The position numbers and the translations under genes are program-made. Below, piece after piece: positions 1 through 64,000 of a stretch of 64,000 nucleotides of DNA. The stretch lies in the NCBI GenBank assembly GCA_963699235.1, contig OY969424.1:1850964-1914963 (forward strand), in the 5' to 3' direction. Origin of the DNA: an uncultured Chloroflexia bacterium (GTDB lineage Bacteria > Chloroflexota > Limnocylindria > QHBO01). The notes beneath the pieces are model-generated. The model ran no database searches. It saw only the letters and a program-made list of their open reading frames with translations, and had not been told where the DNA came from. Every line of letters starts with the position of its first letter. Within the stretch, counting starts at the first letter, position 1.

Positions 1-2
1 GC

Positions 3-1760
3 CGCCCGTTCGCGAATGTCGCCCGGAACGCTTTGGGAAGCCGCGAGCATGACGCTGTCGCTTTGGGTCGCGCTCGCATGCTCCTCGGGGTAGAAGAGCT
101 CCTCGTGGAGCTTCTCGCCAGGACGGAGCCCGGTGAACTCGATCGGGACGACCTCCGGATCACGACCGGACAGCCGGATGAGATCGTGAGCGAGGTCGAG
201 GATCCGTACCTGCTCGCCCATGTCAAGCACGAAGAGATTGCCGGGCCGCCCGATCGAGGCCGCGTCGAGGATGAGCCACACCGCTTCGCGGACGGTCATG
301 AAGTAGCGGGTCATGTCCGGATGGGTGACCGTCAGGGGCTCGCCGCGCTCGAGCTGCTGCTGGAAGGTGGGGACCACGCTGCCCGATGAGCCCAGCACGT
401 TACCGAACCGCACGGAGACAAAGCGGCGCCCGCTTCGGCGGGCGCTGTCCGCGACGAGCGCCTCCGCTACCCGCTTGGTCGCTCCCATGACGCTGGAGGG
501 TCTGACGGCCTTGTCGGTGGACACCGACAGCAGGTTCAGAACACCGTTCGCCTCGGCCGCGTCCAGGACGGACATCGTGCCGCCGATGTTGACCTGAACA
601 GCATCCGAGGGGTGCTCCTCCATCATGGGCACGTGCTTGTACGCCGCCGCGTGGAAGATCACGTCAGGGCGGCTCTCGTGCACGATGCGCTGCATGGTGA
701 GCCGGGTCGCGACGTTGGCGATGTGCGCGGAGAGCTCGCTGCCACCACCGATCCGCTTCTGCATGACTTCGATTTCTCGCTGGATGCCGTAGAGCGGACC
801 TTCCGCCCGGTCGACAAGGACAAGCCGTCCCGGGCCAAGGGCGAAGACCTGCCGGGCGAGCTCGGAGCCGATGGACCCACCCGACCCAGTGATCATCACC
901 ACCTTCCCGGCAATGAGGTCCGCGACCCCGGCCAGGTGATCGCGGACGGGTTCGCGACGCAGAAGATCCTCTACCTTGACGCTTCGGATCTTGTAGGCAT
1001 CGACGCTCCCATCGAGGAGCTCGTGGAGCCGTGGAACGGTTCGCACCTGGAGGCCAAGGCTGGTCGCCTCATGGACGATGCCCCGCAACACGTCGCTTGG
1101 TGCGCCCGGCATCGCGATGAGCAGCCGTCGAGCCCCGGTCAGCTCGACGAGCGAGGCGAGCTGATCAAGGCCACCATGAACCCGGAGGCCAGCCACCGTC
1201 TGACCGTGGAGCCGGTCGTCGTCATCAAGGAATCCGACCGGTCGAACGCCCGCGCGAGGATCCGCCGCCGATCGCAGGACCATGGCCCCCGCCCGGCCGG
1301 CCCCGTACACGATCGTCGGCACGCCCGGGACTGCGCCACCCTTCAGTGCCGCTCGTGGCGGCCAGGGGTCCGCGGTTGCCCTGATGACATAGCGGATCCC
1401 ACCGAGCAGCGCCAGGCTGATGAGGCACTCCAGGGCCCAGAACGATCGAGAGAACAGGCCGACCTGGATCACGCCGAGCTGGACGATGAGCACATAGACG
1501 CCGACGGCAATGACGGAACCGGTCACCACCGCCTTCAGGATCTCGAGCAACTCGGGGACGCTCGCGTACCGCCAGGAGTGTCGATGCAATCCGAACAGCA
1601 GGTTGACCGGTGGGCGAACCGCCAGGAGGATGAGCGCCGCTGGGATCAGCCCGAATGCTGATTGATCATCGACGAGGAGCGCGAGCGCGATGATGGTCGC
1701 CGCCGCAGATGCGACGATATCGATAACGAACAGATGCCGACCTCGAAGGTGCGGCATTTT
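3..1760 (-). CDS. Membrane-anchored NDP-sugar 4,6-dehydratase/epimerase, CapD/PglF/WbpM family; the 3' end runs off the left edge
   Basis: Missing from the ORF track because no stop lies in the window. My reverse-strand translation from the ATG at 1760 gives MPHLRGRHLFVIDIVASAAATIIALALL (TM helices). It then gives the Rossmann motif VVMITGSGGSIGSELARQ (about 850-900), followed by DVIFHAAAYKHVPMMEEHP, STDKAVRPSSVMGATKR, FGNVLGSSGSVVPTF and GLRPGEKLHEELF. The + ORF at 612-1661 is its antisense shadow. Confidence 0.85.
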
Positions 1761-1801
1761 GATTTGGGAGGCCAAGGTAATCCCCCAACGGGGTTCGGGC
1801 G

Positions 1802-1823
1802 AAAAACCGGACGAGGGATCCGG
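1802..1823 (-). terminator. Weak intrinsic-terminator candidate between the aminotransferase and the CapD-like gene
   Basis: On the minus strand the sequence reads CCGGA-TCCCTCG-TCCGG followed by TTTTT. That is a 5-bp stem, a 7-nt loop and a U-run. It lies in the 190-nt gap between the stop at 1950 and the ATG at 1760. Confidence 0.3.
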
Positions 1824-1949
1824 GATCGGACTCTACCCCGAGCGTCCCACTGCGGCATAGATCGCCGAGGTCGAATCCGTTGCCTTGATGCAACGCTTGT
1901 CTCGTGGGGGCCGGCGCGGGCCCGCACGCGGGCACGAGGCGGGATGCGA

Positions 1950-3143
1950 CTAGCGGCGCGCCCCGTCCAGGATGGCCTCGAGCGCCTCGATCACCCGATC
2001 GACCGACGCGTCGCCCATCCCCGGCCAGAGGGGAAGGCTGATCACGCGGTGAAACTCCCGCGTCGCCGTCGGGAAGTCTCGCTCGCGGGCACCGAGCCGC
2101 TCGCGGTAGTACCGATGGAGATGGAGTGGGATGAAGTGCACGCTCGTGCCGATTCCTGCTGTGCCGAGCGCGTCGATAGCGGCCGCGCGGTCGATGGTCA
2201 ATCGCTCGAGTTGGAGTCGGATCACGAACAGGTGCCAGGCATGCCCAGGCCCGTCGGGAGGAAGCTCCACGAGATCGGTCACCCGCGAGGCAGTCACAGC
2301 AGATCGGTAGCGCTCCGCGAGACGTCGGCGCTCGACGAGCAGCTCCTCGCTTCGCTCCAACTGAATGAGACCCATCGCGGCAGCGATGTCGGTCATGTTG
2401 TACTTGTAGCCGGCTTCGGCAACCTCGTAGAACCAGGCGCCTTCGGCAGCGTAGCGATTCCACGCGTCGTGGCTGATCCCGTGGAGTGACATCATCCGTG
2501 CCCGCCGCGCAATCCGGTCGTCCGCGGTGACAAGCATGCCCCCCTCACCGGTCGTGAGCGTCTTGGTGGCATAGAACGAGTAGGCCCCTGCCGTCCCGAT
2601 CGTTCCCGCGTAGCGCCCATCCAGGCCGGGAATCGGGCTCGGAAAGGCATGCGCGGCATCCTCCACGACCGGGATTCCACGGTCGGCGAGCTCGCTGGCG
2701 AGACGGCCGATGTCCATGGGCAGTCCGGCGAAATGGACGGCCATCACCGCCCGGGTCCGCTCGGTCACGGCGTCAAGGATCGCGTCGACGCTGGCGTTGA
2801 GCGACTCTCCCACGATGTCGACGAGACGAGGGCGTGCGCCGAGGTACGCCGCCACCTCGGCGCTCGCCGTGAATGTCCAGGTCGGCACGATCACCTCGTC
2901 GTCCCGCCCCACCCCCAGGGCTTCGAGGGCGAGGTGGAGTGCCGCGGTCGCTGAGTTCAGGGCGATCGCATGCTTGGCGCCGGTGCGCTCGGCGAAGGCG
3001 ACTTCAAATGTCCTGCTGCGGGGTCCGGTCGTCAGCCATCCAGACCGGAGAACCTCGGCGACCGCGTCGATCTCCCGTTCCGTGATCGATGGCAGTGCGA
3101 ACGGAAGGAAGGGGACGGCCCGATCCGCCACGCTATCGGCCAC
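1950..3143 (-). CDS. DegT/DnrJ/EryC1/StrS-family PLP sugar aminotransferase (PglE/WecE-like)
   Basis: 397-aa ORF. The N-terminus PFALPSITEREIDAVAEVLRSGWLTTGPRSRTFEVAFAERTGAKHAIALNSATAALHLALEALGVG and the segment AYSFYATKTLTTGEGGML (PLP-lysine region) are typical of this family. Confidence 0.9.
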   Translation of the reverse strand: MADSVADRAVPFLPFALPSITEREIDAVAEVLRSGWLTTGPRSRTFEVAFAERTGAKHAIALNSATAALHLALEALGVGRDDEVIVPTWTFTASAEVAAYLGARPRLVDIVGESLNASVDAILDAVTERTRAVMAVHFAGLPMDIGRLASELADRGIPVVEDAAHAFPSPIPGLDGRYAGTIGTAGAYSFYATKTLTTGEGGMLVTADDRIARRARMMSLHGISHDAWNRYAAEGAWFYEVAEAGYKYNMTDIAAAMGLIQLERSEELLVERRRLAERYRSAVTASRVTDLVELPPDGPGHAWHLFVIRLQLERLTIDRAAAIDALGTAGIGTSVHFIPLHLHRYYRERLGARERDFPTATREFHRVISLPLWPGMGDASVDRVIEALEAILDGARR

Positions 3144-3768
3144 CGTGCGTGCCGCCGTCCCGTCTGGTCACGGCAACAACAGCGGCGAACGTGCGAAACA
3201 GAATGCGCGCATCCAGCCGCATGCTCCAGTGGCTCAGGTACCACGCATCGAGGCGCAGCTTGTGCGGCAGGATGGTGCCGCGGTATCGGTCGACCCACCC
3301 ATCTCCGACATGCAGCGATTCCTCGTCCGCGTAGGCGAGCTGGGCCAGACCGGTGATGCCGGGACGCGCGCGGAAGACGGTGGCGTGGAGCGGATCGGTC
3401 CAGTCGACGAAGACGGGATCCTCCGGGCGTGGACCAACCAGGGTCATCTCGCCACGCACAACGTTCCAGAGCTGCGGTAGCTCGTCGAGCTTGTATCGCC
3501 GCAGGACGCGCCCCACGGGCGTGATCCGTGGATCGTCACGCCGTGTCAACCCCGGTCCGGGAGCGCCCGCCCGCATCGTCCTGACCTTCAACAACTGGAA
3601 TGGCTGGCCTCCCTCGCCGACTCGAGTCCCACGGTAGAAGACCGGGCCGGAGTCACCGGCTATCCGATTGGCGACTGCAACTCCCGCGTAGATCGGCACC
3701 GTCAGCACGACCAGCGGGACGGAGATGGCCAGATCCACCAGGCGCTTCGTCCGCTTCGTTCCCGTCAT
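3133..3768 (-). CDS. Polyprenyl-phosphate sugar-phosphate transferase (bacterial sugar transferase, small PglC/WbaP-C-terminal type)
   Basis: Family strings: [83 protein letters not shown] prefer the internal ATG at 3768 ([13 protein letters not shown], 211 aa). The 346-aa track ORF (to 4173) adds an Arg/Pro-rich extension that does not look like protein. The stop overlaps the aminotransferase start by 11 nt. Confidence 0.8.
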
Positions 3769-4081
3769 TTGGGGGGGTCCAGCACTATCTCTTCCACCTC
3801 GCAAGCATGCTACCGGCGGACGCCCAGGCCGATTTCTCGAGCGGTCTTCGATCGCCACTGGCCGATCGGCCACGACCACTGGCGCTGCGGTCCAGGTCTC
3901 CAGTCGAGTAGTGCCGGCGCGCACCACTCCGGGCCCGAAGGTCCCAACCCGATGGTCATCTGTCGCCTCCTGAGGCTGGTTGTCAGGCTCCGAATTCCAG
4001 ACTCGACCGCCCACCTCGCCGTGAAACCCACGGCTGACGGCACCCGTGAGATGCCGCTTGGGCCTCTGACGGAGCAGCGCC

Positions 4082-5506
4082 ATGTCATTTTGGACTGGAA
4101 CGCGATGGATCCGCGAAGATCGGACACCCAAGCGACCCAAGTGGCGCCCTGGAATCGGTGACTGGGTCAGCACCGGGGTGATGCTCTTCGCGCTCGCCCT
4201 GCTGGTCTTCCCGACCTACGCGGCCTTCGGCCGCACCTCGGTCTTCGTGGTCGAGCCGACGCAGGGTGCGGCTGGGGACCGCGTCATGGTCACCGGGGCG
4301 CGTTTCGCGCCCCGGCAGCGTTTGCAGCTGGCATTCGACGGTCGGGTCGGCGGGATGCCGGCGGTCACCGTCGCGCGGGACGGCACGTTCGAGGCCACCT
4401 TCATCGTCCCGAGAGCGGCACCGGGACCCCACACGGTCTCCATCCGAACGACGTGGCCGGGCTTCCGGTTCCACCTGGCCGGGCGGCACCTGGCGTCCGC
4501 CACCTTCCGGGTCATTGGCGATCGCGGCGCGCCGATCGCACCCGATGTCCGCCAACCCGCCGAAGGCACCGGAGCCGACGAGCCTGCCCCGACCCCATCG
4601 ACCGGTCCGCTCCGAGGGGACGAAAGCGTGCCGCCAAGCCCGAGCTCGGACCCAAGTGAGTCAGACACCCCGCCCTCGCCGGGGGACACGCCGCGCTCCG
4701 TCGGCCTGCCGTCTTCGACCCCGCGCTCGCCAGCGGCCACGCCTGCTCCGCCGCCGTCGACTCCGCCGCCTTCGGCCGCTCCGCCGCCGCCTCCGCCGGC
4801 CAGGGTACAGGAGTCACCTATTACCTGTCACCGGCGGGTTCGGATGGCGGCGCTGGAACGCTGCAATCGCCGTGGCGAACCATCGCGCGCGCAAGTCAGG
4901 CATTGCGCCGGGTGACTCACTCCTCGTGCGCGGGGGGACATACACCGGCCAGGGCGGATACAACTGGGCTGCGTCGGGCACGGCAGCCAATCCCGTCACC
5001 ATCCGCGCCTACCCCGGCGAGGCGCCGCTGTTCAGCGGCGCCGGCCAGAGTCACGGCATCATCGTCTCGGGATTCGGCCACGTCGTCATCGACGGCCTGC
5101 GCTTGGCGGCTTCGGCATGGGCACGACCGGCGACGGCGCCATCCTGCTGCTCAACGCCGCCGGCATCACTATCCAGAACTGCACCCTGACCAACAACGGC
5201 GCCGGGTTCCAGCAGGACCACCACATCTACGTCAACTCCGGCTCCCGAGACATCATTATCCGTAACAACGTCATGGACGGTACCCCTGGCGCGGGCGTCC
5301 ACCTGTACCACGACCCCGGCCCGACCAACGTCCTGATTGAGGGCAACACCATGCGGAACGGATACTGGGGCGTCGTCATCGGCTCCAACGCCAACGGGGT
5401 CACGATGAGGGGCAATACCTTCTCGGGCAACGTCATCAACATGGACAACCAGCGCGGCACGAACGTCACCGCCAGCGGCAACAGCCCGGACAACGTGATC
5501 CAGTAA
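4082..5506 (+). pseudogene. Disrupted gene: TM anchor, IPT/TIG-like Ig domain, Pro/Ser/Thr linker and right-handed beta-helix domain, broken by three 1-nt deletions
   Basis: The sensible protein is spread over three frames.
- 4082 to about 4803: MSFWTG...VEPTQGAAGDRVMVTGARF...PHTVSI...PPSAAPPPPPPA.
- 4804 to about 4908: GTGVTYYLSPAGSDGGAGTLQSPWRTIARASQAL.
- 4910 to about 5100: PGDSLLVRGGTYTGQGGYNWAAS...VVIDGLRL.
- About 5105-5506: GGFGMGTTGDGAILLLNAAGITIQNCTL...SPDNVIQ.
Compared with the intact paralog, a T is missing between 4803 and 4804, and CC at 4908-4909 replaces CCC. A third shift falls near 5095-5110. Confidence 0.6.
4800..4977 (+). repeat. Copy 1 of a near-identical tract shared by the two beta-helix paralogs
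   Basis: By eye, 178 nt here versus 180 nt at 6024-6203 differ only by two 1-nt indels and one A/G substitution. The flanking parts of the two genes are much more diverged. Confidence 0.85.
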
Positions 5507-5869
5507 TGGCCGGCACTGAGATCAGCGCGCTCGCAGCGGGCGTCTGCCGTCGTCGCAGCCAACGAGTTGGCCATTAACGAGGCAGGCGCGTCCAAAGTTC
5601 ACCGCCGCCCAGATTAAGGTCGCGATTGTCGCGGGCGACACGCTCGTCCTGCGCCACGAAATGGCCCGACACCGCCGGGTGCTAGAGTCGACATCTCAAC
5701 GCCCCGACGGCGATGGGTCTCGCCGCACGTATCAAGGCCAGGCGTATGTGTTGTCGGTCGAGACGGTCGTGCTTGGCTTTGACACGAACGGGGGCTCCCA
5801 GTGTCGGGCACGAGCCGGGCGCACCAAGAGAGGCGTGAAGCAGTGTGGCCTGTCTGGGCGCGCACGACG

Positions 5870-6754
5870 ATGAGGACCCTGGCTGCGGGCATCGCGCTAG
5901 CCTTCGCCATCTCCGCGTCCGGAGGCCATCCCGCTCCCGTGCCTGCACGTGCAGCCGACGCGGCGGATGCTCCCTCTGAGCCCGCATTGTTGCCGCCGAC
6001 CGCGCCGCCGCCGCCACCACCACCCAGTGGTACAGGAGTCACCTATTACCTGTCACCGGCGGGTTCGGATGGCGGCGCTGGAACGCTGCAATCGCCGTGG
6101 CGAACCATCGCGCGCGCAAGTCAGGCATTGCGCCCGGGTGACTCACTCCTCGTGCGCGGGGGGACGTACACCGGCCAGGGCGGATACAACTGGGCTGCGT
6201 CGGCGAGCGGGACGGCCAGCGCTCCGATCCGCCTCGCCGCCTACCCTGGCGAGGCGCCCGTCTTTGACGGGGGCTGGACCATAGGTGAGGCGTTGATCCT
6301 GAAGAACGTGGGCTGGATCGTGGTCGACGGCCTCACGTTCACCCACTTCAACAACGAGTGGGGGAACGGCACGCTGCTGCTCATGGGCGCGACGCATCAC
6401 ATCACGGTGCAGAACTCGCGCTTCATCGACAACGGCGCCGATGGCGAGCTGGACCACCATCTCTACCTGAATGCCGGACCGGTGCACGACATCGTCATCC
6501 GCAACAACCAGTTCATCGGCGCAGCGCACGGGGCTGGGATCCATGCCTATCACGACCCGGGTCCGCAGAACGTCGAGGTCTACGGCAACTATTTCCGCGG
6601 CAACTACTACGGATTCATTTTCGCCTCGCTATCGTCGGGCATCAGCATCCACCAGAACACCTTTGAGGCGACCGGCACCAACGTGGTGATCAAGGGCATG
6701 GTCTCCAACTTCTCGGTCTGGGGCAATTCACCCAACGATGTGTACAGCCCCTGA
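5870..6754 (+). CDS. Secreted right-handed parallel beta-helix repeat protein (pectate-lyase-fold)
   Basis: I prefer the ATG at 5870, giving the signal-like MRTLAAGIALAFAISASGG. This is followed by a poly-Pro linker, then GVTYYLSPAGSDGGAGTLQSPWRTIARASQALRPGDSLLVRGGTYTG. Repeated xNxxIxxN rungs follow (ITVQNSRFIDNG, IVIRNNQFIG, VEVYGNYFRGN, ISIHQNTF). The track ORF starts at 5801. Confidence 0.8.
   Translation: MRTLAAGIALAFAISASGGHPAPVPARAADAADAPSEPALLPPTAPPPPPPPSGTGVTYYLSPAGSDGGAGTLQSPWRTIARASQALRPGDSLLVRGGTYTGQGGYNWAASASGTASAPIRLAAYPGEAPVFDGGWTIGEALILKNVGWIVVDGLTFTHFNNEWGNGTLLLMGATHHITVQNSRFIDNGADGELDHHLYLNAGPVHDIVIRNNQFIGAAHGAGIHAYHDPGPQNVEVYGNYFRGNYYGFIFASLSSGISIHQNTFEATGTNVVIKGMVSNFSVWGNSPNDVYSP
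6024..6203 (+). repeat. Copy 2 of the near-identical tract shared by the two beta-helix paralogs
   Basis: See 4800-4977. This copy is in frame within the intact paralog. Confidence 0.85.
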
Positions 6755-7135
6755 TCGCCGCGGCGGCTGACGACTGCCCCGCTGGGACCAACGTATTCGG
6801 ATTGGCTGGAACTGAGTCCTCCGCCGTCCGTTGACACCTACGGTGCCCTCGAAGTCGGCTCGATCGCTCGGCCGCCTTCGAATGCGCGGCGTGGTGTCTG
6901 CCCTGTTGGTGCGCCTTGCGGCCTCCAGTTGAGTGTGTGCATCGCGCCTTGGCAGGATGGCGATGAGGAGAATGGCCACTCCAAGCCCGTGAGATAGCAG
7001 GGTGGTGAACAGCCCAGAGTTCGTGAGGGTCACGCTGAGTAGGCCCGCTACGCTGCCCGTTATCGACAGGTCGGCGCCGTCCGCGACCACGTCGAGCAGC
7101 CAGAAGACGCACCCCAGGATCGCCGCGAATGCCAA
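6728..7135 (-). CDS. Possible small membrane protein (TTG start); weak call
   Basis: The first ~60 codons are hydrophobic (AFAAILGCVFWLLDV...LGVAILLIAIL) with high third-position GC. The distal half is Arg-rich with lower GC3. I recognise no homology. Confidence 0.25.
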   Translation of the reverse strand: MAFAAILGCVFWLLDVVADGADLSITGSVAGLLSVTLTNSGLFTTLLSHGLGVAILLIAILPRRDAHTQLEAARRTNRADTTPRIRRRPSDRADFEGTVGVNGRRRTQFQPIRIRWSQRGSRQPPRRSGAVHIVG

Positions 7136-7264
7136 GGTTCCGACGAGTCAGAGTTGGCCAGTGACTCCGTGGCCGCAGAGTTGGACCATCGTCGGACGTG
7201 CCGGCAGCAGGGATAACGGTGTAGGCCGCGGATCCGAGGACCGCCAACGCACGATGCGACTTCA

Positions 7265-8551
7265 CTATGCCCCGCCTCCACTGGCCGACCGTCGGATGAG
7301 GTTCCACAAGATCCCGCTATACACCCCGTAGGCGATCAGATCCGTCGCGGCAAGGACGGCCATCGCCGCGATAAAGGGCAGGCCGAGAAGGTTCGCGACG
7401 GTAAGCCCACCGATCGTCAGGCTGAGCACAACGACATCGAAGATCAGTTTCACCTCTTGGCCCTGATACACGAACACTATGCGGCTCAACGGCGAGACGA
7501 TCATCTGGACAACCATACGGGGCGCGAGCACGGCCGCTACAAGACCTGCCGTTTGCCATTGTTCGCCGAACACCAAGGGAAAGAGGGCAGGAGCCAGGAA
7601 GAAAACGGCGACCCCAATGGGCAGGGCGATCGCACTCAAGGCGCCAGCCGTGCGCAGGAAGAGCCGACCTACGCTTCCAGGCGCATCTCGCGCGAGCGTG
7701 GCGACTCGCCCGTGGAAGACGTCAGCCACGCTTCGCACCACAAGAGTCAACGGTAAGGCAAAGACAGTCTGGACGAGGGAGTAGTAGCCTGCGGCCTCGA
7801 GGCCGTAGAACTGCCCAATGAGGGGCAACGGAAGTACGCCGGCCAGGGTGTCGATGAACGACGACGGCAGGGAGTAGGCCGGGAACTTCCAGTACCTCCT
7901 GAGCAGGGATCGAGCCCCGTGCCAGGCAGGGCGTCCTGCCACTCCCAGGATGTCTGGTAGCTCATGCATCGCCAAGCGGGTGGTGCCGGCGATCCGTCCA
8001 AAAAGATCCCCGAGGAATAGTCCGAGCGCGCCGACATGCAGGAAGCCCAAGCCAACCTGACCGGCCCCCCGAGCCGCGCTCTGGATGACGGCAATCTGCG
8101 ACAGGGGAACGTAGTCCTGCCTGCGCACGACCCAGTAACGCAACACGCTCATGAGACCGATGGCTGCCAGCGAAATTGGTAGGAGCAGCGTCCACGCGAC
8201 TGGAATGTCGGCGTATGGGCCAACCGGCAACACGATCAGCACGAAGAAAACGACGGTTGCCGCGAGGGTAGTGAGCGGCAGGATGAGCATCGCGAGGAGC
8301 GCGACCCTAGCTGCCTCCTCGCGGGAGGGCGATGACACGATCGCCATCTCAAGCCGCAGGCTGAGCGTGACGGCCGCGATGTTGACGAAGGCCACAACCA
8401 GGCCGAACTGGCCGAACTCTGACGGCCCGTAAAGCCTCGTGACGACAGGCGCGACAGCCACATTGAGCAACTGCGCCAGCGCCGCTCCCCCACCTAGGAC
8501 GGCGGTCCCGCGCACCATGCCATCGGCACGGAACCTGTTGAGTAACGACAA
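7265..8551 (-). CDS. Polysaccharide/oligosaccharide flippase, Wzx-like (MOP/PST superfamily), copy 1
   Basis: 428 aa and polytopic. The N-terminus GTAVLGGGAALAQLLNVAVAPVVTRLYGPSEFGQFGLVVAF is typical of PST-family flippases. It is a paralog of 23394-24674. The start is TTG at 8551, with an alternative ATG at 8518. Confidence 0.8.
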   Translation of the reverse strand: MSLLNRFRADGMVRGTAVLGGGAALAQLLNVAVAPVVTRLYGPSEFGQFGLVVAFVNIAAVTLSLRLEMAIVSSPSREEAARVALLAMLILPLTTLAATVVFFVLIVLPVGPYADIPVAWTLLLPISLAAIGLMSVLRYWVVRRQDYVPLSQIAVIQSAARGAGQVGLGFLHVGALGLFLGDLFGRIAGTTRLAMHELPDILGVAGRPAWHGARSLLRRYWKFPAYSLPSSFIDTLAGVLPLPLIGQFYGLEAAGYYSLVQTVFALPLTLVVRSVADVFHGRVATLARDAPGSVGRLFLRTAGALSAIALPIGVAVFFLAPALFPLVFGEQWQTAGLVAAVLAPRMVVQMIVSPLSRIVFVYQGQEVKLIFDVVVLSLTIGGLTVANLLGLPFIAAMAVLAATDLIAYGVYSGILWNLIRRSASGGGA

Positions 8552-8770
8552 CCTCTCACGCTGCCGGTCAGAGGGTTCTATGGCAGGCGTCCGCGTGTCG
8601 TCACTGCTCGATCGCTCGTCCAGATCTGCTATCGCGAGCGGAGCTGGATGGCGAGGTCGATCAGCGACCCTTCCCCGAAGGCAGAACGGCGCTCCGCCCC
8701 GTCCGTCGAACCGCGGCTTGGTAGAATTACATCCGGCAGTGGAATCGCGGGAAGGAAGCCGATCGTGTGA

Positions 8771-9432
8771 TCAACGGTCGCGGCGGCGACATGCTCCTTC
8801 GGCCTCGGCTGGGGCGGCAGGGCAGCCAACATCAACGGCACTCGGCCGACGTTATCCTGGGCCCTGTACCTGTCGTCATCCGGGAGTGGGCCAGTGAACA
8901 CCGTGGCCGATTATTGGACCATCGTCGGCGTGCCGGGCAGGACGCTCAGTGGGTTCCACTCGGAGCACGACCCCAACGCGCGGACATGTACCTGTCGTCA
9001 TCCGGGAGTGGGCCAGTGAACACCGTGGCCGATTATTGGACCATCGTCGGCGTGCCGGGCAGGACGCTCAGTGGGTTCCACTCGGAGCACGACGACGGCG
9101 GAACACCCCAACGCGCGGACGGGCTACTTCCGTCATTGGACTGTGAGCAATGTTCCGTTCGGACTCTACGTGGCCTCGGACGCCACGAATCTCCACTTCG
9201 CGGACTGGAAGATTGCGAACAGCGGCTCCGCCCATGACGGCGTGAGCGCAACTACTCGGTGGTGTTCGCCTGGGCGACCGGTTCCATCACGGACATCTGC
9301 CTCACGAACTCGGGCGGACTGTACGTGTACCCCAGCCAGCCATTCGTCGACCAGCGGTTGCTTATTGGTGAGGTGCTCGCGATGCGTTCTGCGATTGCGA
9401 TGCGCGCTGATGCAGGTTGTGTGCTCACCTGA
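8771..9432 (+). pseudogene. Decayed 3' remnant of a secreted-protein gene, interrupted by a 122-bp tandem duplication, a 13-nt insertion and a further frameshift
   Basis: Splicing frames by hand gives ...LYLSSSGSGPVNTVADYWTIVGVPGRTLSGFHSEHDPNARTGYFRHWTVSNVPFGLYVASDATNLHFADWKIANSGSAHDG, then a frame change, then YSVVFAWATGSITDICLTNSGGLYVYPSQPFVDQR... with a stop at 9430-9432. I found no start codon or N-terminus upstream; an in-frame stop lies at 8768. Confidence 0.5.
8865..9120 (+). repeat. Direct tandem duplication: unit 1 is 8865-8986 (122 bp) and unit 2 is 8987-9120 (the same plus a 13-nt insertion near 9091-9103)
   Basis: TGTACCTGTCGTCATCCGGGAGTGGGCCAGTGAACACCGTGGCCGATTATTGGACCATCGTCGGCGTGCCGGGCAGGACGCTCAGTGGGTTCCACTCGGAGCACGAC occurs twice, head to tail, and looks identical by eye. 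The 122-bp period is not a multiple of 3. Confidence 0.9.
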
Positions 9433-9701
9433 TCAGGACCTGGGTATGCCGTGTGATGATCTCCGCCGCGAGTCGCAGCTGCGCCGGGTCGCGCGCTAGC
9501 GCAGCTCTCCGTTCGTGCATCAGCGCGGAGCCCGCGCTGCTATCCTGCTGCCGCGCTCAGGGCCCTTGGCCTGCGTCACACCCTGACCGGCAGCACCGCA
9601 TAGGGCTCCGTCCCTCAGCCCGCTCGGCTCCTGGTCGTTGTCGATCTCCGTGACCATGGGGCACACTCTTGCATTGCCCTTAGACAGGAGTTGGACAGGC
9701 T

Positions 9702-10109
9702 GTGTCGCGCAAGCCCATGGTGCAATCGCTCGTGTTGATCGCGCTCGTCCTCGCGATCATCGGTCTGGCGTCATCCATCCCGAATCTCCGGTTCTTCTCG
9801 GATGAGCTCATGGATGTGGCGGTGCGCAAGACCGCGCACGTGGTGCTCTATTTCGTCCTCGGCCTGCTGGTGAGTCGCATCGCGCTCGCATACGCACCCC
9901 GCTCGATGTCCCGCAGCCTGGTGGTCGTGGGCGTGAGTCTCCTGATGGCCGCCATCGCGGTCCTGGATGAAACGAATCAGTCAGGGGTGATTGGCCGGCA
10001 GGCGTCGATCGTCGACGTGGCGCTCGACTGCATAGGCGCCTTTTCAGGCGTATGGGTGTCGATGCGGTCTTCCGCACGTCGCGCGCGCGGGCTGGGCACC
10101 GAGCCGTGA
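9702..10109 (+). CDS. VanZ-like family membrane protein
   Basis: 135 aa with a GTG start and 4 TM helices. KTAHVVLYFVLGLL, then DETNQS..GR.ASIVDVALDCIGAFSG, matches the VanZ-like pattern. Confidence 0.75.
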   Translation: MSRKPMVQSLVLIALVLAIIGLASSIPNLRFFSDELMDVAVRKTAHVVLYFVLGLLVSRIALAYAPRSMSRSLVVVGVSLLMAAIAVLDETNQSGVIGRQASIVDVALDCIGAFSGVWVSMRSSARRARGLGTEP

Positions 10110-11506
10110 GCAAGTCGGCACCGGGATCCGCCGACGCCGAGCAGGCAATCCGCAACCTCCAGGCGCTGATCCGGATCCCATCGGTCAACCCACCGGGAGA
10201 TCCGGCGCTGGCCGCGGGACGCGACTCGACCGGAGGCGAGACCGCGGCAGCGCGCTACTGCGCCGAGGTGCTGTCCGCGGCCGGCATCAAGACGGAGGTC
10301 CTCGAGACGATTCCGGGTCGCGGCAGCTGCTTCGCCCGGTTGACTGCCGATCCGGCCGTAAGCCATCCCGAGCAGCCGCTCATCCTCCTCGGCCACGTGG
10401 ACGTCGTGCCGGTGGAAGCCGACGCGTGGGCCCGGGACCCGTTCGGCGGGGAGTTGGTGGATGGAGTGATCTGGGGCCGCGGTGCGGTGGACATGAAGGG
10501 CATGGTCGCCATGGAGCTGGCGGTCATGGTCGGCCTCCATCGGTCGGGCCGCCCGCTCCGACGCGACGTGATCTTCGCCGCGGTGGCTGACGAGGAGGCC
10601 GGCGGCGCACACGGCGCCCAGCATTGGGTGGACGCCCGTCCCGACCTGTTCTCGTCCGCCGCCGGACCGGCGGCCGCGGCCCTGAACGAGATCGGCGGCT
10701 ACTCGGTGACGCTCGGCGACCAGCGGGCCTATGCCATCCAGGTGGCGGAGAAGGGCATCATCTGGACCCGGCTTCACGCGACCGGCGTCCCGGGCCACGG
10801 CTCGATGCCGCACGCCGAGAACCCGGCCCTGCACCTCGCGCGAGCGGCCTCCCGCCTGGGTGACGCACCGGCCAGCGGCGACCCACCGCCTGTGGTCCGC
10901 GCCTTCTTCGCTGGCCTGGGCCTTGGCGAGGTGGCCGATCTCGTGCCCGACGACCGAGAGGCTGCCCGTGCCCTCCTTCACCGGCTGGTCCCGGACCCGA
11001 CCATGCGTCGCTCGTTCGGAGCCATGCTCCAGGACACGATCACTCCAACCGTCATCCAGGTCGGCAGAAAGGTGAACGTCATTCCTGGGCATGGGACCGC
11101 GGAGGTGGACGTCCGAACCCTGCCCGGCACGGACCAGGCGGCGTTCGCTGCCCGACTCCAGGAGATCGCGGGACCGGAGGTCGAGGTCGAGGCGGTGATG
11201 AGCCTGCCCGCCATCGAGGCGGACCCGGATGCCCCTGTCGTCGGCCTCATGCGGGACGCGCTGGGGCGGGCGGACCCAGAGGCGCTGGCGCTGCCTATGA
11301 TGATCACGCCAGGGACCGATGCGAAGGCCCTCGCCCGGCTGGGCATTCCGACCTACGGTTTCGCGCCCCTCCGGCTGGACGCGGACACCCCCTTCCTCGA
11401 CCTGTTCCACGGCCACGACGAGCGCGTGCCCGCCTCGGCGATCGAGTTCGGGGTCCCGGTCCTCGAGGAGGTGGTCACCCGCTTCGCGGCGGCCGAGGTC
11501 GAGTAG
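10106..11506 (+). CDS. M20/M25/M40-family metallopeptidase (ArgE/DapE/CPG2-like)
   Basis: IRIPSVNPPG, LLGHVDVVP, WGRGAVDMKG and ADEEAGG are the metal-ligand motifs. I prefer the GTG at 10106, which overlaps the VanZ stop (GTGA). The track ORF starts at 10052. Confidence 0.85.
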   Translation: MSKSAPGSADAEQAIRNLQALIRIPSVNPPGDPALAAGRDSTGGETAAARYCAEVLSAAGIKTEVLETIPGRGSCFARLTADPAVSHPEQPLILLGHVDVVPVEADAWARDPFGGELVDGVIWGRGAVDMKGMVAMELAVMVGLHRSGRPLRRDVIFAAVADEEAGGAHGAQHWVDARPDLFSSAAGPAAAALNEIGGYSVTLGDQRAYAIQVAEKGIIWTRLHATGVPGHGSMPHAENPALHLARAASRLGDAPASGDPPPVVRAFFAGLGLGEVADLVPDDREAARALLHRLVPDPTMRRSFGAMLQDTITPTVIQVGRKVNVIPGHGTAEVDVRTLPGTDQAAFAARLQEIAGPEVEVEAVMSLPAIEADPDAPVVGLMRDALGRADPEALALPMMITPGTDAKALARLGIPTYGFAPLRLDADTPFLDLFHGHDERVPASAIEFGVPVLEEVVTRFAAAEVE

Positions 11507-11570
11507 CCGGTCAGACGAGTACCCTCGGCTATACTCGCGGCCTCATTCGAGAGGGACTGACCTCGGACCG

Positions 11571-12617
11571 ATGACCACCTCTGACGCCACCGCCGGCGCC
11601 CACGCCTTCGTGTTCCCGGGACAGGGCTCCCAGTACGTCGGGATGGGAGCCGGGCTCGCCGGGACCTCGCCCGAGGCCGCAACGATCTTCGAACGCGCGG
11701 ACAAGGCACTCGGATTTGCGCTGTCGCGGCTCATGTTCGAGGGTCCCGCAGACGAGCTCGACTCCACGGTCAACGCCCAGCCCGCCATCCTGGCCGCGAG
11801 CGTCGCGGCGCTCGAGCATCTCCGCGAGCGGGCTAAGGCTGCCGGGGTCGTCCTCAACCCGCTCGCCGTGGCGGGACATTCGGCTGGCCAGTACGCCGCG
11901 GCGATCGCCGCCGGCGCGGTGGACTTCGACGAGGCGCTCCGCCTCGTCCGGGAGCGCGGCCGGATCATGCAGGAGCGCGGCATCGACGGCGGGATGGGCG
12001 CGATCATCGGCCTCTCGGAAGAACAGGCCGAGCAGGTCGTCGAGCAGGCCCGCGAGCACGGCGAGATCTCGGTCGCCAACATCAACGCCCCGGGCCAGGT
12101 CGTCCTGTCCGGCGTCCTGCCGGCCCTCGTCTTCGCCCTCGAGATGAGCAGGACGGTCGGCGCTCGCCGCGCGGTGCAGCTCACGGTCAGCGTGGCCAGC
12201 CACTCCCCGTTGATGCGGCACGCTCGCGACGAGTTCTCGAAGGTCCTCGAAAAGGCGCCGTTCCGCGATCCGGTGGTGCCGGTCGTAGGCAACGTCCACG
12301 CCACCATGATCCGCAGCGCGGACGGACTGCGCGAGGAGCTCACCGAGCACCTCGTCCACGGCGTCCAGTGGGTGGCCACCGTCCGCAACATGGCCGCCAT
12401 CGGCGTCACCGACTTCGTCGAGGTGGGCCCGGGACGGGTCCTGACCGGCCTCATCAAGCGGATCAGCCCCGAGTCGAACGCGCACGCCCTGGACGACGCG
12501 GAGGACGGCTGGCTGCCGGGCGGAGGCGCCTCGAACGCGAGCGCGTCGCCCGAGACGCCGTCCACCGATACCGCGACCGCCGCCGACAGCCCGAAGCGGA
12601 CCCGGAAGAAGGCGTGA
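11571..12617 (+). CDS. fabD: Malonyl-CoA:ACP transacylase
   Basis: Starting at the ATG at 11571: AFVFPGQGSQYVGMG, the GHSAGQYAA nucleophile elbow and NAPGQVVLSG. It has a ~35-aa low-complexity C-terminal tail. The 5' part of the track ORF (from 11319) overlaps the peptidase gene. Confidence 0.9.
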   Translation: MTTSDATAGAHAFVFPGQGSQYVGMGAGLAGTSPEAATIFERADKALGFALSRLMFEGPADELDSTVNAQPAILAASVAALEHLRERAKAAGVVLNPLAVAGHSAGQYAAAIAAGAVDFDEALRLVRERGRIMQERGIDGGMGAIIGLSEEQAEQVVEQAREHGEISVANINAPGQVVLSGVLPALVFALEMSRTVGARRAVQLTVSVASHSPLMRHARDEFSKVLEKAPFRDPVVPVVGNVHATMIRSADGLREELTEHLVHGVQWVATVRNMAAIGVTDFVEVGPGRVLTGLIKRISPESNAHALDDAEDGWLPGGGASNASASPETPSTDTATAADSPKRTRKKA

Positions 12618-13903
12618 CCCACACTGGCCGTCGGGCCATGGTCACCGGGCTGGGTGTCGTCTCACCAGTGGGCATCGGCAACGATGCGGCCTGGAAGAAC
12701 CTGCTGGCCGGCACGTCCGGGATTCGCGAGGTCACCATCGCCGACCTCTCCGGCCAGGACATCCGGGTCGGGGGCGAGGTGCCCGACTTCGACCCGACGA
12801 AGGAGATGGACCCGAAGGACGTCCGACGCCATGACCGCTCGACCCAGATGGCGGTGGCCGCCACGGCCGAGGCGCTCCGTCACGCCGGGCTCATCAACGG
12901 CCACAGCCAGATCCTGACCGAGGAGGCCAACCCGGATCGGATCGGCATGGTCTTTGGCTCCGGTTGCGGCGGGGTCGGCATCCTCCTCGACAATGCGAAG
13001 AAGTACTGGGATGTCGGGGCGAACCGGGTCTCGCCCTGGACCATCCCCCACATGCTGGTGGACAGCCCGTCGGGAATGGTCGCCATCCAGTTCGGCATCC
13101 GCGGTCCGAACACGGCCGTGGTCAGCGCCTGCGCCACCGGCAGCCACGCCATCGGCGAGGCGGCCGAGACGATCATCCGCGGCCAGGCCGACCTCATGCT
13201 CGGTGCCGGCACCGAGGCCGCGCTTGTCCCGCTCGCCTTCGCCGGCTTCGGCCAGATGCGCGCCCTGGGCACGCCGATCGACCCGGACACCGGGGAGTAC
13301 GTTCCCTCGATCGCCTCCCGTCCGTTCGACGCGACCCGCAACGGGTTCGTCATCGCCGAGGGCTGCGCGGTCCTCGTCCTGGAGGAGCTCGAGCATGCCC
13401 TCGCACGCGGCGCGCAGCCGATCGCCGAGGTCGTCGGCTATGGCAGCGCGGCGGACGCGTACCACATGGCCGCTCCGCCGGAGCAGGGCGAGGGCAGCCA
13501 GCGGTCGATGCGGTGGGCGCTGGAGCGCGGCGGTATCGACCCGACCGAGATCGACTACATCAACCCCCACGGCACGGGAACCCCGCTGAACGACCTGTCG
13601 GAGACGCAGGCCATCGAGGCGGTGTTCGGGGAGCACGCCCGCAAGTTGATGATCAGCTCGACGAAGTCGATGACCGGCCACATGATGGGTGCGGCCGGCG
13701 CATTCGAGGGATGGGCCACGGTCAAGGTCCTGGACACCGGCTGGGTCCCGCCGACGATCAACCTGAACCATCCCGACCCGGAGCTGACCCTCGACTACGT
13801 GCCGCACACCGCGCGCCAGGCCGACGTCAAGGTTGCGCTCTCGAACTCGATGGGCCTGGGCGGCCACAACGGAACGATCGTGTTCCGCAAGTACGAGGCC
13901 TGA
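12614..13903 (+). CDS. fabF: 3-oxoacyl-ACP synthase II
   Basis: RRAMVTGLGVVSPVG, the active-site region VVSACATGSHAIGEA, NPHGTGTPLND and NSMGLGGHNGTIVF. The GTG at 12614 overlaps the fabD stop (GTGA). Confidence 0.9.
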   Translation: MTHTGRRAMVTGLGVVSPVGIGNDAAWKNLLAGTSGIREVTIADLSGQDIRVGGEVPDFDPTKEMDPKDVRRHDRSTQMAVAATAEALRHAGLINGHSQILTEEANPDRIGMVFGSGCGGVGILLDNAKKYWDVGANRVSPWTIPHMLVDSPSGMVAIQFGIRGPNTAVVSACATGSHAIGEAAETIIRGQADLMLGAGTEAALVPLAFAGFGQMRALGTPIDPDTGEYVPSIASRPFDATRNGFVIAEGCAVLVLEELEHALARGAQPIAEVVGYGSAADAYHMAAPPEQGEGSQRSMRWALERGGIDPTEIDYINPHGTGTPLNDLSETQAIEAVFGEHARKLMISSTKSMTGHMMGAAGAFEGWATVKVLDTGWVPPTINLNHPDPELTLDYVPHTARQADVKVALSNSMGLGGHNGTIVFRKYEA

Positions 13904-13939
13904 CGAACCGATCCTCTCGGCTCGCCCTCGCGCCAGGCG

Positions 13940-14533
13940 CTAGGGCTCGGGATCGCCCACGACGTACAGCTCCGGCTCGTGCCGGGGCTCGTGGCCGGGC
14001 TGGGTCCGGAGCCAGTCGCGGAGGCAGCTCTCGGTGGTGCTGAACGCCAGCTCGTCCCAGGGGATGTCGTCGGGTCCGAAGCCACGGACCTCGGTCGTCT
14101 CCGCGCCCGGCAGGGCCTCTCCACCCACGACCTGGGCCTCGTAGATGAGGGTCACGACCGCGCCATGCGGTCGCGAGTAGGCGCCGATCAGCTCGCCGAT
14201 CTCGACCCGCAGCTCGGTCTCCTCCTCGGTCTCGCGGCGGGCCCCCTCCTGGGTGGACTCCCCGACCTCGAGATAACCCCCCGGGTAGCTCCACAGCCCG
14301 ATGCCCGGCTCGATCCCCCGCCGGGCGAGGAACACCTGCCCTTCGCGCATGGGGAGGGTCCCGACCACCACTCGTGGGTTGCGCCACGTGACATGGCCGT
14401 CGGGGCACACCAGTCGCGGGCGGTGGTCCTCCTCCAGGACGCGCTCGACGACCGGCTTCCCACAGCCCGGGCAGAATGCCGGCTCCTCGCCCAGGGTCAG
14501 CGGATAGGTCGTGCTGGCGTCGCGCTCCGGCAT
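13940..14533 (-). CDS. NUDIX hydrolase with an N-terminal CxxC zinc-ribbon-like segment
   Basis: The Nudix box GGYLEVGESTQEGARRETEEETEL is present. The N-terminus contains CPGCG...CPDGH. Confidence 0.85.
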   Translation of the reverse strand: MPERDASTTYPLTLGEEPAFCPGCGKPVVERVLEEDHRPRLVCPDGHVTWRNPRVVVGTLPMREGQVFLARRGIEPGIGLWSYPGGYLEVGESTQEGARRETEEETELRVEIGELIGAYSRPHGAVVTLIYEAQVVGGEALPGAETTEVRGFGPDDIPWDELAFSTTESCLRDWLRTQPGHEPRHEPELYVVGDPEP

Positions 14534-14578
14534 CGGTCAGATGGTAGCCCGATCCAGACCGATACAATCCGGCCCCTG

Positions 14579-16006
14579 ATGGCCGCGTCGCCCCAGCCCA
14601 TTCGCCTGTACAACACGCTCACCCGCCGGGTGCAGCCACTGGAGCCGGTCGCACCGGGGCAAGTCGGGGTCTACACCTGCGGCAGCACGGTCTATCGCTA
14701 CGCGCACATCGGGAACCTGCGGACGTACCTGTTCGGCGACCTCCTGCGTCGGACGCTGGTGTACCTCGGCTACGAGGTGAAGTACGTCAAGAACATCACC
14801 GATGTCGGTCATATGCGCGACGACGAGACCGACACCGGTGAGGACCGGATGGTCATCGCCGCCCTCGAGGAGGGGAAGAGCCCGGCCGAGATCGCGCAGT
14901 TCTACACCGATGCCTGGCTGGCAGACGAGGCACTGATCAACATCCGGCCGGCGGACGTCATGCCCAAGGCGACCGACCACATCGGCGAGATGCTGGCCCT
15001 CATCGACGTCCTGCTCGAGAAGGGGCTCGCCTACGAAGCGGGCGGCAACGTGTACTTCGACGTGAGCGCGTTCCCGGCCTACGGCCAGCTGTCCGGCAGC
15101 CGGATCGAGGGCACCCGGGCCGGCAGCCGGGTCGAGGTCGAAGCCGACAAGCGCGATCCCGCCGACTTCGCCCTGTGGAAGGCGGCCGAGCCGGGCCGCC
15201 TCATGCACTGGCCGTCGCCGTGGGGCGAGGGGTTCCCGGGCTGGCACATCGAGTGCTCGGCAATGGGAATGAAGTATCTCGGCGACCGATTCGACATCCA
15301 CACCGGTGGGATCGACCTCAAGTTCCCGCACCACGAGGACGAGATCGCCCAGTCGGACGGCGCCCTCGGCCGGCAGGTGATCAGCCTCTGGATGCACGGC
15401 GAGTTCCTGACCCTGGCCGACGCCAAGATGGCGAAGAGCGCCGGCAACATCATCCGGGTCAGCGAGCTGCCCGAGAAGGGGTTCGAGCCGCTCGAGTTCC
15501 GCTACCTGGCGCTCACCGCCCACTATCGGTCGAAGCTGGACTTCACCGAGCCGGCGATGCACGCCGCCGCGTCGGGGCTCGCCCGCCTGCGGCGCGCGGC
15601 GGCGGAGGGCGCGACGGACGAGACCGATGCATCGGCCATTGACCTCGACGCCGAGCCGATGGCCGCCTACCGGGCCCGGTTCGTGGCCGCCATCAGCGAG
15701 GACCTCGGGCTGCCGGCTGCCCTGGCGGTCGCCCATGGCGTGGCCGCCGACAACGAGCTGAGCCCCGCCCAGAAGCGCGCCCTGCTCCTCGACTTCGATC
15801 GGGTGCTCGGCGTCGATCTCGATCGGTCGCCTGACCTGGCCGATGAAACGCTGCCGGCGGGCGCTGCGGAGCTGCTCGAGCGGCGAGCCGCCGCGCGCGC
15901 AGAACGGGACTTCGAGCAGGCCGATGCGCTCCGCGAAGAACTGGCCGCGCTCGGGGTCGAAGTCCGCGATACCCCCACCGGCCAAGAGGCGCAGCGCCGA
16001 CGCTAG
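14579..16006 (+). CDS. cysS: Cysteine--tRNA ligase
   Basis: From the ATG at 14579: IRLYNTLTRR, the HIGN (HIGH-type) motif in YAHIGNLRTY, NITDVGH...GEDRM, WHIECS, and KMAKSAGN (KMSKS). The first 200 codons of the 675-aa track ORF are antisense to the NUDIX gene. Confidence 0.9.
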   Translation: MAASPQPIRLYNTLTRRVQPLEPVAPGQVGVYTCGSTVYRYAHIGNLRTYLFGDLLRRTLVYLGYEVKYVKNITDVGHMRDDETDTGEDRMVIAALEEGKSPAEIAQFYTDAWLADEALINIRPADVMPKATDHIGEMLALIDVLLEKGLAYEAGGNVYFDVSAFPAYGQLSGSRIEGTRAGSRVEVEADKRDPADFALWKAAEPGRLMHWPSPWGEGFPGWHIECSAMGMKYLGDRFDIHTGGIDLKFPHHEDEIAQSDGALGRQVISLWMHGEFLTLADAKMAKSAGNIIRVSELPEKGFEPLEFRYLALTAHYRSKLDFTEPAMHAAASGLARLRRAAAEGATDETDASAIDLDAEPMAAYRARFVAAISEDLGLPAALAVAHGVAADNELSPAQKRALLLDFDRVLGVDLDRSPDLADETLPAGAAELLERRAAARAERDFEQADALREELAALGVEVRDTPTGQEAQRRR

Positions 16007-16062
16007 CCGCCCAGCGATGCCCGATTGAGGTCAGGCTGGTGGGTCGAGGTGGCCCAGGTCCC

Positions 16063-17268
16063 TCACAGCAGCTCGAAGTAGGCTTCAGCCAGCACGCGGT
16101 AGTCGTGGTGGCGAAGGACGAATGCCCGACCTCGCTCACCCATGCTGCGCAGCTCACTCGCAGGTCGACCGCTGAGCTCGAGAGCGGCACGGGCAATCGA
16201 GTGCGAATCTTCGGCGGGAACCGTTACCCCGCACCGTGCCCGCTCCACTTCTGACGATGGGACGTCAGCGGCCAGCAGGACAGGGCGCCCGGCATACATG
16301 TAGTCAAAGAGCTTGTTGGGCGAGACCCCATACCGGTAGAGAGGAGATCGGAGAAAGCCGACGTAGCACAGGTCGAAGGTCCGGATGATGTCGAAGACTT
16401 CTCCATGGGAGACCGCGCTTCGGAAGGTCACGTTCGCGAGTCCTGCCGATCGCCGCTTCAGTTCCGACTCGGCCGGCCCTCTGCCGCAGAGCACGAAATG
16501 AACGTCGGCGTTTTCGCGCAGCAGGTGGGCCGAGTCGATCAGCGCCGCCAGGCCGTTGGCGTCGCTCAGCGTTCCCATGTACCCCACCACGAATCGTCGG
16601 TCCGAGACGGACGCTTCGACCGGGGCCTCGATCGCCTCCGGTCCGCGAGCTCCGTCGACGTTGATCCCGTTGGGGATGTGCCTGAACTTGCCTCGGGCCA
16701 GACCCTTCGACCGCATGTGACTCTCGGCGTGGGGCAGTACCGATACCGCGTAGTCGCAGGTCCGATAGGCAAATGTCTCACACAGCGCCATCAGCACGAT
16801 CAGGGGGTGCCATCTCCGTAGTCCGGCAAGCTCCTGCAGGGTCAGCGGCCAGATGTCCCTGACCTCGACGATGAACCGGGCACGATGCCGACGTGCGAGC
16901 AGGTACGCCATGGGCAGGATGAACGGCGATGGGGACGAGGCGACAATCGCGTCGGGCGCCGGCAAGTCCCTCGGGAGCCTCAGGAGTTGAACGACGAAGA
17001 CAAGCATGTTCAGGAACCGGCGGAAGCTATACGGGCTTCGATACGGCGGCACCCAGAGCCAGCGATACCGAACGCCATCGATGACCTCGGTGAAGCTCCG
17101 GCGACGGGCAGTCGGTTGCTTCTGGAATAGGTGGGAGAACGTGCCGGACACGACCGTAACGTCCACCCCCATTTCGCGAAGCCTCACCCCGAGCTGGTAG
17201 GGGCGGTACTGCATGCCATGTCGGGGCGAACCCGCGTATTGATTGACGAGCCAGACCGTCTTGCCCAT
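16063..17268 (-). CDS. Glycosyltransferase family 4 (WbuB-like)
   Basis: 401 aa. The N-terminus TVWLVNQYAGSPRHGMQYRPYQLG is characteristic of the WbuB-like GT4 subgroup. The C-terminal half has the GT-B fold. Confidence 0.85.
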   Translation of the reverse strand: MGKTVWLVNQYAGSPRHGMQYRPYQLGVRLREMGVDVTVVSGTFSHLFQKQPTARRRSFTEVIDGVRYRWLWVPPYRSPYSFRRFLNMLVFVVQLLRLPRDLPAPDAIVASSPSPFILPMAYLLARRHRARFIVEVRDIWPLTLQELAGLRRWHPLIVLMALCETFAYRTCDYAVSVLPHAESHMRSKGLARGKFRHIPNGINVDGARGPEAIEAPVEASVSDRRFVVGYMGTLSDANGLAALIDSAHLLRENADVHFVLCGRGPAESELKRRSAGLANVTFRSAVSHGEVFDIIRTFDLCYVGFLRSPLYRYGVSPNKLFDYMYAGRPVLLAADVPSSEVERARCGVTVPAEDSHSIARAALELSGRPASELRSMGERGRAFVLRHHDYRVLAEAYFELL

Positions 17269-17603
17269 CAGCGCGCGGGTTTCGCCGCCAGGCAGGCGCC
17301 GGTGGCGGCGGTACCTGAAGCAGCCGGCGACAACAGGATGTCCTGCGCTCGGGCGGACTTACGGATCACGGCGCGAGCACATCACTGGAATATCATGCAC
17401 AACCCTCGGCGAATCCGCCCGAGACAGGCTGAGGTTCTAATCGAGGTGATTGGTCAGCAATGCCGACGAGGCGCCTTCCACGTTCATGGCATCGATCCGA
17501 TCCGCACACAACCTCCTGGAGCGCCGCAGGAATCGTTGCCATAGGCTCGCGCCCGCCTCGATCAGGGGTCTCCGCTGACTCTGCCCGCTTCACCTGATCA
17601 GAC

Positions 17604-18785
17604 ATGCCCGAAGATCTGCTCGCATTTGTAATGGGAGATTTTGACCTGCTGCGACCTCTCGTCCTGGCAGGGATCCGATGCGCGGTGCTGGCACCTCCTG
17701 GAGCGCCGATTCGCTTTTCCCGATACGTGGACGAAACCGTGACCTGGGACGGGGAGTGGAACGACAAGGCGTTGCTACCGCAGCTCCTCACTTTCGCGAA
17801 ACAGCTTCCCAGGAAGCCTGTCCTGTTCTACCAGCGCGACGAGGACCTGCTGTTCGTCAACCGGAATCGGGACGCACTGGCCAGCGCATTCGATTTCGTT
17901 CTGGCGCCCGATCAGCTGATCGCGATGCTCGTGGACAAGATCCAATTCGCCGTCGTGGCACGGAAGCTGCGGCTCCCCATCCCCGAGACCGCGGTGATCT
18001 CCCCTGCCGCGTCCGAGGTCCCGCGCCCTGGAGAGCTCGCGTTTCCCCTGGTCATCAAACCGGCGACTCGGCTCCACCACCGATGGCTTGCCCTGGAACC
18101 CGACCGCAAGGCTATTCCGATCCAGAACCTCCGGGAGCTCGCCGAATTGTGGGGTCGGCTCGCCTCATCCGGGGAACAGTTCATCGCGCAGGCAATGATT
18201 GCGGGGGGTGAAGAGGACGTGGAGAGCTACCACGTCTATGTGGACGCCGGCGGGTCGGTCGCGGGTGAGTTCACCGGTCGCAAGCTTCGGACCCGCCCCG
18301 AGCACTACGGCCACACAACCGCGCTGGAGATCACGGACGCTGACGACGTCCGATCCGTCGGCCGGGACGTCGTGGAGCAACTTGGCCTGACGGGAGTGGC
18401 GAAGGTCGATTTCAAACGGGGCCCTCGCGGCGATTTGTATCTGTTCGAGGTGAACCCTCGCTTCAACCTGTGGCACCACCCCGGTGCTGTCGCCGGGGTC
18501 AACCTGCCCGCAACCGTCTTCGCTGATGTCGTTGGAATCCCCCGCGCGAAGGGCACGGCCGCGCGCGCCGGGGTCGCGTGGGTGCGCGCCGAGGATCTGC
18601 TCGCCGCCAGGGACCGTGGATTGCCGCTGATTCCTTGGCTCAGGTGGGCTGCTCGGTGCGAGGCGAAAAAGGCATTTGCGTTGGATGACCCGTTGCCCAT
18701 CGCCGCGGGTGTCCTTCGACGCTCGCGGCGCGCGCTCCGCAGCACGCTCGCGTCGCGTCATCACCGCGGGCAGCCCCGTCACTAG
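17604..18785 (+). CDS. ATP-grasp domain protein (carboxylate-amine ligase type)
   Basis: FPLVIKPA, then ESYHVYVD, GVAKVDFKRGPRGDLYLFEVNPRFNLW (the ATP-grasp Mg/ATP loop). Confidence 0.8.
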   Translation: MPEDLLAFVMGDFDLLRPLVLAGIRCAVLAPPGAPIRFSRYVDETVTWDGEWNDKALLPQLLTFAKQLPRKPVLFYQRDEDLLFVNRNRDALASAFDFVLAPDQLIAMLVDKIQFAVVARKLRLPIPETAVISPAASEVPRPGELAFPLVIKPATRLHHRWLALEPDRKAIPIQNLRELAELWGRLASSGEQFIAQAMIAGGEEDVESYHVYVDAGGSVAGEFTGRKLRTRPEHYGHTTALEITDADDVRSVGRDVVEQLGLTGVAKVDFKRGPRGDLYLFEVNPRFNLWHHPGAVAGVNLPATVFADVVGIPRAKGTAARAGVAWVRAEDLLAARDRGLPLIPWLRWAARCEAKKAFALDDPLPIAAGVLRRSRRALRSTLASRHHRGQPRH

Positions 18786-18802
18786 GCCGATGAGCCACTC
18801 CG

Positions 18803-19771
18803 ATGAGTGATCCCGCCGAGGGAACAACGGACTTTGAGACTGCCCGAAACTCGCCGTTGCTCCTTGACGGGTGGCTCGAGTTCAATCGTCGCCGAGCTGG
18901 CGTGGAGCCGATCCGGTTCCGCACCGAGGTGCGCGGGTCCCCGGCGATCGAAACCGTGCTCTACGCAGATCGTCATGGGCGCCTGGTCTTACCGACATTG
19001 AATCCCTACCTCCCGGTTGCCTACGCTTCACCGCCTTCAACGAAGCCCCTCAGGATGCGACGGCACTGGCTGCGTGCCGCCGCGCCACTCGTCGCCGAGA
19101 TGCGCCGTCGAGGCCTGGCAGACAACCTGATCCTGTCGCCGAATGTCGCTGATGCCCGCCCCTGGCTATGGGCCGGGTTCCGCGCCACCGTCGGGTACAC
19201 GGTCCTCAACCGTCTCCCGCCGGATGCAACCGACTTCGACAGCGACGCCACCCGTCGAGTTCGGATGGCCATGGGAAACGGGTATCGGTGGACGAGTCGG
19301 GGCGACGTCGGTGACGTGCTCGCTTGCCTGGCAGCCACGGAATCAAGGAAGGGCTTTCAGTACCACCTCGGAGAGGAAGATCTCAGCTGGTTGGTGGCGA
19401 GCCTCGGGCCCGATGTGGCCCGGACCTACGTCTGCTACGCGCCGACCGGGGACGCGGCCAGCGCCGCGGTGGTCCTCCATCGCCCGCTCGGGCTGGCCAT
19501 CCTCCTTGTTGGCGGGACCCGTCCGGAGTACTTCAAAGAGGGGGCAGCCCAGTTCCTCGTGCACGAGATGCTGCAGGATCTCTCGGATGCCGGAGCCTCG
19601 GGCGTCGACCTCGCGGGCGCTGATCTCCCGGGCGTGGCGCTCTGGAAGGAAGCGTGGGGCGGGCGCCTCCTGCCGGTCTTTCACGTCGAACCGTATACCA
19701 TTCGCAATGGACTACGCTGGGGTCGCGACTGGCTCCGGCAGTTGAGGAATGTGCCCAGCCGGGACGAATAG
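18803..19771 (+). CDS. FemAB-like / GNAT-fold acyl(aminoacyl)transferase (Acetyltransf_6-like)
   Basis: 322 aa. The C-terminal part AQFLVHEMLQDLSDAGASGVDLAGADLPGVALWKEAWGG resembles the FDxgG...FKxxxG end of FemAB-like GNAT domains. This assignment is from memory of the family, not from a search. Confidence 0.5.
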   Translation: MSDPAEGTTDFETARNSPLLLDGWLEFNRRRAGVEPIRFRTEVRGSPAIETVLYADRHGRLVLPTLNPYLPVAYASPPSTKPLRMRRHWLRAAAPLVAEMRRRGLADNLILSPNVADARPWLWAGFRATVGYTVLNRLPPDATDFDSDATRRVRMAMGNGYRWTSRGDVGDVLACLAATESRKGFQYHLGEEDLSWLVASLGPDVARTYVCYAPTGDAASAAVVLHRPLGLAILLVGGTRPEYFKEGAAQFLVHEMLQDLSDAGASGVDLAGADLPGVALWKEAWGGRLLPVFHVEPYTIRNGLRWGRDWLRQLRNVPSRDE

Positions 19772-19861
19772 CGCCGGCCTTCGGTAGGGATGGTGTGTGG
19801 GCGCCCGCCGTACCCCGCCCAAGCGTGTGACCGCTTCCGAGGATTCGAGGAGATTCGCCAG

Positions 19862-20743
19862 GTGGACGTTCAGAAATCACTCCAGGTCGTCCGACGATGG
19901 ATCGTCGTCATCCTGGCGACGGGCATCGTGGCCGCCACGGCGGCGTACATTGCGACGGGGTTCCTCCCGGGAAATTACGAGGGCCGCGCGACACTGCTGG
20001 TCGGACAAAGCCTTGAGTCGGGCCAGCTCGACTACGACCAGATTCTCGCGGCCCAACTTCAAGCCCAGACGTATGCGGCCATCGCCACTGACCGCTCGGT
20101 CCTGGAGACGACCATCGAGACCCTTGGTCTCGATATGACACCGGAACAGCTGGCTCGTCAGACCGAGGCCAGTGCCGCCTCCGGCAGTCGATTCGTAACC
20201 ATCCTCGCAACCGATGGCGACCCGAATCGCGCTGCCGATATCGCGAACGGAATCGCCGAACATGTGATCGCGCTCACCGCGGCCGACACCACCGACGAGA
20301 TCCTCGCGGCCATACGACTTGAACTCGCCGCTACCGAGGCTGAGGTTGCCTCCGTCGAGGCCGATCTCGAGTTTCTTGCGCAGGAATCCCCGAGCGCCGA
20401 CGTCATCGAGCGAAGGAGTGAACTCACCACCCAGCTTCTGACGCTGCGCTCCATTCGCGCACAACTCCTGGCGGAGGCGGCAGAGGGGTCCACGAGTCCA
20501 CTGGCCATCGTCAGCCGCGCGGCGCCCAGCGCCGAGCCGGCCGGTCCCCGTCCGATCTTGAATGCGTTGCTCGCTGCCGTGGTCGGAATCATCGCGGCGA
20601 CGGCCATCGTCTTCGTCATTGATCGGCAGGTGCCTGCCACCGTGCCGCCAGCCCCGACTCCGCGCGCCAAGGGCAGTCGCAAGTCGCCCGCGGCGCTGGC
20701 GAAGGCCGAACAATCTCAGGCTGGCGAGATCCCGCCCCCGTGA
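19862..20743 (+). CDS. Wzz-like polysaccharide chain-length determinant (no kinase domain)
   Basis: GTG at 19862, preceded by GAGGAG about 10 nt upstream. It has an N-terminal TM (RRWIVVILATGIVAATAAYIATGF), a long coiled/periplasmic-type segment, a second TM (LNALLAAVVGIIAATAIVFVI) and a short tail. Confidence 0.7.
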   Translation: MDVQKSLQVVRRWIVVILATGIVAATAAYIATGFLPGNYEGRATLLVGQSLESGQLDYDQILAAQLQAQTYAAIATDRSVLETTIETLGLDMTPEQLARQTEASAASGSRFVTILATDGDPNRAADIANGIAEHVIALTAADTTDEILAAIRLELAATEAEVASVEADLEFLAQESPSADVIERRSELTTQLLTLRSIRAQLLAEAAEGSTSPLAIVSRAAPSAEPAGPRPILNALLAAVVGIIAATAIVFVIDRQVPATVPPAPTPRAKGSRKSPAALAKAEQSQAGEIPPP

Positions 20744-21954
20744 CGGGGAAGTCGGTCGTACGCCGAGGTGAGGACGACTGACTCCGTCTCCCAGTTCCAG
20801 CGCCGTGCCGCGGCCCGACAGCGTGCCTTCAATGCCTCACGTTCGGGCGCTGACAGGCTCAGGATGCGTCGGAGGGCCTTCGCGATCGCACGAGGATCGG
20901 TCGGATCGCAGACCTCGCCGATCGGCCCGGAGTCACCGGTCAGCACTATGCCAGCCATCGCAGGGAAGTCACTGGTCACCACCGGCACGCCGGCGGCAAT
21001 TGCCTCGAAGAGCTTGTTTGGAGTGGAGAGATACCCGTTGAGCGTATCTGGCTGAATCGGCATTACCGCGATGTCAGAGGACGCGACCCAGGGCAGGAGA
21101 CTCGCGGGAGGAACGGCCTCAAGGACGTGGACCCGCCCGCCGTTCGCTGGGTCCGCCGCCGCCAGATCGAGCTCCCCTCGCAACTCGCCGTATCCGAGAA
21201 ATACGGCGTGCACATCCTCCAGCCCGTCGTCCTGAAGGGCGTGAATGATCTGTCGCAGCCCGCGCAGAGGCGCGAAGATGCCGTGATAGAGGACCACCGG
21301 CTCGGAGGCGGGGATGCCCGCGGCCGCACGGATGAGGTCGTATGTCCGATTCCCGGAGTCCCACCGCGGCGCACAGTTGTGGACGACCTGGACGTCCCCC
21401 ACGCCATACCGATGGCGCAGCTCCGTCGCCAATGCCTCGTTCACGGTGATGACGGCGGACGACCGATGCAGCGCCCAGCGCTCGATGCGTCGGATCAGCG
21501 CCCGGGCGAATCCCGGCAGTCGCGCCCATTCCCCGGGCTGTTCCAGGTGAAGCTCATGGACGTCGTAGACAAAGCGCGACCGCGTCATCCACGGAAGAAC
21601 CGCGAACATGCCCGTGAAATCGTGGATGTGCCAAACGTCCACCCCCGTCCCGGCCGACCGGTGGACGCGCCAACCCCAGACCACGACGTTGGCCACATAG
21701 AAGAGCATCCATCGAGCGCGCCGCAACGCCATGGGGAATCGGCCAGGGGATCGGCTCCATCGCGTCCCGGGCGCCCCTCCGGAAATCGGCGCGGCGATGG
21801 GAACCACGCGACTATTCCCGGGTAACTGAGTCTGCGTTTGGGTCTCGTTGGCCGGCGGAAGACAGAAGAGGGTCACCACGTGACCGTTGGCGGCCAGGGT
21901 AGTGGCCTCTCGTTGCACCCGGCTGTCGTGCGATACATCCCCGTACAGCACCAT
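20716..21954 (-). CDS. Glycosyltransferase family 4
   Basis: GT-B/GT4 pattern including TPNKLFEAIAAGVPVV (E-x7-E region). I prefer the ATG at 21954 (MVLYGDVSHDSRV). The track start at 22098 would overlap the upstream gene by 109 nt. Confidence 0.8.
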   Translation of the reverse strand: MVLYGDVSHDSRVQREATTLAANGHVVTLFCLPPANETQTQTQLPGNSRVVPIAAPISGGAPGTRWSRSPGRFPMALRRARWMLFYVANVVVWGWRVHRSAGTGVDVWHIHDFTGMFAVLPWMTRSRFVYDVHELHLEQPGEWARLPGFARALIRRIERWALHRSSAVITVNEALATELRHRYGVGDVQVVHNCAPRWDSGNRTYDLIRAAAGIPASEPVVLYHGIFAPLRGLRQIIHALQDDGLEDVHAVFLGYGELRGELDLAAADPANGGRVHVLEAVPPASLLPWVASSDIAVMPIQPDTLNGYLSTPNKLFEAIAAGVPVVTSDFPAMAGIVLTGDSGPIGEVCDPTDPRAIAKALRRILSLSAPEREALKARCRAAARRWNWETESVVLTSAYDRLPRHGGGISPA

Positions 21955-21989
21955 GGCAATCGTCAGCCCTTGCCGAGCCCGAGCCTGGT

Positions 21990-23393
21990 TCAGCTGACGA
22001 GCTCCTCGACGAGTTCGCTGTACGAGAGCCGCTCCTGTCGCGACGCGAGTGAACTGTTGTGCCAGAGCATGACAAAGCTCCCGCCGAACCGCCGACATTG
22101 ATCTGCGATCTCAGCCGCGGCGAGGATCGCCTGGTCGGGCGAGAGCTTCCAGTAATAGGAGAGGGTCGCGTCCATCACGAGCAACGGCTGCTCGATGAGG
22201 CCGATCTCCTGGCGACCGATGAGGTCGTATGTCGAGAACGGCCGCCCCGTCCCCGCCCGAAACCCCGTGTGTTGCCCAAAGCCGACCGTGCTGTCGAAAT
22301 GGAGGCCGGCACCGGCCGCACTGGACCACGCCGCGGGTGTCCAGCGCAGAAAGTGATGGCGCACACCCCACCGTGATTGCACGACACCCAGTCTTCGGCA
22401 TACCGCCAGCAGTGCCTCGAACTCGGCTGACAGCCGGGCCGGATCCTGATTCGCTCCGTAGGTGGCATGCAGGCCGATCTCGTGGCCGCGGCGCTGGATG
22501 GACTGGATGAGCAGTCCGATCCACTCGTCGTCCAACGTGTATTGCCCTTCGAGCGGGCCGCCCCCATCTCGTGCGAGGAAATTGAAAGTGGCGCTCAGAT
22601 TGTGGCGCTCAGCAACGTCCATCAAAAAGCCGAAACGGTTCCATGGATCTTGACCCTTCGGCAGGATCCGTGCCCAGCTTGCCGCGCGACGAAAGGCAAG
22701 AGTGGGCTCCTTCCGCTTCACGATATCGGCGCCCGCCGATCGCAGGAGCGCGCGCAGTCCGGGAGCCCAGCGTGCCAGGGGCGTATCCACGTCATGCGAC
22801 AGGACAACCTGGTATTCCCATTGCCGCAACTCTGCGCGCGGCCAGAGGCGATGGATGGCTGCGGCGAGCAGTTCCGCGTATGCGTCCGCCAGAGGGAACT
22901 TCAGGAATCCGGCCCGGTGCGCGACGGACGCCTCGTGAGGAAATCGCCCGTGGTCATCGAGCTCCGCCTCAGTCGCCAGCTCCTCGTAGCGCGAGATGAG
23001 AAAGAAGAGGCCCCCGAGCAGGTCGACCGAGAACCGAATCTGGGTCGCCGAGGGATCGATGGTGTCCAGGACGGTGGCGGCCTCGCCAAAGAGGACCGGC
23101 ACGAGGGTGTCACGTGGCAGGGCCTGCGAATGCGACTCGGCGACCGGCCTCCACTCGAGCGGGAGCGTCGGGACGGTGGTGGACTCGAGCCAAGCCGTGC
23201 TCGCGCCGCGAAAGAACGTATCCGGCAGCCGGATTCCAGCCCCCATCGGATCCCCATGGGCTCGAATCAGGATGTCCGAGCGGTCCGTTGGGTGCCAGTC
23301 CCACTCGAGTCCCATCCACTCCGAGAGGACAACGCGCAGAACGTATTCGCGCTCTGATGAGCAACCACCCGGGGACTCGACCAGCAATCGCAT
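21990..23393 (-). CDS. Polysaccharide deacetylase-like (CE4-type) protein with an N-terminal accessory domain
   Basis: 467 aa. VVLSHDVDTP and HEIGLHATY resemble the CE4 metal-binding motifs, followed by ...MLWHNSS. Confidence 0.65.
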   Translation of the reverse strand: MRLLVESPGGCSSEREYVLRVVLSEWMGLEWDWHPTDRSDILIRAHGDPMGAGIRLPDTFFRGASTAWLESTTVPTLPLEWRPVAESHSQALPRDTLVPVLFGEAATVLDTIDPSATQIRFSVDLLGGLFFLISRYEELATEAELDDHGRFPHEASVAHRAGFLKFPLADAYAELLAAAIHRLWPRAELRQWEYQVVLSHDVDTPLARWAPGLRALLRSAGADIVKRKEPTLAFRRAASWARILPKGQDPWNRFGFLMDVAERHNLSATFNFLARDGGGPLEGQYTLDDEWIGLLIQSIQRRGHEIGLHATYGANQDPARLSAEFEALLAVCRRLGVVQSRWGVRHHFLRWTPAAWSSAAGAGLHFDSTVGFGQHTGFRAGTGRPFSTYDLIGRQEIGLIEQPLLVMDATLSYYWKLSPDQAILAAAEIADQCRRFGGSFVMLWHNSSLASRQERLSYSELVEELVS

Positions 23394-24674
23394 CTACTGC
23401 TCCTTGGCGACCGCCAGCGCATACCAGGAAATGACCAGGTACACGAGGTAGCCCAGGCAGCCAGCGAGGCTGAGCAAGGCAATGGTGACCACGGCGTCAG
23501 CATCGGTCCAGGCCGCCACCGGGACGACCGACAGGATCAGGCTCACCCGGAGGATCTCCCGGATGAGGTGCAGATCCAGGCGCTCCAGCACCCCCAGCAC
23601 CGAGCCCGTGGGAGCCGTTGCGAATTGCAAGAGGAACATCGGCGTCAGCAACGTGAAGTAGATGCCGGCCTCTGCCCATTCGGGCCCAAACACGAAGGGG
23701 AACACGAACGGTGCGAGGACCGCTCCCAGGAGGGCTGGGACGATTCCGACCTTGAGCAATCGCCTCCAGGTAGCAGCAAACAGGAGCCGGAGACGCGGAA
23801 TGTCAGTGGCCATGCGAGCCGCTTCGGCCAGGAAAACCTGGCCGGTCGCGACGCCGATCAGGGCCGTCGGCAGGCCCGCCACGCGCGCCACCAGAAGATA
23901 CAGACCACCGACCGTTGGTCCGTAGACCGCGACGAGCAGCAAGATGGGCAGCTCAAGTCCGAGTGCGTCCAGGAGCGATGAAATGTTGGTGTACATCGGA
24001 AACCGTCGGTAGCGAACCGCTACCGCCCTGAGATCCGGCAGCCTGACCTTTCGCAGTTCGGCGGCGTCTTGTCTCCACAGCTCACCGCCCAGGCGAACTG
24101 TTCCCCCCGTACGTCCGATCACGTCTCCGAGGAGCAAGCCGAGCCCGCCGCCGATTCCGGACAGCGCGAGCTGGAAGCCAACAAGACCCACGCCCTGGAT
24201 CAATCGGGTACGGGCGATTGCGGCAAACTGCCGCGCCCGGACAGCCCACGTGGAGACGACCATGTACGCCGCGGCGCCAAATTGACCGATGACGATGACC
24301 CACAGGAAGGGCGCCAGCGCCTGTGCATTGAGCATTTCCAGGAGAGGTGCTCCAAAGAAGCCGAGCACCATCGCCGTCATCGCGCAGGTGATCACGGAGA
24401 GCGACAGGCTCAGCACGACGACGGCGGCCGTTTGCGCTTGTGAGTCGGGAAGTGCAATGGCCCGGTGATAGCCGAGTGGCGTCACGACCGCCAGGATCGA
24501 GATGAGCGAGGCGGCGGCGCCGTAGATCCCGAATTCGCCCGGCTCGTAGAGCCTGGTGATGAGCGGCGACGCGAGGACGATGACCGCCTGTCCGAACGCG
24601 GTCCCACCCGCCAGGATAGCTACGTTTCGAGAAAACTCGTCAGGCGACCAGCGCCGCTTGACCCACCCGATCAT
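23394..24674 (-). CDS. Wzx-like flippase (MOP/PST superfamily), copy 2
   Basis: 426 aa and polytopic. The N-terminus LAGGTAFGQAVIVLASPLITRLYEPGEFGIYG parallels copy 1. Its stop abuts the deacetylase start. Confidence 0.8.
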   Translation of the reverse strand: MIGWVKRRWSPDEFSRNVAILAGGTAFGQAVIVLASPLITRLYEPGEFGIYGAAASLISILAVVTPLGYHRAIALPDSQAQTAAVVVLSLSLSVITCAMTAMVLGFFGAPLLEMLNAQALAPFLWVIVIGQFGAAAYMVVSTWAVRARQFAAIARTRLIQGVGLVGFQLALSGIGGGLGLLLGDVIGRTGGTVRLGGELWRQDAAELRKVRLPDLRAVAVRYRRFPMYTNISSLLDALGLELPILLLVAVYGPTVGGLYLLVARVAGLPTALIGVATGQVFLAEAARMATDIPRLRLLFAATWRRLLKVGIVPALLGAVLAPFVFPFVFGPEWAEAGIYFTLLTPMFLLQFATAPTGSVLGVLERLDLHLIREILRVSLILSVVPVAAWTDADAVVTIALLSLAGCLGYLVYLVISWYALAVAKEQ

Positions 24675-26035
24675 GCCGTCGAGCTGGCGCGTGGGCTCAG
24701 GCCGGATTCGCTACCCGCGGGAGCGGGCGCGCACAGCAGGAGGAAGAGCAATCCCCAGAGCATGCGTTCCTCGTAGAGCGCCCCGCTGACAAGCGCATTC
24801 AGCGCAAAGAAGACCACGAGAACACGGATCGCGACCCAGGGCGCCGTTCGGGCAGTGGGCGCCACGAACGCGAGCACCACGACCGACAACGCGAGGATGA
24901 CACCCACGATTCCAAGTTCGGCTCCGAATTGGAGGAGCGTGTTGTGTGGATACTCATGTCCGAAGAAGGTGATCGATTCGCGGGCCAGGCCGGCGAACCC
25001 GCCCGTCCCGATCCCGAGCAGAGGGTTATCGACGAACGTCGACCAGGCGAGCCCGAACAGACCCACTCTCGTACCAATCGAGCCGCCGTCGCTGGTATCG
25101 CCCCCGATCGCCGAGAACAGGAGGCCGAAGCGCTCGAGTGAGGCTGAGGGCAGGAGGCTTGACTCGGCCAGCACTACGCCGACCGTCAGCACCCCGATCG
25201 CGGCGATGACCGCAATTCTTCGGAGGGCCACACGGCGGATGGCGAGGCTCACGAGCAGAAGTCCGATCGTCGCCGCGAAGATCAGGAGCGGAGCTCTGGA
25301 CCCCGTGGCCACTGCGCCGTAGACGCCGACGGGGACCAGCAGCAGTACCAGCCAGCTCTCGCGCCGCGTGGTCACGAGGAAGTAGACAACCCCAATGAGG
25401 GGGAGCAACAGGAGGGCGCGCGCCGACTGAATCGTGTTCTCCTGCAGCAGCTGCAGCCGTTGGTCACCGCCAAGGCCCGGTGTTTGAATTGCGGCGAGGC
25501 CGATCGCGACCAGACTCAACAGGGCAATCGTGCCGAGGAACTGAGCCAGATACCTGGGCTTCATCGCAATCCGCGGCACTGCCATGAGCGGGGCAACGAC
25601 CAGGAGCCACCACTGCCCGACAAGCCCGATCGCTCGCGACTGATCCTGCGCATAGAGCGCGCCAGCCGTGATGGATGCTCCCAACGCGAGCCACACGAGG
25701 AGGCCGCGGGTCGTCAGACCGATTTCTCGGTAGCGGAAGAGCGCGAAGATCTGCACCGCGTTGAGAACGGCCAACAGAACGGTGAAATCGATGGGAAGCC
25801 AGGGCTGGACGGCGGCTTTATAGATGGGAATGAGAAGGTAGGCGGCCAGCAGGACTCCCGGCAGCCACACAACAGCAACGCCCAGGAAGAGACCCGCGAG
25901 AAGGGTGAGCAGCACCGGCTGTGGCATGAAGATCGCGGCAATCCCGACGATGTAGCCGGTCAGCAGCACGCCAGCCCATGTCAACGCTGTCCATGGGCGT
26001 TTTCCGGGGGCGGCAGCAGGCGAGGCTTCGGTCAT
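24671..26035 (-). CDS. O-antigen ligase/polymerase-family membrane protein (Wzy_C-type)
   Basis: About 12 TM helices. The loop region TGSRAPLLIFAATIGLL is typical of Wzy_C proteins. The ATG at 26035 forms an ATGA overlap with the asnB-like stop. ATGA also links it to the flippase at 24671-24674. Confidence 0.75.
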   Translation of the reverse strand: MTEASPAAAPGKRPWTALTWAGVLLTGYIVGIAAIFMPQPVLLTLLAGLFLGVAVVWLPGVLLAAYLLIPIYKAAVQPWLPIDFTVLLAVLNAVQIFALFRYREIGLTTRGLLVWLALGASITAGALYAQDQSRAIGLVGQWWLLVVAPLMAVPRIAMKPRYLAQFLGTIALLSLVAIGLAAIQTPGLGGDQRLQLLQENTIQSARALLLLPLIGVVYFLVTTRRESWLVLLLVPVGVYGAVATGSRAPLLIFAATIGLLLVSLAIRRVALRRIAVIAAIGVLTVGVVLAESSLLPSASLERFGLLFSAIGGDTSDGGSIGTRVGLFGLAWSTFVDNPLLGIGTGGFAGLARESITFFGHEYPHNTLLQFGAELGIVGVILALSVVVLAFVAPTARTAPWVAIRVLVVFFALNALVSGALYEERMLWGLLFLLLCAPAPAGSESGLSPRASSTA

Positions 26036-27966
26036 GAGCGAAGGACTGCCTGTTCGTCCTCGCCGCGATCGAACTGGGTCCGAAGCCAGACCTCGAGAAC
26101 GATCAGGCGCCACAGGAGCGCTCCGTCGGAACCGTTCCGTGGTCGAAGCAGCCGATCGATCTCAGATTGCGCGACCCAGGCACGCTGAACCACGTGCCCT
26201 CCGTTCAGGAGCGGTGCAGTCACAGCGGAAGCAGCGGCGAGCCATTGGCCTTGCGGTGTCGCAAATCCGACCTTGTCCTTCCGATCCAGGATGAGGTCTG
26301 GCAGGCGACCTTTCATGGCCACTCTCAGGATGTGCTTGGTGCTGCCACCGGAGATCCGGAGTCGATCGGGCAGCTTGAGGGCGAACTCGACCAGACGATA
26401 GTCGAGAAATGGGACTCGACTCTCAATGCCGAAGGCCATGCTGTTGCGATCCTCGTATCGAAGGAGCGCAGGCAGCATCTCGCTGGTGGAGTCCTGCCAG
26501 AGCCGACGCGCGAGCGGTGTTCCCCCGTATTGGTGGACCGAGGCCAGCGTCGGTTCTCGCGCAAGCTGAGGGGCAATCCGCACCCCAAACGCGCCCCGGG
26601 TCGCCGCGCGGACGCGCTCGTTCACGCCTTCGGGGACCAGGCCACGAATGACGCCGCGCAACGCGCGCCGCCGCGTCAACACGCCCGCTGCGATCGACCG
26701 CTGATACTCGCCGGCAGCTGTGCCAAGCGCGCCGGTACGCGAAAGCCCGGCGACGCGGTATCCCAGGTAGGGGAGATACCCGCCGAGCAGTTCGTCAGCA
26801 CCTTGACCGTCGAGCAGGACCTTGAGGCCGCGCTCGTGAGCCGCCTGCATGACGGTCCACTGAGCAAACACCGATGAGCCGGCAAACGGCTCGCCCTGTG
26901 CCGACAAGACCGTGGTCAGTCGCGCCAGAAACGGCTCCATAGGGACCGAGCTGAAGACCATTTCCATTCCCGCTGCGTGCCCGGCCAGCTGGGCATACCG
27001 CGACTCGTCGACCCCCTGGTCCGGGTACCGAGCGTGGAACGCATAGCGCGGCTGCTGTTCGTTCGTCCGCGTACGGCCGGGGGTCGGGGAAAGAACGCCC
27101 GCGGTCGTTCCCACAATTGCCGATGAATCCAGACCCCCGGACAGGCAGGACCCGATCGGCACATCGGCACGGAGCCGCAGGCGCACAGAATCATCGAAGA
27201 GCGAGAGGAACTCCTCGACGAGGCGCGTATCCGACCGCTCGGTGGGAGGTGAGGCCGGTGTGGCGTCGTCGCTCAGCCCGCTCGGACTCCAGTAGCGGGT
27301 CAGGCGCTCACCACCCGCCTCGACGACAAGGCTGTGTGCGGGCGGCAGTGCTGTGATCCCGGCGTAGAACGTATGGGCCGAATGGTCGAGCAGGCCTCGG
27401 GCGAGGAAGTCACGGACCGCTCCGAGATCCGGCTCGGCGCGCCACGCATCGCTCGAATCCAGCGGCGCAGCCGCGATCAAGGCAGACACTTCGCTGGCGA
27501 ACGCGAGCGTCGATCCTGACCGGCGGAGGTACAGGGGTTTCACGCCCATCCGGTCCCGCGAGAGCCACAGCCTTCTCTGCTCGACATCCCACAACGCGAA
27601 CGCCCACATGCCGTTGAATCGCTTGACCGCCTCGGTCCCCCACGCCAGGTAGGCGGCCAGAATCACCTCGGTATCGGTACCCGTCTCGAAGCGAAATCCC
27701 ATGCGAGCGAGCTCTGCTGCCAGCTCGACGTAGTTGTAGATCTCCCCGTTGTGAACAAGCCACGCGTGGCGTCGGCGCATTGGCTGCGCTCCAGCAGCCG
27801 ATGGATCCAAGATCGAAAGCCGAGCGTGGACGAGGGCCACCCTCTCCTCGTGGAACTGTCCCGAACCATCGGGGCCGCGGTGAGCGATTCGTCCGGCCAT
27901 CCGCTCCGCGACGGAGACATCGACGGCACCTCCGCCGAGGCTGACAAGGCCCGCGATTCCGCACAC
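26032..27966 (-). CDS. Glutamine-hydrolysing asparagine synthase-family amidotransferase (AsnB/WbpS-like)
   Basis: MCGIAG (N-terminal Cys nucleophile), HRGPDG and the SGGLDSS PP-loop; 644 aa. Confidence 0.9.
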   Translation of the reverse strand: MCGIAGLVSLGGGAVDVSVAERMAGRIAHRGPDGSGQFHEERVALVHARLSILDPSAAGAQPMRRRHAWLVHNGEIYNYVELAAELARMGFRFETGTDTEVILAAYLAWGTEAVKRFNGMWAFALWDVEQRRLWLSRDRMGVKPLYLRRSGSTLAFASEVSALIAAAPLDSSDAWRAEPDLGAVRDFLARGLLDHSAHTFYAGITALPPAHSLVVEAGGERLTRYWSPSGLSDDATPASPPTERSDTRLVEEFLSLFDDSVRLRLRADVPIGSCLSGGLDSSAIVGTTAGVLSPTPGRTRTNEQQPRYAFHARYPDQGVDESRYAQLAGHAAGMEMVFSSVPMEPFLARLTTVLSAQGEPFAGSSVFAQWTVMQAAHERGLKVLLDGQGADELLGGYLPYLGYRVAGLSRTGALGTAAGEYQRSIAAGVLTRRRALRGVIRGLVPEGVNERVRAATRGAFGVRIAPQLAREPTLASVHQYGGTPLARRLWQDSTSEMLPALLRYEDRNSMAFGIESRVPFLDYRLVEFALKLPDRLRISGGSTKHILRVAMKGRLPDLILDRKDKVGFATPQGQWLAAASAVTAPLLNGGHVVQRAWVAQSEIDRLLRPRNGSDGALLWRLIVLEVWLRTQFDRGEDEQAVLRS

Positions 27967-28199
27967 CGTGGCTTACCCGCCGCCGGTCAGTGGGGCAGCT
28001 CAGCGACCGATCGTCGCCTGCGATTGGCGGCTCGATGTCGAGACCAGCCGTCGGGCTCCCGCTCCTCGTGAGTGTCGCCGACCATGGCACACACTCTACT
28101 TCCCTCACGCGTGAGCCGATAAGGTGCCAGCCCGGCATCGCTTCTGACCCGGGTAGCATGGGGTGGTGACCCCGCAGCGACGCCTCGTCCACACCGAGC

Positions 28200-29411
28200 G
28201 TGCATGACGTCACGGTCATCGGCGGCGGGCTCATCGGCCTGGCGACGGCCCGCAGCCTCCTCCTCCGACGGCCGAAGCTGCGGCTGGCGGTCCTCGAGCA
28301 GGAGCCGGAGCTGGCCCGCCACCAGAGCGGCCGAAACTCGGGTGTCATCCACCGCGGCATCTACTACGCGCCCGGCTCGCTGAAGGCGCGCCTCTGCACC
28401 GCTGGGGCAGACCGGATCACGGCCTACTGCGACGGGAAGGGCATCCCCTGGCAACGGGTCGGCAAGGTCATCATCGCCAGCACGCCCGACGAGGTCCCCC
28501 GCCTGGCCGAGCTGCACCGCCGCGGGCTGGAGAACGGGGTACCAGGCCTGGAGCTCATCGGCACGGAGCGCCTTCGCGAGCTCGAGCCGGCGGCCGTCGG
28601 GGTGCAGGCGATCTACTCGCCCAACACCGGCATCGTCGACTACGGCCGGGTTGCCAATGCCTTCGCCGATGACATCCGGGCGATGGGCGGGGAAATCCAC
28701 CTCGGCACCCGGGTGCGCGGCATCCGTGACCATTGGAACCGGGCGATCATCGACACCGGGGACGAGCCGGTGCTCTCCCGCTACGTCGTCGCCTGCGCCG
28801 GGCTGCAGTCCGACCGGGTGGCGGCCATGACCGAGCGCGACGCGCTGGGATCGATGCGGATCGTCCCGTTCCGCGGGGACTACTGGGTCCTCCGGCCCGA
28901 GCGATCGCTTCTCTGTCGGTCGCTCATCTATCCCGTCCCCGATCCGCGCTTCCCGTTCCTCGGCGTCCACTTCACGCGCCGGGTGGATGGAACAGTGTGG
29001 ACTGGGCCGAACGCCGTCCTGGCCCTCGCCCGCGAGCGCTACGGGCGGGCTGACGTCCGCGTCCGAGACGCGCTGACCACCTTCACCTTCGGCGGGTTCT
29101 GGCGGATGGCGGCGCGGCACTGGCGGATGGGCCTGGACGAGGTCTGGCGGGACATCTCGCGACAGAGCTTTGCCAACGCGCTGCGGCGATACGTGCCCGA
29201 GCTGCGCGACGACGACCTGCTCCCCGGCCCTGCGGGAAACCGCGCCCAGGCGATCGCGGCGGATGGATCGCTGGTGGACGACTTCGCGATCACCGCCTCG
29301 GGACGGAGCATTCACGTCCGCAACGCCCCGTCGCCGGGAGCTACCTCGTCACTCGCCATCGGCGACGTGATTGCGGACCAGGTGGACGAGCGGTTCACAC
29401 TTCGGAACTGA
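28200..29411 (+). CDS. lhgO: L-2-hydroxyglutarate oxidase/dehydrogenase-type FAD oxidoreductase
   Basis: VTVIGGGLIGLATA (FAD fold), followed by HQSGRNSGVIHRGIYYAPGSLKA, which is characteristic of LhgO. Confidence 0.8.
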   Translation: MHDVTVIGGGLIGLATARSLLLRRPKLRLAVLEQEPELARHQSGRNSGVIHRGIYYAPGSLKARLCTAGADRITAYCDGKGIPWQRVGKVIIASTPDEVPRLAELHRRGLENGVPGLELIGTERLRELEPAAVGVQAIYSPNTGIVDYGRVANAFADDIRAMGGEIHLGTRVRGIRDHWNRAIIDTGDEPVLSRYVVACAGLQSDRVAAMTERDALGSMRIVPFRGDYWVLRPERSLLCRSLIYPVPDPRFPFLGVHFTRRVDGTVWTGPNAVLALARERYGRADVRVRDALTTFTFGGFWRMAARHWRMGLDEVWRDISRQSFANALRRYVPELRDDDLLPGPAGNRAQAIAADGSLVDDFAITASGRSIHVRNAPSPGATSSLAIGDVIADQVDERFTLRN

Positions 29412-29434
29412 CCCCGGGCGGGCCGGGTGCTCGA

Positions 29435-31534
29435 TCAGAGCTGGCCGGCCACGACCTCCAGGAAGTCCCACTGGGCGGCAAACTCGGGCGACGGGCCCTG
29501 CGAGGTGGCGATGATCCCCACCGCCAACGGCTGCGCGCCGCTCGTCCACGCGTCCGGGACGGTGCGGCCACCCAGCCCGGCCGTGAAGCCACGCTTGGTT
29601 GCCCCGCCGTCCAGCGAGTAGTACGGCAGGTACGTGTCAGCATCGGTCTCGACGAAGAGGTAGAGATCGACGCAGGCGGCGGCGAGAATCTCGGTGTCCG
29701 TCTTGGTCGCGATCCCGACGCCATCCCCGTTCACCTCGCGGGCGTCATGGACGGCCCCGTTCGCGGATCCCTTGACCGTGGCCTTGACGTAGTCGTCCTG
29801 GTCGCCGGCCCCGAGGAAGATCCCGACCGAGGCGAAGTCCGACATCGGGTACGGCCCACAGACCCGGCCGTGGACGGTGAAGTCGGAGACCGGCGTCGTG
29901 ACGTTCACCTGGAATCCGTTGCGCTGGGTGTTGTCGCCGTTGAAGGCGTCGCCTTCGGTGACTCCCGGGACGTTGAAGCGGCCACCGCTGGGGCCAACCG
30001 TGGCGCCATCGAACTGGGTGAGCGACGGGGTGACCGAGTTCGTCATGAGGCCGGTGAAGCCCGCGTCCTCGATTCCCCCGGCACCGCCGTCGAACGAGAG
30101 GGCGAACGGGATGGTCAGGCCTGACGCATTCGAGCTGTCGGTGGCAAAGGCGTCGCACTCATCGGGGATGGTGTCGCCGTCGGTGTCACTCGCGCTGGCG
30201 ACGACGGTCAGGCTGACGGTGCCGATGTCCTGGCCTCCGAGCGGGTCTGACACCGTGTAGGTGAAGCTGTCGGCCCCGGTGTATCCCCCGTCAGGGACGT
30301 ACCGGACGAGGCGTGGGACGTCCACGCCGTTGATCTTGTGGGTGAGGATCGTGGCCGTTCCATGCGGCGGGTTCGACACGCTCGCGATGGACAGCAGGCC
30401 GCCCTCGGGATCGGTGTCGTTGTTCAGGACGCGGTACTGCCATGAGCAGCCGGCCCGGACATTGCCCAGGTTGTCGTTGACGGCGTTCGGCAGCTGGTTG
30501 CCGCTCCCGACGTAGGCGCCGAGCGCGTTTTCGACCCCGGTCGAGACGACACCGGTCCCACCGGCCACCACGATCGCGTCGGGGTCGAGCCGATCGAGCT
30601 CGGCGGCGGTCTCGGCCGGGATGCTGTTCTGCTGCACGAGGAGCACCGGGCCGCCGTTGTCGGCCGCTGCCGGTCCGGCAGCGAGGGCATCCGGGAAGCC
30701 GAGCCCGTTCGCGACATAGACCAGGCTCACGCCAGGGCTGAAGTTCGCCGCGCTGATGGCGGCGGCGGTGGCGAAGCGGTTCGCGCCAGCCTGGCGGGTC
30801 ACGCTGCCGGTGGTGTACGGGTCGAGGGCGGCTTCCATCGTGGCGGCAACCACGCCGGTGCCCCCGGCGATGACGATCGCGTCAGGGTTCAGCCGGTCGA
30901 GCTCAGCGGCCGTCTCGGTCGGGATGGTGTTCTGCGTGACGAGCAGGACGGGACCGCCGTTGTCCGCGGCTGCCGGCCCGGCGGCGAGGGCATCGGGGAA
31001 TCCGAGGCCATTGGCGACGTAGACGATGTTCACGCCGGGGCTGAAGTTCGCGGCGCTGATGGCGGCGGCGGTCGCAAAGCGGTTCGCGCCGGCCTGGCGG
31101 CTGACGTTGCTCGAGTACGTTTCGAGCTGGGTCTCGACCGCGGGCGACACCACGCCGGTTCCGCCGGCCACCACAATGGCATCGGGGTTCAGGCGATCGA
31201 GCTCGGCGGCGGTTTCGGCGGGGATGTTGTTCTGGTTGACGAGGAGGACGGGACCGCCGTTATCGGCGGCTGCCGGCCCGGCGGCCAGGGCATCGGCGAA
31301 GCCGAGACCGTTGGCGACGTAGACGATGTTCACACCGGGGCTGAAGTTCGCGGCGCTGATCGCGGCAGCGGTCGCGAAGCGGTTCGCGCCGGCCTGGCGG
31401 GTCACGCCCGCCACGGCGGCGACGGTGCTCACCGGAAGGGACGAGACGGCGATGAGGCCGGCCAGGAAGAGGAGCAGGTGCCGAGATCGGCGGTGTTGTC
31501 CGGAGGTCGCGGCCGGCGCAGTGAGGCTAGGCAA
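29435..31534 (-). CDS. Secreted wall-anchored protein A: signal peptide, 3x CWB2 repeats, cadherin-like Ig domain, Ca-binding DxDxD motif and a C-terminal lectin/ConA-like beta-sandwich
   Basis: There are three ~100-aa repeats: RQAGANRFATAAAISAANFSPGV..VYVANGLGF.DALAAGPAAADNGGPVLLV.QN.IP.ETAAELDRL.PDAIV.AGGTGVV. Then VNDNL...VLNNDTDPEGGLLSIASVSNPPHGTA...GADSFTYTVSD (cadherin-like) and DTDGDTIPDECD. The C-terminal ~230 aa is shared with protein B. Likely TTG start at 31534. Confidence 0.85.
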   Translation of the reverse strand: MPSLTAPAATSGQHRRSRHLLLFLAGLIAVSSLPVSTVAAVAGVTRQAGANRFATAAAISAANFSPGVNIVYVANGLGFADALAAGPAAADNGGPVLLVNQNNIPAETAAELDRLNPDAIVVAGGTGVVSPAVETQLETYSSNVSRQAGANRFATAAAISAANFSPGVNIVYVANGLGFPDALAAGPAAADNGGPVLLVTQNTIPTETAAELDRLNPDAIVIAGGTGVVAATMEAALDPYTTGSVTRQAGANRFATAAAISAANFSPGVSLVYVANGLGFPDALAAGPAAADNGGPVLLVQQNSIPAETAAELDRLDPDAIVVAGGTGVVSTGVENALGAYVGSGNQLPNAVNDNLGNVRAGCSWQYRVLNNDTDPEGGLLSIASVSNPPHGTATILTHKINGVDVPRLVRYVPDGGYTGADSFTYTVSDPLGGQDIGTVSLTVVASASDTDGDTIPDECDAFATDSSNASGLTIPFALSFDGGAGGIEDAGFTGLMTNSVTPSLTQFDGATVGPSGGRFNVPGVTEGDAFNGDNTQRNGFQVNVTTPVSDFTVHGRVCGPYPMSDFASVGIFLGAGDQDDYVKATVKGSANGAVHDAREVNGDGVGIATKTDTEILAAACVDLYLFVETDADTYLPYYSLDGGATKRGFTAGLGGRTVPDAWTSGAQPLAVGIIATSQGPSPEFAAQWDFLEVVAGQL
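30500..31405 (-). repeat. Three tandem ~300-nt intragenic repeats encoding the CWB2 modules of protein A
   Basis: ATGTTCAC(G/A)CCGGGGCTGAAGTTCGCGGCGCTGAT... recurs on the + strand at 31026 and 31326 (period 300). A slightly diverged copy lies near 30726. Confidence 0.85.
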
Positions 31535-31600
31535 TGGAAGTTCCCTTCAGGCTCTTCGTGAGAGGCAGGAGTCGGTCAGGTAGTACAGCTGGGAGGCGGC

Positions 31601-33418
31601 TCACAGGTGACCTGGAGCCACTTCCAGCAGATCGAAGGTGGCGGTGAACTCGGGAGCCGGCCCGGCTGAGGACAGCCACAGCCCCACGGCCATCGGCTGG
31701 GAGCCGTTGATCCACGAAGCGGGGACCGTCCGAAGCGCGCCGTTGCCGCCCAGGCCGAGACGCGTCGTGCCCCCGTTGAGCGAATAGCTCGGGCTGTACG
31801 TGAGCGTCGAGGTGTTCACGTGGAGGTACAGCTCGATGCATGACGCGGCGGGGATGTTGTTGTCGATGTGGGTGGCGATGCCGGCACCCACCCCACCCAC
31901 TTCGCGGGCGTCGTGCACTGACGGTCCGAGCGCCTCGCCCTTGAGGGTGATCTTGATGTAGTTGTCCTGACCCAGATCGTTACCGGGTCCGAAGAAGACC
32001 CCGGCCGAAGCGAACTCCTCGGTCGGGTACGACGCGGAGCCGCAGATCCGGCCGTGGACGGTGAAGGTGCTGACCGGGGTCGTCACGTTCACCTGGAACC
32101 CGTTCTCCAGGGTGTTCGTGGCATTGAGCGCGTCTCCCGGGCCGATGTTCTGGAGGCGGAACATGCCGCCGGTGATCGAGACGTCGCCAGGGTTGTACAG
32201 CGACATGGTCGAGGTGGTCCCGTTCCTCATGAGGCCGGTGAAACCGGTGTCCTCGATGCCACCGCCGCCACCGTTGAAGCTCAGGGCAAACGGCAGGGTT
32301 CGCCCGGTGGCGTTCGACGGATCGCACGCGAAGGAATCGTTCGTGTCATTGATGCCGTCACCGTCGGTGTCAGGCGGCGCGGCGACGCAGTTGATGAACT
32401 GCACGAGCTGCTGCTCGACCGCGGAGCAGACGACGCCGGTGCCGCCGGCGATGATGATCTCGTCCGGGTTCAGGCGGTCGAGCTCGGCCGCCGTCTCGGA
32501 CGGGATCGAGCACTGGTTGACGAGGAGGAGCGGACCGCCGCGCTGGGCGGCGGCCGGCCCGGCGGCCAGGGCGTCGGGGAAGCCCAGGCCGTTCGCGATG
32601 TAGACCGCATTCACGCCGGCGCCGAACGTCTGGTTCGAGATGGTCGCGGCAGTGGCGAATCGGTTCAACCCCGCCTGGCGGGTCACGCTGCCGGAGGTGA
32701 AGGCATCGAGCGACGTCTCGACCGAGGCTGACACGACTCCGGTTCCGCCGGCGACGATGATCTCGTCCGGGTTCAGGCGGGTGAGCTCAGCGGCGGTGTC
32801 GGCCGGGATCGCGTTCTGCGTGACGAGGAGGACCGGGCCGCCGAGGTCGGCAGCCGCCGGACCGGCCGCCAGGGCGTCCGGGAAGCCCAGGCCGTTCACG
32901 ATGTAGACCGCGTTCACGCCGGGGTTGAAGTTCGCGGCGCTGATGGCCGCCGCGGTCGCGAATCGGTTCGCGCCGGCCTGGCGGGTCACGCTGCCGGTAG
33001 TGAAGGCATCGAGCTGCGCCTGGACCGAGGCCGACACGACCCCGGTGCCGCCGGCGACGATGATCTGGTCGGGGTTGAGCCGGTTGAGCTCCGCTCCCGT
33101 CTCGCTCGGAATCGAGTTCTGGTTCACGAGGAGGACCGGGCCGTTCAGGTGGGCTGCGGCGGGTCCAGCGGCCAGGGCATCGGCGAAGCCCAGCCCGTTC
33201 ACGATGTAGACCGCGCTGACCCCGGGGTTGAACGTGTTCGCCGAGATCGCCTGCGCGGTCGCGAAGCGGTTCACGCCGGCCTGGCGGCTGACGCCGGTGG
33301 CCGCCAGGGCGTTCGTCGGGAACGCCTGGACGATGAGCATGACGATCAGGATCGGAGCCAGCCGGGCGGTCTTCCGCGCCGAGGTCCGACCGCCGAGGGC
33401 ACGACGGCGGTGGGTCAC
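31601..33418 (-). CDS. Secreted wall-anchored protein B: signal peptide, 3x CWB2 repeats, DxDxD Ca-binding motif and a C-terminal lectin/ConA-like domain
   Basis: GTG start at 33418 with a GGGGAG SD. It has three CWB2 repeats (RQAG.NRFATA.AIS...VYI.NGLGF.DALAAGPAAA..GGP.LLV.Q..IP..TAAEL.RLNPD.II.AGGTGVV), then DTDGDGINDTND. The C-terminal domain is a paralog of that in protein A (LPFALSF.GG.GGIED.GFTGLM...ENGFQVNVTTPVS.FTVHGR.CG). Confidence 0.85.
   Translation of the reverse strand: MTHRRRALGGRTSARKTARLAPILIVMLIVQAFPTNALAATGVSRQAGVNRFATAQAISANTFNPGVSAVYIVNGLGFADALAAGPAAAHLNGPVLLVNQNSIPSETGAELNRLNPDQIIVAGGTGVVSASVQAQLDAFTTGSVTRQAGANRFATAAAISAANFNPGVNAVYIVNGLGFPDALAAGPAAADLGGPVLLVTQNAIPADTAAELTRLNPDEIIVAGGTGVVSASVETSLDAFTSGSVTRQAGLNRFATAATISNQTFGAGVNAVYIANGLGFPDALAAGPAAAQRGGPLLLVNQCSIPSETAAELDRLNPDEIIIAGGTGVVCSAVEQQLVQFINCVAAPPDTDGDGINDTNDSFACDPSNATGRTLPFALSFNGGGGGIEDTGFTGLMRNGTTSTMSLYNPGDVSITGGMFRLQNIGPGDALNATNTLENGFQVNVTTPVSTFTVHGRICGSASYPTEEFASAGVFFGPGNDLGQDNYIKITLKGEALGPSVHDAREVGGVGAGIATHIDNNIPAASCIELYLHVNTSTLTYSPSYSLNGGTTRLGLGGNGALRTVPASWINGSQPMAVGLWLSSAGPAPEFTATFDLLEVAPGHL
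32385..33292 (-). repeat. Three tandem ~300-nt intragenic repeats encoding the CWB2 modules of protein B
   Basis: GCGAA(T/G)CGGTT(C/A)...GCCTGGCGG(G/C)T(C/G)AC blocks recur near 32650, 32950 and 33255 on the + strand. Confidence 0.8.
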
Positions 33419-33642
33419 GATTCTCCCCTCAGATGAGTGCGAGATGAACGATGTGGGCCGAGCGGGCGTATCAGTGGGCCGGAGGACCGTGCGGGCCGAA
33501 GCCCGCGGATGACGGAACGCGATCCTCCTCTGACTCAGCCTGCCGAGACTGCGTGCGGGACCTTAGCCCGTTTGGGCTATTCGTGTCTAGGACCCATGCC
33601 GTCGAATCGGTGCGAAGTGTGCCCACCGTCAACACTTCTTGA

Positions 33643-34803
33643 TCACGCGGGAGGAATTCCGGGTAATGGGACCCGGGCCGGCACCAGGCCTTCCGCCCGA
33701 AGCTCCCGCCACAGGTCGAGCGGGATGTCGCGGGTGAAGTGCGCCACGTTCTCCTCGAGCTCTGCGGCGGAGCGGATCCCGGCAAGGACTGAGCCCACCG
33801 CGGGGTGGCCGAGCGGGAACTGGATGGCGGCAGCCGCCAGCGGGACGCCGTGGCGGGCACAGACCTCCTGCATCTGAAGGGCACGCTCCAGCGGAGCGGC
33901 GTTGCGACCCACGGCGCGATAGTCGAACGAGGCGCCAGGCTGCGGGTTGGCCAGGATGCCGCTGTTGAAGACGCCGCCGACGTTGACGGTCATCCCCCGC
34001 TCGGCCGCCGTGGGCAGGAGGTCGTCGAGCCCGGTCTGGTTGAGCAGGGTGTACCGGCCGGCCAGCAGGAAGGTGTCGAACGCCGCTTCCTGGGCGAACC
34101 GGGTGAGCATGGCGGACTGGTTCATCCCCACTCCGATCGCCGAGACCGAGCCTTCGGACCGCAGCTGGTCCAGCGCCCGGAATGCTCCCGATAGCGCCTG
34201 GTCATAGTCGTGATCCGGGTCGTGGATGTAGAGCATGTCGACCCGGTCCACGCCAAGTCGACCAAGGCTCTCCTCAACGGAACGCATGACCCCGTCGTAG
34301 CTGAAGTCGAAGTAGGCGTCGAGCGCCCGCTCATCGCCCCGGTCAAAGGGGAACCCGAGGGGGTAGGTAGGATCGCGCCCGACCACCCGGCGCCCCATCC
34401 GGGTCGCATGCCGCCAGATGAGACCGGGGCCGCGCTCCGGCCCGCTGACCGACTGGTGCAGGACGTGGGCGATCTTGCGCCCGGTGGATACGCGGCGGAG
34501 GAGCCGCCCGACCTTGGTGGCCAACACGAAGTCCGCTCGCGGAAGGCCCGCGATGCCGGCGCCGACCCGGGTCTCGGCCAGGCCGGACCCGTACTGCGGG
34601 GCCGTGTCCAGCAGTCGGACGCCGAGCCGGTGCGCGGTGCGGATGACCGCCTCGGCCTCCTCGTCTTCGATGAGCCCCATCATGTTGCCGAGCGGGACGG
34701 TCCCCACCCCCAGTCGAGGGGCGAACAGATCGGTTGACCCGACCCGGGCGGTCCCCACCATCCCCGCGGCTCCAGCGGTCCCAGGGGTTCGTTCGGTCGT
34801 CAT
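33643..34803 (-). CDS. Aldo/keto reductase family oxidoreductase
   Basis: LGVGTVPLGNM, AHRLGVRLLDTAPQYGSG, VLATKVG and VDMLYIHDPD are AKR signatures. The protein is 386 aa and carries an insertion after the ATKVG strand. Confidence 0.85.
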   Translation of the reverse strand: MTTERTPGTAGAAGMVGTARVGSTDLFAPRLGVGTVPLGNMMGLIEDEEAEAVIRTAHRLGVRLLDTAPQYGSGLAETRVGAGIAGLPRADFVLATKVGRLLRRVSTGRKIAHVLHQSVSGPERGPGLIWRHATRMGRRVVGRDPTYPLGFPFDRGDERALDAYFDFSYDGVMRSVEESLGRLGVDRVDMLYIHDPDHDYDQALSGAFRALDQLRSEGSVSAIGVGMNQSAMLTRFAQEAAFDTFLLAGRYTLLNQTGLDDLLPTAAERGMTVNVGGVFNSGILANPQPGASFDYRAVGRNAAPLERALQMQEVCARHGVPLAAAAIQFPLGHPAVGSVLAGIRSAAELEENVAHFTRDIPLDLWRELRAEGLVPARVPLPGIPPA

Positions 34804-34807
34804 CGCC

Positions 34808-35212
34808 CTAAACCACGGTCACGGTGGTGAGCTCGCCGACCAGCATCACCAGGCCGGGCAGGAGTGCCACCGCGATGAGGGCCACCCGCGCCGGCCATTC
34901 ATACGGTGCCATGGCGATCGCCGCGACGGTGAACACCACGAGCACGGTGACGACGAGCGCGGGCGCCCAGAGCCCCATGTAGAGAAGGACGGTCGCCACC
35001 AGCAGGTCGATCGTCAGGCTGAGCGGAACGACCAGGGCGACGCGCGTCAGGCGGTCGGTGATGCCAGTCAGCCACAGGAGTGCGACACCCGGACCAACGA
35101 GCAGGAAGCCGGCCACGAGGATCTCGCGGAACGGAAACTGCTCGGAGCCGATCGCGATTGCGGCGGCCAGCCCAAGGGCCGGGATCAACAGGTGGACTGG
35201 GCGCAGCTTCAT
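34808..35212 (-). CDS. Small 4-TM membrane protein (hypothetical)
   Basis: 134 aa and almost entirely hydrophobic. The ATG at 35212 overlaps the stop of the upstream large membrane protein (ATGA). Confidence 0.6.
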   Translation of the reverse strand: MKLRPVHLLIPALGLAAAIAIGSEQFPFREILVAGFLLVGPGVALLWLTGITDRLTRVALVVPLSLTIDLLVATVLLYMGLWAPALVVTVLVVFTVAAIAMAPYEWPARVALIAVALLPGLVMLVGELTTVTVV

Positions 35213-37089
35213 CGGACCTCCGGCGGGGGGAACTCGGTGATGTGGTACACCGCGCCGTCGCGGTTCTCGAAGATGAGCTCTCCGGCGGCGGCCACCCTGG
35301 CATGCCGTTGGGCGAACGCTTCCGCGCTCATGTTCCAGAACAGCTCGGCGAAGGCGACCTGGCCGCGGGTCACGACGAAGTAGGTCTGCTGGCCCGGCGG
35401 CGTCCGGTTCAGCAGCTCGCGGAGCAGATCCTCGATGTGGCCCTCTTCGAACTCGTCACCGACGTTGACGACGTTGTGCTGCTCCCATTCGAAGTACCCC
35501 AGTGGCACCGAGTGGTTGGCCTCCCCGATCGTGTCGCCCTCCTGGGCCAGGTCCGACGTGAACTCGAGCAGCTGGTACTCCTCCAGCGTCACGAAGTCGG
35601 CCTTCTCGTTGCCAAAGCGACTGAACAGCATGAAAAAGGCGAAGACGATGGAGACCCCCACGAGCAGGACGTCGAGCCTCCAGGAGGCCGGTCGCATCGA
35701 CGGGAAGAACGCCGCAGCCAGGAAGAACGCCATGAACGGCAGGGAGAAGAGGTACACCCGCAGCAGCATCTCGCCGCCGTAACCCTGGAGGAAGACGAGC
35801 CCGAAGGGCGCGACCGCCAGTAGGGCCAGGGTCAGGTCCAGGTTCCCCGCCCGGAGGCGACGGAGCCCCCCGATGAAGGCGATCAGCCAGACGCCGATGG
35901 TCAGCCCCAGGCGCACCTGGAGGACGAACAGGTGCCCATCACTCCCGCTGAACCGGTCCAAGGTGCTGGCGGTGACAACGGTGCCCACCTGGCCGATGTC
36001 TTCCAATAGGCCGGCGAGGTGGCCGGTCAGGTAGGTGGTCGCCATGAACAGGAGCCAGCTGCTGAGGAGCACCATCATCAGGACCGGCAGACCGGTGAGC
36101 CGGATCCGGTTGAAGACCGTCAGGCCGATCACGCCGCCGAGCATCGCGAAGGGCGTGAGCTGATGGCTTGCCACCGACGCCCCGAAGAGGGCGACCACCA
36201 CGGCCACCAGTCCGATCTGCTGGCGCTCCGACATCGCCCACTCCCCCAGCGGCTCCAGTGCCCCGGCCGGGTCGACGGTGAGCCGACGGAAGCGGCCGGG
36301 CGCGAACCGACTGGCCGATGACCAGAATCGCCCGCTCCACGTGTCGGACCCCGGCCCCTGGCGGAACCAGGAGAGGAGGACCGCGGTGACCGAGAGCATG
36401 ATCAGGATGTTGAACGCCTGGGGCGAGAAGTAGTCCTGGCCCACCCAGTTGACCAGGTAGAACATCCAGATGGCGAGCCACATGTGGCGCGGGTCGGACG
36501 TCGCCGACCGCATGATCAGGTACAGGGGCGCCAGGTACAGCAGCATGATCACCGGCGGAATCCAGGACAGGATCGGCAGGAGATCCTCGAATCCGGTCGC
36601 CGTCGAGAACAGCGCCGCCAGGGTGAAGAAGGCCGGCCAGTCGAACCGCGCGTCGTCGAGCGGGAACAGCTCACCGGTCCGCGCTATGGCATCGCTGAAC
36701 CCGACGTGGAGCCAGGCGGTGGGGAATCGCGGCATGTCCTCGAGGAACGCCGGAGCGCCGTACAGCATCACGGCGAGGGCGACCACGTGAACCACCAGGA
36801 CAGCGCTGGGCGGTGGTCGCATCCGGAGGGCCACGAAGAATGACGCCGCCAGGAGCCCGATGAAGACGAAGGCGTACGGCGGCATGACGGAGATGAGACC
36901 CCGGTCATCCATCCGTCGCGGGTCCAGCCCACTGACGACGGCGATCCATCCGATCGTCGCCAGGACGGCGATGCCCGAAAGCGCAAACCCGATCCAGGCG
37001 CGGCGACTCGGACTCCATCTGGCGGGCACGAGTCGACGTCGCATGGAGCCGGGGGCACCCGGTTTCAGCGGATCGACATGGTTCTCCAC
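35209..37089 (-). CDS. Large polytopic membrane protein with a C-terminal soluble domain; GT-C-fold glycosyltransferase candidate
   Basis: 626 aa with roughly 13 predicted TM helices. There is an acidic motif right after TM1 (DPRRMDDRGL). A ~130-aa hydrophilic C-terminus follows (FVTLEEYQLLEFTSDLAQEGD...). The coding call is solid, but the family call is inference from architecture only. Confidence 0.6.
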   Translation of the reverse strand: MENHVDPLKPGAPGSMRRRLVPARWSPSRRAWIGFALSGIAVLATIGWIAVVSGLDPRRMDDRGLISVMPPYAFVFIGLLAASFFVALRMRPPPSAVLVVHVVALAVMLYGAPAFLEDMPRFPTAWLHVGFSDAIARTGELFPLDDARFDWPAFFTLAALFSTATGFEDLLPILSWIPPVIMLLYLAPLYLIMRSATSDPRHMWLAIWMFYLVNWVGQDYFSPQAFNILIMLSVTAVLLSWFRQGPGSDTWSGRFWSSASRFAPGRFRRLTVDPAGALEPLGEWAMSERQQIGLVAVVVALFGASVASHQLTPFAMLGGVIGLTVFNRIRLTGLPVLMMVLLSSWLLFMATTYLTGHLAGLLEDIGQVGTVVTASTLDRFSGSDGHLFVLQVRLGLTIGVWLIAFIGGLRRLRAGNLDLTLALLAVAPFGLVFLQGYGGEMLLRVYLFSLPFMAFFLAAAFFPSMRPASWRLDVLLVGVSIVFAFFMLFSRFGNEKADFVTLEEYQLLEFTSDLAQEGDTIGEANHSVPLGYFEWEQHNVVNVGDEFEEGHIEDLLRELLNRTPPGQQTYFVVTRGQVAFAELFWNMSAEAFAQRHARVAAAGELIFENRDGAVYHITEFPPPEVR

Positions 37090-37125
37090 GGGCGGAGAAA
37101 TCTATACGATGACGCGGTGACCGTC

Positions 37126-37362
37126 ATGTACCCCGAGCTGATCGTCCGTGCCGTACTCGTCGACGCGGAGCTCCATTCCCTCGCGGAAGTGGTGCTCATT
37201 GTCAGCCTTGTGGCGGTTCTCGCGGCGCGAGAAATGGTCCGCCACCGGCGGGCGTTCTGGTCGGAACGGATCGTCCCGAGCCTCACCGCGCTCGCCATCC
37301 CGCTGGCGTTCGCCTGGGTCGTGATCATCTTCGAGCGCTTCCTCGAGCTGACCAGCGGTTGA
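37126..37362 (+). CDS. Small 2-TM membrane protein, translationally coupled to the CPBP protease
   Basis: High third-position GC across 78 codons, with hydrophobic segments VVLIVSLVAVLAA and LTALAIPLAFAWVVIIF. The stop overlaps the downstream TTG start (TTGA at 37359-37362). Confidence 0.4.
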   Translation: MYPELIVRAVLVDAELHSLAEVVLIVSLVAVLAAREMVRHRRAFWSERIVPSLTALAIPLAFAWVVIIFERFLELTSG

Positions 37363-38108
37363 CGGCTCAGCCGCTGCTCGGGCCACGCCGCCTGACGAAC
37401 TGGCTCCTGGTCTACGGGAGCCTCATCGTCCTGACCGAAGGCGTCCTCGTCTTCGTTAGTGTGGCGCTGGGCGCCGCCCTCATGGCCGGGATCCTGGTCG
37501 CGATCATCTCGCAGCACGCCCTGGCACCCCCGCCGCGCGATCCCATCCTGCCGGTCCTGGCGCTTGTGCCGGTCACGGTGCTGCTGTCGGTCGCGATCCC
37601 GGTCGTGAGCCTGTCAGCCCCGGTGACCTATGCCCTGGTCGGGGGGCCGGTCCTGCTCGGCTCGATCCTGGTGGCGCGCGCCATCGGCCTGAGCCTGGTC
37701 ACCGTCGGGATGGGGACGCCGAAGCGGCTGGTGGAGGTCGCCCTGGTCATCGCAACCGGGATTCCGCTCGGCCTCCTCGCCCGGTTCCTGGGCGGTCTCG
37801 AACCGCTCAGCATGCCGGGACTGACGGTGGAGCTCGGGATGGTGGTCATCCTCGTCTTCATCGTCCTGCCCGAGGAGCTGCTGTTCCGCGGTCTGCTTCG
37901 CCACCTGGCGAGCATCCGATTCGGGGTCCTCGGCATCGTCGCGCCCAACATCATCTACTCGTCGCTGTACTTCGGCTCCGGGTCGGCGACGGTCGTCATC
38001 TTCATGCTCGCGGTCGGCCTCTACTTCAGCCTGGCCGCCAGCCGATCCGGGTCGTTGTGGGGGGTGATCGGCGCCCACCTGCTGCTCCGCCTGGTGATCG
38101 AGGTTTGA
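37359..38108 (+). CDS. CPBP-family (CAAX-type) intramembrane metalloprotease
   Basis: EELLFRGLL (the EExxxR motif), then a downstream FxxxH-type region (LWGVIGAHLLLRL). The protein is polytopic. Confidence 0.8.
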   Translation: MTAQPLLGPRRLTNWLLVYGSLIVLTEGVLVFVSVALGAALMAGILVAIISQHALAPPPRDPILPVLALVPVTVLLSVAIPVVSLSAPVTYALVGGPVLLGSILVARAIGLSLVTVGMGTPKRLVEVALVIATGIPLGLLARFLGGLEPLSMPGLTVELGMVVILVFIVLPEELLFRGLLRHLASIRFGVLGIVAPNIIYSSLYFGSGSATVVIFMLAVGLYFSLAASRSGSLWGVIGAHLLLRLVIEV

Positions 38109-38145
38109 GCCTCGCGGGCTCCGCCGGAACGCGGTATCTCGGTGG

Positions 38146-39060
38146 CTAGAGGTCGTACCCATACCGCAGGAGCAGCGGCCACGTCAGCAGCGTGACCTGC
38201 GTCCGCGGCCAACGCGGGAACTGCTCCTGCCAGGCCATGTCGGCCTTCAGCGCCAGCGGGCCGCTCGACATCCGCATCGGGTTCCCCATCACGGTGTGGT
38301 TCGGCGCCAGGGTCACCGTCCCGTCGCCGATGAACCCGAAGTCGTCAGCTCCAAGCCGGTAGCCCAGCGCACCGAGGGCGCGGACGAGCTCCTCCCGCGG
38401 ACGCTGGGTGAACGTCTCGTAGCGGAGCCGGGAGATGGGCACCCGGCGGCCGAGGAGCTCGATGAAGGCGTTGTGAGCCATCCAGCGGGCGGAGGCGCCG
38501 ATCGGACCCAGGCGCAGCATGGCGACCCGCCGGCCGGGCGTGTCCGGTCGGAGGACCTCCTTCGTCCAGGAGAAGGCGACCCCCCGGCTGTCGCGGACGA
38601 GGTGGACGGTCCGGAAGTCGATGCCGGGAAGCGAGCTGACGACGAGGCCGTACCGCGGATCCTTGGACGAGTCCACGATGGTGGCTCCGTCCGAGACCTC
38701 GTCGATGCCGGCGTAGAGCCGGGTCAGGAGGTCGATGAGCCGCGGATCGGCGTTGGCCGCGGCCGACGACCGCGAGAGCACCCGGCGCAGGGCACGCGAG
38801 TGGGTCAATGACGCGAGCTCCGATTCGGCCCATTCGGGGTCCACCGTGTCCCAACCACCGAAGGCGGCTTCGCCCACCCGGCTCCAGAACGGACAGGCGC
38901 GGAAGGGCTCGCCACACCCGCAGAGCCGGTTCTCGATCAGGCCCGCGAGCCAGATGGTCCGCATCTCCCCGGTCGAGACGTAGCCCGGCACCTGGCCGAT
39001 GATGCGATCGACCAGCGTGGAGCCGCTGCGGCCGGTGCCGCCGACGAACAGGACGCCCAC
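38146..39060 (-). CDS. Sulfotransferase (PAPS-dependent, Sulfotransfer_3/Stf-like type)
   Basis: 5'-PSB loop VGGTGRSGSTLV, IVDSSKDP and HLVRDSRGVAFSW (3'-PB region). I prefer the GTG at 39060, just downstream of the upstream gene's stop (39063-39065). The 5' part of the track ORF is an out-of-frame read of that gene. Confidence 0.8.
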   Translation of the reverse strand: MGVLFVGGTGRSGSTLVDRIIGQVPGYVSTGEMRTIWLAGLIENRLCGCGEPFRACPFWSRVGEAAFGGWDTVDPEWAESELASLTHSRALRRVLSRSSAAANADPRLIDLLTRLYAGIDEVSDGATIVDSSKDPRYGLVVSSLPGIDFRTVHLVRDSRGVAFSWTKEVLRPDTPGRRVAMLRLGPIGASARWMAHNAFIELLGRRVPISRLRYETFTQRPREELVRALGALGYRLGADDFGFIGDGTVTLAPNHTVMGNPMRMSSGPLALKADMAWQEQFPRWPRTQVTLLTWPLLLRYGYDL

Positions 39061-39062
39061 GC

Positions 39063-40403
39063 TCAGTCGGGTGACTCGTCGACGATCGGGTCCGGGATGG
39101 GCCCATAGAACTGGACCTCGCTGCCCGGCTCTTCGAGGAACGGCGCGACCTGGTAACCGCCGTTGGACGTGACCGGACCGACGTGGATGTCCTGCGCCAG
39201 GGAGCCGAACTGGATGAGGTACGGGTTGCCGTCGTCGCCCTTCCCGAACGCCAGGCCGTTCAGGAGCACGCTGCCGGTCTCCTCCGTACCGTGGACCCCG
39301 AGCATGATGTGGGCCGCGCTCGTCCCGTTCGGATTGTCGTTGTCGGCGAAGGTGTCGCCCACGACGGTGAACCCGCTGCCTCCCTCGATGCTGAGACCGC
39401 CGGACCGGTTGCCTTCCCACTTGTTGCTGTTGAGGCGAGTCCGGACGCAGCCGGGCTGGAGGCGGATGCCCACACCCTGGTTGTTGTAGGCGTGGTTGAG
39501 CCGATACATCTGGGAGGCCCCCCGGCTGAGGAACCCATCCCCCTCGTTGCGGAACACGATGTTGCCCTCGATCAGCATGTCCCCGGCACGCTCGTCGTGG
39601 AGAATCCCGATGCCGAGGCCGTCGAAGACACGGTTGAACAGCACGTAGCCATCGTACGGACGGCTTCCGGTTGAGACCCCGGCAAACCGGATTCCGACCC
39701 CGCCGGACTGGGTGACCGCGTTCAGCGTCACCGTCGGCCGGGTGGCCTCCACTTCGATCCCCTGCGCCCGCTCGGCGCCGTCGACGTGGATCAGGCTGAT
39801 GAGCGTGCCGTAGGCATCCTCGGTGGCCCGGACCAGGAACTCCCCGTCGGGGAAGCTGGGACCGGGGACGATCTGCGAGCCCAACGCCGCTTCGGCGTAT
39901 CCCTGCCCGTTCCCGACGTTCATGCCCACCAGGGCCAGGCCATCCCCGGAGATGACGATCGGGGCGTTCAGCTCGAACCGGCCGCCGAGGAGCCGAACCT
40001 GCCCGCCCCCGACGCGCTCGAGGTCGATCAGCGCGGCGTTGATCTCGTCCTCGGCCGAGCCCTCGACCACGATGTCGGCCCGCTCGCGGTCGGCGCCGGA
40101 CGAGTTGGAGGCGGCAATGAGGGTGTCACTGCCGTCGGGAACATCGGGCGGGTACCAGACCGCCCCATCCAGGTTTGGGTCACCGGTTCCCGGCCCACCG
40201 ACCCCCGGTGTCGCGGACGGCGCCGGGCCGCTCGCGGAGGGAACGGCCGGAGTGGAGCTGGGAGATGCCGGGCGCGGGGTCGGTGACGAGTCGGCAGAGT
40301 CGTCGATCACCCGCCACGCGAGCGCCAGGGCGCCGACGAGGGCAACGGCCACGAGGCCACCGAGCACCAGCTGGCGTCTTCGCGATCGGGGCTCGATGCT
40401 CAT
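39063..40403 (-). CDS. Signal-anchored right-handed beta-helix repeat protein (pectate-lyase fold)
   Basis: The ATG at 40403 gives MSIEPRSRRRQLVLGGLVAVALVGALALA, then a Pro/Ser linker. Repeated rungs follow (GVGIRFAG, GIGILHDE, IEGNIVFRN, GVGIRLQPG, LNSNKWEGN, LSIEGG, VVGDTFADN). Confidence 0.75.
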   Translation of the reverse strand: MSIEPRSRRRQLVLGGLVAVALVGALALAWRVIDDSADSSPTPRPASPSSTPAVPSASGPAPSATPGVGGPGTGDPNLDGAVWYPPDVPDGSDTLIAASNSSGADRERADIVVEGSAEDEINAALIDLERVGGGQVRLLGGRFELNAPIVISGDGLALVGMNVGNGQGYAEAALGSQIVPGPSFPDGEFLVRATEDAYGTLISLIHVDGAERAQGIEVEATRPTVTLNAVTQSGGVGIRFAGVSTGSRPYDGYVLFNRVFDGLGIGILHDERAGDMLIEGNIVFRNEGDGFLSRGASQMYRLNHAYNNQGVGIRLQPGCVRTRLNSNKWEGNRSGGLSIEGGSGFTVVGDTFADNDNPNGTSAAHIMLGVHGTEETGSVLLNGLAFGKGDDGNPYLIQFGSLAQDIHVGPVTSNGGYQVAPFLEEPGSEVQFYGPIPDPIVDESPD

Positions 40404-40673
40404 TCGCGGCCGTCGGGAAAGGGGCTCGGGGGCGTGGGCATGACGGCCATTGTTACGGCAGCAGCGCCCCCTGTCACATCGCCCCACCGAAGCGGCGGTG
40501 TCAGCCGGAGCCTGGGCAATCGGTGACAGCGTGCACCGGACCTGCCTCCCGGGTGCGCTGGCCCCATCGTCATGGCTCGATGGGGCCCGAACCCCCGGGG
40601 ACCATCGACCGATGGGCTTTCCATGAACCGGCGGTCAGTCTGGCGGCAACCCCCCAACGGAAGGATGCGCCCT

Positions 40674-41918
40674 ATGACCGCACGACCTCCACGCCTCCGT
40701 CTGCCCGTCGCCTGGATCACCGCAGCAGCTCTGCTGTTGACCACCGGTGGACCAGCGCTGGCAGCTCCCAGCCCCACCGTGACCGGGTTCACGCTCATCA
40801 ATGCCGCCACCGACAAGCCGATTCCGGGCTTCGACCCCATCCGGGCCGGCGCCACCGTCGACCTGGCCGCTCTCCCCACCCGTGACCTCAATATTCGGGT
40901 CAACGCCACGGGCGGCGCGGGGAGTGTCCGGATCTCACTGAACAGCGGCGCTGCCCGGGTCGAGAACCAGGCGCCGTTCGCGATGGCGGGCGACCTGCGT
41001 GGCAACTTCCACGCCTGGACGCCGGCCGCTGGCAGCCACACCGTGAGCGCCGCTGCCTTCGCGCAGCGCAACGCCGCGGGTGCCGCGGGGCCCACCGCAT
41101 CGGTCTCCTTCTCCGTCGTCAACGGCGGTTCGACCAACCCACAGCCCCCGACGCCTGCGCCGCCGGTTCCCCAGACGAACTCGCAGTGCGGGCCGATGCC
41201 GGCCGCGGCACCGAGCGGGTGGCGTCGGGTCCTGACCGACAGCTTCAACGAGAACATCCCGCTCGGCGAGTGGGGCCGGCCCGGTGGTCAGCACGAGTTC
41301 CCCGGCGGCGTCTGGAAGGCCCGGCCTGCCGGCTACAAGGACAGCTCCGGACGTGCCACCTACAACTCGATGAAGACCACCAGCCAGCACGATGGCCTGC
41401 TGGACGTGTGGGTCCACAACGAGGGGAACGCCCGCTACGTGGCGGCCCCGATGCCGCGCGTTGGTGCCACCCTGGGCCAGCGCATCTCCATTTGCATGCG
41501 GGCTGACGTGATCCCCGGCTACAAGATCGCATTCCTCCTGTGGCCCACCGATGGAACCGGCAACTCGCGGGGTGAGATCGACTACCCCGAGGGTCGGCTG
41601 GCGGGAGCTGGAACGTCGGCCCACGCGTTCATGCACTACGACCCCAAGCCGTCAGGGGGAAAGCAGCAGGACGCCTACGACTCCAACGTGACGGTCCAGG
41701 GCTGGCACGAGTACGTGCTGGAGTGGAACCCGAAGGCCGGGTACGCAGCGTTCTATATTGACGGGCGACTCCTCGGCCGCTCCACGCGCTACGTCCCGCG
41801 CGGCGCGATGTTCTACGTCATGCAGATCGAGTCGTACGTGTCCGACCAGCCGCTCCCGGCGCACTCGAACGGCCACGTCCTGCTCGACTGGGTGACGGTC
41901 GAGGTACCGGCCTCGTAA
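40674..41918 (+). CDS. Secreted two-domain protein: an N-terminal carbohydrate-binding-like beta-sandwich and a C-terminal GH16-like/ConA-fold domain
   Basis: The ATG at 40674 has GGAAGG 9 nt upstream. The signal is MTARPPRLRLPVAWITAAALLLTTGGPALA. GEIDYPEG fits the GH16 ExDxxE catalytic pattern. A Pro-rich linker separates the two domains. Confidence 0.55.
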   Translation: MTARPPRLRLPVAWITAAALLLTTGGPALAAPSPTVTGFTLINAATDKPIPGFDPIRAGATVDLAALPTRDLNIRVNATGGAGSVRISLNSGAARVENQAPFAMAGDLRGNFHAWTPAAGSHTVSAAAFAQRNAAGAAGPTASVSFSVVNGGSTNPQPPTPAPPVPQTNSQCGPMPAAAPSGWRRVLTDSFNENIPLGEWGRPGGQHEFPGGVWKARPAGYKDSSGRATYNSMKTTSQHDGLLDVWVHNEGNARYVAAPMPRVGATLGQRISICMRADVIPGYKIAFLLWPTDGTGNSRGEIDYPEGRLAGAGTSAHAFMHYDPKPSGGKQQDAYDSNVTVQGWHEYVLEWNPKAGYAAFYIDGRLLGRSTRYVPRGAMFYVMQIESYVSDQPLPAHSNGHVLLDWVTVEVPAS

Positions 41919-41946
41919 CCCACTCGGATCAGGTTCGCGTCCAACT

Positions 41947-41979
41947 CCACCGCCCCCGCCGCCCCGGCGGGGGCGGTGG
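41947..41979 (+). terminator. Perfect 15-bp GC-rich hairpin (3-nt loop) 29 nt after the GH16-like stop; terminator candidate without a U-tract
   Basis: CCACCGCCCCCGCCG-CCC-CGGCGGGGGCGGTGG. I paired every position by hand. Confidence 0.5.
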
Positions 41980-42171
41980 GCTGAGTGGGACCTCTGTACC
42001 GGTACCGGTGGTGCGCCGACGCACCGCCAATTTGAGGGGACAGCCGACGTAAGCGCACCAGACCGCACCACACCGGCCATTGCCCTCACCGAACCCGCTT
42101 CCCAAAAGTACTTCCCCTCGACTACCCTTGCGCGGTTCTAATCTGCCGATCGTCCTCGGCGACCAATCACC

Positions 42172-42178
42172 AAGGAGG
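42172..42178 (+). promoter_or_regulatory. Shine-Dalgarno sequence AAGGAGG, 5 nt upstream of the GTG at 42184
   Basis: Read directly: CACCAAGGAGGGGAACGTG. Confidence 0.6.
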
Positions 42179-42183
42179 GGAAC

Positions 42184-42903
42184 GTGTCTGCCCACCATCG
42201 TGCTCATCGGCGCGGCCTGCGCTGGGGCATTGCCGGAATCCTTGCCTCGATGCTCATGCTCACGGCATCCTCCGTGGTCCTGGGCGCCGGCGTCCCGACG
42301 GATCCCGACCCGGATCTCGTCTGTCCCGACGGCCACGGCTTTGGCCTGGTCACCAAGTACGTCACCACGGTCAACACGCCGGCGGATTCCAAGGACTGGT
42401 GGGTGAGCGTCGAGTTCGAGGTTGCCGACGACGGCGACCATCACGCCAACTGCGAGATCAGCCTGGGAAGCTACGAGCTGCCGGGGCCGGACTTCTCGCT
42501 CCCACAGACGCTCTTCGGCGGTGAGACCGGCGTCTTCGGCGTCGGGACCCACACCCTGACCGTCCCTCTGCCCCTCGAGCTCAACCAGCCGGGCTGCTTT
42601 GCGCAGTACGACTTCGTCTTCGGTCCGCTGATCGAGGAGCTGACCCTGCCCGACCACTACGGCGACCGGCAGATCCGTGCCCGGATCGTCGGAACCGAGG
42701 CCTGCCCGGCCGACCCGGTCGTCCCGCCGGATCCGCCGAAGCCTGATGGTGGCACCCAGGGTGGCACCGGACTGCCGAACACGGCCATGGCACCCACCTC
42801 GTCCAGCGACCTGGCCCCCACGTTCGCCCTGCTCCTGGTGGCGTCTCTCTCCACCATGGGTATGCTGAACGTACGAGCGGTCCGCGCTCGCCGGGCCCGC
42901 TGA
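42184..42903 (+). CDS. Secreted protein with a C-terminal sortase-type sorting signal (LPNTA, hydrophobic helix, Arg-rich tail)
   Basis: N-terminal signal/TM GLRWGIAGILASMLMLTASSVVLGAG. The C-terminus is GGTGLPNTAMAPTSSSDLAPTFALLLVASLSTMGMLNVRAVRARRAR. Confidence 0.65.
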   Translation: MSAHHRAHRRGLRWGIAGILASMLMLTASSVVLGAGVPTDPDPDLVCPDGHGFGLVTKYVTTVNTPADSKDWWVSVEFEVADDGDHHANCEISLGSYELPGPDFSLPQTLFGGETGVFGVGTHTLTVPLPLELNQPGCFAQYDFVFGPLIEELTLPDHYGDRQIRARIVGTEACPADPVVPPDPPKPDGGTQGGTGLPNTAMAPTSSSDLAPTFALLLVASLSTMGMLNVRAVRARRAR

Positions 42904-42963
42904 CAGCCGGGAGACCGTCAGCCACCGACAGGGAGTTGCCCGCTCGCCCGCGGGCAGGGTGTT

Positions 42964-43509
42964 ATGAGATTCGTCGAGACGCCGCTGCGCGGCGTGATGG
43001 TGGTCGAGCTCGAGCCACGTGAGGACGAGCGCGGGTTCTTTGCCCGAGCCTTCGACGTGAAGGAGTTCACGGAGGCCGGCCTGAACCCGCGAGTGGTGCA
43101 GTCCAACCTCTCGCACAACCTCCGCCGAGGGACGGTGCGCGGGTTCCACTACCAGCGCCCGCCACACGCCGAGGCGAAGCACATCCGCTGCATCCGCGGC
43201 GCCGCCTTCATGGCAGTGGTCGACATCCGGCCCGACAGTCCGACTCACCTCCAGCACACCGCGGTCGAGCTCCGGGCCGGCGACCGCCGCAGCCTCTACG
43301 TGCCGGAGGGGTGCGCGCCGGGCCTCCAGACCCTGGAGGACGTGACCGAGCTCCTCTACAACGTGAGCGAGTTCTACACCCCGGAGGCGGAGGGCGGCCT
43401 GCGCTACGACGACCCGGCGCTCGGGATCGCCTGGCCCCTGCCCGTCTCCGCCATCTCCGAGAAGGACGCCGCCTGGCCGTACCTTGAGCTGACCGCGGCC
43501 CGGTCATGA
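42964..43509 (+). CDS. NDP-4-keto-6-deoxy-sugar 3,5-epimerase (RmlC-like cupin)
   Basis: GVMVVELEPREDERGFFARAF, VRGFHYQ, KHIRCIRGAAFMAVVDIR, SLYVPEGCAPGLQTL and YDDPALGIAWP. Confidence 0.85.
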   Translation: MRFVETPLRGVMVVELEPREDERGFFARAFDVKEFTEAGLNPRVVQSNLSHNLRRGTVRGFHYQRPPHAEAKHIRCIRGAAFMAVVDIRPDSPTHLQHTAVELRAGDRRSLYVPEGCAPGLQTLEDVTELLYNVSEFYTPEAEGGLRYDDPALGIAWPLPVSAISEKDAAWPYLELTAARS

Positions 43510-44805
43510 TCATTGTCGACCGAGCGCTGGCCGAGCGCGCGGCGGCGGGACGCCCGGTCCAGGTCGGGATGGTCGGTGCCGGGGCCATGGGCCGCGGCAT
43601 CGCGCGCCAGATGTTCCGCGCCTTCCCGGGGCTGCGCCTCGCCGCGGTCGCCAACCGGACGACGGAAAACGCCGTCCGGGCCTATGCCGAAGCAAAGCAG
43701 CCCGATGTCGACCACGTCGGGTCGGCCGCCGAGCTGGAGGCGGCGATCGGCGCGGGCCGGTTCGCGGTCACCGACGACCCGTTCGTGATCACCGAGGCGC
43801 CGTCTATCGAGGCGGTGGTCGAGGTCACCGGCACGGTCGAGCACGCGACCCATGTCGTCGAGTCGGCCATCGCCCACGGCAAGCATGTCATCCTCATGAA
43901 CGCTGAGCTGGACGGCACGATCGGGCCGATCCTGAAAGCGCAGGCTGATGCGGCCGGGGTCATCCTGACCGCCTGCGACGGGGACCAGCCGGGGGTCGAG
44001 GCCAACCTCTATCGGTTCGTGCAGGGCATCGGCCTGCGGCCGCTGGTGTGCGGGAACATCAAGGGCTTGCAGGATCCGTATCGGACTCCCACCACCCAGG
44101 CGGGCTGGGCGGAGCAGTGGGGCCTCGGGGTCAAGATGGTGACGAGCTTCGCCGACGGGACGAAGGTCTCGTTCGAGCAGGCGATCGTGGCCAACGGAAC
44201 CGGGATGCGGGCCCCGAAACGGGGCCTGTACGCCTGGGACCACACCGGCCACGTGGACGAGCTGACGACCCGCTATGACCTGGACGAGCTGCTGCGGCTG
44301 GGCGGGATCGTGGACTACGTCGTCGGCGCCCAGCCGGCGCCCGGCATCTACGTGATCGGCCACCCACGACGATCCGCTCGAGCAGCACTACATGAAGCTC
44401 TACAAGCGCGGTGACGGCCCGCTCTACTCGTTCTACACCCCGCAGCACCTCTGCCACTTCGAGGTGCCCACCTCGGTGGCGCGGGCCGTTCTCCTCAACG
44501 ACCCGGTCCTGGCCCCGCTCGGCGGCCCGGTGGTGGAGGTGGTGGCCACCGCCAAGCGGGATCTGGCGGCCGGCGAGGAGCTCGACGGCATCGGCGGCTA
44601 CACGACCTATGGGCAGTGCGACAACGCCGACGTCGTGCAGGACGAGACCCTCCTGCCGATGGGCATCTCGGAGGGCTGCGCCGTGGTGCGCCCGGTCGCC
44701 AGGGACGCGGTTCTCACCTACGCCGATGTCGAGCTGCCCCCGGGCCGTCGGGTTGACCAGCTGCGCATCGAGCAGGCCGAGCGCTTCGCGATGGCACCCC
44801 GATGA
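43506..44805 (+). pseudogene. NAD-binding (homoserine-dehydrogenase-like) oxidoreductase with a C-terminal SAF domain, split by a +1 frameshift at the CCC run 44363-44365 (or a sequencing indel)
   Basis: Track ORFs 43506-44414 and 44392-44805 are two halves of one protein. The first half ends ...VDYVVGAQPAPGIYVIGH. In the next frame it continues HDDPLEQHYMKLYKRGDGPLYSFYTPQHLCHFEVP. Deleting one C from CACCCACGAC restores a single ~432-aa frame. Confidence 0.65.
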
Positions 44806-45884
44806 CCGCCCGGTTCTCGATCTTCATCCCCATCTACAACGACGGCCGCTGGCTGGCCGGCGCCATCGAGAGCGTCCTGGCCCAGACCCACGGCGAATGG
44901 GAGCTCGTGATCGGCGACAACGCCTCCACCGAACCGATCGAGCCGGTCGTCCGCCAGTTCCACGATCCCCGGGTCCGGTACCACCGCTGGGACACGCACG
45001 TGCCCATCGACGAGAACTTCAACCGAACCGCGCTCCTGACCCGCCACGAGTGGGTCCAGTTCCTCGGCGCCGATGACCGGCTCCATCCCGGCTGCCTGGC
45101 CCGGATGGCCGCCGCGATCGACGAGTGGAGCTCACCCACCCGGTTGGCGATGGTGGTCACCGCCTGCCGCCGAGTGGACCCCGACGGCCGCTCGGCGGAC
45201 CACATCTGGTACGGGACCCGGCCGCGATGGCAGGTTCTGGGCGGAACCTACGACTCGGCGACCTGGTTCGGCATCCACCTCCAGGACGGGAACCCGCCGT
45301 GGAACGTGGGGTCGGTCGCCGTGGCCCAGGACGTCTTGTCGGAGAGCGGCGGATTCTTCCGGCCCGAGGTCGGGCTGTCGGCCGACGTCGAGCTCTCCCT
45401 CCGAGCCGCGGCCTATGGATCGGTCGCGTACATCGATGAGCCGCTCCTCGACTTCATGGTCCGTCCCGACGCCGACAACTCGATGCGGTTGTGGATGAAC
45501 CGATCTCGGAACGACCAGCGGACGCCGATCGAGGTCGCCCTCCTGGCCGGGCTCCGCATCCACCGCCACCAGCGCGAGGTATCGGCTGCGGAGGAGCGCC
45601 GGCTCCGAGGCGTGATCGCCCGGTCGCACCTGCAGCGAGCGGCCCAGCACCGCGTGCTGGAAGGGGGTCGCGGACGACGTGGCGCGGCGCGTGACATCCG
45701 CACTGCCATCCGCTGGAGCCCCCGCGCGGTCCTCAGCCCGTACCACGCCCTCTATGCCTTGGCCGCGCTCGTCGCCCCGCGACGGCTCCTCGACGCCGCC
45801 AGGCGACGCCTGTCCCCGGATCAGGAGGTCCTGGAGCCCGTCGCCGGAGTGGGCGGATCGGCTCCGGAAAGCACCGCCCGGTAG
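44802..45884 (+). CDS. Glycosyltransferase family 2
   Basis: FSIFIPIYNDGRWLAGAIESVLAQTHGEWELVIGDNAST and FLGADD (DxD). The start forms an ATGA overlap with the upstream gene. Confidence 0.85.
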   Translation: MTARFSIFIPIYNDGRWLAGAIESVLAQTHGEWELVIGDNASTEPIEPVVRQFHDPRVRYHRWDTHVPIDENFNRTALLTRHEWVQFLGADDRLHPGCLARMAAAIDEWSSPTRLAMVVTACRRVDPDGRSADHIWYGTRPRWQVLGGTYDSATWFGIHLQDGNPPWNVGSVAVAQDVLSESGGFFRPEVGLSADVELSLRAAAYGSVAYIDEPLLDFMVRPDADNSMRLWMNRSRNDQRTPIEVALLAGLRIHRHQREVSAAEERRLRGVIARSHLQRAAQHRVLEGGRGRRGAARDIRTAIRWSPRAVLSPYHALYALAALVAPRRLLDAARRRLSPDQEVLEPVAGVGGSAPESTAR

Positions 45885-46990
45885 ATCGCCATCACCCGGG
45901 ACGCGCATTCGTCCCAGCTCGGCAGTCGTGGGGGCTCGTGGGCATCAGCCGGAGCCTCGAGCTGCTGCAGCAGCGCTCGGGCGATCTCCTCGCTGTCGGC
46001 CGACTGCTCGACCGCCACCGCCTGGGGCAGGTCCGCCACCTCGGCCAGCGCGGTCCCACGGCTGACCACGATCCGGCAGCCGAGCGCCAGGGCCTCGTGA
46101 ATTGCGAGCCCCTGCGACTCGTAGTCGCTCAGCAGGGCGACGACCTGGGCGCGAGCCAGCAGGCCTGACACGTCGGCCCGGGATGCGGAGCGAATCTCGA
46201 CCGCGTGGTCCACTCCACAGGCGATGGCCCGCTCACGGAGCGCCTTCTGGTAGGGACCGCTGCCAAGGACGAGGATCCGGGCATCGGAGTGGCGCTCGCG
46301 GACAAGCGGAAGCGCCTCGATCAACCGGTGGTGGCCCTTGTATCGCTCGAGGCGACCGACCGACAGAATCAGGCCCGGCTCCCGGGTCAGCGGCTCCGCG
46401 CGCTCGGGCTCCGGGATGTCCGACCCATTCGGGATGACGGCGAACCGGCCGCCGGGCAGACCCAGCCGCCGCGAGAACTCGGTGGCCTCGAAGCGCGAGA
46501 CGGCGATCAGGCGGTCGGCACCGGCCAGCTGCCGCCGAAGGGCGCGCAGCTGCACGGGTCGAATCGCACGCCGAATCCGCGACGAGTGGCCGCCGGAGTG
46601 AAGGGTGACGACGTACGGGATGCGCGCCCGCCTGGCCGCGGCCATGGCCAGCGGTGGCACGAACGTGTGGTAGCCCTGGCAATGGACGAGATCGGCAGTC
46701 GTGGACCGAACCCGGCGATAGATCTCCGGGGCGATGTAGAGGTCACTGCCTGGCGGTCCGGCCGGGACCCGGACGACGCGCACGCCGTCCACCACCTCCC
46801 GTGGCGGGAGGCGGCGGTCGAGGTCCGTGGTCAGGACCTGGACTTCGAAGGCGCCGTCGGCGGCGACCCGGCGTGAGAGCTCGCGGGTGTGCGTTTCCAC
46901 CCCACCGGTGTACGGCGGAAATCGGTGCGCGACCATGAGCACCCGGATGGGACGGTCCTGCGCCTCGGCTGCCCGGCCGGGACGAGTCAT
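45821..46990 (-). CDS. Glycosyltransferase family 4
   Basis: From the ATG at 46990 (ATGA overlap with the upstream GT2): IRVLMVAHRFPPYTGGVETH, GRLERYKGHHRLIEA and ESQGLAIHEALALGCRIV (E-x7-E). The remainder of the 591-aa track ORF is an out-of-frame read of the GT2 gene. Confidence 0.85.
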   Translation of the reverse strand: MTRPGRAAEAQDRPIRVLMVAHRFPPYTGGVETHTRELSRRVAADGAFEVQVLTTDLDRRLPPREVVDGVRVVRVPAGPPGSDLYIAPEIYRRVRSTTADLVHCQGYHTFVPPLAMAAARRARIPYVVTLHSGGHSSRIRRAIRPVQLRALRRQLAGADRLIAVSRFEATEFSRRLGLPGGRFAVIPNGSDIPEPERAEPLTREPGLILSVGRLERYKGHHRLIEALPLVRERHSDARILVLGSGPYQKALRERAIACGVDHAVEIRSASRADVSGLLARAQVVALLSDYESQGLAIHEALALGCRIVVSRGTALAEVADLPQAVAVEQSADSEEIARALLQQLEAPADAHEPPRLPSWDECASRVMAIYRAVLSGADPPTPATGSRTS

Positions 46991-47967
46991 TGGGCCGGGC
47001 CGGGCCGGGGCTCGCGCTCTGGTTCCGCGGACCGCTCTCCCGCCCCGAGCCGGCCGGCGATGTAGCCCGCCACCGTGAACCCGAGGCCCGCCGCGATCGC
47101 GCCGGCCTTCCGAGCGTCCTCCAGTCCGGCACCGCGCAGGGCGGTCTCGAGATTGCGAGCCATGCCGCGCGGGAGGGTCACGGCCGCATGGCGGCGCTCC
47201 GAGGCAAGGCCCGAATCGGCGCCCACAAGCGTGGTGATCCGCGCCTTCGACCGGCCTTCGGCCAGGCAGCGGGCGCGGAAGTAGTCCCACGTGGCCCGCT
47301 CGGCCCGTACCCGGTGGCTGACGTTCGCCGCCGGCTGGTAGAGGAGGACACGGTCCGGCATGGCGCGACGGAGCCGGATACAGAACTCGGTCTCCTCCCC
47401 GCCGACCGGCCGGCGGCCGACGCGCCCGATGCTGGTGTCGAACCCGCCGGCGGCGGCAAAGGCCTCGCGCCGGAAGGACATGTTGCAGCCCAGCGGGTTC
47501 CTGATCTGGGCAAGGTGGGTTGGCAGACCCCGATAGCTGCAGCCGACGACCCAGTCGAACTCCTCCGGGAACCACTCGGGGCGCCCGGTGTCCCACGCCG
47601 GGGTCGCCGAGCCGCCGACGCCGACCACCCGTCGATCGCGGTAGGGATCAGCCAGGGCGGCCAGCCACCCCGGGCTCGCGACCGCGTCGTCATCGAGGAA
47701 GGCGACGATGGGACCGGTGGAAGCGGCCACGCCGGCGTTGCGCGCATCCGACAGGCCCTGGCGGCCGGTGTTCGGGACGACCCGAACCGCCGAGTGGGCG
47801 GCGGAAACGCGGGCGCCGAGGGCGTCGTTGTGGTCGGTGACCACGATCGTTTCCATCGGCGGCAGGGTCTGGTCTCGAACGGAGTCGAGGGCGCGGACGA
47901 GATCGTCCCACCGGTCGTCGGCGAAGGCGCAGATGACGACCGAGAACTCGGCCCGCGGCGTGCTCAC
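46987..47967 (-). CDS. Glycosyltransferase family 2
   Basis: FSVVICAFADDRWDDLVRALDSVRDQT, GLSDARNAG, AFLDDDA (DxD) and GGEETEFCIRL. Confidence 0.85.
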   Translation of the reverse strand: MSTPRAEFSVVICAFADDRWDDLVRALDSVRDQTLPPMETIVVTDHNDALGARVSAAHSAVRVVPNTGRQGLSDARNAGVAASTGPIVAFLDDDAVASPGWLAALADPYRDRRVVGVGGSATPAWDTGRPEWFPEEFDWVVGCSYRGLPTHLAQIRNPLGCNMSFRREAFAAAGGFDTSIGRVGRRPVGGEETEFCIRLRRAMPDRVLLYQPAANVSHRVRAERATWDYFRARCLAEGRSKARITTLVGADSGLASERRHAAVTLPRGMARNLETALRGAGLEDARKAGAIAAGLGFTVAGYIAGRLGAGERSAEPEREPRPGPAQ

Positions 47968-49286
47968 CCGAATGCGGCCTCGATCTGGTCGGCCTCGTCC
48001 ACGGCGGGCGCGAGGTGCGCCCCACCGGGCGGCGGTCGCATCGCGACCCAGAGCATCGGCAGCATGAACACCGCCTGCAGCATGAGAACCCCGAACCGGG
48101 CCCAGGCGAATCCCTCGAGGCCCCCCAGCTCAGCGCCGATGACCGCGGCCCCCAGCTCCATGACGAGGGTGATGACGCCAACCACCGCGGCGCGCGAGAC
48201 GGAGCCACGCACCCGGTGAATGGCGATCCAGTGGTCCTTGACCAGGACAGGCAGCGCGCTGACCGCCAGGATGACGACGGTCGGGTAGGCGTTGGCATAT
48301 GACTGGCCGAAGAACCCGATGACCCATGGGCCGAAGACCAGGAGCACGAGTGTCCCGAAGACAGTGGCGAGCGCACAGAAGCCAAGCGTGAAGCGGATCT
48401 GCCGCCACAGGGTGTCCGGGGCGCGGGCGCCGACGATGTAGAGGGTGAACGTCGCCTCCTTGCCGAGCAGGAGGATGAGGTTGGAGATGAGGAACGCGAT
48501 GTAGAACGCCGCGTTCTCCTCGGCCGAGATCGCGATCGTGACCAGGAGCGGCAGGAGCCAGACCGATGCCGACCGCGACAGGTTGACGACGTGGTGGGCA
48601 AGGGCGTCGGGGGCCATGGCCCGCAGGCGATGCCACATCAGGGGCCGGATGTCGCCGGTCAGGCGGGCGTTGTGGACCAGGACGATCACGACCCCCAGGG
48701 ACAGGAGCATGCCGGCGAACCAGGCGAGGTAGATGCCCATCCCGTCGTCCCAGATGGTCGCCGCCGCGAGGACGGCGAGAACGGGCAGGCGTCCGATGCC
48801 GAAGATCGTGTTTCGGATCAGCTGCATGAGCCGCTGGTTGACCGAGACCAGCACCTGGTCGAGGACCGATGTCAGTGCCGTGACCCCGACACCCAGGGCG
48901 AAGACGACGATGGCCAGCGGCTGGGCCAGCGGGGCGAGGTCCTCGGACAGCAGCGGGGCCAGCACGGCAAAGACCACGCCGAGCACGAGCCCGGTGATCG
49001 CCGCGGCCAGGGTGGCGGTCACCGCGAGGGACGCGACCCGCTCCTCCTTGTGCAGGATGCCGGCGAGCGCGGTGCCCAGGCCGAGCATGGCCACCTGGGA
49101 GAGGAACAGCATCGACGACACGGCGGCGCCGGCCAGGCCGATGGCCTGGACCGAGTAGCCCTGAGCCGCGATCCACCAGAAGATGAAGCCGGTCCCGCTC
49201 GTGAGCAGGCTGGCGGCGAACAGACCGGTGGTCGCGCCGATGGTCCACCGGAATGGCGCGAGGCGAGCCGGCCAGGCGAGGTTCAT
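47964..49286 (-). CDS. Polysaccharide biosynthesis/flippase protein (MOP superfamily), copy 3
   Basis: From the ATG at 49286 (MNLAWPARLAPFRW...): about 12-14 TM helices across 440 aa. The start of the next gene overlaps its stop (ATGA type). Confidence 0.7.
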   Translation of the reverse strand: MNLAWPARLAPFRWTIGATTGLFAASLLTSGTGFIFWWIAAQGYSVQAIGLAGAAVSSMLFLSQVAMLGLGTALAGILHKEERVASLAVTATLAAAITGLVLGVVFAVLAPLLSEDLAPLAQPLAIVVFALGVGVTALTSVLDQVLVSVNQRLMQLIRNTIFGIGRLPVLAVLAAATIWDDGMGIYLAWFAGMLLSLGVVIVLVHNARLTGDIRPLMWHRLRAMAPDALAHHVVNLSRSASVWLLPLLVTIAISAEENAAFYIAFLISNLILLLGKEATFTLYIVGARAPDTLWRQIRFTLGFCALATVFGTLVLLVFGPWVIGFFGQSYANAYPTVVILAVSALPVLVKDHWIAIHRVRGSVSRAAVVGVITLVMELGAAVIGAELGGLEGFAWARFGVLMLQAVFMLPMLWVAMRPPPGGAHLAPAVDEADQIEAAFG

Positions 49287-49359
49287 GCGGGGACGGCCAC
49301 GTCGGGCCGGCTTGCGCGACGCGGCGGGACGTCTGCGCGCGCGGCCTCGTCGGCCCGGG

Positions 49360-50298
49360 TCATGCGACGCTGCGGGCGTCCGGGCGGGGCGTGGCAGCCG
49401 GCAACCAGCGGGAGAGATCGCGTCCCAGCAGCTCGCCGAGGCGCTGGACTTCGGGCGCAAGCTCGGTCGTGAGCCGTTCGCGGACCGAGCGGTCCAGCGG
49501 CGGCCGCTCGTAGGGGCGGCTGTTGGCGGACAGCACCTTCGCCCGCAGCTGATGGGCCAGCGGGGCGCGGCGGAGGAGGGGAATGAAGCGGGCCAGCGGG
49601 GCGGGCGGGCGTACGACGAACGACTGCAGGGAGGAGTTGACCGGGCGCTTGGACTCGTTCACGCGTTCGAAGGATGGCCGAAAACCGTCGTCCACGCCAA
49701 GGAACCGCACGACCTCGAGGTAGGCGGCTTCCGGATCGCGGATGAAGTCGTCGAACAGGAGGATCTTCACCCGATCAGGGCCGAACTCGGCCAGGTAACG
49801 CTCGACCTGGTCGGCGAACCGGACCGTGTCGCGATAGAACAGGGCCTCGGGGCGGCGCGTTGGGCCGAGGCGTCGTCCCGCACGTCGATCGGGCTCGGCC
49901 GCCAGGGCATCCTCGAAGTCGTCCAGCTCTTCGCCGCCGTAGAAGACGAGCTCGCCGTGGAGCGAGTACATCACGTCCACCGGGTTCCGCAGCATGATGA
50001 TGATCTGGGCATCTGGCGAGAACTCGTGGATCTCGCGCGGCGCATCGGTCGAGTACAGGTACCAGGTGCTCGCCTCGCCGACGCGCTGACCTGGCTTCGC
50101 CGGGCGGAAGAGCCGCAGGTAGTCCGCCTCGGTCAGGCGGCCGTGGATGGTGGCCAGGTCGGCGCCGAAGTACATCGGCTCCTTGTGCTCGGGCATGAAC
50201 ACGTCCGGGTGGCGCCGAAGGTACTCGTACATCGCCGTCGTTCCACAGCGTGGGGCGCCGACGATGAAGAAATCGGGCCGCGGCTCGATCCCACCCAT
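49360..50298 (-). CDS. Sulfotransferase (Sulfotransfer_1-like, heparan-sulfate-sulfotransferase-type fold)
   Basis: From the ATG at 50298: PDFFIVGAPRCGTTAMYEYLRRHPDVFMPEHKEPMYF (5'-PSB loop) and IIIMLRNPVDVMYSLH (3'-PB). It is unrelated in sequence to the sulfotransferase at 38146-39060. Confidence 0.85.
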   Translation of the reverse strand: MGGIEPRPDFFIVGAPRCGTTAMYEYLRRHPDVFMPEHKEPMYFGADLATIHGRLTEADYLRLFRPAKPGQRVGEASTWYLYSTDAPREIHEFSPDAQIIIMLRNPVDVMYSLHGELVFYGGEELDDFEDALAAEPDRRAGRRLGPTRRPEALFYRDTVRFADQVERYLAEFGPDRVKILLFDDFIRDPEAAYLEVVRFLGVDDGFRPSFERVNESKRPVNSSLQSFVVRPPAPLARFIPLLRRAPLAHQLRAKVLSANSRPYERPPLDRSVRERLTTELAPEVQRLGELLGRDLSRWLPAATPRPDARSVA

Positions 50299-51302
50299 CA
50301 ATCCACCTCCGCGAACAGGATGCGAGATCCGTGCGCCTCGAAGCGGACGGGGATGCTGCTCAAGTCCGGCAGGGCGTCGAGAACCCGGTTCCGGGCTTCG
50401 CCTTCGGCCAGGAACATGAGGAAGCCGCCGCCGCCGGCGCCGCACAGCTTGCCGCCTATGGCTCCCGCGCCCATTCCGGAGGCATACCACGCATCGATCT
50501 CCTCGGTGGAGATGGCGCTTGCGAGGCCGCGCTTGAGCTGCCAGCCAGCATCGAGGATGGCTCCGAAGCGCGCGAAGTCCGGCTCCGGCGTAGCCATGAG
50601 CGCCTGCAACTCGTAGGCCTGGTCACGCATCCGGTCCAGCACGTCTCGGTGCTCCGGCGTTCGCTCCCGCTGCTCGACCAGCACCGAGCTGGCGCGGCGC
50701 TGGTGCCCGCTCCAGAGCATGAGCAGCCGGTCGAACAGGTGATCGACCGACCCGTTCACCCCGCGGTGCGGATGTACGGTCACGTCGCCACCCGGGCGGA
50801 AGGCAAACAGGTTGAGGCCGCCGAAGGCGGCGGCGTACTGGTCCTGCTTCCCGACAGGCTGGGCGAGCATCTCGATCTCGACCGTCGACGCCTCATCGGC
50901 CAGTTGAGAGGGAGTGACACGTTCGCCCTGGAATGTGTGGAGGGCGTTGAGCAGGCCAACGGCGAAGGCGCTCGAGCCTCCCAGGCCCGAGGAGTCGGGA
51001 AGGTCGCTGACCACGCTGACGTAGATCGGTGGCTCGATCTCCAGCAGCCGGAGGCACTCGCGGGCAACGTCGTTGCGGATGGCATCGATGGAGCTGACCG
51101 ACTCGCTGACCGAGTAGTTGAGTCGGACCTTCTCGTCGAAGACCTCGCCGTGGCGCTTGACGGTCACGTAGACGTACTTGTCGATGGTGGTACTGAACAC
51201 CGCGCCGTGGTCGACGTCGTAGTGGGCGGACAGGTCGGTCCCACCCCCCGCGAAGCTGACCCGGAGCGGAGTCCGGCTCATGACGATCCCCCGCCCGCTC
51301 AT
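50298..51302 (-). CDS. hddA: GHMP-family sugar kinase, D-glycero-alpha-D-manno-heptose-7-phosphate kinase type
   Basis: SRTPLRVSFAGGGTD, the GHMP motif LPDSSGLGGSSAFAVG, VGKQDQYAAAFGG and GGKLCGAGGGGFLMF. There is an alternative start at 51281. Confidence 0.8.
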   Translation of the reverse strand: MSGRGIVMSRTPLRVSFAGGGTDLSAHYDVDHGAVFSTTIDKYVYVTVKRHGEVFDEKVRLNYSVSESVSSIDAIRNDVARECLRLLEIEPPIYVSVVSDLPDSSGLGGSSAFAVGLLNALHTFQGERVTPSQLADEASTVEIEMLAQPVGKQDQYAAAFGGLNLFAFRPGGDVTVHPHRGVNGSVDHLFDRLLMLWSGHQRRASSVLVEQRERTPEHRDVLDRMRDQAYELQALMATPEPDFARFGAILDAGWQLKRGLASAISTEEIDAWYASGMGAGAIGGKLCGAGGGGFLMFLAEGEARNRVLDALPDLSSIPVRFEAHGSRILFAEVD

Positions 51303-52351
51303 CAGGCGGTCATCCCCTCACCGACGCGCCATCGGAGCGCTTCGTCGAGCGTGCCCTCCTCGATGAGCCTGGCGAGACGCTTGAGTCGGGTGTATCGGTC
51401 GCTGGTGAAGGCCTCGTACGTCAGGCCCAGTTGGCGGAAGGTCGAGGCCAGCTCGACGGCACCACGCTCGGCGTTGTGCTCAAAGGTGAAGCCCGGGAAG
51501 GTCCGCCCGAACTTCGCGAAGCTGGTCTGGTAGGTCCGCTGGTCGGCGTCGGGCACGGCCCGGATCTCGAGGGTGGCCTCCGGCACGGCGCGCTGGACAG
51601 CCTGGGCGAGGTCGCGGACCTGCTGGTTGAGCTCGTCGGCACCGACGTTGAACGCCTGGTTGTGGATGGCGTCGGCTGGCGCGTCGAGGGCGGCGAGGAA
51701 GGCCCGCGCCACGTCGTGGACGTGGACGAGCGGGCGCCACGGCGTGCCGTCGCTCATCACCGTGATGGTGCCGTTGGTGACGGCCATCCCGGTGAGGTTG
51801 TTCAAGACGGTGTCGAACCTCATCCGCGGCGAGACGCCGAAGATCGTGCCGTTGCGCAGGAAGATCGGCGAGAAGGTAGGCGTCGCCAGGGTGGCGATGG
51901 CGCGCTCGGCGACGACCTTGGAGCGGGCGTACTCGGTCTGGGGATCGAGTGGCGAGTCCTCATCCACGGCTCCCCCCTCGGCCATCCCGTACATGATGCA
52001 GGAGGAGGAGAACAGGAACCGCTCCACGCCCGCGTCACGGGCCAGCTCGGCGAGGCGGACCGTTGCGTCCACGTTGATGTCCGCCGTCCAGGCCGCGTTC
52101 AGGTTGCCGATCGGGTCGTTGCTGAGCGCTGCGAGGTGGACGACGGCGTCGAAGCCGCGCAGGTCGTCGGCCGTGACGTCACGGACGTCCCGCTCGATCG
52201 ACGGGATGTCGGCAAGCGGCATGAGGTCGCAGCCCCGGAAGAAGTCGACGTCCAGGCCGACCACGTCGTGGCCGGCATCGCGGAAGGCGGGCGCCATGAC
52301 TGCCCCCACGTAGCCGCGATGGCCGGTCATGAGGACCCGGCGGGCGGTCAT
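51302..52351 (-). CDS. NAD-dependent NDP-sugar epimerase/dehydratase (extended SDR)
   Basis: From the ATG at 52351 (ATGA overlap): RVLMTGHRGYVGAVM (a GxxGxxG variant), and YARSK (YxxxK). Confidence 0.85.
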   Translation of the reverse strand: MTARRVLMTGHRGYVGAVMAPAFRDAGHDVVGLDVDFFRGCDLMPLADIPSIERDVRDVTADDLRGFDAVVHLAALSNDPIGNLNAAWTADINVDATVRLAELARDAGVERFLFSSSCIMYGMAEGGAVDEDSPLDPQTEYARSKVVAERAIATLATPTFSPIFLRNGTIFGVSPRMRFDTVLNNLTGMAVTNGTITVMSDGTPWRPLVHVHDVARAFLAALDAPADAIHNQAFNVGADELNQQVRDLAQAVQRAVPEATLEIRAVPDADQRTYQTSFAKFGRTFPGFTFEHNAERGAVELASTFRQLGLTYEAFTSDRYTRLKRLARLIEEGTLDEALRWRVGEGMTA

Positions 52352-53565
52352 CGGGACACCCCCGCCGCCGCGGCGCTCGTCAGCTCGCGAGCGTGGAACA
52401 GGAGGCTGGCCGTGTCGTGGACCGCGCGGTAGGGCGCGCCGGCAGCGAACGCGGCCTGGCCGTCCCGCTCGTCGTCGCCGATGAACGGTGTCCGGCTGAG
52501 GTCGAGCTGAAACTCGTGTTGGGCGTCGAACAGCATCCCCGGGCTGGGCTTGCGACAGGCGCATCCCGCCTCCCAGTCGTGGGGGCAGTGATAGATGGCA
52601 TCGATCTGCCCGCCGGCGTCGGCTGCCTCGCGGACCATGCGCTCGTGGACGGCGGCCAGGTCCGCCTCGGTCATGACCCCGCGGCCGATGCCGGCCTGGT
52701 TCGAGACGACCACCACCCGGTAGCCCGCGTCGTGGAACAGGCGGAGGGCCTCGAGGCTGCCGTCGAGCCAGCGGAAGTCGGACGGGGTCCGCACGTACTC
52801 CGCCTGCGGCGGACGCTCGTTCAGGACGCCGTCGCGATCCAGGATCACGGTGGGCCGACGGGCCAGGAATTCCTCGGTCAGGGGCAGACGGTGCATGGAC
52901 CCGACACTGTAGTAGCGATGCTCGGAAACGTGCGCGCCGAGCCTCCGGTTGGCCGTCAGCCGCGGGTAGAGCGCCTCTTCCACCAGCTCGTCGCCATCGG
53001 GCGGCAGCAGGCTGAGGACCGGCTTGGGCAGGATGGCGTAGCTGATCTCGACGCCGGCCAGGTTCGCCGTGGTCCGGCTCCGGTCGTAGGCCTCGAGGAG
53101 CCCGTCAGGCCCCGTCCGGGTGTTGCTCCGGGAGTAGCCGTCGGAGTTGGCGTAGATGGTGACCATGGCCGGCGCGCCGACCCGCAGGTAGTGATCCCAC
53201 AGCCGCTCCATGTCGAGCGGCCAGTAGATGTCGCAGTACAGCAGCAGGAAGAGCGGGTCGAGGCGGTCCTCGACGACCTGGAGCCGGCGTGCGGTGAGGT
53301 CGTCGGGGTCCGTCACCGAGTAGTCGATCCGGATCCCGAATCGCGAGCCGTCCCCGAAGTGGTCCTGGATTACCTCGGGCAGGTAGCCGAGGAGCATGAG
53401 GACGCGCTCGAAGCCCTGCTCGGCCAGAAGCTCGACCGTGTACTCGAGGAACGGCCGGCCGTGGAACTCGATCATCGGCTTGGGACGGTCGTCGGTCAGC
53501 GGCCGCATGCGCGTGCCTCGACCGCCGGCGAGGATGACCGCCTGCCGGGGGCGCTCAGGGGACAT
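52348..53565 (-). CDS. Bifunctional fusion: sugar-1-phosphate nucleotidyltransferase (HddC-like) plus D,D-heptose-1,7-bisphosphate phosphatase (GmhB, HAD)
   Basis: The N-terminal half has AVILAGGRGTRMRPLTDDRPKPMIEF. The C-terminal half has VILDRDGVLNE (HAD motif I), VVSNQAGIGRG, and the GmhB zinc motif HCPHDWEAGCACRKPSPGML. Confidence 0.8.
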   Translation of the reverse strand: MSPERPRQAVILAGGRGTRMRPLTDDRPKPMIEFHGRPFLEYTVELLAEQGFERVLMLLGYLPEVIQDHFGDGSRFGIRIDYSVTDPDDLTARRLQVVEDRLDPLFLLLYCDIYWPLDMERLWDHYLRVGAPAMVTIYANSDGYSRSNTRTGPDGLLEAYDRSRTTANLAGVEISYAILPKPVLSLLPPDGDELVEEALYPRLTANRRLGAHVSEHRYYSVGSMHRLPLTEEFLARRPTVILDRDGVLNERPPQAEYVRTPSDFRWLDGSLEALRLFHDAGYRVVVVSNQAGIGRGVMTEADLAAVHERMVREAADAGGQIDAIYHCPHDWEAGCACRKPSPGMLFDAQHEFQLDLSRTPFIGDDERDGQAAFAAGAPYRAVHDTASLLFHARELTSAAAAGVSR

Positions 53566-53571
53566 GGCGGC

Positions 53572-54342
53572 CTAGCTGGTGGTGGTCGCGGCGGTCTGGT
53601 GGACGGCGAGCCTGGCGGTGATCATGTCCGCGACGGCGGAATGCGCCGTTTCCACCAGCCCGTACTCCCCGTGCCGGGTGGGCAGCCAGACGGCGACGTC
53701 GAGGAGGGCCAGGGCGGCTCCACCGTCGAAGCCGAGCAGCCCCATGGTGTGCAGGCCGGAGGACTTGGCCAGCTCGATCGCGCGCAGGATGTTGGGCGAG
53801 TTCCCGCTGGCGGAGATGACGATCAGGACGTCCCCCTCACGCGCCAGGTTCTCCAGCTGGCCGGCGAACACCCGGTCGTATCCCTCGTCGTTGGCCAGGG
53901 CGGTGAGCCAGGGGATGTTGTCGGTCAGGTTCATCACACGCATCGGCGGCTGGTCGGCGCGACGGGTTGCCTTGGCCAGATCGTTGACCCAGTGGGCCGC
54001 GGTGGCGGAGCTTCCCCCATTGCCGGCGATGAAGATCGTCGCGCCCCGGAGCCGGGCGGCTTCCAGCACCGTCGCCATCAGGTCGACGGCCTGTCGATCG
54101 AGTGTCGCCAGCAGCAGGTTCAGACGCTCAACATAGTCGCTCGCCCAGAGGCCGGACGATCCGTTTCCGTTCTCGCCGTTGTGAGCATCGGTCCCATCGG
54201 CGATGACATAGGCGAAACCGTTCGTCTCGCCGATCGCGGCGGTACCGGCGACGGCGAGCGGCGGGTACGCGTTGCCATCGGTCTCGCCGTTGCCGTCGCT
54301 CCCGTTGTGGCCGTTGCCGTTCGTGAGCGGGCTGGCGACCAT
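53572..54342 (-). CDS. gmhA: Phosphoheptose isomerase (SIS domain, 53572-54135) with an Asn/Gly/Asp-rich N-terminal extension; its frame stays open upstream into the GT2 remnant
   Basis: IFIAGNGGSSATAAHWVNDL and VISASGNSPNILRAIE are GmhA signatures. The nearest in-frame ATG is at 54342 (MVASPLTNGNGHNGSDGNGETDGN...). No stop separates it from the GT2 C-terminal segment (track ORF to 54570). Confidence 0.7.
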   Translation of the reverse strand: MVASPLTNGNGHNGSDGNGETDGNAYPPLAVAGTAAIGETNGFAYVIADGTDAHNGENGNGSSGLWASDYVERLNLLLATLDRQAVDLMATVLEAARLRGATIFIAGNGGSSATAAHWVNDLAKATRRADQPPMRVMNLTDNIPWLTALANDEGYDRVFAGQLENLAREGDVLIVISASGNSPNILRAIELAKSSGLHTMGLLGFDGGAALALLDVAVWLPTRHGEYGLVETAHSAVADMITARLAVHQTAATTTS

Positions 54343-54429
54343 CGCCACCGGGTGCAGCTCGGTCCGGGCACGACCGTTGCTCGCGGCGGCAGCGGCGGCC
54401 GTAACCACGGCGGCCTCCGACAGCGGCCG

Positions 54430-55100
54430 ACGTCGCTCGCGGAAGATCGCCCGCAGTACCCGCCAGCCGTCGGGAATGGTTCGGAGGCGACCGATGCCCA
54501 TGACCCGGCGGTCCTCGAAGCTGGGGACCTCCTGGACACGGAGGCCGGCGCGCAGGGCCCGGATGTTCATCTCGGTCTCGATCTCGAAGCCATCGCCATT
54601 CAGGGCGAGGACCGGCAGGTGACGGCGCCAGAAGGCGTTGTAGCCGTAGCACAGGTCGGTGTAGCGCCCGCCGTAGAAGCATGCGGACGAGGCGGACGAA
54701 GGTGGCGTTGCCCAGGCGGCGGTGGATGGGCATGTCGCTGGTGCCGGCGCCGTGAAGGAAGCGGGACCCCTTGGCGAAGTCTGCCCCGGCCAGGAGCGCG
54801 TTGACGAACATCGGGATCTCGGCGGGATCGGTCGAGCCGTCGGCGTCGAGCATCACGATGATGTCGCCGGTGGCGGCCGCGAATCCGGAGCGCAGGGCCG
54901 CGCCCTTGCCGGTGCCCTCCTGCTGAACGATGCGGATCGTCGGAATCAGCTCACGGGCGACTTCGGCGGTGCGATCCACGGAGGCGCCGTCGACCAGGAT
55001 GACCTCGTCCACGCTGGCTCGGCACCCGCGGCAGGACGTGGGGGAGGTTCAGCTCTTCGTTGAGAGCGGGAATGATGACGCTGACCGTAACGCGTGACAT
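54430..55100 (-). pseudogene. GT2 (polyprenol-phosphate-sugar-synthase-like) gene carrying two frameshifts; the last segment runs on into gmhA
   Basis: Segment 1 starts at the ATG at 55100 (SD AAGGTGG): MSRVTVSVIIPALNEELNLPHVLPRVPS. Segment 2 begins after a shift near 55013-55016: VDEVILVDGASVDRTAEVA...IIVMLDADGSTDP...FVRLVRML. Segment 3 begins after a shift near 54676-54682: YGGRYTDLCYGYNAFWRRHLP...GFEIETEMNIRALRAGLRVQEVPSFEDRR. The three segments lie in three different frames. Confidence 0.6.
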
Positions 55101-55396
55101 GCTCACCACCTTGGCTCAATCGGTGCAGCACGCTTCCGGGACGGTCTCGGCCGTCGATCCGAGGATGCCGGACCGACGCACCAGCGGTGCGTGAAACAAC
55201 CTACGGGATGATTCATAGGATAACCGGGCGACTGATTTGGGCGAAATCCGGGGAAAAATGAGGACCTCGTCAGCCTAGGAGCAAAGTCCTAGCGGGTCAA
55301 GGCATTCTCCGCCCAATGGCACCGAACGCGTTGCCACATGGCACCATTCGCCCGTGAATCGCCCCCGAAGGGGCCGCCAAAGGTCCCCCCGAAGCC

Positions 55397-55933
55397 CTAG
55401 GACGTGGGTTTCGAGTACCCCCGCTCCTCCAACGCCTGGAGCACCTTGAGCGCGCTCTCCTCCGGCGTTTCCCGGCCATCGGTGTGGCACACGACCTCTG
55501 GCTCAAGGGGCGGCTCGTAGGGGTCGCTGACCCCGGTGAAGCCGGTGATCTCGCCGGCCAGGGCCTTCTTGTAGAGCCCCTTCACGTCCCGCTCGGCGAG
55601 GACGGCGATGGGTGCCTCGACGTAGACCTCGACGAAGCTGCCGATGGTGGCCCGGACTTCGTCGCGGACCTCGCGATAGGGGCTGATCGCCGCAGCGATG
55701 GCGATGACGTCGTTCCGGGTCAGGACCTCGCACACCCAGCCGATGCGCCGGATGTTCGTGTCGCGGTCCTCCTTCGAGAACCCGAGGCCCTTCGACAGGT
55801 GAGTCCGGACGACGTCGCCGTCGAGGACCTCGACCTTGTGGCCCCGTCGCCGCAGCTCGGCCTCGACGAGGTCCGCGATCGTCGTCTTGCCCGCTCCTGA
55901 CAGGCCGGTGAACCAGACCGTGCAGCCGGTCAT
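55397..55933 (-). CDS. cysC: Adenylylsulfate (APS) kinase
   Basis: From the ATG at 55933 (ATGA overlap with sat): [15 protein letters not shown] (P-loop), [21 protein letters not shown] and [11 protein letters not shown]. Confidence 0.9.
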
Positions 55934-57106
55934 CGGGTCACCGCCGCCGAGCGGTAGGCGTCGATCAGGACCTGGGCCACCTCGGGTCGGCTGAACTCCG
56001 GTGGCGGCATCTCGCCGGCGGTGAGCATTTCGCGCACCCTCGTGCCCGACAGGATGAGCCGCTCCGTGTCCGGATGGGGGCAGGTCTTGGAGGACGCCAT
56101 CCCCTCGCAGGCACGGCACCAGAACGAGTGCTCGAAGAACAGCGGCATGATGCCGAGCTCATCGGGCCCGAACTCATCGAAGATCAGGTGGGCGTCGTAC
56201 GAGCCGTAGAAGCTCCCGACCCCGGCGTGGTCTCGACCGACGATGAAGTGGGTGCAGCCATAGTTCTTGCGGGCGATGGCATGGAAGACGGCCTCCCGCG
56301 GCCCGCCGTAGCGCATCGCGGCGGGGTAGACGGCGAGGAGGGTCCGGTCGGCTGGGTAGTAGTTCGCGAGCAGGGCCTCGTACGCCTGCATCCGAACTTC
56401 CGGCGGCGTGTCGTCGGACTTCGTCTCGCCCACGAGCGGATGGATGAGCAGGCCGTCCACGATCTCGAGGGCGGCCTTGGTCAGGTACTCGTGCGCCCGG
56501 TGGATCGGGTTTCGCGTCTGGAAGCCGACGACCCGGCGCCACTCGCGCTCGGCGATCTGGGCACGGGTCTGGGTCGGGGTCAGCCGACGGGCGGCGAACG
56601 GAGGATCGAGCGGCAGCTCGAGGACGTGGACGTCGCCGCCGAGGTGGATCTCCCCGGCATCCCGAATCCGGGCGACGGCCGGGTGGCTGTCGTCGGTCGT
56701 CCGGAATACCTGCTCGGCCTCGGACTTCCTTGTCATACGCATAGACGTCGGCCAGGTCGAGGATGCCCACGGTCCGGCCGGTTTCATCGGTGAGCGCCAC
56801 CGACGAACCGATCTGCAGCCGATCCGCTTCCTCGCGGGTCGTCGAGAGGGTCACCGGGATGGACCACGGCAGCCCGGAGGCGAGGCGCATGTCCTTCACC
56901 ACCGATGCGTAGTCGTCCTGGGTCAGGAACCCGGTGAGCGGGCTGAAGGCGCCGGTGCCGATGAGCTCGAGGTCCGAGAGCTCGACCGCGCCGAGGCGCA
57001 GCTGGGGCATGGATGGGACCCGATCGAGGGCGGCGTCGCGGTCGGCTCCGACCAGGACGCGGTCGATGAGCGAGCCACCGTGGGGGGGAATGAGGGCGTG
57101 CGTCAA
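55930..57106 (-). pseudogene. sat: Sulfate adenylyltransferase (ATP sulfurylase), split by one frameshift near 56722-56737 (or a sequencing indel)
   Basis: The N-terminal part lies in the frame of track ORF 56174-57385, with a likely TTG start at 57106: LTHALIPPHGGSLIDRVL...[10 protein letters not shown]. The C-terminal part lies in the frame of ORF 55930-56787: [17 protein letters not shown]...[15 protein letters not shown]...[12 protein letters not shown]. Together they make a normal ~390-aa Sat. Confidence 0.75.
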
Positions 57107-57257
57107 TGAAGGCCTCGCTGGCGGAAAAGTGGCCTGCGATAGTACCCCGCGATTCCTCGGGGCGCGAAAACGGCCGGTGGCGCGTCGGCCGCCGATTGGC
57201 GCGCTGGCTAGAATCGGGGGGACGAATTCGCGAGCGCCGCTCCCCGGAGGAACCCCG

Positions 57258-58265
57258 ATGGTCGGTCCAGCCTCGCCCGCGCCGTCGGCCGCGCTCGCGG
57301 GGACGGACGCTGAGGCGTTTGCCACCCGACTGCGCACCGCGCGGTCGGTCACCGCGTTCTGCCACGAGCAGCCCGACGGCGACACGCTCGGGGCCGCGGT
57401 GGCGGTGGCGCTGATCGCCGCCCGCCTGGGGGTGGCCTCGGAGGTCGTCTCCGTCGATGCCGTGCCGCCGGCCTACGAGTTCCTCGCCGGATCGGGCGCG
57501 ATCCGCCGCGCGCCCGGCCTCTCACCCGACCTGGCGGTGGTGTGCGACGCCGCCACCCTCGAGCGGGTCGGCTCGGTCCTGGTGGCGGAGGCGGCGTGGT
57601 TCTCGCAGGCGACGGTGGTGAACATCGACCACCACGCCACGAACGCTCGGTTCGGGGCGATCAACATCGTCGACGAGCACGCGGCGGCCACCTGCCAGGT
57701 CGTCGCCGACCTCCTGCCGCTCACCGGCGTGGCCCTGGACCGCGACATCGCCAGTGCGCTGCTGGCCGGGCTCGTCCGTGACAGCCACGGGTTCTCGACG
57801 AGCGCCACCTCGCCCCGGACGCTGCGCGCGGCGGCCGAGGCGGTCGAGGCCGGGGCACCGATCGACGCCATCTCGCGAGCGACCCTGCTCGAGCTCCCGG
57901 TGCCGACCATGCGGCTCTGGGCCCGACTGCTGGCGACGATGGGAACCGCCTACGACGACCAGCTCATCTACGCCGTCCTGACCGGGGATGCGCTGGCCGA
58001 AACCCATACCGAGCAGCACGACGCGGACGGCCTGGTCGAATTCCTCGCTCGGGGCCGCGGGGTCCGGGTGGCGATCCTGCTGCGCGACCTCGGTCCCGTC
58101 ACCCGGGTCAGCCTGCGAACCGGCGACGGCGTCGATGCCGCGGCCATCGCGGGTTCCTTCGCCGGTGGCGGCCACCGGCGACGCGCGGGCTGCACCGTTC
58201 CGGCGCCGGTGGAGCGGGCGGTTCCGCTCGTGCTCGAGGCCTGCCGGCCCTACCTCGAGGGGTGA
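57258..58265 (+). CDS. nrnA: DHH/DHHA1 phosphoesterase, NrnA-type (oligoribonuclease / pAp phosphatase)
   Basis: The ATG at 57258 has GGAGG 7 nt upstream. Motifs: CHEQPDGDTLGAA (DHH motifs I-II), NIDHH, and GGGHRRRAG (DHHA1 GGGH). Confidence 0.8.
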   Translation: MVGPASPAPSAALAGTDAEAFATRLRTARSVTAFCHEQPDGDTLGAAVAVALIAARLGVASEVVSVDAVPPAYEFLAGSGAIRRAPGLSPDLAVVCDAATLERVGSVLVAEAAWFSQATVVNIDHHATNARFGAINIVDEHAAATCQVVADLLPLTGVALDRDIASALLAGLVRDSHGFSTSATSPRTLRAAAEAVEAGAPIDAISRATLLELPVPTMRLWARLLATMGTAYDDQLIYAVLTGDALAETHTEQHDADGLVEFLARGRGVRVAILLRDLGPVTRVSLRTGDGVDAAAIAGSFAGGGHRRRAGCTVPAPVERAVPLVLEACRPYLEG

Positions 58266-58618
58266 GCGGCGGCGCGGTGGCGCCGGAGCACCTTCGCGAC
58301 CTCGCCGACGAGCGCAGAGCGGGCGCGCATCGGTCCCAGTCCGGACGAACGGGCATCGGCATGGGCCTCGAGGTCGGTGTGGGGCCCGAACAGGATGATG
58401 TCAGGGCGCGGATCGGACGCGGCATCACGCCACGCGGCGATCGCCTCGGCCCATCCCGGCCCTCGTTCGGTCCAGTCCACCACGAGGAGGTCGGCTCGCT
58501 CGCCGGCGTCGAGCGCCGCCGGCGACTCGATGCGGGTCACCGTTCCGCCCTCGACCACGGCGACGCCCTCGATGCGTGAGGCGGTGATGAGGTCGGACGC
58601 GAGGACGAGGATCCGCAC
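58250..58618 (-). CDS. Hypothetical protein, receiver(CheY)-like fold suggested
   Basis: MRILVLASD...ADLLVVDW... loosely follows the receiver-domain beta-alpha pattern, but the acidic pocket is incomplete. The 3' end overlaps the nrnA 3' end by 16 nt. Confidence 0.45.
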   Translation of the reverse strand: MRILVLASDLITASRIEGVAVVEGGTVTRIESPAALDAGERADLLVVDWTERGPGWAEAIAAWRDAASDPRPDIILFGPHTDLEAHADARSSGLGPMRARSALVGEVAKVLRRHRAAAHPSR

Positions 58619-58633
58619 CAGGGCCGTCGGCAG

Positions 58634-59065
58634 CTAGCCGGGCGACGGGATGGGAACGTCCTCCGTCGCCGCCGAGGCTGCCGGTGTCGCCTCCCCCGCC
58701 ATCGGCTCAGCCGGCTCAGCCGGCTCGCCCGCGTCGCCGGTGCCAGTGCTCGCACCATTGCCCGCGCCGTTCGGCTCGGCCGCATAGCGGGCGATCCGCA
58801 TCGGGAAGATGCCGACCACGACCGGAGCCCGAACATCCACCGAGAGCTCCATCCCCAGCTCGTCACGGATCCAGAGCTCCTCGAGCTTTGCAGCTTCCCG
58901 GGCCGGGACGCCGATGAACGCCGTCGTCCCGTTGCGGCTGATGCCGACCATGGCGTCCGGTTCGTCAAGCCCGAAACGGCGGCGAAGTTCCGCGACCGGC
59001 ACGTACGGGCGTGAGCTGACGAAGCGTCGCAGGCTCGATGTGCTCGGCCGCTTGGCGGCGGACAT
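58634..59065 (-). CDS. Hypothetical protein with a low-complexity acidic/Ala/Pro C-terminal tail
   Basis: 143-aa ORF in the local gene orientation. I recognise no motif. Confidence 0.45.
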   Translation of the reverse strand: MSAAKRPSTSSLRRFVSSRPYVPVAELRRRFGLDEPDAMVGISRNGTTAFIGVPAREAAKLEELWIRDELGMELSVDVRAPVVVGIFPMRIARYAAEPNGAGNGASTGTGDAGEPAEPAEPMAGEATPAASAATEDVPIPSPG

Positions 59066-59075
59066 GAGGCCGAGT

Positions 59076-59444
59076 CTACCCCGGGCCCGACCCGCCCGCC
59101 GGTGGCGCCGGCGGCTCGGAGCGGCCGTGACTCCAGCCGCGAGCCCGCTCGACTGCCCGTCGGATGATGGCCTTGGACGGCACCGGCTCCGCCGTGCCGT
59201 CGTCGCTCGAGTAGCGGCGAAGGTAGAGACCCACCTCGCCCGCGGTCTCGGGGTCGATGTCCGCGCCGTCGATCCGAATCGTCGGCGAGCCCGGCAGGGC
59301 CAGGAACGTGGCGTCCTGTTCGGTCCCGACCGCGATCATCTGGATCGTCGTCTCGAAGGCGTCCTCGATGAGGACCTCGACCAGCCGCTGCCGCGCGGTC
59401 ATGTACTCCGGATCGCGGTCCCAGAACAGGAGCTCGACCTGCAT
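59076..59444 (-). CDS. Small thioredoxin-fold-like protein lacking the redox cysteines (hypothetical)
   Basis: From the ATG at 59444: MQVELLFWDRDPEY...LPGSPTIRIDGADIDP... resembles small actinobacterial thioredoxin-fold proteins (MKVELLYFDGCP...GSPTILIDG). This is from memory only, and no Cys is present. Confidence 0.4.
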   Translation of the reverse strand: MQVELLFWDRDPEYMTARQRLVEVLIEDAFETTIQMIAVGTEQDATFLALPGSPTIRIDGADIDPETAGEVGLYLRRYSSDDGTAEPVPSKAIIRRAVERARGWSHGRSEPPAPPAGGSGPG

Positions 59445-59467
59445 CGGCCAGGGCGTTTCCGGGCGGC

Positions 59468-59728
59468 TCAGCCGGCCGACAGGCCGATGACCAGAGAGGC
59501 CACCGCGATGACGCCGAGGATGGCGCCAAGGGCGATCCGTCGGCGTTCGCCGGACGTCATGTGCTGGGCGCTCGGCTCGGCGCGGTCGGCGCGCCCGCGC
59601 CAGGCGAGATAGCGCTCCGTGTTCCGGACGCTGGCTGCCCGCGACTGCCACGAGCGCCAGGCCGGCACGCCGATGACCAGGCCGATGCCGCCCGCCACGA
59701 CGGCGGCCAGGAACAGCGGCCAGGTCAT
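59468..59728 (-). CDS. Small 2-TM membrane protein coupled to pgl
   Basis: The ATG at 59728 forms an ATGA overlap with the pgl stop. Helices are MTWPLFLAAVVAGGIGLVIGV and a C-terminal IALGAILGVIAVASLVIGL. Confidence 0.5.
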   Translation of the reverse strand: MTWPLFLAAVVAGGIGLVIGVPAWRSWQSRAASVRNTERYLAWRGRADRAEPSAQHMTSGERRRIALGAILGVIAVASLVIGLSAG

Positions 59729-60462
59729 GCCGGTTGGCCCACCGCCTCGTCCGCTGCCGCCGTATCGACGAGCCACGTCGTCCGGTCCGCCCGGACCTGG
59801 GCGGCCGGGAGGTCGGCGCCGGCCCGGACCGCGGCCAGGGTCGCGGCCTTTTCGGCGCCGGTGACCGCGAACAGGACCTCCCGCGCGGCGTTCAGGACAG
59901 GGTAGGTCAGGGTCAGTCGGGCGGTGTCGTATCCGGCCGGCCAGGTCGGCACCACCAATCGGTCAGTGACCGACAGCGAGGCGTCGTTGGGGCAGAGCGA
60001 GGCGGTGTGGCCATCGGCGCCCATCCCGAGCCAGATCAGGTCGAACACTGGTATGCCACCCGTTCCGACGGGCACGACCCGTCGCACCTCGTCCTCGTAG
60101 TGGCGTGCGCCGTCGTCGAGGTGCTCCGCCTCGGCCATCATGCGGTGGACCTGGTCCGGCGGCAGGTCCGGCGCATGGTCCAGCAGGACGTCCTTGGCGG
60201 CGCGATAGTTCGACAGGGGGTCGTCAGGACCGACCGCCCGCTCGTCCGCCCAGAACAGCTCGACCCGTTCCCACGGAACGCGGCCATGGAGCGGCGCCTC
60301 GGCGAGGAGGGTGAACGCCGGAAGCGGCGTCCGACCGCCGGGCAGGGCGACGTGGAACCGGCCACGGGCCGCGACCGAGGCCCGGGCGTTCTCGACGAAG
60401 GCCGTCGCCGCGGCCTGCGCGACCTCGTCCGGCCCCGGGAGCACGGTGAAGGTAACGGTCAC
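59725..60462 (-). CDS. pgl: 6-phosphogluconolactonase
   Basis: HVALPGGRTP, FWADER, LLGMGADGHTASL-type motif (IWLGMGADGHTASL) and FAVTGAEKA. Confidence 0.9.
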   Translation of the reverse strand: MTVTFTVLPGPDEVAQAAATAFVENARASVAARGRFHVALPGGRTPLPAFTLLAEAPLHGRVPWERVELFWADERAVGPDDPLSNYRAAKDVLLDHAPDLPPDQVHRMMAEAEHLDDGARHYEDEVRRVVPVGTGGIPVFDLIWLGMGADGHTASLCPNDASLSVTDRLVVPTWPAGYDTARLTLTYPVLNAAREVLFAVTGAEKAATLAAVRAGADLPAAQVRADRTTWLVDTAAADEAVGQPA

Positions 60463-61684
60463 GCGGCCGCCTCCTCCGATGTCGCGAGCAGGATCGCGGC
60501 GGCGCGCAGGGCGTCCTCGTAGACGAGGTCGCGCTGGTCCTGGACGAGCTGGCGGCGGAGCACCTCTGCCTCGCTCTCGGGCTGGAGCGGAATACGACGG
60601 AGGTAGGCGGTCATCCCATCGGCGTTGGTGACCGCCGTGGCCTCGGCGGCAGGCCGGTCGATGATGAACTCCGCCGAGCCCGCCTCCCCGAAGGCGCGGA
60701 GCCGAATGGAGAGCAGCTCGCCCGGTGGGACGGCGGCGGTGGGCACCGGCTCGATGGCGAGGTCAACCATTTCGTATCGGCCCTCGAGCTCGAGGCGGAT
60801 CCCGTTCGGCGAGGCCGGCTCGCGCCACCGGGCACGGCGCCACGCAAGCCGGGTTGCGATCCATCCCGCGTACAGCAGGGCCGCGGCGGCCGGCGCCTGC
60901 GTGCCGGAGGTGATCTCGCCGGCTGTCGCGCGGCGGGACTCGCTGGCCTCGGCCTCCGGGTCGGGAACGGCATACCGGATCGACAGCCGCGAGAGGTTCG
61001 GAAGGTAGCGGCGGAAGCGCGGTGCGTCGAAAAACTGGGCGGTCAGCTCGTGCCACGGCGTGAGCCGCTCCCAGGTGATGTCGCCCACCCCCGACCGGCG
61101 GCGGATATACGCCAGCTGCTTCAGCCCGCTGGGCAGGTCGCCGAAGTCCGATGCGTTGACGACGAGCCGGTCGCCGAGCTCCAACAGCTGCTTGAACACC
61201 GGGTTCTCGAACGGCGGGTCCCCGGGCCACCAGACGTCGATCGGCAGGTCATGGATGACGAGGGGGGCCACGATGCCGTCCAGGTGGCGGGCCGCCTCCC
61301 CGCGCACGATCAGGGCCAGCTGCTCGAAGCAGACCCGGGCCGCTCCGTCTTCGCCGTCACGACAGTGGGTGCCGATCCGGGCGTCGATCGCGTCGCCCTC
61401 CGCATCGGGGTCAGCCTGGAGCACGATCGCGCGGGACGGATGGCGGATCCCGAGGCTGAGCAGGGTGTTCAGGACGTGGTCGCTGGTCTCCTGGTCGGGA
61501 ACGGTCACGATGAGGTTGAGGACCGACGTCCGGGCGCTGGTGGCGCCCTTCTCGGTGATCACCACCCCGTCCCCGGCGGCCTGGTCGGCGGTCGCCTGAT
61601 GCCAGAGCCGGCTGAGCTCGGCCTCGACGGCGCGAACGGTCGTGCCGCGCATCTCCCAGTACGGTGTGGCACCCGGCTCGAGGC

Positions 61685-61688
<4 letters not shown>
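60459..61688 (-). CDS. opcA: Glucose-6-phosphate dehydrogenase assembly protein OpcA
   Basis: The GTG at 61688 overlaps the zwf stop (GTGA). AVEAELSRLWHQ and ARTSVLNLIVTV follow the OpcA N-terminal pattern. Its position between zwf and pgl is canonical. Confidence 0.8.
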
Positions 61689-63259
<1,571 letters not shown>

Positions 63260-63263
63260 GGGC

Positions 63264-64000
63264 TCAGCCCGGCCCGTCGGGTGCGCCGGACGCGGACGCG
63301 TCAGTCGCGTCGGCCGCCTTTACCGCGTGACCGCCGAACTCGTTGCGGAGGGCGGCCAGGACACGATCGGTGAAGCTGTCCGGGGAGCGGCGACTGCGCA
63401 GGCGCTGGATGAGCGCGAGGGTGATGATCGGAGCCGGTACGTCGTGCTCCAGGGCATCGGCCACGGTCCACCGGCCCTCGCCCGAGTCGGCGACCCAGCC
63501 GGCGATGCCGTCGAGGTCGTTGCCCTCCTTCTCGAAAGCACGGGCGGCCAGCTCGAGGAGCCATGACCGGATCACGCTGCCGTGGTTCCAGAGTCGCGCG
63601 ATGGCCGCCAGGTCGAGCTCGTAGTCCGAGGCGTGGAGGATGTCGAATCCCTCGCCGTAGGCTTCCATCAGCCCGTACTCGATCCCGTTGTGGACCATCT
63701 TGACGTAGTGCCCGGCACCCGCCGGACCGCAGTACAGGTAGCCGTCGGGGGGAGCGAGGGTGGCGATCGCCGGCTCGAGTCGCTCGAACGCGGCGCGGTC
63801 GCCGCCGACCATCGCGCAGAACCCGACCTGCAGGCCCCAGACCCCGCCCGACACGCCCATGTCGAGGAACGTGAGGCCATGGGCTGCCAGCTCGGTGGCG
63901 CGGCGGGCGCTGTCGCGGAAGTTCGCGTTCCCGGTGTCCACCATGACGTCGCCCACCGACATGAGCGGGACGAGCCGATCGATGAGCTCCTGGGTGGCGT
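63264..64000 (-). CDS. gnd: 6-phosphogluconate dehydrogenase, decarboxylating (short Gnd/YqeC type); the 5' end lies beyond the right edge
   Basis: DTGNANF, FLDMGVSGG, GAGHYVKMVHNGIEYG and WNHGSVIRSWLLEL. The reading frame is still open at position 64000. Confidence 0.85.
   Translation of the reverse strand, partial: ATQELIDRLVPLMSVGDVMVDTGNANFRDSARRATELAAHGLTFLDMGVSGGVWGLQVGFCAMVGGDRAAFERLEPAIATLAPPDGYLYCGPAGAGHYVKMVHNGIEYGLMEAYGEGFDILHASDYELDLAAIARLWNHGSVIRSWLLELAARAFEKEGNDLDGIAGWVADSGEGRWTVADALEHDVPAPIITLALIQRLRSRRSPDSFTDRVLAALRNEFGGHAVKAADATDASASGAPDGPG

Follow-up and report, generated by a model that had tools for sequence, protein, structure and literature searches.

A likely sulfated-glycoconjugate locus beside CWB2 surface-protein genes in a Candidatus Limnocylindria chromosome

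Positions 16063-57106 of the window, i.e., the whole 64,000-nucleotide stretch of DNA that was analysed, were described in the original prediction as one 40-kb super-locus for a sulfated heptoglycan. A different reading is preferred here, with a probability of roughly 60%: three juxtaposed units in one Candidatus Limnocylindria chromosome, namely a Wzx/Wzy island, a conserved envelope-glycoconjugate locus, and the PAPS/pAp genes (sat-cysC and an NrnA-like gene). The middle unit (29435-55094, ~26 kb) is kept class-wide in Limnocylindria, and a sulfated glycoconjugate locus is likely present there. It comprises two PAPS-type sulfotransferases, four glycosyltransferases, an HddA-type NDP-heptose pathway, SDR, RmlC and DRL tailoring enzymes, polytopic membrane proteins without a family, and secreted beta-helix and GH16-like proteins. 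The probable product of the block is a short sulfated sugar chain that includes a heptose-derived sugar, with the surface-protein genes lying next to it. The related loci (numbered L) were drawn from Limnocylindria or Chloroflexia MAGs.

Both predicted sulfotransferases were recovered. ST1 (49360-50298, minus strand) is a cytoplasmic Sulfotransfer_1/3-family enzyme (PF13469, 63.8 bits; PF00685, 52.3 bits), and ST3 (38146-39090, minus strand) is a cytoplasmic Sulfotransfer_3-family enzyme (PF13469, 34 bits; gathering score 27). Neither carries a TM segment or signal, and the 5'-PSB and 3'-PB PAPS-binding motifs are intact in ST1 (GAPRCGTT, RNPVDVMYS) and ST3 (GTGRSGST, RDSRGVAFS). Orthologs of ST3 occur in L002, L004 (two copies), L005, L006 and L007. 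Both sulfotransferases accompany the same glycosyltransferases in fixed order in eight independent relatives. The order ST1, unk440, GT2b, GT4c, GT2a, DRL/SAF, RmlC, beta-helix, ST3 was found in L001/L004, L002, L003 and L017; it recurs in L007 with an extra beta-helix ORF ahead of ST3, and as fragments in L005, L006 and L009. Glycan sulfation is plausible because two motif-intact sulfotransferases have kept their places among these glycosyltransferases. As evidence of lineage, ST1 and the CWB2 protein both have homologs that carry the name Candidatus Limnocylindria; among the 2736 ST1 homologs, the source-named ones all belong there, bar one Aeromicrobium. The host is an uncultured soil Chloroflexota bacterium of the class Limnocylindria.

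Pfam supports GT2a (44802-45884, plus strand), GT4c (45821-46990, minus) and GT2b (46987-47967, minus), whose order is identical in all relatives. The best match of GT2b is haloarchaeal AglG (NF041394, 226.5 bits, E 4e-67; cut-off 440). A further GT2, fused to a GmhA isomerase of the SIS type (53572-55094, minus), matches AglJ best (TIGR04182, 137.4 bits) and a dolichyl-phosphate hexose transferase model with 85.7 bits. Two glycosyltransferases of the conserved block thus resemble, by best match, haloarchaeal AglJ and AglG, which build sulfated S-layer glycans on polyprenyl monophosphate. The NDP-heptose module further contains a GHMP kinase with HddA as its top NCBIfam match (50298-51302, minus), an SDR epimerase/dehydratase (51302-52350, minus) and a nucleotidyltransferase fused to a GmhB phosphatase (52348-53565, minus). 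All four activities of the proposed dedicated GDP-D,D-heptose pathway were therefore found, but the heptose-pathway matches, like those to AglJ, AglG and NrnA, all score under the curated equivalog cut-offs, which makes any assignment of substrate or nucleotide tentative. Tailoring genes are an RmlC-type 3,5-epimerase (42964-43509, plus; TIGR01221, 153.2 bits, slightly under the cut-off of 155.75) and a DRL/SAF oxidoreductase (43506-44805, plus), whose PF21135 match is split over two frames. In the window, L001 and L017, the heptose pathway is part of the block; in L002 and the P0281 contig, an RmlA-type module takes its place.

Several membrane and secreted proteins belong to the conserved block. 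A conserved aldo/keto reductase gene (33643-34803, minus; PF00248, 135 bits) separates the surface-protein genes from a membrane-protein module, with orthologs 68-80% identical at the same position in L004, L007, L008, L009, L013 and L016. The module encodes unk134 (34808-35212, minus), with four to five predicted TM segments, and unk626 (35209-37089, minus), which spans the membrane at least 11 times by prediction and ends in a soluble domain of ~130 aa; its first predicted external loop contains conserved Asp residues. Both are kept in L004, L007, L009, L013 and L016, and neither matched Pfam, NCBIfam or the PDB, even at E<=1-10; hhalign gave no similarity to Wzy. By inference, unk626 is put forward as a candidate GT-C-type transferase. 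The protein unk440 (47964-49286, minus), with 10-12 predicted TM segments and no known family, always lies between ST1 and GT2b; it matched nothing in Pfam, NCBIfam or the PDB and showed no similarity by hhalign to the Wzx proteins of the window. Its position makes a role as exporter or flippase conceivable. From these matches, none of the proteins of the conserved block can be assigned as exporter, polymerase or transferase. A pair consisting of unk94 (2 TM) and an Rce1/CPBP-type intramembrane protease (37078-38108, plus; PF02517, 38 bits) is kept in L002, L005, L007, L009 and L013. A membrane-anchored right-handed beta-helix protein (39063-40487, minus; PF13229, 39.6 bits; N-terminal TM segment) and a secreted GH16-like protein (40572-41918, plus; PF00722, 24.9 bits; signal peptide) are also kept in relatives. 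A secreted protein of no known family (42184-42903, plus), with orthologs in L002, L003, L007 and L017, has an LPNTA sortase sorting signal at its C-terminus (LPNTAMAP, a hydrophobic stretch, then RARRAR).

The two tandem paralogs at the edge of this block are as predicted: both open with a hydrophobic signal at the N-terminus and carry exactly three CWB2 repeats apiece (PF04122, 184.7 bits each), with a P-[VL]-L-L motif in all six. The 699-aa protein (29435-31534, minus) adds a Big_9 Ig-like domain, a TSP3-like Ca motif and a C-terminal ConA-like domain, an architecture shared by the orthologs P0127, P0131, P0275, P0277 and P0281; the 605-aa protein (31601-33418, minus) has the TSP3-like motif and the same C-terminal domain. 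The paralogs are 69% identical in the CWB2 module and 55% in the common 260-aa C-terminal domain, for which Pfam offers no model. An AF2 model of residues 343-605 of the 605-aa protein (pLDDT 87.3) gave, in Foldseek, GH43 xylosidase beta-sandwich domains as best matches (TM-scores 0.5-0.57), followed by GH16, PL7 and legume lectins. On this model, the domain has a concanavalin A-like fold, and "lectin-like" was an apt description at the level of fold. Orthologs adjoin block genes in seven of eight contexts (the window, L007, L008, L013, L016, the P0274 contig and, rearranged, the P0281 contig); the surface-protein genes are associated non-randomly with the block. In L008 and L016, however, the orthologous ConA-like neighbour lacks CWB2 repeats. 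Within the Limnocylindria clade, CWB2x3 occurs in fusions with dozens of unrelated enzymes, and the same chromosome encodes at least one further CWB2 protein outside the locus. Here CWB2 serves as an anchor of general use. Since CWB2-less orthologs, fusions and a CWB2 protein elsewhere all exist, nothing ties CWB2 binding specifically to the locus glycan; that the glycan is the anchoring ligand, as originally suggested, is possible and without specific support.

The left part of the interval, Block A (16063-27966, both strands), carries the Wzx/Wzy genes, defined by Pfam, NCBIfam, composition and comparison with L016. It encodes a GT4 (16063-17268, minus), an ATP-grasp protein (17604-18785, plus), a FemAB-like GNAT (18803-19771, plus), a Wzz-like protein (19790-20743, plus), a second GT4 (20716-22098, minus), a VimE-like deacetylase (21990-23393, minus), Wzx (23394-24674, minus), Wzy_C (24671-26113, minus) and an AsnB-type amidotransferase (26032-27966, minus). 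Most of the genes that the original prediction listed for the interval are real. The Wzz assignment is borderline, with a weak NCBIfam PCP match (55 bits) but a Pfam score of 24.8 under the gathering score of 25.5. One of three flippases is Pfam-supported inside the interval; the second lies outside, at 7265-8551, and the third is unk440, which matches no flippase model. Of the at least seven glycosyltransferases predicted, Pfam supports six.

Composition and L016 speak against a single 40-kb system made up of these genes and the conserved block. GC is 0.63-0.67 in Block A vs 0.68-0.73 to its right, and GC3 0.75-0.79 vs 0.85-0.92. In L016, a close relative and the only one to span the cysS-lhgO junction, Block A is missing: lhgO and cysS overlap by 4 nt, and the genes for AKR, the surface protein, lhgO and cysS follow one another without interruption, their proteins being 72-85% identical to those of the window. 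No tRNA or flanking repeats were found around Block A. On balance, it appears to be a strain-variable island, acquired recently, that has separated two housekeeping genes, cysS and lhgO; lhgO (L-2-hydroxyglutarate oxidase; 28200-29411, plus; NF008726, 510.9 bits, cut-off 299) is a flank gene outside the glycan system. The CWB2 genes are central to the interval only through this adjacent 12-kb insertion. The claim of a complete Wzx/Wzy-type outfit was overstated, as neither a Bac_transf or WecA-type primer nor an LCP ligase was found by Pfam/NCBIfam profiles among called genes at 16-58 kb. A secondary cell-wall polymer was one of the proposed products. No Wzx, Wzy or Wzz could be recognised in the conserved block. 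Since polymerase, co-polymerase and LCP are all missing from it, oligosaccharide decoration fits its gene content better.

For such an oligosaccharide, a mechanism can be proposed in which every step is drawn from homology. A heptose-derived sugar would be reworked by the SDR, the RmlC-type epimerase and the DRL/SAF oxidoreductase. The AglJ/DPM1-like GT2, physically fused to GmhA, would load polyprenyl phosphate, and the chain would be lengthened at the cytoplasmic face by the AglG-like GT2, the GT4 and another GT2. The two cytoplasmic sulfotransferases might then sulfate the lipid-linked glycan, with PAPS from sat-cysC and pAp cleared by the NrnA-like enzyme. Export and transfer could be performed by the conserved polytopic proteins (440 aa; 626 aa plus 134 aa), possibly to a surface protein, the wall or a lipid. 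The secreted beta-helix, GH16-like and ConA-like proteins may act on or bind the glycan at the surface, where the three CWB2 repeats would hold the ConA-like proteins on the wall in this genome. Lipid-stage sulfation and GDP-heptose remodelling have known precedents (PMC8674786, PMC3892788, PMC10680097).

Four single-base frameshifts affect conserved genes: one in DRL/SAF (a 1-nt insertion near 44358-44392), two 1-nt insertions in GT2::GmhA, and one in sat, near 56730, where the PUA_2 match is split over two frames. In L002 and L017, DRL/SAF is intact as one ORF (429-435 aa), and GT2::GmhA is a single 533-aa ORF in L017. The four are probably assembly errors; if they were real, the pathway would be defective in this organism.

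At the right end, the predicted cysC (APS kinase, ~55397-55930, minus; PF01583, 204.5 bits), sat (ATP sulfurylase, 55930-57106, minus; PF01747, 320.9 bits) and a DHH/DHHA1 NrnA-like phosphoesterase gene (56934-58265, plus, partly beyond 57106; PF01368 and PF02272) are present. The NrnA-like gene probably starts near 57240; with 77 bits to NF053633 (NrnA), far under the cut-off of 350, its product is a candidate pAp phosphatase. The adjacency of sat-cysC is seen in this genome only, the pair being missing at that position in L001 and L017. NrnA-like orthologs, 53% identical, adjoin sulfotransferase clusters twice more, once in L017 and once in L018, an unrelated cluster.

The glycan genes of the window are composite. 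The original prediction had joined them into a single 40-kb super-locus, but comparison with related genomic loci separates three blocks, and conservation as a unit extends only to Block B (29435-55094), about 26 of the 40 kb. Its first half runs from HddA through the sulfotransferase ST1 (49360-50298 (-)), the membrane protein unk440 (47964-49286 (-)), the glycosyltransferases GT2b (46987-47967 (-)), GT4c (45821-46990 (-)) and GT2a (44802-45884 (+)), and DRL/SAF to RmlC (then a protein ending in LPNTA and a GH16-like protein). After the GH16-like gene follow a beta-helix protein, the sulfotransferase ST3 (38146-39090 (-)), an Rce1-like protease with its small partner unk94 (37078-38108 (+)), the membrane proteins unk626 (35209-37089 (-)) and unk134 (34808-35212 (-)), and the aldo/keto reductase AKR (33643-34803 (-)). 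This order recurs in the loci L001/L004, L002, L003, L007, L013 and L017 and in several short contigs, with protein identities of 45-86%. The secreted beta-helix and GH16-like genes are conserved within the block. The sugar module varies, being of the heptose type in the window, L001 and L017 and of the Rml type in L002 and the P0281 contig. L007 encodes one more secreted beta-helix protein, which has a Pro/Thr-rich linker (11494-13023), and a second ST3 copy flanks AKR in L004 (13342-14241).

Block A (16063-27966) carries the Wzx/Wzy/Wzz genes together with those for an ATP-grasp protein, a FemAB-like GNAT, AsnB and a VimE-like deacetylase. Its GC content is 0.63-0.67 and its GC3 is 0.75-0.79; to its right, the values are 0.68-0.73 and 0.85-0.92. 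L016 is a close relative of the window (AKR 80%, cysS 78% and KAS 85% identical), and its gene order is unk626, unk134, AKR, surface protein, lhgO, cysS, NUDIX, KAS, FabD, M20. There, lhgO and cysS overlap by 4 nt with no Block A between them. Therefore, the whole Wzx/Wzy/Wzz/ATP-grasp/FemAB/AsnB/deacetylase block is an insertion in the window genome, as judged from the single relative that spans this junction. No tRNA, integrase or flanking direct repeats were found at the boundaries of the island at 16-28 kb. The predicted Wzx/Wzy/Wzz and tailoring genes are thus present, but they are confined to this island, and Wzz is sub-threshold beside a Wzy_C and one Wzx. That one Wzx is also the only flippase within the interval for which three had been claimed, and Pfam supports six glycosyltransferases there, four of them in Block B, instead of at least seven.

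Block C (55397-58265) holds sat, cysC and an NrnA-like gene, as predicted. The sat-cysC pair is absent from the corresponding position in both L001 and L017. An NrnA-like ortholog (53% identical) flanks the sulfotransferase cluster of L017, and the gene also flanks an unrelated cluster, L018. This recurrence beside sulfotransferase clusters supports a pAp phosphatase dedicated to sulfation, and the DHH gene may mark sulfation loci more generally in the group. The L018 cluster (Logan DRR655374 contig, 57599-78564) contains three sulfotransferases, NeuB/PglD/DegT genes of nonulosonic-acid type, an MBOAT protein, a flippase and the same NrnA-like DHH gene.

Gene calling required some care. Raw ORF lists were full of spurious frames because the GC content of the window is 63-73%. 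Genes were called by third-position GC, and every call was then scanned against Pfam and NCBIfam. The window proteins were mapped by tblastn onto 18 related loci, and precomputed gene tables were also used. A "DAO" gene considered as a tailoring enzyme was rejected: it is the housekeeping gene lhgO (510.9 bits, above the equivalog cut-off). Similarly, the long cysS ORF (13979-16006 (+)) has a false N-terminal extension of ~200 aa, which is the antisense of a NUDIX gene (13940-14533 (-)); the true start probably lies near 14560. The homologs of ST1 and of the CWB2 proteins that carry a source name are mostly from Candidatus Limnocylindria bacterium, and the nearest genomic loci come from Limnocylindria or "uncultured Chloroflexia" MAGs. 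The host is an uncultured member of the class Limnocylindria (Chloroflexota). These are widespread, uncultured bacteria of soil and freshwater, and to our knowledge nothing has been described about their envelope. The class mean is ~2.4 Mb and 69% GC (PMC10608941). A metagenome scan with AKR returned only five short loci.

Two tandem paralogs, at 29435-31534 (-) and 31601-33418 (-), encode the surface proteins. As predicted, both are secreted and carry exactly three CWB2 repeats (PF04122, 184.7 bits, three stretches each). Each of the six repeats has a P-[VL]-L-L motif, either PVLL or PLLL. The longer paralog (699 aa) has an additional Big_9 Ig-like domain. Common to both is a C-terminal domain of ~260 aa (31604-32392 and 29438-30220, (-)), 55% identical between the two, with the motifs GFTGLMTN and GTGDQDNYxK and several N-x-S/T sequons; a TSP3-like DxDxDG calcium motif precedes it. 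No Pfam model matches this domain, and PDB sequence and profile searches with it were without a match. A word-index homolog search gave four relatives, but the domain is not rare, since an exhaustive search found it in 433 representative clusters. Most of its carriers are very large secreted multidomain proteins of 1000-3500 aa, also with Kelch, GSDH, BACON or Por_Secre_tail domains. A single-sequence AlphaFold2 model was discarded (pLDDT 36.7); with a 24-member alignment, the model reached a pLDDT of 87.3 and a pTM of 0.88. Foldseek returned 244 matches at E<=0.001 for this model, the listed ones all with a probability of 1.00. C-terminal beta-sandwich domains of GH43 xylosidases came first (TM-score 0.5-0.57), followed by GH16, PL7 and legume lectins. 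The predicted structure is that of a concanavalin A-like lectin/glucanase fold, and the term "lectin-like" used for these proteins holds for the modelled fold.

The gene for the ConA-like domain adjoins AKR in the window, in L007, L013, L016 and L008, and on the P0274 contig (with L015). Like the window, L013 has two paralogs beside AKR. On the P0281 contig, an ortholog with CWB2 and Big_9 directly adjoins a rearranged module of RmlA-like, SDR, RmlC, DRL/SAF and GT2a genes. As the association outlives rearrangement there, inherited gene order does not suffice to account for it. The gene was not found within 8 kb of AKR in L004, and L014 has one homolog (48% identity) among housekeeping genes. 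The expected synteny of CWB2 genes with the glycan block was recovered in L007, L013 and the P0274 and P0281 contigs, but the orthologs in L008 and L016 lack CWB2 repeats. Elsewhere in the clade, triple CWB2 modules are fused to subtilases, amidases, LCP ligases, dehydrogenases, nucleases, LRR proteins and others, and at least one further CWB2 protein is encoded on the same chromosome (P0308). The CWB2-less orthologs, the many unrelated fusions and P0308 together indicate that CWB2 is a general wall anchor of these bacteria. It is the ConA-like protein, not CWB2, that is specifically tied to Block B. The link between CWB2 and Block B is thus an association with a neighbouring protein family and not evidence for a ligand.

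Further observations concern surface anchoring and the neighbourhood of these genes. Related organisms encode LCP (LytR-CpsA-Psr) wall-polymer ligases that carry a triple CWB2 module of their own (P0328, P0341). A conserved secreted protein of no known family, encoded at 42184-42903 (+), ends with LPNTA, a hydrophobic stretch and RARRAR, i.e., a sortase sorting signal. Covalent attachment of some proteins to peptidoglycan thus appears to be a further anchoring mode of these Chloroflexota. Beyond its two CWB2 paralogs, L013 has a different neighbourhood (9728-18506), with genes for NTP_transf_5, an ABC transporter, ScmC-like, transglutaminase-core and PqqD-like (RiPP-like) proteins, and a PMT-family GT-C.

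The enzymes of Block B point to a sulfated glycan. Both predicted sulfotransferases were confirmed above the gathering score, ST1 with 63.8 bits (PF13469) and 52.3 bits (PF00685) and ST3 with 34 bits against a gathering score of 27. Both are cytoplasmic proteins with intact 5'-PSB and 3'-PB PAPS-binding motifs. As for the claimed GDP-D,D-heptose pathway, candidate genes for all four activities are present, clustered, and conserved in L001 and L017, but every score lies below its equivalog cut-off: gmhA 99/209, HddA 143/600, GmhB 170/178 and HddC 61/300, the last over the first 80 residues only. The top matches are the right families for GmhA, HddA and GmhB; the nucleotidyltransferase is generic and fused to GmhB. 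In C. jejuni GDP-heptose remodelling, the same four activities are likewise accompanied by an adjacent SDR and an RmlC-type C3/C5 epimerase (PMC10680097). The logic there is a C4-dehydrogenase or C4,6-dehydratase, a C3/C5-epimerase and a C4-reductase (PMC10680097). Block B differs in that its nucleotidyltransferase is fused to GmhB and GmhA to a GT2, and in that its putative reductase is of the DRL/SAF type instead of an SDR. Since the trio of SDR, RmlC-type and DRL/SAF proteins parallels this remodelling, the incorporated sugar is, by analogy, probably a modified heptose and not plain D,D-heptose.

Assembly would have to proceed without the usual machinery in recognisable form. The locus had been expected to hold everything needed for a Wzx/Wzy-type glycan, but the Pfam scan of the called genes at 16-58 kb found no priming phosphoglycosyl transferase of the Bac_transf or WecA type, and in the conserved block none of Wzx, Wzy, PCP, ABC exporter, synthase and LCP could be recognised. 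PF03816 (LCP) matched none of the scanned genes at 16-58 kb, and in a tblastn with the LCP-containing P0328 and P0341, all matches in the window fell within its CWB2 regions. The sole candidate primer is an AglJ-like polyprenyl-phosphate GT2 fused to GmhA. Its best NCBIfam match is the haloarchaeal S-layer glycoprotein N-glycosyltransferase AglJ (137.4 bits, cut-off 325); it also matches a dolichyl-phosphate hexose transferase model (85.7 bits), ArnC and PpgS. For GT2b, the best match is AglG, a glucosyl-dolichyl-phosphate glucuronosyltransferase (226.5 bits, cut-off 440). As these scores lie under the equivalog cut-offs, they denote family resemblance, not orthology. In L017, GT2::GmhA is one intact 533-aa ORF (4992-6593) with a low-complexity N/G-rich linker; the window has the same fusion (53572-55094 (-)), broken by two 1-nt insertions. 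We know of no described fusion of a glycosyltransferase to GmhA.

Conserved membrane proteins without family are the remaining candidates for export. Unk440 has 10-12 TM segments, and unk626 has at least 11 and a soluble C-terminal domain. The unannotated proteins had zero matches in Pfam at E<=1 and in NCBIfam at E<=0.01, and sequence and profile searches of the PDB gave no match for unk440 or unk626. Comparison by hhalign of unk440 with the two Wzx proteins of the window, and of unk626 with Wzy, revealed no relationship; therefore, neither is called a flippase or a polymerase. No similarity could be detected between unk626 and STT3/AglB/PglB, PglL or PMT, and no gene matches STT3.

The closest known parallel is the haloarchaeal Agl pathway (the "low-salt" tetrasaccharide of Hfx. 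volcanii Agl5-Agl15, and Hbt. salinarum). Hbt. salinarum makes a tetrasaccharide with two sulfates on dolichyl monophosphate, and its sulfation probably takes place after completion of the tetrasaccharide on the lipid, according to the authors, who drew on mutant intermediates (PMC8674786). One haloarchaeal sulfated-glycan cluster draws on Rml genes as well as a flippase, and the glycan is transferred there without a need for AglB. Block B, as known from its genes, shares with this pathway GT2s that resemble AglJ and AglG, further glycosyltransferases, a probable polyprenyl monophosphate carrier, a dedicated sugar-nucleotide module (of Rml type in L002 and the P0281 contig) and an associated surface-protein gene. 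Sulfation at a lipid-linked, cytoplasmic stage would be a further likeness. In neither case does the transferring enzyme appear to be a classical oligosaccharyltransferase. Block B differs in its bacterial host, its sub-cut-off matches, its PF00685/PF13469-type sulfotransferases and a heptose pathway fused to the priming GT2.

From the gene content and synteny of Block B, which are observed, a model can be drawn whose biochemical steps are all our deduction. Cytoplasmic assembly on polyprenyl phosphate would yield a short sulfated glycan, with the conserved membrane proteins without family as its exporters; once at the surface, it would be handled by the beta-helix, GH16-like and ConA-like proteins. 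In its most specific form, the model makes the Limnocylindria locus a bacterial counterpart of the haloarchaeal pathway for sulfated S-layer glycans. A heptose-derived or rhamnose-like, tetrasaccharide-sized glycan would be built on polyprenyl monophosphate by the AglJ-like GT2 fused to GmhA, the AglG-like GT2 and two further glycosyltransferases, and sulfated twice in the cytoplasm. A new membrane-protein family (626 + 134 aa, 440 aa) would then flip it and transfer it onto the adjacent ConA-like, CWB2-anchored proteins. We give this full reading a probability of about 0.2.

Glycosylation of a surface protein, with unk626 as a new GT-C-like transferase acting on the ConA-like or an S-layer protein in an Agl counterpart, is in itself possible, and we hold it tentatively. 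AglJ (137 bits) and AglG (226 bits) are the best NCBIfam matches of two core glycosyltransferases, Hbt. salinarum provides the precedent of a DolP-linked, doubly sulfated tetrasaccharide, and the enzyme count is equal (four glycosyltransferases and two sulfotransferases), with an Rml-type module in L002. The absence of Wzy and PCP from Block B, the conserved neighbouring gene for a secreted protein and the sequons in its ConA-like domain fit as well. Against it, the scores remain under the equivalog cut-offs, AglJ-like GT2s are generic polyprenyl-phosphate glycosyltransferases, and unk626 resembles none of the known transferases with which it was compared. Alternatively, the product could be a secreted or loosely bound sulfated EPS or capsule, as with synechan, in which the beta-helix and GH16-like proteins would be chain-trimming glycanases and the surface proteins unrelated passengers. 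Sulfotransferase-containing EPS clusters are known (xss/synechan, PMC8205485) or predicted (wps-1 of Actinoplanes missouriensis, PMC13390465). Like Block B, xss of Synechocystis 6803 and wps-1 have two sulfotransferases of different subfamilies among glycosyltransferases, of which xss has eight (PMC8205485), and wps-1 also contains a glycoside hydrolase (PMC13390465). The conserved secreted beta-helix and GH16-like genes agree with such a product. However, xss and wps-1 have recognisable Wzx, Wzy and PCP, all missing from the Limnocylindria block along with any ABC exporter or synthase; that block adds a heptose pathway and membrane proteins without family, and its surface-protein gene stays with it even after rearrangement. 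An EPS is accordingly rather unlikely.

Less probable still is the scheme originally proposed, in which the 40 kb would work as one integrated Wzx/Wzy system whose product, a sulfated heptoglycan, would be both a secondary cell-wall polymer and the CWB2 ligand, as PSII (AP) is beside cwp in C. difficile. The likeness is real: in both, genes for proteins with three CWB2 repeats and PILL-like motifs lie directly beside a glycan locus, the C. difficile AP locus being directly downstream of the cwp genes, and the motif P-[ILV]-[ILV]-[LV] is essential there for anchoring by PSII binding (PMC4973711). CWB2-bearing orthologs adjoin the conserved block in four loci, and class-wide conservation would be expected of an essential wall ligand. 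Yet Wzx/Wzy/Wzz belong to an island absent from L016, and the conserved block has no recognisable polymerase, co-polymerase, primer or LCP ligase. The PSII polymer is linked by phosphodiesters, and its locus has mannose genes, LCP ligases, a UndPP synthase and a MviN-like flippase; the Limnocylindria locus has none of them. The neighbour that persists is defined by its ConA-like domain, without CWB2 in L008 and L016, and CWB2 triplets occur on many unrelated enzymes and at least once more in the genome. Relatives that have kept similar CWB2 modules differ in their sugar module, which is of the heptose type in some and of the Rml type in others. The CWB2 modules have a net charge of -10 to -15 and zero lysine, which argues only weakly against a simple electrostatic attraction to a polyanion. 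No observation points specifically to the block product as an anchoring ligand. Of the system-level proposal, sulfation, heptose and the association with surface proteins find support; the single Wzx/Wzy super-locus and the ligand role were not borne out. A last alternative, that the pathway is decaying in the window genome, is the most doubtful. Four single-base insertions relative to intact orthologs affect DRL/SAF (44358-44392), GT2::GmhA (twice, at about 54680 and about 55013) and sat (at about 56730), none within a long homopolymer. An exact look-up of the truncated DRL product, made as a check for an independent assembly, gave no match; it is not on record as a called gene. These insertions could be genuine pseudogenising mutations, but sister long-read MAG loci (L001/L004, L007) have many more such breaks in otherwise conserved genes, the GC3 of 0.85-0.92 is maintained through the broken genes, and all other block genes are intact. 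Because the sister loci break more and the codon bias is undisturbed, the four breaks are treated as probable assembly errors.

Sulfated glycans are regarded as rare in bacteria. They have been described as essentially cyanobacterial within this domain (PMC8205485, PMC13390465), and sulfotransferase-bearing polysaccharide clusters have also been reported for some marine Gram-negative bacteria. A metagenomic survey found the sulfotransferase gene absent from its two Chloroflexi MAGs (PMC9723792). In the literature, we found no report of sulfated glycan synthesis in Chloroflexota and no paper combining CWB2 with sulfotransferases. The lineage is new, and so is the joining of two sulfotransferases with Agl-like assembly on a lipid and with a heptose pathway that is fused to the priming GT2. 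Also new are several conserved protein families that lack annotation and the persistent association with a ConA-like surface protein. The class-conserved locus offers testable targets, i.e., the two sulfotransferases, the GT2::GmhA fusion, unk626 and the ConA-like domain.

Another glycan-related region lies to the left of 16063, at 1-8551. It has a GC content of 0.64-0.69 and is absent at the corresponding place in L016. It encodes a PglF/CapD-like dehydratase (1-1775 (-)), a DegT aminotransferase (1950-3143 (-)), beta-helix proteins (5117-6754 (+)) and a second Polysacc_synt_3 flippase (7265-8551 (-)).

What the first reader, a model, noticed from the sequence alone, without database searches (positions are those of the whole stretch)
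29435..33418. Tandem paralogs: 3xCWB2 wall-binding modules fused to a shared lectin-like C-terminal domain
Both proteins have a signal peptide and exactly three ~100-aa CWB2-type repeats. Both then have a thrombospondin-type DxDxD calcium motif (DTDGDTIPDECD / DTDGDGINDTND) and a ~230-aa C-terminal beta-sandwich-like domain that is conserved between them (LPFALSF.GG.GGIED.GFTGLM ... FQVNVTTPVS.FTVHGR.CG ... EFAAQWDFLEV). Protein A additionally has a cadherin-like Ig domain. I cannot assign the C-terminal domain to a named family from memory. It may be a new glycan-binding or glycan-processing module displayed on the wall.
Basis: partly seen in the sequence, partly recalled or inferred. Interest (0 to 1): 0.65.

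Follow-up and report, generated by a model that had tools for sequence, protein, structure and literature searches.

The report
Wall-anchored proteins with unnamed lectin-like domain
Two neighbouring genes of a probable Limnocylindria (Chloroflexota) bacterium encode secreted proteins that should attach to the cell wall through three CWB2 repeats and display a calcium-motif-capped, concanavalin-like beta-sandwich; that domain belongs to a large family no curated database has named, and it most likely binds sugars.

Summary
ORF A (29435-31534, minus strand, 699 aa) and ORF B (31601-33418, minus strand, 605 aa) are tandem paralogs. Each has a signal-peptide-like N-terminus, exactly three CWB2 repeats (Pfam E 4e-55) and a shared C-terminal module of about 250 aa (55% identity). 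A also has a Big_9/cadherin-like Ig domain.

No Pfam, NCBIfam or PDB sequence passes threshold on the C-terminal module. It is not rare, though. An exhaustive profile search finds about 2,800 cluster representatives. About 70% of the best 151 carry a GSDH-like beta-propeller just upstream. Others carry SLH, T9SS, RTX, malectin or Kelch modules, or a transmembrane TIR.

The DxDxDGxxDxxD (thrombospondin type 3) motif is an integral cap, conserved in at least 95% of members. A confident AlphaFold model (pLDDT 92) is a ConA-like jelly roll. It is closest to the non-catalytic C-terminal domain of GH43 xylosidases and to DUF1349 (TM about 0.6, 12-16% identity). There is no GH16-type catalytic motif.

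The genes sit inside a roughly 40-kb surface-glycan biosynthesis island.

Best reading: Cwp-like, non-covalently wall-anchored lectin or carbohydrate-binding proteins. Function is inferred, not shown. This is a new variant of a known kind, of moderate interest.

The parts
31409..31534 (-). Protein A, signal-peptide-like N-terminus (aa 1-42: basic RRSRH, hydrophobic LLLFLAGLIAVSSLPV, then VAA/AVA)
   Evidence: Read from the translation; RBS. No dedicated predictor was run.
30500..31405 (-). Protein A, three tandem CWB2 repeats (aa 44-345)
   Evidence: PF04122 E 4.1e-55, 3 stretches. Aligns with the Cwp6 and Cwp8 triads. The repeats are 81-86% identical to each other.
30197..30499 (-). Protein A only: Big_9 / cadherin-like Ig domain (aa 346-446), probably a spacer
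   Evidence: PF17963 E 1.4e-17; PF17803 and PF17892 also hit.
30125..30187 (-). Protein A, thrombospondin-type-3-like calcium motif that caps the C-terminal domain (aa 450-470, DTDGDTIPDECDAFATDSSNA)
   Evidence: D450, D452, D454, D461, F463 and D466 are conserved in 94-99% of 109 non-redundant family members. pLDDT is 86-93 in the model.
29438..30124 (-). Protein A, ConA-like beta-sandwich of an uncurated family (aa 471-699); stop codon at 29435-29437
   Evidence: AF2 pLDDT 92, pTM 0.91. Foldseek: GH43 C-terminal domain and DUF1349, E 1.6e-8 and TMq 0.58-0.64. The family has about 2,800 representatives.
33302..33418 (-). Protein B, signal-peptide-like N-terminus (aa 1-39: RRR..R..RK..R, LAPILIVMLIVQAF, then ALA|A)
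   Evidence: Read from the translation; RBS GGGGAG.
32390..33292 (-). Protein B, three tandem CWB2 repeats (aa 43-343)
   Evidence: PF04122 E 4.2e-55, 3 stretches; repeat identities.
32309..32371 (-). Protein B, TSP3-like calcium motif cap (aa 350-370, DTDGDGINDTNDSFACDPSNA)
   Evidence: Aligned with the motif in A and in the family.
31604..32308 (-). Protein B, ConA-like beta-sandwich (aa 371-605); stop codon at 31601-31603
   Evidence: 55% identical to the domain of A; profile score 414 bits.

Best explanation
A and B are secreted, non-covalently wall-anchored surface proteins of the C. difficile Cwp type, in a probable Limnocylindria (Chloroflexota) bacterium. After Sec export and signal-peptide cleavage, the three CWB2 repeats fold into one pseudo-threefold module. 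That module holds the protein on a secondary cell-wall glycopolymer, probably the one made by the surrounding glycan-biosynthesis island. The C-terminal module points outward; in A an Ig-like Big_9 spacer extends it. The module is a thrombospondin-type-3 calcium-binding cap fused to a ConA-like jelly roll, and it acts as a calcium-stabilised ligand-binding (lectin or CBM-like) domain, not as an enzyme. Two diverged copies (55% identity in this domain) would give two specificities or allow antigenic variation.

Shown here: the gene structure, the domain composition, the fold, the size and architectures of the family, and the genomic context.

Inferred, not shown: export, wall binding, calcium binding, and above all glycan binding and its specificity.
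For: - CWB2 triads pass Pfam thresholds by a wide margin and align with the solved Cwp6, Cwp8 and SlpA triads. CWB2 triads bind the wall polymer PSII in C. difficile (reviews PMC5817068 and PMC8559796).
- The fold is a confident ConA-like jelly roll. Its nearest structures are the non-catalytic C-terminal sandwich of GH43 beta-xylosidases and DUF1349 (3mep), followed by GH16 enzymes, legume lectins and a phage Dit CBM. Weak sequence hits go to the same two Pfam families.
- There is no E.D..E-type motif, and only one invariant glutamate in the family.
- Every family context examined is extracytoplasmic or surface-associated: CWB2, SLH, T9SS tail, RTX, malectin, LamG, GH115_C, PKD/Ig and Kelch modules.
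- In two proteins the domain is the ectodomain of a single-pass membrane protein with a cytoplasmic TIR domain. That is a sensor-like use.
- The cysteine pair C559/C621 is present together in 22 family members and absent together in 348, which suggests a disulfide and so an extracellular fold.
- The genes lie inside an island of GT4 and GT2 glycosyltransferases, Wzx, Wzy, AsnB, sulfotransferases, RmlC and heptose-pathway-like genes. Synteny is kept in related metagenome contigs.
Against: - No ligand, calcium binding, localisation or expression was or could be measured.
- The family has unusually many invariant polar residues for a plain CBM: N, Q, Q, D, Q, Y, K and E in the motifs GFTGLMxNG, NxQ, FQ, GDQDNYxK and E. 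That would also fit an active site.
- I could not map these residues onto the model because coordinates are not exposed.
- The CWB2 modules here are acidic (pI about 4.1-4.3), so the wall ligand need not resemble the anionic PSII.
- In about 70% of relatives the domain follows a propeller. Its ancestral role may therefore be as an accessory to an enzyme, not as a free-standing lectin.
Confidence: 0.55

Rival explanations
1. A and/or B are the S-layer subunits of this organism. The CWB2 triad anchors them, as in the C. difficile SlpA HMW subunit, and the calcium-capped beta-sandwich forms the lattice contacts. The domain's role would then be structural self-assembly, not ligand binding.
For: - The layout of CWB2x3 plus a variable outer domain is the same as in clostridial S-layer proteins.
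- The mature proteins are acidic (pI 4.05 and 4.37) with few Lys and Cys, as is common for S-layer proteins.
- A calcium motif could mediate assembly.
- A relative carries SLH repeats plus Big_9 plus the same domain (P0014).
Against: - The SlpA equivalog model scores 45-57 bits against a cutoff of 650, and only over the CWB2 part.
- The same domain occurs singly or in tandem inside giant non-lattice-type proteins and as a TIR-receptor ectodomain. That argues for a generic binding module.
- There is no expression or abundance evidence.
Confidence: 0.15
2. The C-terminal domain is a glycan-processing enzyme (hydrolase, lyase or transglycosylase) of a new ConA-like catalytic family. It is tethered to the wall to remodel the cell's own wall polymer or exopolysaccharide, or to digest environmental polysaccharide.
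For: - The ConA-like fold also houses GH16, GH7, GH12 and PL7 enzymes, which appear among the Foldseek hits at E around 1e-6 to 1e-5.
- Many polar residues are invariant, including E600, D529 and Q579/D580.
- C. difficile Cwps often carry enzymes.
- The genes sit in a polysaccharide island beside a GH16-like gene.
Against: - The best structural matches are non-catalytic accessory domains (GH43_C2, DUF1349), not the enzymes.
- There is no GH16 ExDxxE motif, no Pfam GH or PL hit even at E 10, and only one invariant acidic residue in the jelly roll of 32 diverse members.
- Use of the domain as the ectodomain of TIR receptors fits sensing better than catalysis.
Confidence: 0.15
3. The domain is a protein- or cell-binding adhesin module or a structural stalk. 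A and B would mediate cell-cell or cell-particle attachment unrelated to carbohydrates.
For: - It co-occurs with cadherin-like, Ig, RTX and Kelch modules typical of large adhesins.
- ConA-like/LamG domains bind proteins in eukaryotic matrix proteins. Thrombospondins have the same order of TSP3 repeats followed by a ConA-like domain (PMC6526912).
Against: - It also co-occurs with malectin, LamG, GH115_C and sugar-dehydrogenase-like propellers.
- The nearest folds are carbohydrate-enzyme accessory domains.
Confidence: 0.1

Closest known systems
Clostridioides difficile cell-wall proteins (Cwp family, e.g. Cwp6, Cwp8, SlpA HMW)
   Same: Signal peptide, exactly three tandem CWB2 repeats forming the anchor, and one variable 'functional' domain. 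Several paralogs are encoded side by side, next to a wall-polymer biosynthesis locus. The CWB2 triad of A aligns end to end with those of Cwp6 and Cwp8.
   Different: The host is a high-GC, probable Limnocylindria (Chloroflexota) bacterium, not a Firmicute. The three repeats within one protein are 81-86% (A) or 71-79% (B) identical, with no positional orthology between A and B. The displayed domain is a TSP3-capped ConA-like module; to my knowledge (from memory, not checked here) no C. difficile Cwp carries such a domain. The wall ligand is unknown.
C-terminal ConA-like domain of GH43 beta-xylosidases (Pfam GH43_C2, PF17851) and DUF1349 (PF07081; PDB 3mep)
   Same: These are the best structural matches (Foldseek E 1.6e-8 to 6e-8, TMq 0.51-0.64) and the only weak sequence matches. 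Both share the 'G.GDQDNY.K'-type strand motif. In most relatives of the window domain it likewise follows a beta-propeller directly.
   Different: All hits are below the Pfam gathering score (12.6 bits against 22.7 for A; best member E 0.0065). Identity is 12-16%. The window domain has an obligatory TSP3 calcium cap and its own invariant motifs (GFTGLMxNG, NxQ, FQxG). In A and B there is no propeller partner.
Thrombospondin C-terminal cassette (TSP type 3 repeats followed by an L-type lectin-like / ConA-like domain)
   Same: The module order is the same: calcium-binding DxDxDGxxDxxD repeats directly followed by a ConA-like beta-sandwich, in extracellular proteins (PMC6526912).
   Different: I found no sequence relationship. 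There is no TSP_C Pfam hit at E up to 10, no thrombospondin chain in the PDB profile searches, and none in the top 50 Foldseek hits. I treat this as an analogy only.
SLH-anchored surface proteins with lectin or CBM domains
   Same: The logic is the same: a triple wall-polymer-binding repeat plus an outward-facing module. A relative (P0014) carries SLH repeats plus Big_9 plus the same C-terminal domain, so the anchors are interchangeable.
   Different: The anchor here is CWB2, not SLH.

Membership tests
CWB2-anchored cell-wall proteins (Cwp type) | Three tandem CWB2 (PF04122) repeats | tested here: met
   Three stretches in each protein, 184.7 bits against a cutoff of 24.9. Full-length alignment with the Cwp6 and Cwp8 triads, E 5e-29 and 1e-20.
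CWB2-anchored cell-wall proteins (Cwp type) | N-terminal secretion signal | tested here: met
   By inspection only: a basic n-region, a hydrophobic core of 14-16 residues and an AxA-type site in both proteins. Homologs show one N-terminal hydrophobic segment. No SignalP-type predictor was available.
CWB2-anchored cell-wall proteins (Cwp type) | A separate variable functional domain next to the anchor | tested here: met
   C-terminal TSP3-capped ConA-like module in both proteins, plus Big_9 in A.
CWB2-anchored cell-wall proteins (Cwp type) | Non-covalent binding to a secondary wall glycopolymer | not testable with these tools
   Only context is available: the genes are embedded in a glycan biosynthesis island.
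S-layer protein SlpA (NCBIfam NF033435) | Whole-protein score at or above the curated cutoff (650 bits) | tested here: not met
   45.3 and 57 bits, covering the CWB2 region only.
ConA-like lectin/glucanase fold superfamily | Two-sheet beta-jelly-roll sandwich resembling solved members | tested here: met
   AF2 pLDDT 92, pTM 0.91, 14 strands. 259 PDB matches at E<=1e-3, all ConA-like: GH43_C2, DUF1349, GH16, lectins, PL7.
GH43_C2 (PF17851) | Pfam gathering score (22.7 bits) | tested here: not met
   12.6 bits, E 0.11 for A and no hit for B. 6 of 32 family members give sub-threshold hits, best E 0.0065.
GH16 glycoside hydrolases | Pfam PF00722 match and catalytic ExDxxE strand motif | tested here: not met
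   No PF00722 hit at E up to 10. No E.D..E or E.D.E pattern in either C-terminal domain.
Bacterial TSP3 repeat (PF18884) | DxDxDGxxDxxD calcium-binding repeat passing the Pfam threshold (25 bits) | tested here: inconclusive
   The motif is present and is 94-99% conserved across the family. PF18884 gives no hit on A or B. In relatives it gives only sub-threshold hits (20-24 bits), on a repeat just upstream of the cap.
Thrombospondin C-terminal domain (TSP_C) | Sequence or close structural match to TSP_C | tested here: not met
   No Pfam TSP_C hit, no thrombospondin chain in the PDB profile search, and none in the top 50 Foldseek hits.

The most novel reading that the evidence does not exclude
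The TSP3-capped ConA-like module defines a large, so far uncurated family of calcium-dependent extracellular recognition domains. Bacteria would use it in three ways: as a wall-anchored lectin (here, on CWB2 in Chloroflexota), as the substrate-binding partner of sugar-dehydrogenase-like propellers, and as the sensing ectodomain of transmembrane TIR receptors. It might also be evolutionarily related to the TSP3-repeat plus lectin-like cassette of animal thrombospondins.
Probability: 0.2. Interest if true: 0.6.

Novelty: new variant of a known kind. Interest (0 to 1): 0.38.

Why it matters
The finding extends the Cwp-style anchoring scheme (a CWB2 triad plus an exchangeable outer domain) from Firmicutes and Actinobacteria to an uncultured Chloroflexota lineage, where it sits next to a candidate biosynthesis locus for the wall polymer.

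It also flags a widespread domain family that has a confident predicted fold but no curated model, no solved structure and no known ligand. The family has about 2,800 representatives at 50% identity, 454 of them at E<=1e-30. A and B are small two- or three-module proteins, so they are convenient for expressing this domain and determining what it binds. The answer would help annotate thousands of giant surface proteins and a set of TIR-linked membrane receptors.

Tried and rejected
- The word-indexed homolog search with the C-terminal domain gave only 7 hits and made the domain look very rare. The exhaustive profile search showed that was a sensitivity artefact.
- phmmer of the domain against PDB gave weak GFP-biosensor linker hits (E about 1e-3, a 'GGTGG...GEGEGDA' low-complexity stretch). 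I rejected them as spurious. The profile searches gave nothing.
- The first AF2 model, from 8 sequences, had pLDDT 72.6. I replaced it with the 32-sequence model. Both give the same Foldseek answer.
- The search for related loci with the alignment failed because no stretch was conserved enough. The single-protein scan found only three distant Actinomycetota loci, with the domain inside proteins of at least 916 to 2,013 aa and no CWB2. The window's own genome is not in that collection.
- The Foldseek search of the viral library gave only generic ConA-like tail and esterase proteins (TM up to 0.53).
- The promoter/terminator scan of 29.0-35.4 kb found no promoter-like site and one terminator-like site on the wrong strand inside gene A, which is below the shuffle expectation. 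The operon structure stays unresolved.
- A literature search for TSP3 + concanavalin + PQQ in bacteria returned nothing.
- The fragmentation of B in the near-identical ENA contig L004 probably reflects assembly indels, not pseudogenisation, because the neighbouring aldo-keto reductase is split there too.
- The MutL, DAGK_cat and GATase Pfam hits inside the CWB2 repeats are sub-threshold matches to a Rossmann-like beta-alpha-beta element. I ignored them.

Full report
**Observation.** A is 29435-31534 (699 aa, TTG start) and B is 31601-33418 (605 aa, GTG start), 66 bp apart. Their GC3 values of 0.89 and 0.90 match real genes of this genome, and both starts are preceded by purine-rich ribosome-binding sites.

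Pfam finds three CWB2 stretches in each protein (E about 4e-55) and a Big_9/cadherin-like Ig domain only in A, at aa 344-446. BLASTP between A and B gives 69% identity over the CWB2 region (E 7e-117) and 55% over the last 264 residues (E 4e-81). The N-termini have the charge, hydrophobic core and AxA pattern of Sec signal peptides; I judged this by inspection because no predictor was available.

**The anchor.** The CWB2 triad of A aligns end to end with the solved triads of C. difficile Cwp6 (5j72, E 5e-29), Cwp8 (5j6q, E 1e-20) and the HMW S-layer subunit. In C. difficile a triad forms one module that binds the wall polymer PSII non-covalently (PMC5817068 and PMC8559796).

One feature stands out. 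The three repeats inside A are 81-86% identical to each other, and those inside B are 71-79% identical. A-to-B comparisons are 68-79% with no positional correspondence. This points to homogenisation within each gene or to independent triplication. The SlpA equivalog model reaches only 45-57 bits against a cutoff of 650, so these are Cwp-like proteins and not recognisable SlpA orthologs.

**The C-terminal module.** Neither Pfam nor NCBIfam covers the last 250 or so residues. The only hit is a sub-threshold GH43_C2 match (12.6 bits against 22.7). PDB sequence and profile searches find nothing real.

The word-indexed search found just 7 relatives. The exhaustive HMMER scan of 1.84 billion representatives, using the 8-sequence profile, found 2,819 at E<=1e-3 and 454 at E<=1e-30. 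So this is a large uncurated family.

Conservation over 109 non-redundant members shows that the motif D-x-D-x-D-G-x-x-D-x-x-D-x-F-A-x-D-x-x-N-G (aa 450-470 of A) is 94-99% conserved. It is an integral cap of the domain. Relatives carry one or two further TSP3 repeats upstream, and those get sub-threshold TSP3_bac hits.

Other near-invariant motifs are GFTGLMxNG, GDA, NxQ, FQxG, GxGDQDNYxK, a single glutamate (E600 of A), DLYL, AxGxxxTS and FxAxW. C559 and C621 of A co-occur in 22 members and are jointly absent in 348, which suggests a disulfide.

**Fold.** With 32 diverse family members as the alignment, AlphaFold2 gives pLDDT 92 and pTM 0.91, an all-beta sandwich of about 14 strands with an ordered cap.

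Foldseek against PDB puts the C-terminal ConA-like domain of GH43 beta-xylosidases first (6ms2, 9he8, 8uws; E 1.6e-8, TMq 0.58-0.64, 12-16% identity). The DUF1349 protein 3mep follows (E 5e-8). Then come GH16 glucanases, a phage Dit CBM, legume lectins and PL7 lyases. The earlier low-confidence model gave the same answer. Scanning each of the 32 members against Pfam gives only sub-threshold GH43_C2 hits (6 of 32, best E 0.0065) and one DUF1349 hit.

The module is therefore a new family within the ConA-like lectin/glucanase superfamily, nearest to two non-catalytic branches. There is no ExDxxE motif.

**Family contexts.** Of the 151 best representatives, 105 carry a module of about 450 aa immediately upstream of the domain. 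It is weakly GSDH-like or PQQ-dehydrogenase-like, all below threshold. This echoes the propeller-plus-sandwich arrangement of GH43 enzymes.

Other contexts include:
- CWB2x3 plus Big_9. These are the closest relatives, including a Candidatus Limnocylindria MAG protein that is 64% identical to A.
- SLH plus Big_9.
- T9SS sorting tails, RTX repeats, malectin, LamG, GH115_C, PKD/Ig and Kelch modules.
- Tandem arrays of up to six copies.
- Two clusters in which a cytoplasmic TIR domain and one transmembrane helix precede the domain, a receptor-like layout.

All contexts are extracytoplasmic.

**Genome context and organism.** The window comes from a 2.09-Mb contig. Its G6PD is 93.7% identical to a Candidatus Limnocylindria (Chloroflexota) MAG protein, so the organism is probably of that class. 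The best named relative of A is only 64% identical, as expected for a fast-evolving surface protein.

From about 16 to 55 kb the window is a surface-glycan island:
- GT4 enzymes, an ATP-grasp protein, DUF7033, a Wzx-type flippase, a Wzy_C polymerase/ligase, AsnB-like amidotransferase and a DAO oxidoreductase on one side.
- A and B.
- On the other side, an aldo-keto reductase, two Pfam-less membrane proteins, an Rce1-like protease, a sulfotransferase, a beta-helix protein, a GH16-like protein, RmlC, an oxidoreductase, GT2, GT4 and GT2 enzymes, a second sulfotransferase, and a GHMP-kinase/epimerase/NTP-transferase-HAD/SIS set resembling a nucleotide-heptose pathway.

The order is conserved in a JGI contig encoding P0003 and in a near-identical ENA contig. 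Only A and B carry CWB2 or the ConA-like domain in the window.

**Interpretation.** The best-supported mechanism is as follows. A and B are exported by the Sec pathway. The CWB2 triad anchors them non-covalently to a secondary wall polymer, plausibly the product of the flanking island. The calcium-capped ConA-like module is displayed outward and binds a ligand, most likely a carbohydrate. A holds the module further out on an Ig-like spacer. I put this at about 0.55.

The rivals are:
- S-layer lattice subunits (0.15).
- A new ConA-like enzyme family (0.15). The many invariant polar residues keep this open.
- A non-glycan adhesin (0.1).

None of the functional steps was or could be measured here.

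**Comparison and novelty.** As a system this is the known Cwp kind, in a new phylum and with an outer domain that has not been described. The domain is a new family of a well-known fold. Its obligatory TSP3 cap recalls the TSP3-repeat plus lectin-like cassette of animal thrombospondins (PMC6526912), but I found no sequence or top-ranked structural link, so I treat that as analogy.

Verdict: the finding is real and correctly described. It is a new variant of a known kind and of moderate interest (0.38). Its main value is as a tractable entry point to a large unannotated domain family.

Noticed in passing
P0020 and P0040 (homologs; not in the window): Single-pass membrane proteins with an N-terminal cytoplasmic TIR_2 domain, one TM helix (aa 207-234 and 250-280) and the TSP3-capped ConA-like domain outside the cell. 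This is a receptor-like architecture linking the domain to TIR signalling.
   Followed up: partly
window 29435-33418, CWB2 repeats (A aa 44-345, B aa 43-343): Repeats within one protein are much more alike (A 81-86%, B 71-79% aa identity) than is usual for CWB2 triads. They show no positional orthology between A and B, which suggests intragenic homogenisation or independent triplication.
   Followed up: partly
window 50298-54570 (-): GHMP kinase, NAD-epimerase, NTP-transferase fused to a HAD phosphatase, and a SIS isomerase lie in a row. The set resembles a nucleotide-activated heptose pathway of the kind used for S-layer or wall glycans.
   Followed up: no
window 38146-39420 (-) and 49360-50490 (-): Two sulfotransferase-family genes lie inside the glycan island, hinting at a sulfated surface polymer.
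   Followed up: no
window about 16000-28000: This segment holds GT4, ATP-grasp, DUF7033, Wzx, Wzy and AsnB genes. Its GC is lower (0.63-0.66) than its surroundings (0.68-0.73), and its GC3 is lower too. It may be a laterally exchanged, variable glycan cassette.
   Followed up: no
window 40572-41918 (+): A 448-aa protein with a weak GH16 match (E 1.6e-5) in its C-terminal third. In the syntenic JGI contig a GH16 gene lies beside a further 692-aa CWB2 protein.
   Followed up: no
window 34808-37089 (-): A 134-aa and a 626-aa membrane protein with overlapping stop and start have no Pfam or PDB match. Both are conserved in synteny next to the CWB2 genes in related contigs.
   Followed up: partly
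P0001 and P0002 (homologs): An extra domain of about 130 aa (TFVPLTPARLLDSR...) is inserted inside the ConA-like domain, between the first strand and the GFTGLM motif.
   Followed up: no
L004:2294-3975 (ENA contig with A 99.9% identical): Gene B and the neighbouring aldo-keto reductase are split into several short ORFs there. Assembly indels are a more likely cause than pseudogenisation.
   Followed up: partly
window 30001-34000: Positive GC skew on the + strand (0.09-0.12, against about 0 elsewhere) coincides with genes A and B. It presumably reflects the repeated Ala/Gly/Pro-rich CWB2 coding sequence on the minus strand.
   Followed up: no

Follow-up and report, generated by a model that had tools for sequence, protein, structure and literature searches.

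Sulfated polysaccharides of bacteria have been described, in papers from 2021 to 2026, as limited essentially to cyanobacteria (PMC8205485, PMC13390465). Synechan, the product of the xss cluster, has eight-sugar repeats with two sulfates each; the cluster encodes two sulfotransferases from distinct subfamilies, and deletion of xssE has hardly any effect on the output of this polysaccharide (PMC8205485). In the actinomycete Actinoplanes missouriensis, the wps-1 cluster (WpsA-K) has been reported to encode 'two sulfotransferases in different families', WpsB and WpsH (PMC13390465, 2026).

The DNA considered here (the window, a stretch of 64,000 nucleotides analysed as a whole) comes from a small bacterium that lives in soil and belongs to the Limnocylindria. 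A sequence-only reading had placed two PAPS-type sulfotransferases of different subfamilies within a glycan locus of the window, and this assignment was upheld: both open reading frames, with the motifs quoted for them, were recovered on the minus strand, and the two genes, termed ST-A and ST-B, are embedded among glycosyltransferases (Table 1). We estimate a probability of about 65% that they encode two active cytoplasmic PAPS-dependent sulfotransferases, each most likely adding one sulfate to a heptose-containing envelope glycan.

Table 1. Features of the glycan locus with their positions in the window, strand and the evidence behind each assignment (L numbers denote related loci)
Feature	Position	Strand	Evidence
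11-TM 626-aa membrane protein	35209-37089	-	hydropathy
94-aa 2-TM protein	37078-37362	+	hydropathy
Rce1-like CAAX protease	37359-38108	+	Pfam, hydropathy, synteny in L001, L004, L005
ST-A, 304-aa soluble sulfotransferase	38146-39060	-	Pfam, conservation, AF2, Foldseek, profile searches
Membrane-anchored right-handed beta-helix protein	39063-40487	-	Pfam, TM segment, synteny
Secreted GH16-like protein	40572-41918	+	Pfam, synteny
RmlC-like 3,5-epimerase, probable nucleotide-sugar tailoring	42964-43509	+	Pfam, NCBIfam
DRL/SAF oxidoreductase, probable nucleotide-sugar tailoring	43506-44805	+	Pfam, NCBIfam, tblastn
Second GT2 glycosyltransferase	44802-45884	+	Pfam
GT4 glycosyltransferase, 389 aa	45821-46990	-	Pfam, gene call
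GT2 glycosyltransferase, AglG-like (lipid-linked sugar)	46987-47967	-	Pfam; NCBIfam AglG 226 bits, below cut-off
10-TM membrane protein, candidate flippase or polymerase	47964-49286	-	hydropathy, synteny
ST-B, 312-aa soluble heparan-sulfate-type sulfotransferase	49360-50298	-	Pfam, PDB, AF2, Foldseek, XssA comparisons
HddA-like GHMP kinase (heptose 7-phosphate kinase)	50298-51302	-	Pfam, NCBIfam, junction sequence
SDR epimerase/dehydratase, probably nucleotide-heptose tailoring	51302-52348	-	Pfam, NCBIfam
HddC-GmhB fusion, sugar-1-P nucleotidyltransferase and heptose bisphosphate phosphatase	52348-53565	-	Pfam, NCBIfam
GT2-GmhA fusion (sedoheptulose-7-P isomerase domain)	53572-55100	-	Pfam, NCBIfam, tblastn of relative, translation
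APS kinase (CysC), overlaps Sat stop codon	55397-55933	-	Pfam; NCBIfam 281 bits, above cut-off
ATP sulfurylase (Sat)	55930-57085	-	Pfam, NCBIfam, frames
DHH/DHHA1 protein, NrnA-like, candidate pAp phosphatase	56934-58265	+	Pfam; NCBIfam NrnA 77 bits, below cut-off

The ST-A reading frame is intact, starts 2 nt past the stop codon of the beta-helix gene and contains the motifs FVGGTGRSGSTL and HLVRDSRGVAFS. Hydropathy analysis detected neither a TM segment nor a signal peptide in its product, which scores 34 bits against PF13469 (cut-off 27) and is a member of a large PF13469 subfamily (more than 4,600 relatives) without a characterised representative. Conservation was assessed in 57 homologues of ST-A and 51 of ST-B, and the PAPS-binding residues proved to be conserved in both. 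The 5'-phosphosulfate-binding loop of ST-A, GTGRSGST, lies directly after strand 1, with conservation of 90% or more at R11, S12, G13 and T15, and the residues of the 3'-phosphate-binding motif (R156, D157, R159 and S164) are invariant, as is E32, which aligns with the Glu in the PPELH segment of the OLS/CurM sulfotransferases. A Cys3-His insert, CxC...C...H (C47, C49, C56, H255), is also invariant; there is a slim chance that it binds a metal and marks a new class of enzymes with respect to the sugar acceptor.

A sequence search of the PDB returned no match for ST-A, and its family profile retrieved 4GOX with an E value of 7.7e-12. The AF2 model (pLDDT 93) has only sulfotransferases as its top Foldseek matches in the PDB, the best being 4GOX, 4GBM and TPST, so that the CurM/OLS domains (4GBM, 4GOX) and TPST1/TPST2 lead both the profile and the fold comparisons. 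ST-A aligns with these enzymes in the RSGST loop, in a Glu that follows some 20 residues on and, C-terminally, in a G(D/N)P segment, at 14–19% identity and a TM score of about 0.55–0.6; unlike them, it is free-standing, occurs in glycan clusters and carries the Cys3-His insert. A mycobacterial Stf-type assignment, as in the description of ST-A as Stf-like, had to be rejected, as the Stf0 family of Pfam is not matched and the Stf proteins (Stf9, E 1.4e-4; Stf1, E 3.6e-3; Stf0, E 1.7e-2) are weak fold matches ranked behind the CurM/OLS sulfotransferases and TPST. The CurM/OLS domains act on acyl-ACP and TPST on protein tyrosine, none of them on sugars, hence the nearest solved relatives of ST-A point in part away from glycans; the conserved gene context of ST-A nevertheless outweighs the substrates of these distant relatives.

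The ST-B reading frame is likewise intact, with the motifs IVGAPRCGTT and MLRNPVDVMYS, and its start overlaps the heptose kinase gene (TGATG) and is preceded by GGAGG; the two genes are translationally coupled. Neither a TM segment nor a signal peptide was found in the protein by hydropathy. Its Pfam scores are 65 bits for PF13469 and 53.5 bits for PF00685 (cut-off 22), and H38, K39, E40, P41, R104 and P106 are invariant among its homologues. The 5'-phosphosulfate-binding loop, GAPRCGTT, again directly follows strand 1 (conservation of 90% or more at G19, T20 and T21), with an Arg in place of Lys, and N105 of the 3'-phosphate-binding motif is at least 90% conserved. ST-B is nearest, in sequence (phmmer E 1.4e-45) as well as in fold (TM 0.88), to 3RNL, an Alicyclobacillus acidocaldarius sulfotransferase without a known substrate, followed by 3-OST (phmmer E 8e-7) and NDST. 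The top PDB matches of the AF2 model (pLDDT 91) are all sulfotransferases; Foldseek E values for 3-OST and NDST range from 3e-11 to 1e-9, and 3-OST-1, -3, -5 and NDST1 superpose with TM scores of 0.59–0.64 at 18–20% identity to the animal enzymes. The alignment covers the EP(x)(x)F segment, with the presumed catalytic Glu, as well as the 3'-phosphate-binding motif RNP(x)D, and places the invariant E40 on the Glu of the AEPHFF segment in 3-OST-3. ST-B therefore belongs to the heparan-sulfate-type (PF00685) branch, with 3RNL, heparan sulfate 3-OST and NDST as its nearest solved relatives, which bears out its initial description as heparan-sulfotransferase-like. E32 of ST-A and E40 of ST-B are candidates for the catalytic bases.

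Profile searches and structure prediction, suggested at the outset for both proteins, thus returned sulfotransferase folds in each case. The two share no visible similarity at the sequence level, as had been remarked before, since neither pairwise BLASTP (E 0.5) nor profile-profile comparison (probability 2.4%) matched ST-A to ST-B. To call the families unrelated was an overstatement, however: ST-A and ST-B are distant branches of one superfamily, because both match PF13469 and the AF2 models of both match the same solved folds (4GOX, 4GBM and TPST) in Foldseek. In addition, their 5'-phosphosulfate-binding loops both align with the loop of solved enzymes. A search of the 2.09-Mb genome found no other sulfotransferases, ST-A and ST-B being the sole matches.

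The locus has a dedicated PAPS supply, as indicated by the adjacent Sat and CysC genes, the absence of a reductase and co-variation with ST-B, with the proviso that Sat is apparently frameshifted. No PAPS/APS reductase (PF01507) was found in the genome, while all 14 control genomes have PF01507, and because of this absence PAPS is taken to serve sulfation and not the assimilation of sulfur. Of 201 genomes sampled in the class, 26 contain an ST-B relative, and APS kinase is present in 25 of these 26 (Fisher p = 7e-21); within the window's own family, APS kinase was never encountered without ST-B in the class sample. In this class APS kinase is accordingly found almost only where ST-A/ST-B-type sulfotransferases occur. 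The NrnA-like DHH protein, a homologue of which adjoins the cluster in L002, is a candidate for removing the sulfotransferase by-product pAp.

The block comprising ST-B, the 10-TM protein, GT2, GT4 and, further on, the beta-helix protein and ST-A recurs in related Limnocylindria contigs at 49–69% identity; the 10-TM protein always adjoins ST-B in these relatives, and the beta-helix gene is conserved there as the upstream neighbour of ST-A. The membrane proteins encoded at 35209-38108 are syntenic in L001, L004 and L005. Neither the 10-TM nor the 11-TM protein could be assigned to a known family, and the former has no Pfam match and no similarity to Wzx. Inside the 35–58 kb block, no gene was recognisable as Wzx, Wzy or a priming transferase; genes identifiable as Wzz, Wzx and Wzy are located at 19790-26113, 10–20 kb off, and a priming transferase at 3133-4173, both in regions that differ in codon usage. 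A sortase-signal protein is encoded at 42184-42903, and two CWB2 surface proteins just upstream of the locus, at 29435-33418. Beyond Limnocylindria, paired ST-A and ST-B-like genes are present in dozens of Actinomycetota species, and in 35 genome loci with full flanks the neighbours of ST-A relatives include Wzx (25), Wzy (23), GT2 (18), Wzz (18) and an ST-B-like gene (19).

From this context we infer what is sulfated, where and when, and how the membrane proteins take part, as follows. Sat and CysC would make PAPS for sulfation, and GmhA, HddA, GmhB-HddC, the SDR, the RmlC-like epimerase and DRL-SAF would supply a probably remodelled nucleotide-heptose. A repeat may then be assembled by GT2, GT4 and GT2, and ST-A and ST-B would place sulfates at different positions or on different sugars, presumably while the glycan is still on its polyprenyl carrier at the inner membrane face. 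The conserved 10-TM and 11-TM proteins may export the glycan and then polymerise or attach it, the beta-helix and GH16 proteins may trim it extracellularly, and pAp may be cleared by the NrnA-like DHH protein. The product of the locus is probably a doubly sulfated surface glycan. There is a slim chance that this sulfated heptoglycan is a wall-bound secondary cell-wall polymer, as opposed to a loose exopolysaccharide, and an anionic ligand for the two CWB2 proteins. Phosphate serves CWB2 proteins in Clostridioides, and pyruvate serves SLH proteins in Bacillus; if the proposal were true, sulfate would have the corresponding role here.

Other readings assign the enzymes different acceptors. ST-B could act alone on the glycan, with ST-A sulfating a protein or peptide in a TPST/RaxST-like tyrosine sulfation, in which case the sortase-signal protein or the CWB2 proteins would be candidate targets and the Rce1-like protease would take part in maturation. 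TPST1 and TPST2 are indeed among the best fold matches of ST-A (E 1.7e-6, TM 0.55) and among its profile matches, its Arg-type loop (GRSGST) is as in TPST, and L001, L004 and L005 have ST-A and the Rce1-like protease in the same order. We consider this improbable, since the Rce1-like neighbour is missing outside Limnocylindria and ST-A relatives reside in Wzx/Wzy/GT clusters in 31 of the 35 full-flank loci; moreover, ST-A is cytoplasmic whereas its candidate targets are secreted, its identity to TPST is just 14–18%, and neither a precursor peptide nor a peptide exporter was found near it. It is also unlikely that the acceptor of either or both enzymes is not the polymer repeat but a small molecule or lipid, for example a nucleotide-sugar prior to its transfer, a glycolipid (as for Stf0 and NodH) or a hydroxy-acyl intermediate (as for CurM). 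The CurM/OLS domains as top sequence and fold matches of ST-A would agree with this, as would the lipo-oligosaccharide sulfotransferase NodH, likewise a PF13469 member (PMC11625862), and the coupling of ST-B to the heptose kinase gene would suit action at the precursor level. The conserved block, however, was found by Pfam to hold no PKS, ACP or lipid-synthesis genes, and the genes conserved beside the sulfotransferases encode glycosyltransferases and polytopic membrane proteins; L001, where a 6-deoxyhexose-type set replaces the heptose genes and both sulfotransferases are retained, further speaks against a role specific to heptose precursors.

A different doubt arises from apparent frameshifts, one in Sat near 56730 (the PUA-like N-domain and the catalytic domain are in different frames), two in GT2-GmhA near 54676 and 55017 (tblastn with an intact 533-aa relative from L002) and one in the DRL/SAF oxidoreductase near 44358 (tblastn with an intact relative). 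If real, they would mean a broken PAPS and heptose supply, and the locus might be decaying without a sulfated product, with Sat, GmhA and the DRL-SAF reductase as pseudogenes. Four frameshifts within about 13 kb, outside long homopolymers, and the absence of the locus from all eight same-genus genomes sampled speak for decay, yet ST-A, ST-B, the glycosyltransferases, HddA, HddC-GmhB and CysC are intact and the invariant residues are kept. Assembly indels would fit a single-contig genome of 88.9% estimated completeness, and related long contigs (L003) also contain many split genes, thus decay appears quite improbable, and sulfation of a heptose-containing envelope glycan by both enzymes remains the preferred reading.

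For a single window the finding is a solid annotation and no surprise; its wider meaning lies in the recurrence of the XssA-like and XssE-like pairing in Chloroflexota and, widely, in Actinomycetota. The earlier view that sulfated glycans are uncommon holds for the published chemistry (PMC13390465, PMC8205485) but not for genomes, and sulfated envelope glycans are probably a common, strain-variable and testable trait of soil monoderms, for which the ST-A subfamily offers a clear enzymology target.

Like the window locus, synechan is encoded by a polysaccharide cluster that pairs sulfotransferases from two distinct subfamilies, and by analogy its two sulfates per repeat agree with the initial suggestion of two sulfation positions or acceptors (PMC8205485). 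ST-B and XssA (Synechocystis sp. PCC 6803, plasmid pSYSM) are full-length homologues (family profile 99.4%, E 4.8e-22; BLASTP 26% identity, E 7e-21), and ST-A is the nearer relative of XssE (profile 95%, E 2.5e-8), although this match is confined to the C-terminal 143 columns and the Cys3-His insert does not align with XssE; the crosswise comparisons, ST-A with XssA and ST-B with XssE, fail. Unlike the synechan host, the host of the window belongs to the monoderm Chloroflexota, so that export across an outer membrane is not expected. Where synechan has hexose/rhamnose chemistry, the window has a GDP-heptose pathway, and its block is without a recognisable Wzx, Wzy or PCP and without the XssQRS regulator. 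The resemblance to wps-1 lies in a heparan-sulfate-type sulfotransferase, as ST-B, and in a monoderm host (PMC13390465), and sulfation is in both cases predicted from genes. ST-A relatives of Actinomycetota lie in Wzx/Wzy clusters that share the make-up of wps-1 (GT2, WecG, GH26, Wzx, Wzy, Wzz and, usually, a heparan-sulfate-type partner). The window cluster shares with these loci only the two sulfotransferases, and differs in its glycosyltransferases, heptose pathway, beta-helix, GH16 and membrane proteins. The two-sulfotransferase design is thus already known from cyanobacteria and actinomycetes, and it is the heptose pathway and the phylum that distinguish the window.

Both sulfotransferase genes, ST-A and ST-B, are present as open reading frames on the minus strand of the window (G+C about 69%) with the motifs that the sequence-only reading had quoted for them (see the table). 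In Pfam, ST-A scores 34 bits for PF13469 (cut-off 27) and matches no other family, and ST-B scores 65 bits for PF13469 and 53.5 bits for PF00685. ST-A starts 2 bases past the stop of a beta-helix protein gene, and the start of ST-B, downstream of GGAGG, overlaps the heptose kinase gene through the sequence TGATG. Hydropathy analysis found no hydrophobic segment in either protein. At E ≤ 1e-3, ST-A has over 4,600 homologues and ST-B over 3,100. The PAPS-binding residues, for which an alignment check had been proposed, are conserved in both families, comprising R11, S12, G13, T15, E32, R156, D157, R159 and S164 among 57 members of the ST-A family, and H38, K39, E40, P41, R104 and P106 among 51 members of the ST-B family.

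Coordinates of the features of the glycan locus in the window
Feature	Position	Strand	Length	Details
Two 3xCWB2 wall proteins	29435-33418
ST-A	38146-39060	-	304 aa	motifs FVGGTGRSGSTL and HLVRDSRGVAFS
Small protein	42184-42903			hydrophobic segments at the N-terminus and C-terminus
DRL-SAF oxidoreductase, apparent frameshift	~44358
AglG-like GT2	46987-47967	-		beside the 10-TM protein
ST-B	49360-50298	-	312 aa	motifs IVGAPRCGTT and MLRNPVDVMYS
GT2-GmhA fusion	53572-55100	-		spread over three frames
GT2-GmhA, apparent frameshifts	~54676, ~55017
Sat, apparent frameshift	~56730

The AlphaFold models of the two proteins are confident (pLDDT 93 for ST-A and 91 for ST-B). The best solved match of ST-B is 3RNL, an uncharacterised Alicyclobacillus sulfotransferase (TM 0.88), followed by the heparan sulfate 3-O-sulfotransferases and NDST1. 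The nearest solved structures to ST-A are the sulfotransferase domains of olefin synthase (4GOX) and CurM (4GBM), then TPST1 and TPST2, and then Stf9; a single-sequence PDB search with ST-A returned only chance FKBP matches, so that a family profile was needed to reach these relatives. Neither BLASTP nor profile-profile comparison of the family alignments with hhalign links ST-A to ST-B, and their relation is visible only in the shared PF13469 match and in the matches of both models to 4GOX, 4GBM and TPST, which make them distant branches of one superfamily. The earlier reading, right in substance, was therefore mistaken in calling the two families unrelated, and its description of ST-A as Stf-like does not hold either, as Stf0 is a marginal fold match (E 1.7e-2) with CurM/olefin synthase, TPST and Stf9 ahead of it. 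In addition, ST-A carries a C47-x-C49...C56 and H255 insert that is unchanged throughout the 57 aligned family members and has no alignment to XssE, a sulfotransferase of the synechan (xss) cluster of Synechocystis sp. PCC 6803. This Cys3-His insert looks like a structural metal site, possibly a zinc site that defines the subfamily.

The genes surrounding ST-A and ST-B constitute a single predicted glycan locus. A minus-strand run encodes, in order, ATP sulfurylase (Sat), APS kinase (CysC), GT2-GmhA, HddC-GmhB, an SDR epimerase/dehydratase, HddA, ST-B, a 10-TM protein, the AglG-like GT2 and a GT4, and is followed on mixed strands by a second GT2, a DRL-SAF oxidoreductase, an RmlC-like epimerase, a small protein, a GH16-like protein, the membrane-anchored beta-helix protein and ST-A. 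Beyond ST-A, again on mixed strands, lie an Rce1-like protease, an 11-TM protein, an aldo/keto reductase and the two wall proteins. An NrnA-like DHH protein, encoded divergently from Sat, is a candidate pAp phosphatase. The 10-TM and 11-TM proteins have no match in Pfam (E up to 1) or NCBIfam, and BLASTP against the Wzx and Wzy of the window and against XssH gave none. The GT2 beside the 10-TM protein scores best, at 226 bits and below the cut-off, against the AglG of haloarchaea, which acts in S-layer N-glycosylation as a dolichyl-phosphate-glucose glucuronosyltransferase. This hints that the GT2 may add a hexuronic acid onto a lipid-linked sugar.

In the first two glycan regions (window 3000-28000), one with DegT, Bac_transf and Wzx at 2-9 kb and the other with GT4, ATP-grasp, Wzz, Wzx, Wzy and AsnB at 16-28 kb, the genes have a third-position G+C of about 0.75; the value is about 0.88-0.92 from there on (28000-64000), housekeeping G6PD/OpcA genes included. 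By this measure it is the upstream glycan regions, not the sulfation locus, that look more recently acquired.

Three genes of the locus, each a single intact gene in relatives, carry four apparent frameshifts when those relatives are mapped onto the window, and none of the four positions has a long homopolymer. These could reflect decay of the locus or indels of the assembly. Assembly indels are the more likely, since the single-contig genome has an estimated completeness of only 88.9% and related long contigs likewise contain split genes. In relatives, the GT2-GmhA gene (533 aa in locus L002) encodes a polyprenol-phosphate-sugar-synthase-like GT2 fused to the GmhA isomerase via an Asn/Gly/Asp-rich linker.

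ST-A and ST-B are the only sulfotransferase matches in the 2.09-Mb genome. A PAPS/APS reductase domain, present in all 14 control genomes, was not found in it, and the evidence is that PAPS is made there for sulfation. Among 201 genomes sampled from the class, the ST-A family occurs in 4, the ST-B family in 26 (up to six copies in tandem) and APS kinase in 39. APS kinase is present in 25 of the 26 ST-B genomes (Fisher p = 7e-21, a figure that ignores shared ancestry), and within the window's own family no sampled genome has it without ST-B. The sulfation locus is a variable trait, as ST-A, ST-B and APS kinase are all missing from the eight same-genus genomes sampled. Tandem arrays of 5-6 ST-B paralogues are found in genomes G078, G108, G162, G165, G183 and G198, many sharing a contig with APS kinase, and such arrays predict glycans far more heavily sulfated than that of the window. 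The idea that a sulfated glycan anchors the CWB2 proteins to the wall is weakened, and an obligatory role as CWB2 ligand was rejected, since only 9 of the 32 CWB2-bearing genomes among the 201 have ST-B and there is no general dependence.

Related Limnocylindria contigs retain ST-B, the 10-TM protein, GT2 and GT4 through to the beta-helix protein and ST-A, with protein identities of 49-69%; in one of them (L001) an RmlA/RmlB-like set stands in place of the heptose genes and both sulfotransferases are kept. With one genome scanned per species, at least 582 stretches were found to encode ST-A relatives, mostly in Actinomycetota (Modestobacter, Blastococcus, Geodermatophilus and Kribbella among them). 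Of 82 loci examined, 48 have an ST-B-like gene (27-33% identity) no more than 10 kb from the ST-A relative. These surveys find many similar loci, and the earlier reading overstated rarity at genome level. Over 35 loci with full flanks, the commonest neighbours of the ST-A relative are Wzx (25 loci), Wzy (23), an ST-B-like gene (19), GT2 and Wzz (18 each), a priming transferase (15), GH26 (11), CysN (9) and WecG (8), which argues, against the hint from its nearest solved relatives, that the ST-A subfamily acts on glycans. In Kribbella sp. CA-294648 (L076, 12639-15242), a large secreted protein with a phosphodiesterase/sulfatase fold and Ig domains is encoded between the ST-A homologue and a heparan-sulfate-type sulfotransferase, in a cluster that also holds CysD and CysN.

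As ST-A and ST-B are soluble and PAPS is cytoplasmic, sulfate would be added ahead of export, to the lipid-linked repeat or, less likely, to a precursor. For this scheme we infer the acceptors, the order of the steps and the roles of the 10-TM and 11-TM membrane proteins. Given their divergence, the two enzymes most likely act at two positions or on two sugars, in line with the stoichiometry of synechan, which carries two sulfates per eight-sugar repeat (PMC8205485).

The synechan cluster encodes two sulfotransferases of distinct subfamilies, XssA and XssE (PMC8205485). In sequence, the ST-A/ST-B pair mirrors the XssE/XssA pair, since the ST-B family matches XssA (99.4%, E 4.8e-22, 268 columns; 26% identity and E 7e-21 for ST-B by BLASTP) and the ST-A family matches XssE (95%, E 2.5e-8, 143 columns), while the crosswise scores are low (4.6% for ST-A with XssA, 33% for ST-B with XssE). 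A Wzx/Wzy cluster of Actinoplanes missouriensis, wps-1, encodes two sulfotransferases from different families, WpsB (AMIS_7290) and WpsH, both required for normal sporangia, although sulfation is unverified according to its authors (PMC13390465, 2026). The Actinomycetota loci with ST-A relatives share the make-up of wps-1. The locus of the window belongs, as a putative member, with the synechan/wps-1 kind of sulfated-glycan cluster, from which it differs in being without recognisable Wzx/Wzy genes, in coming from another phylum, Chloroflexota, and in having a heptose pathway.
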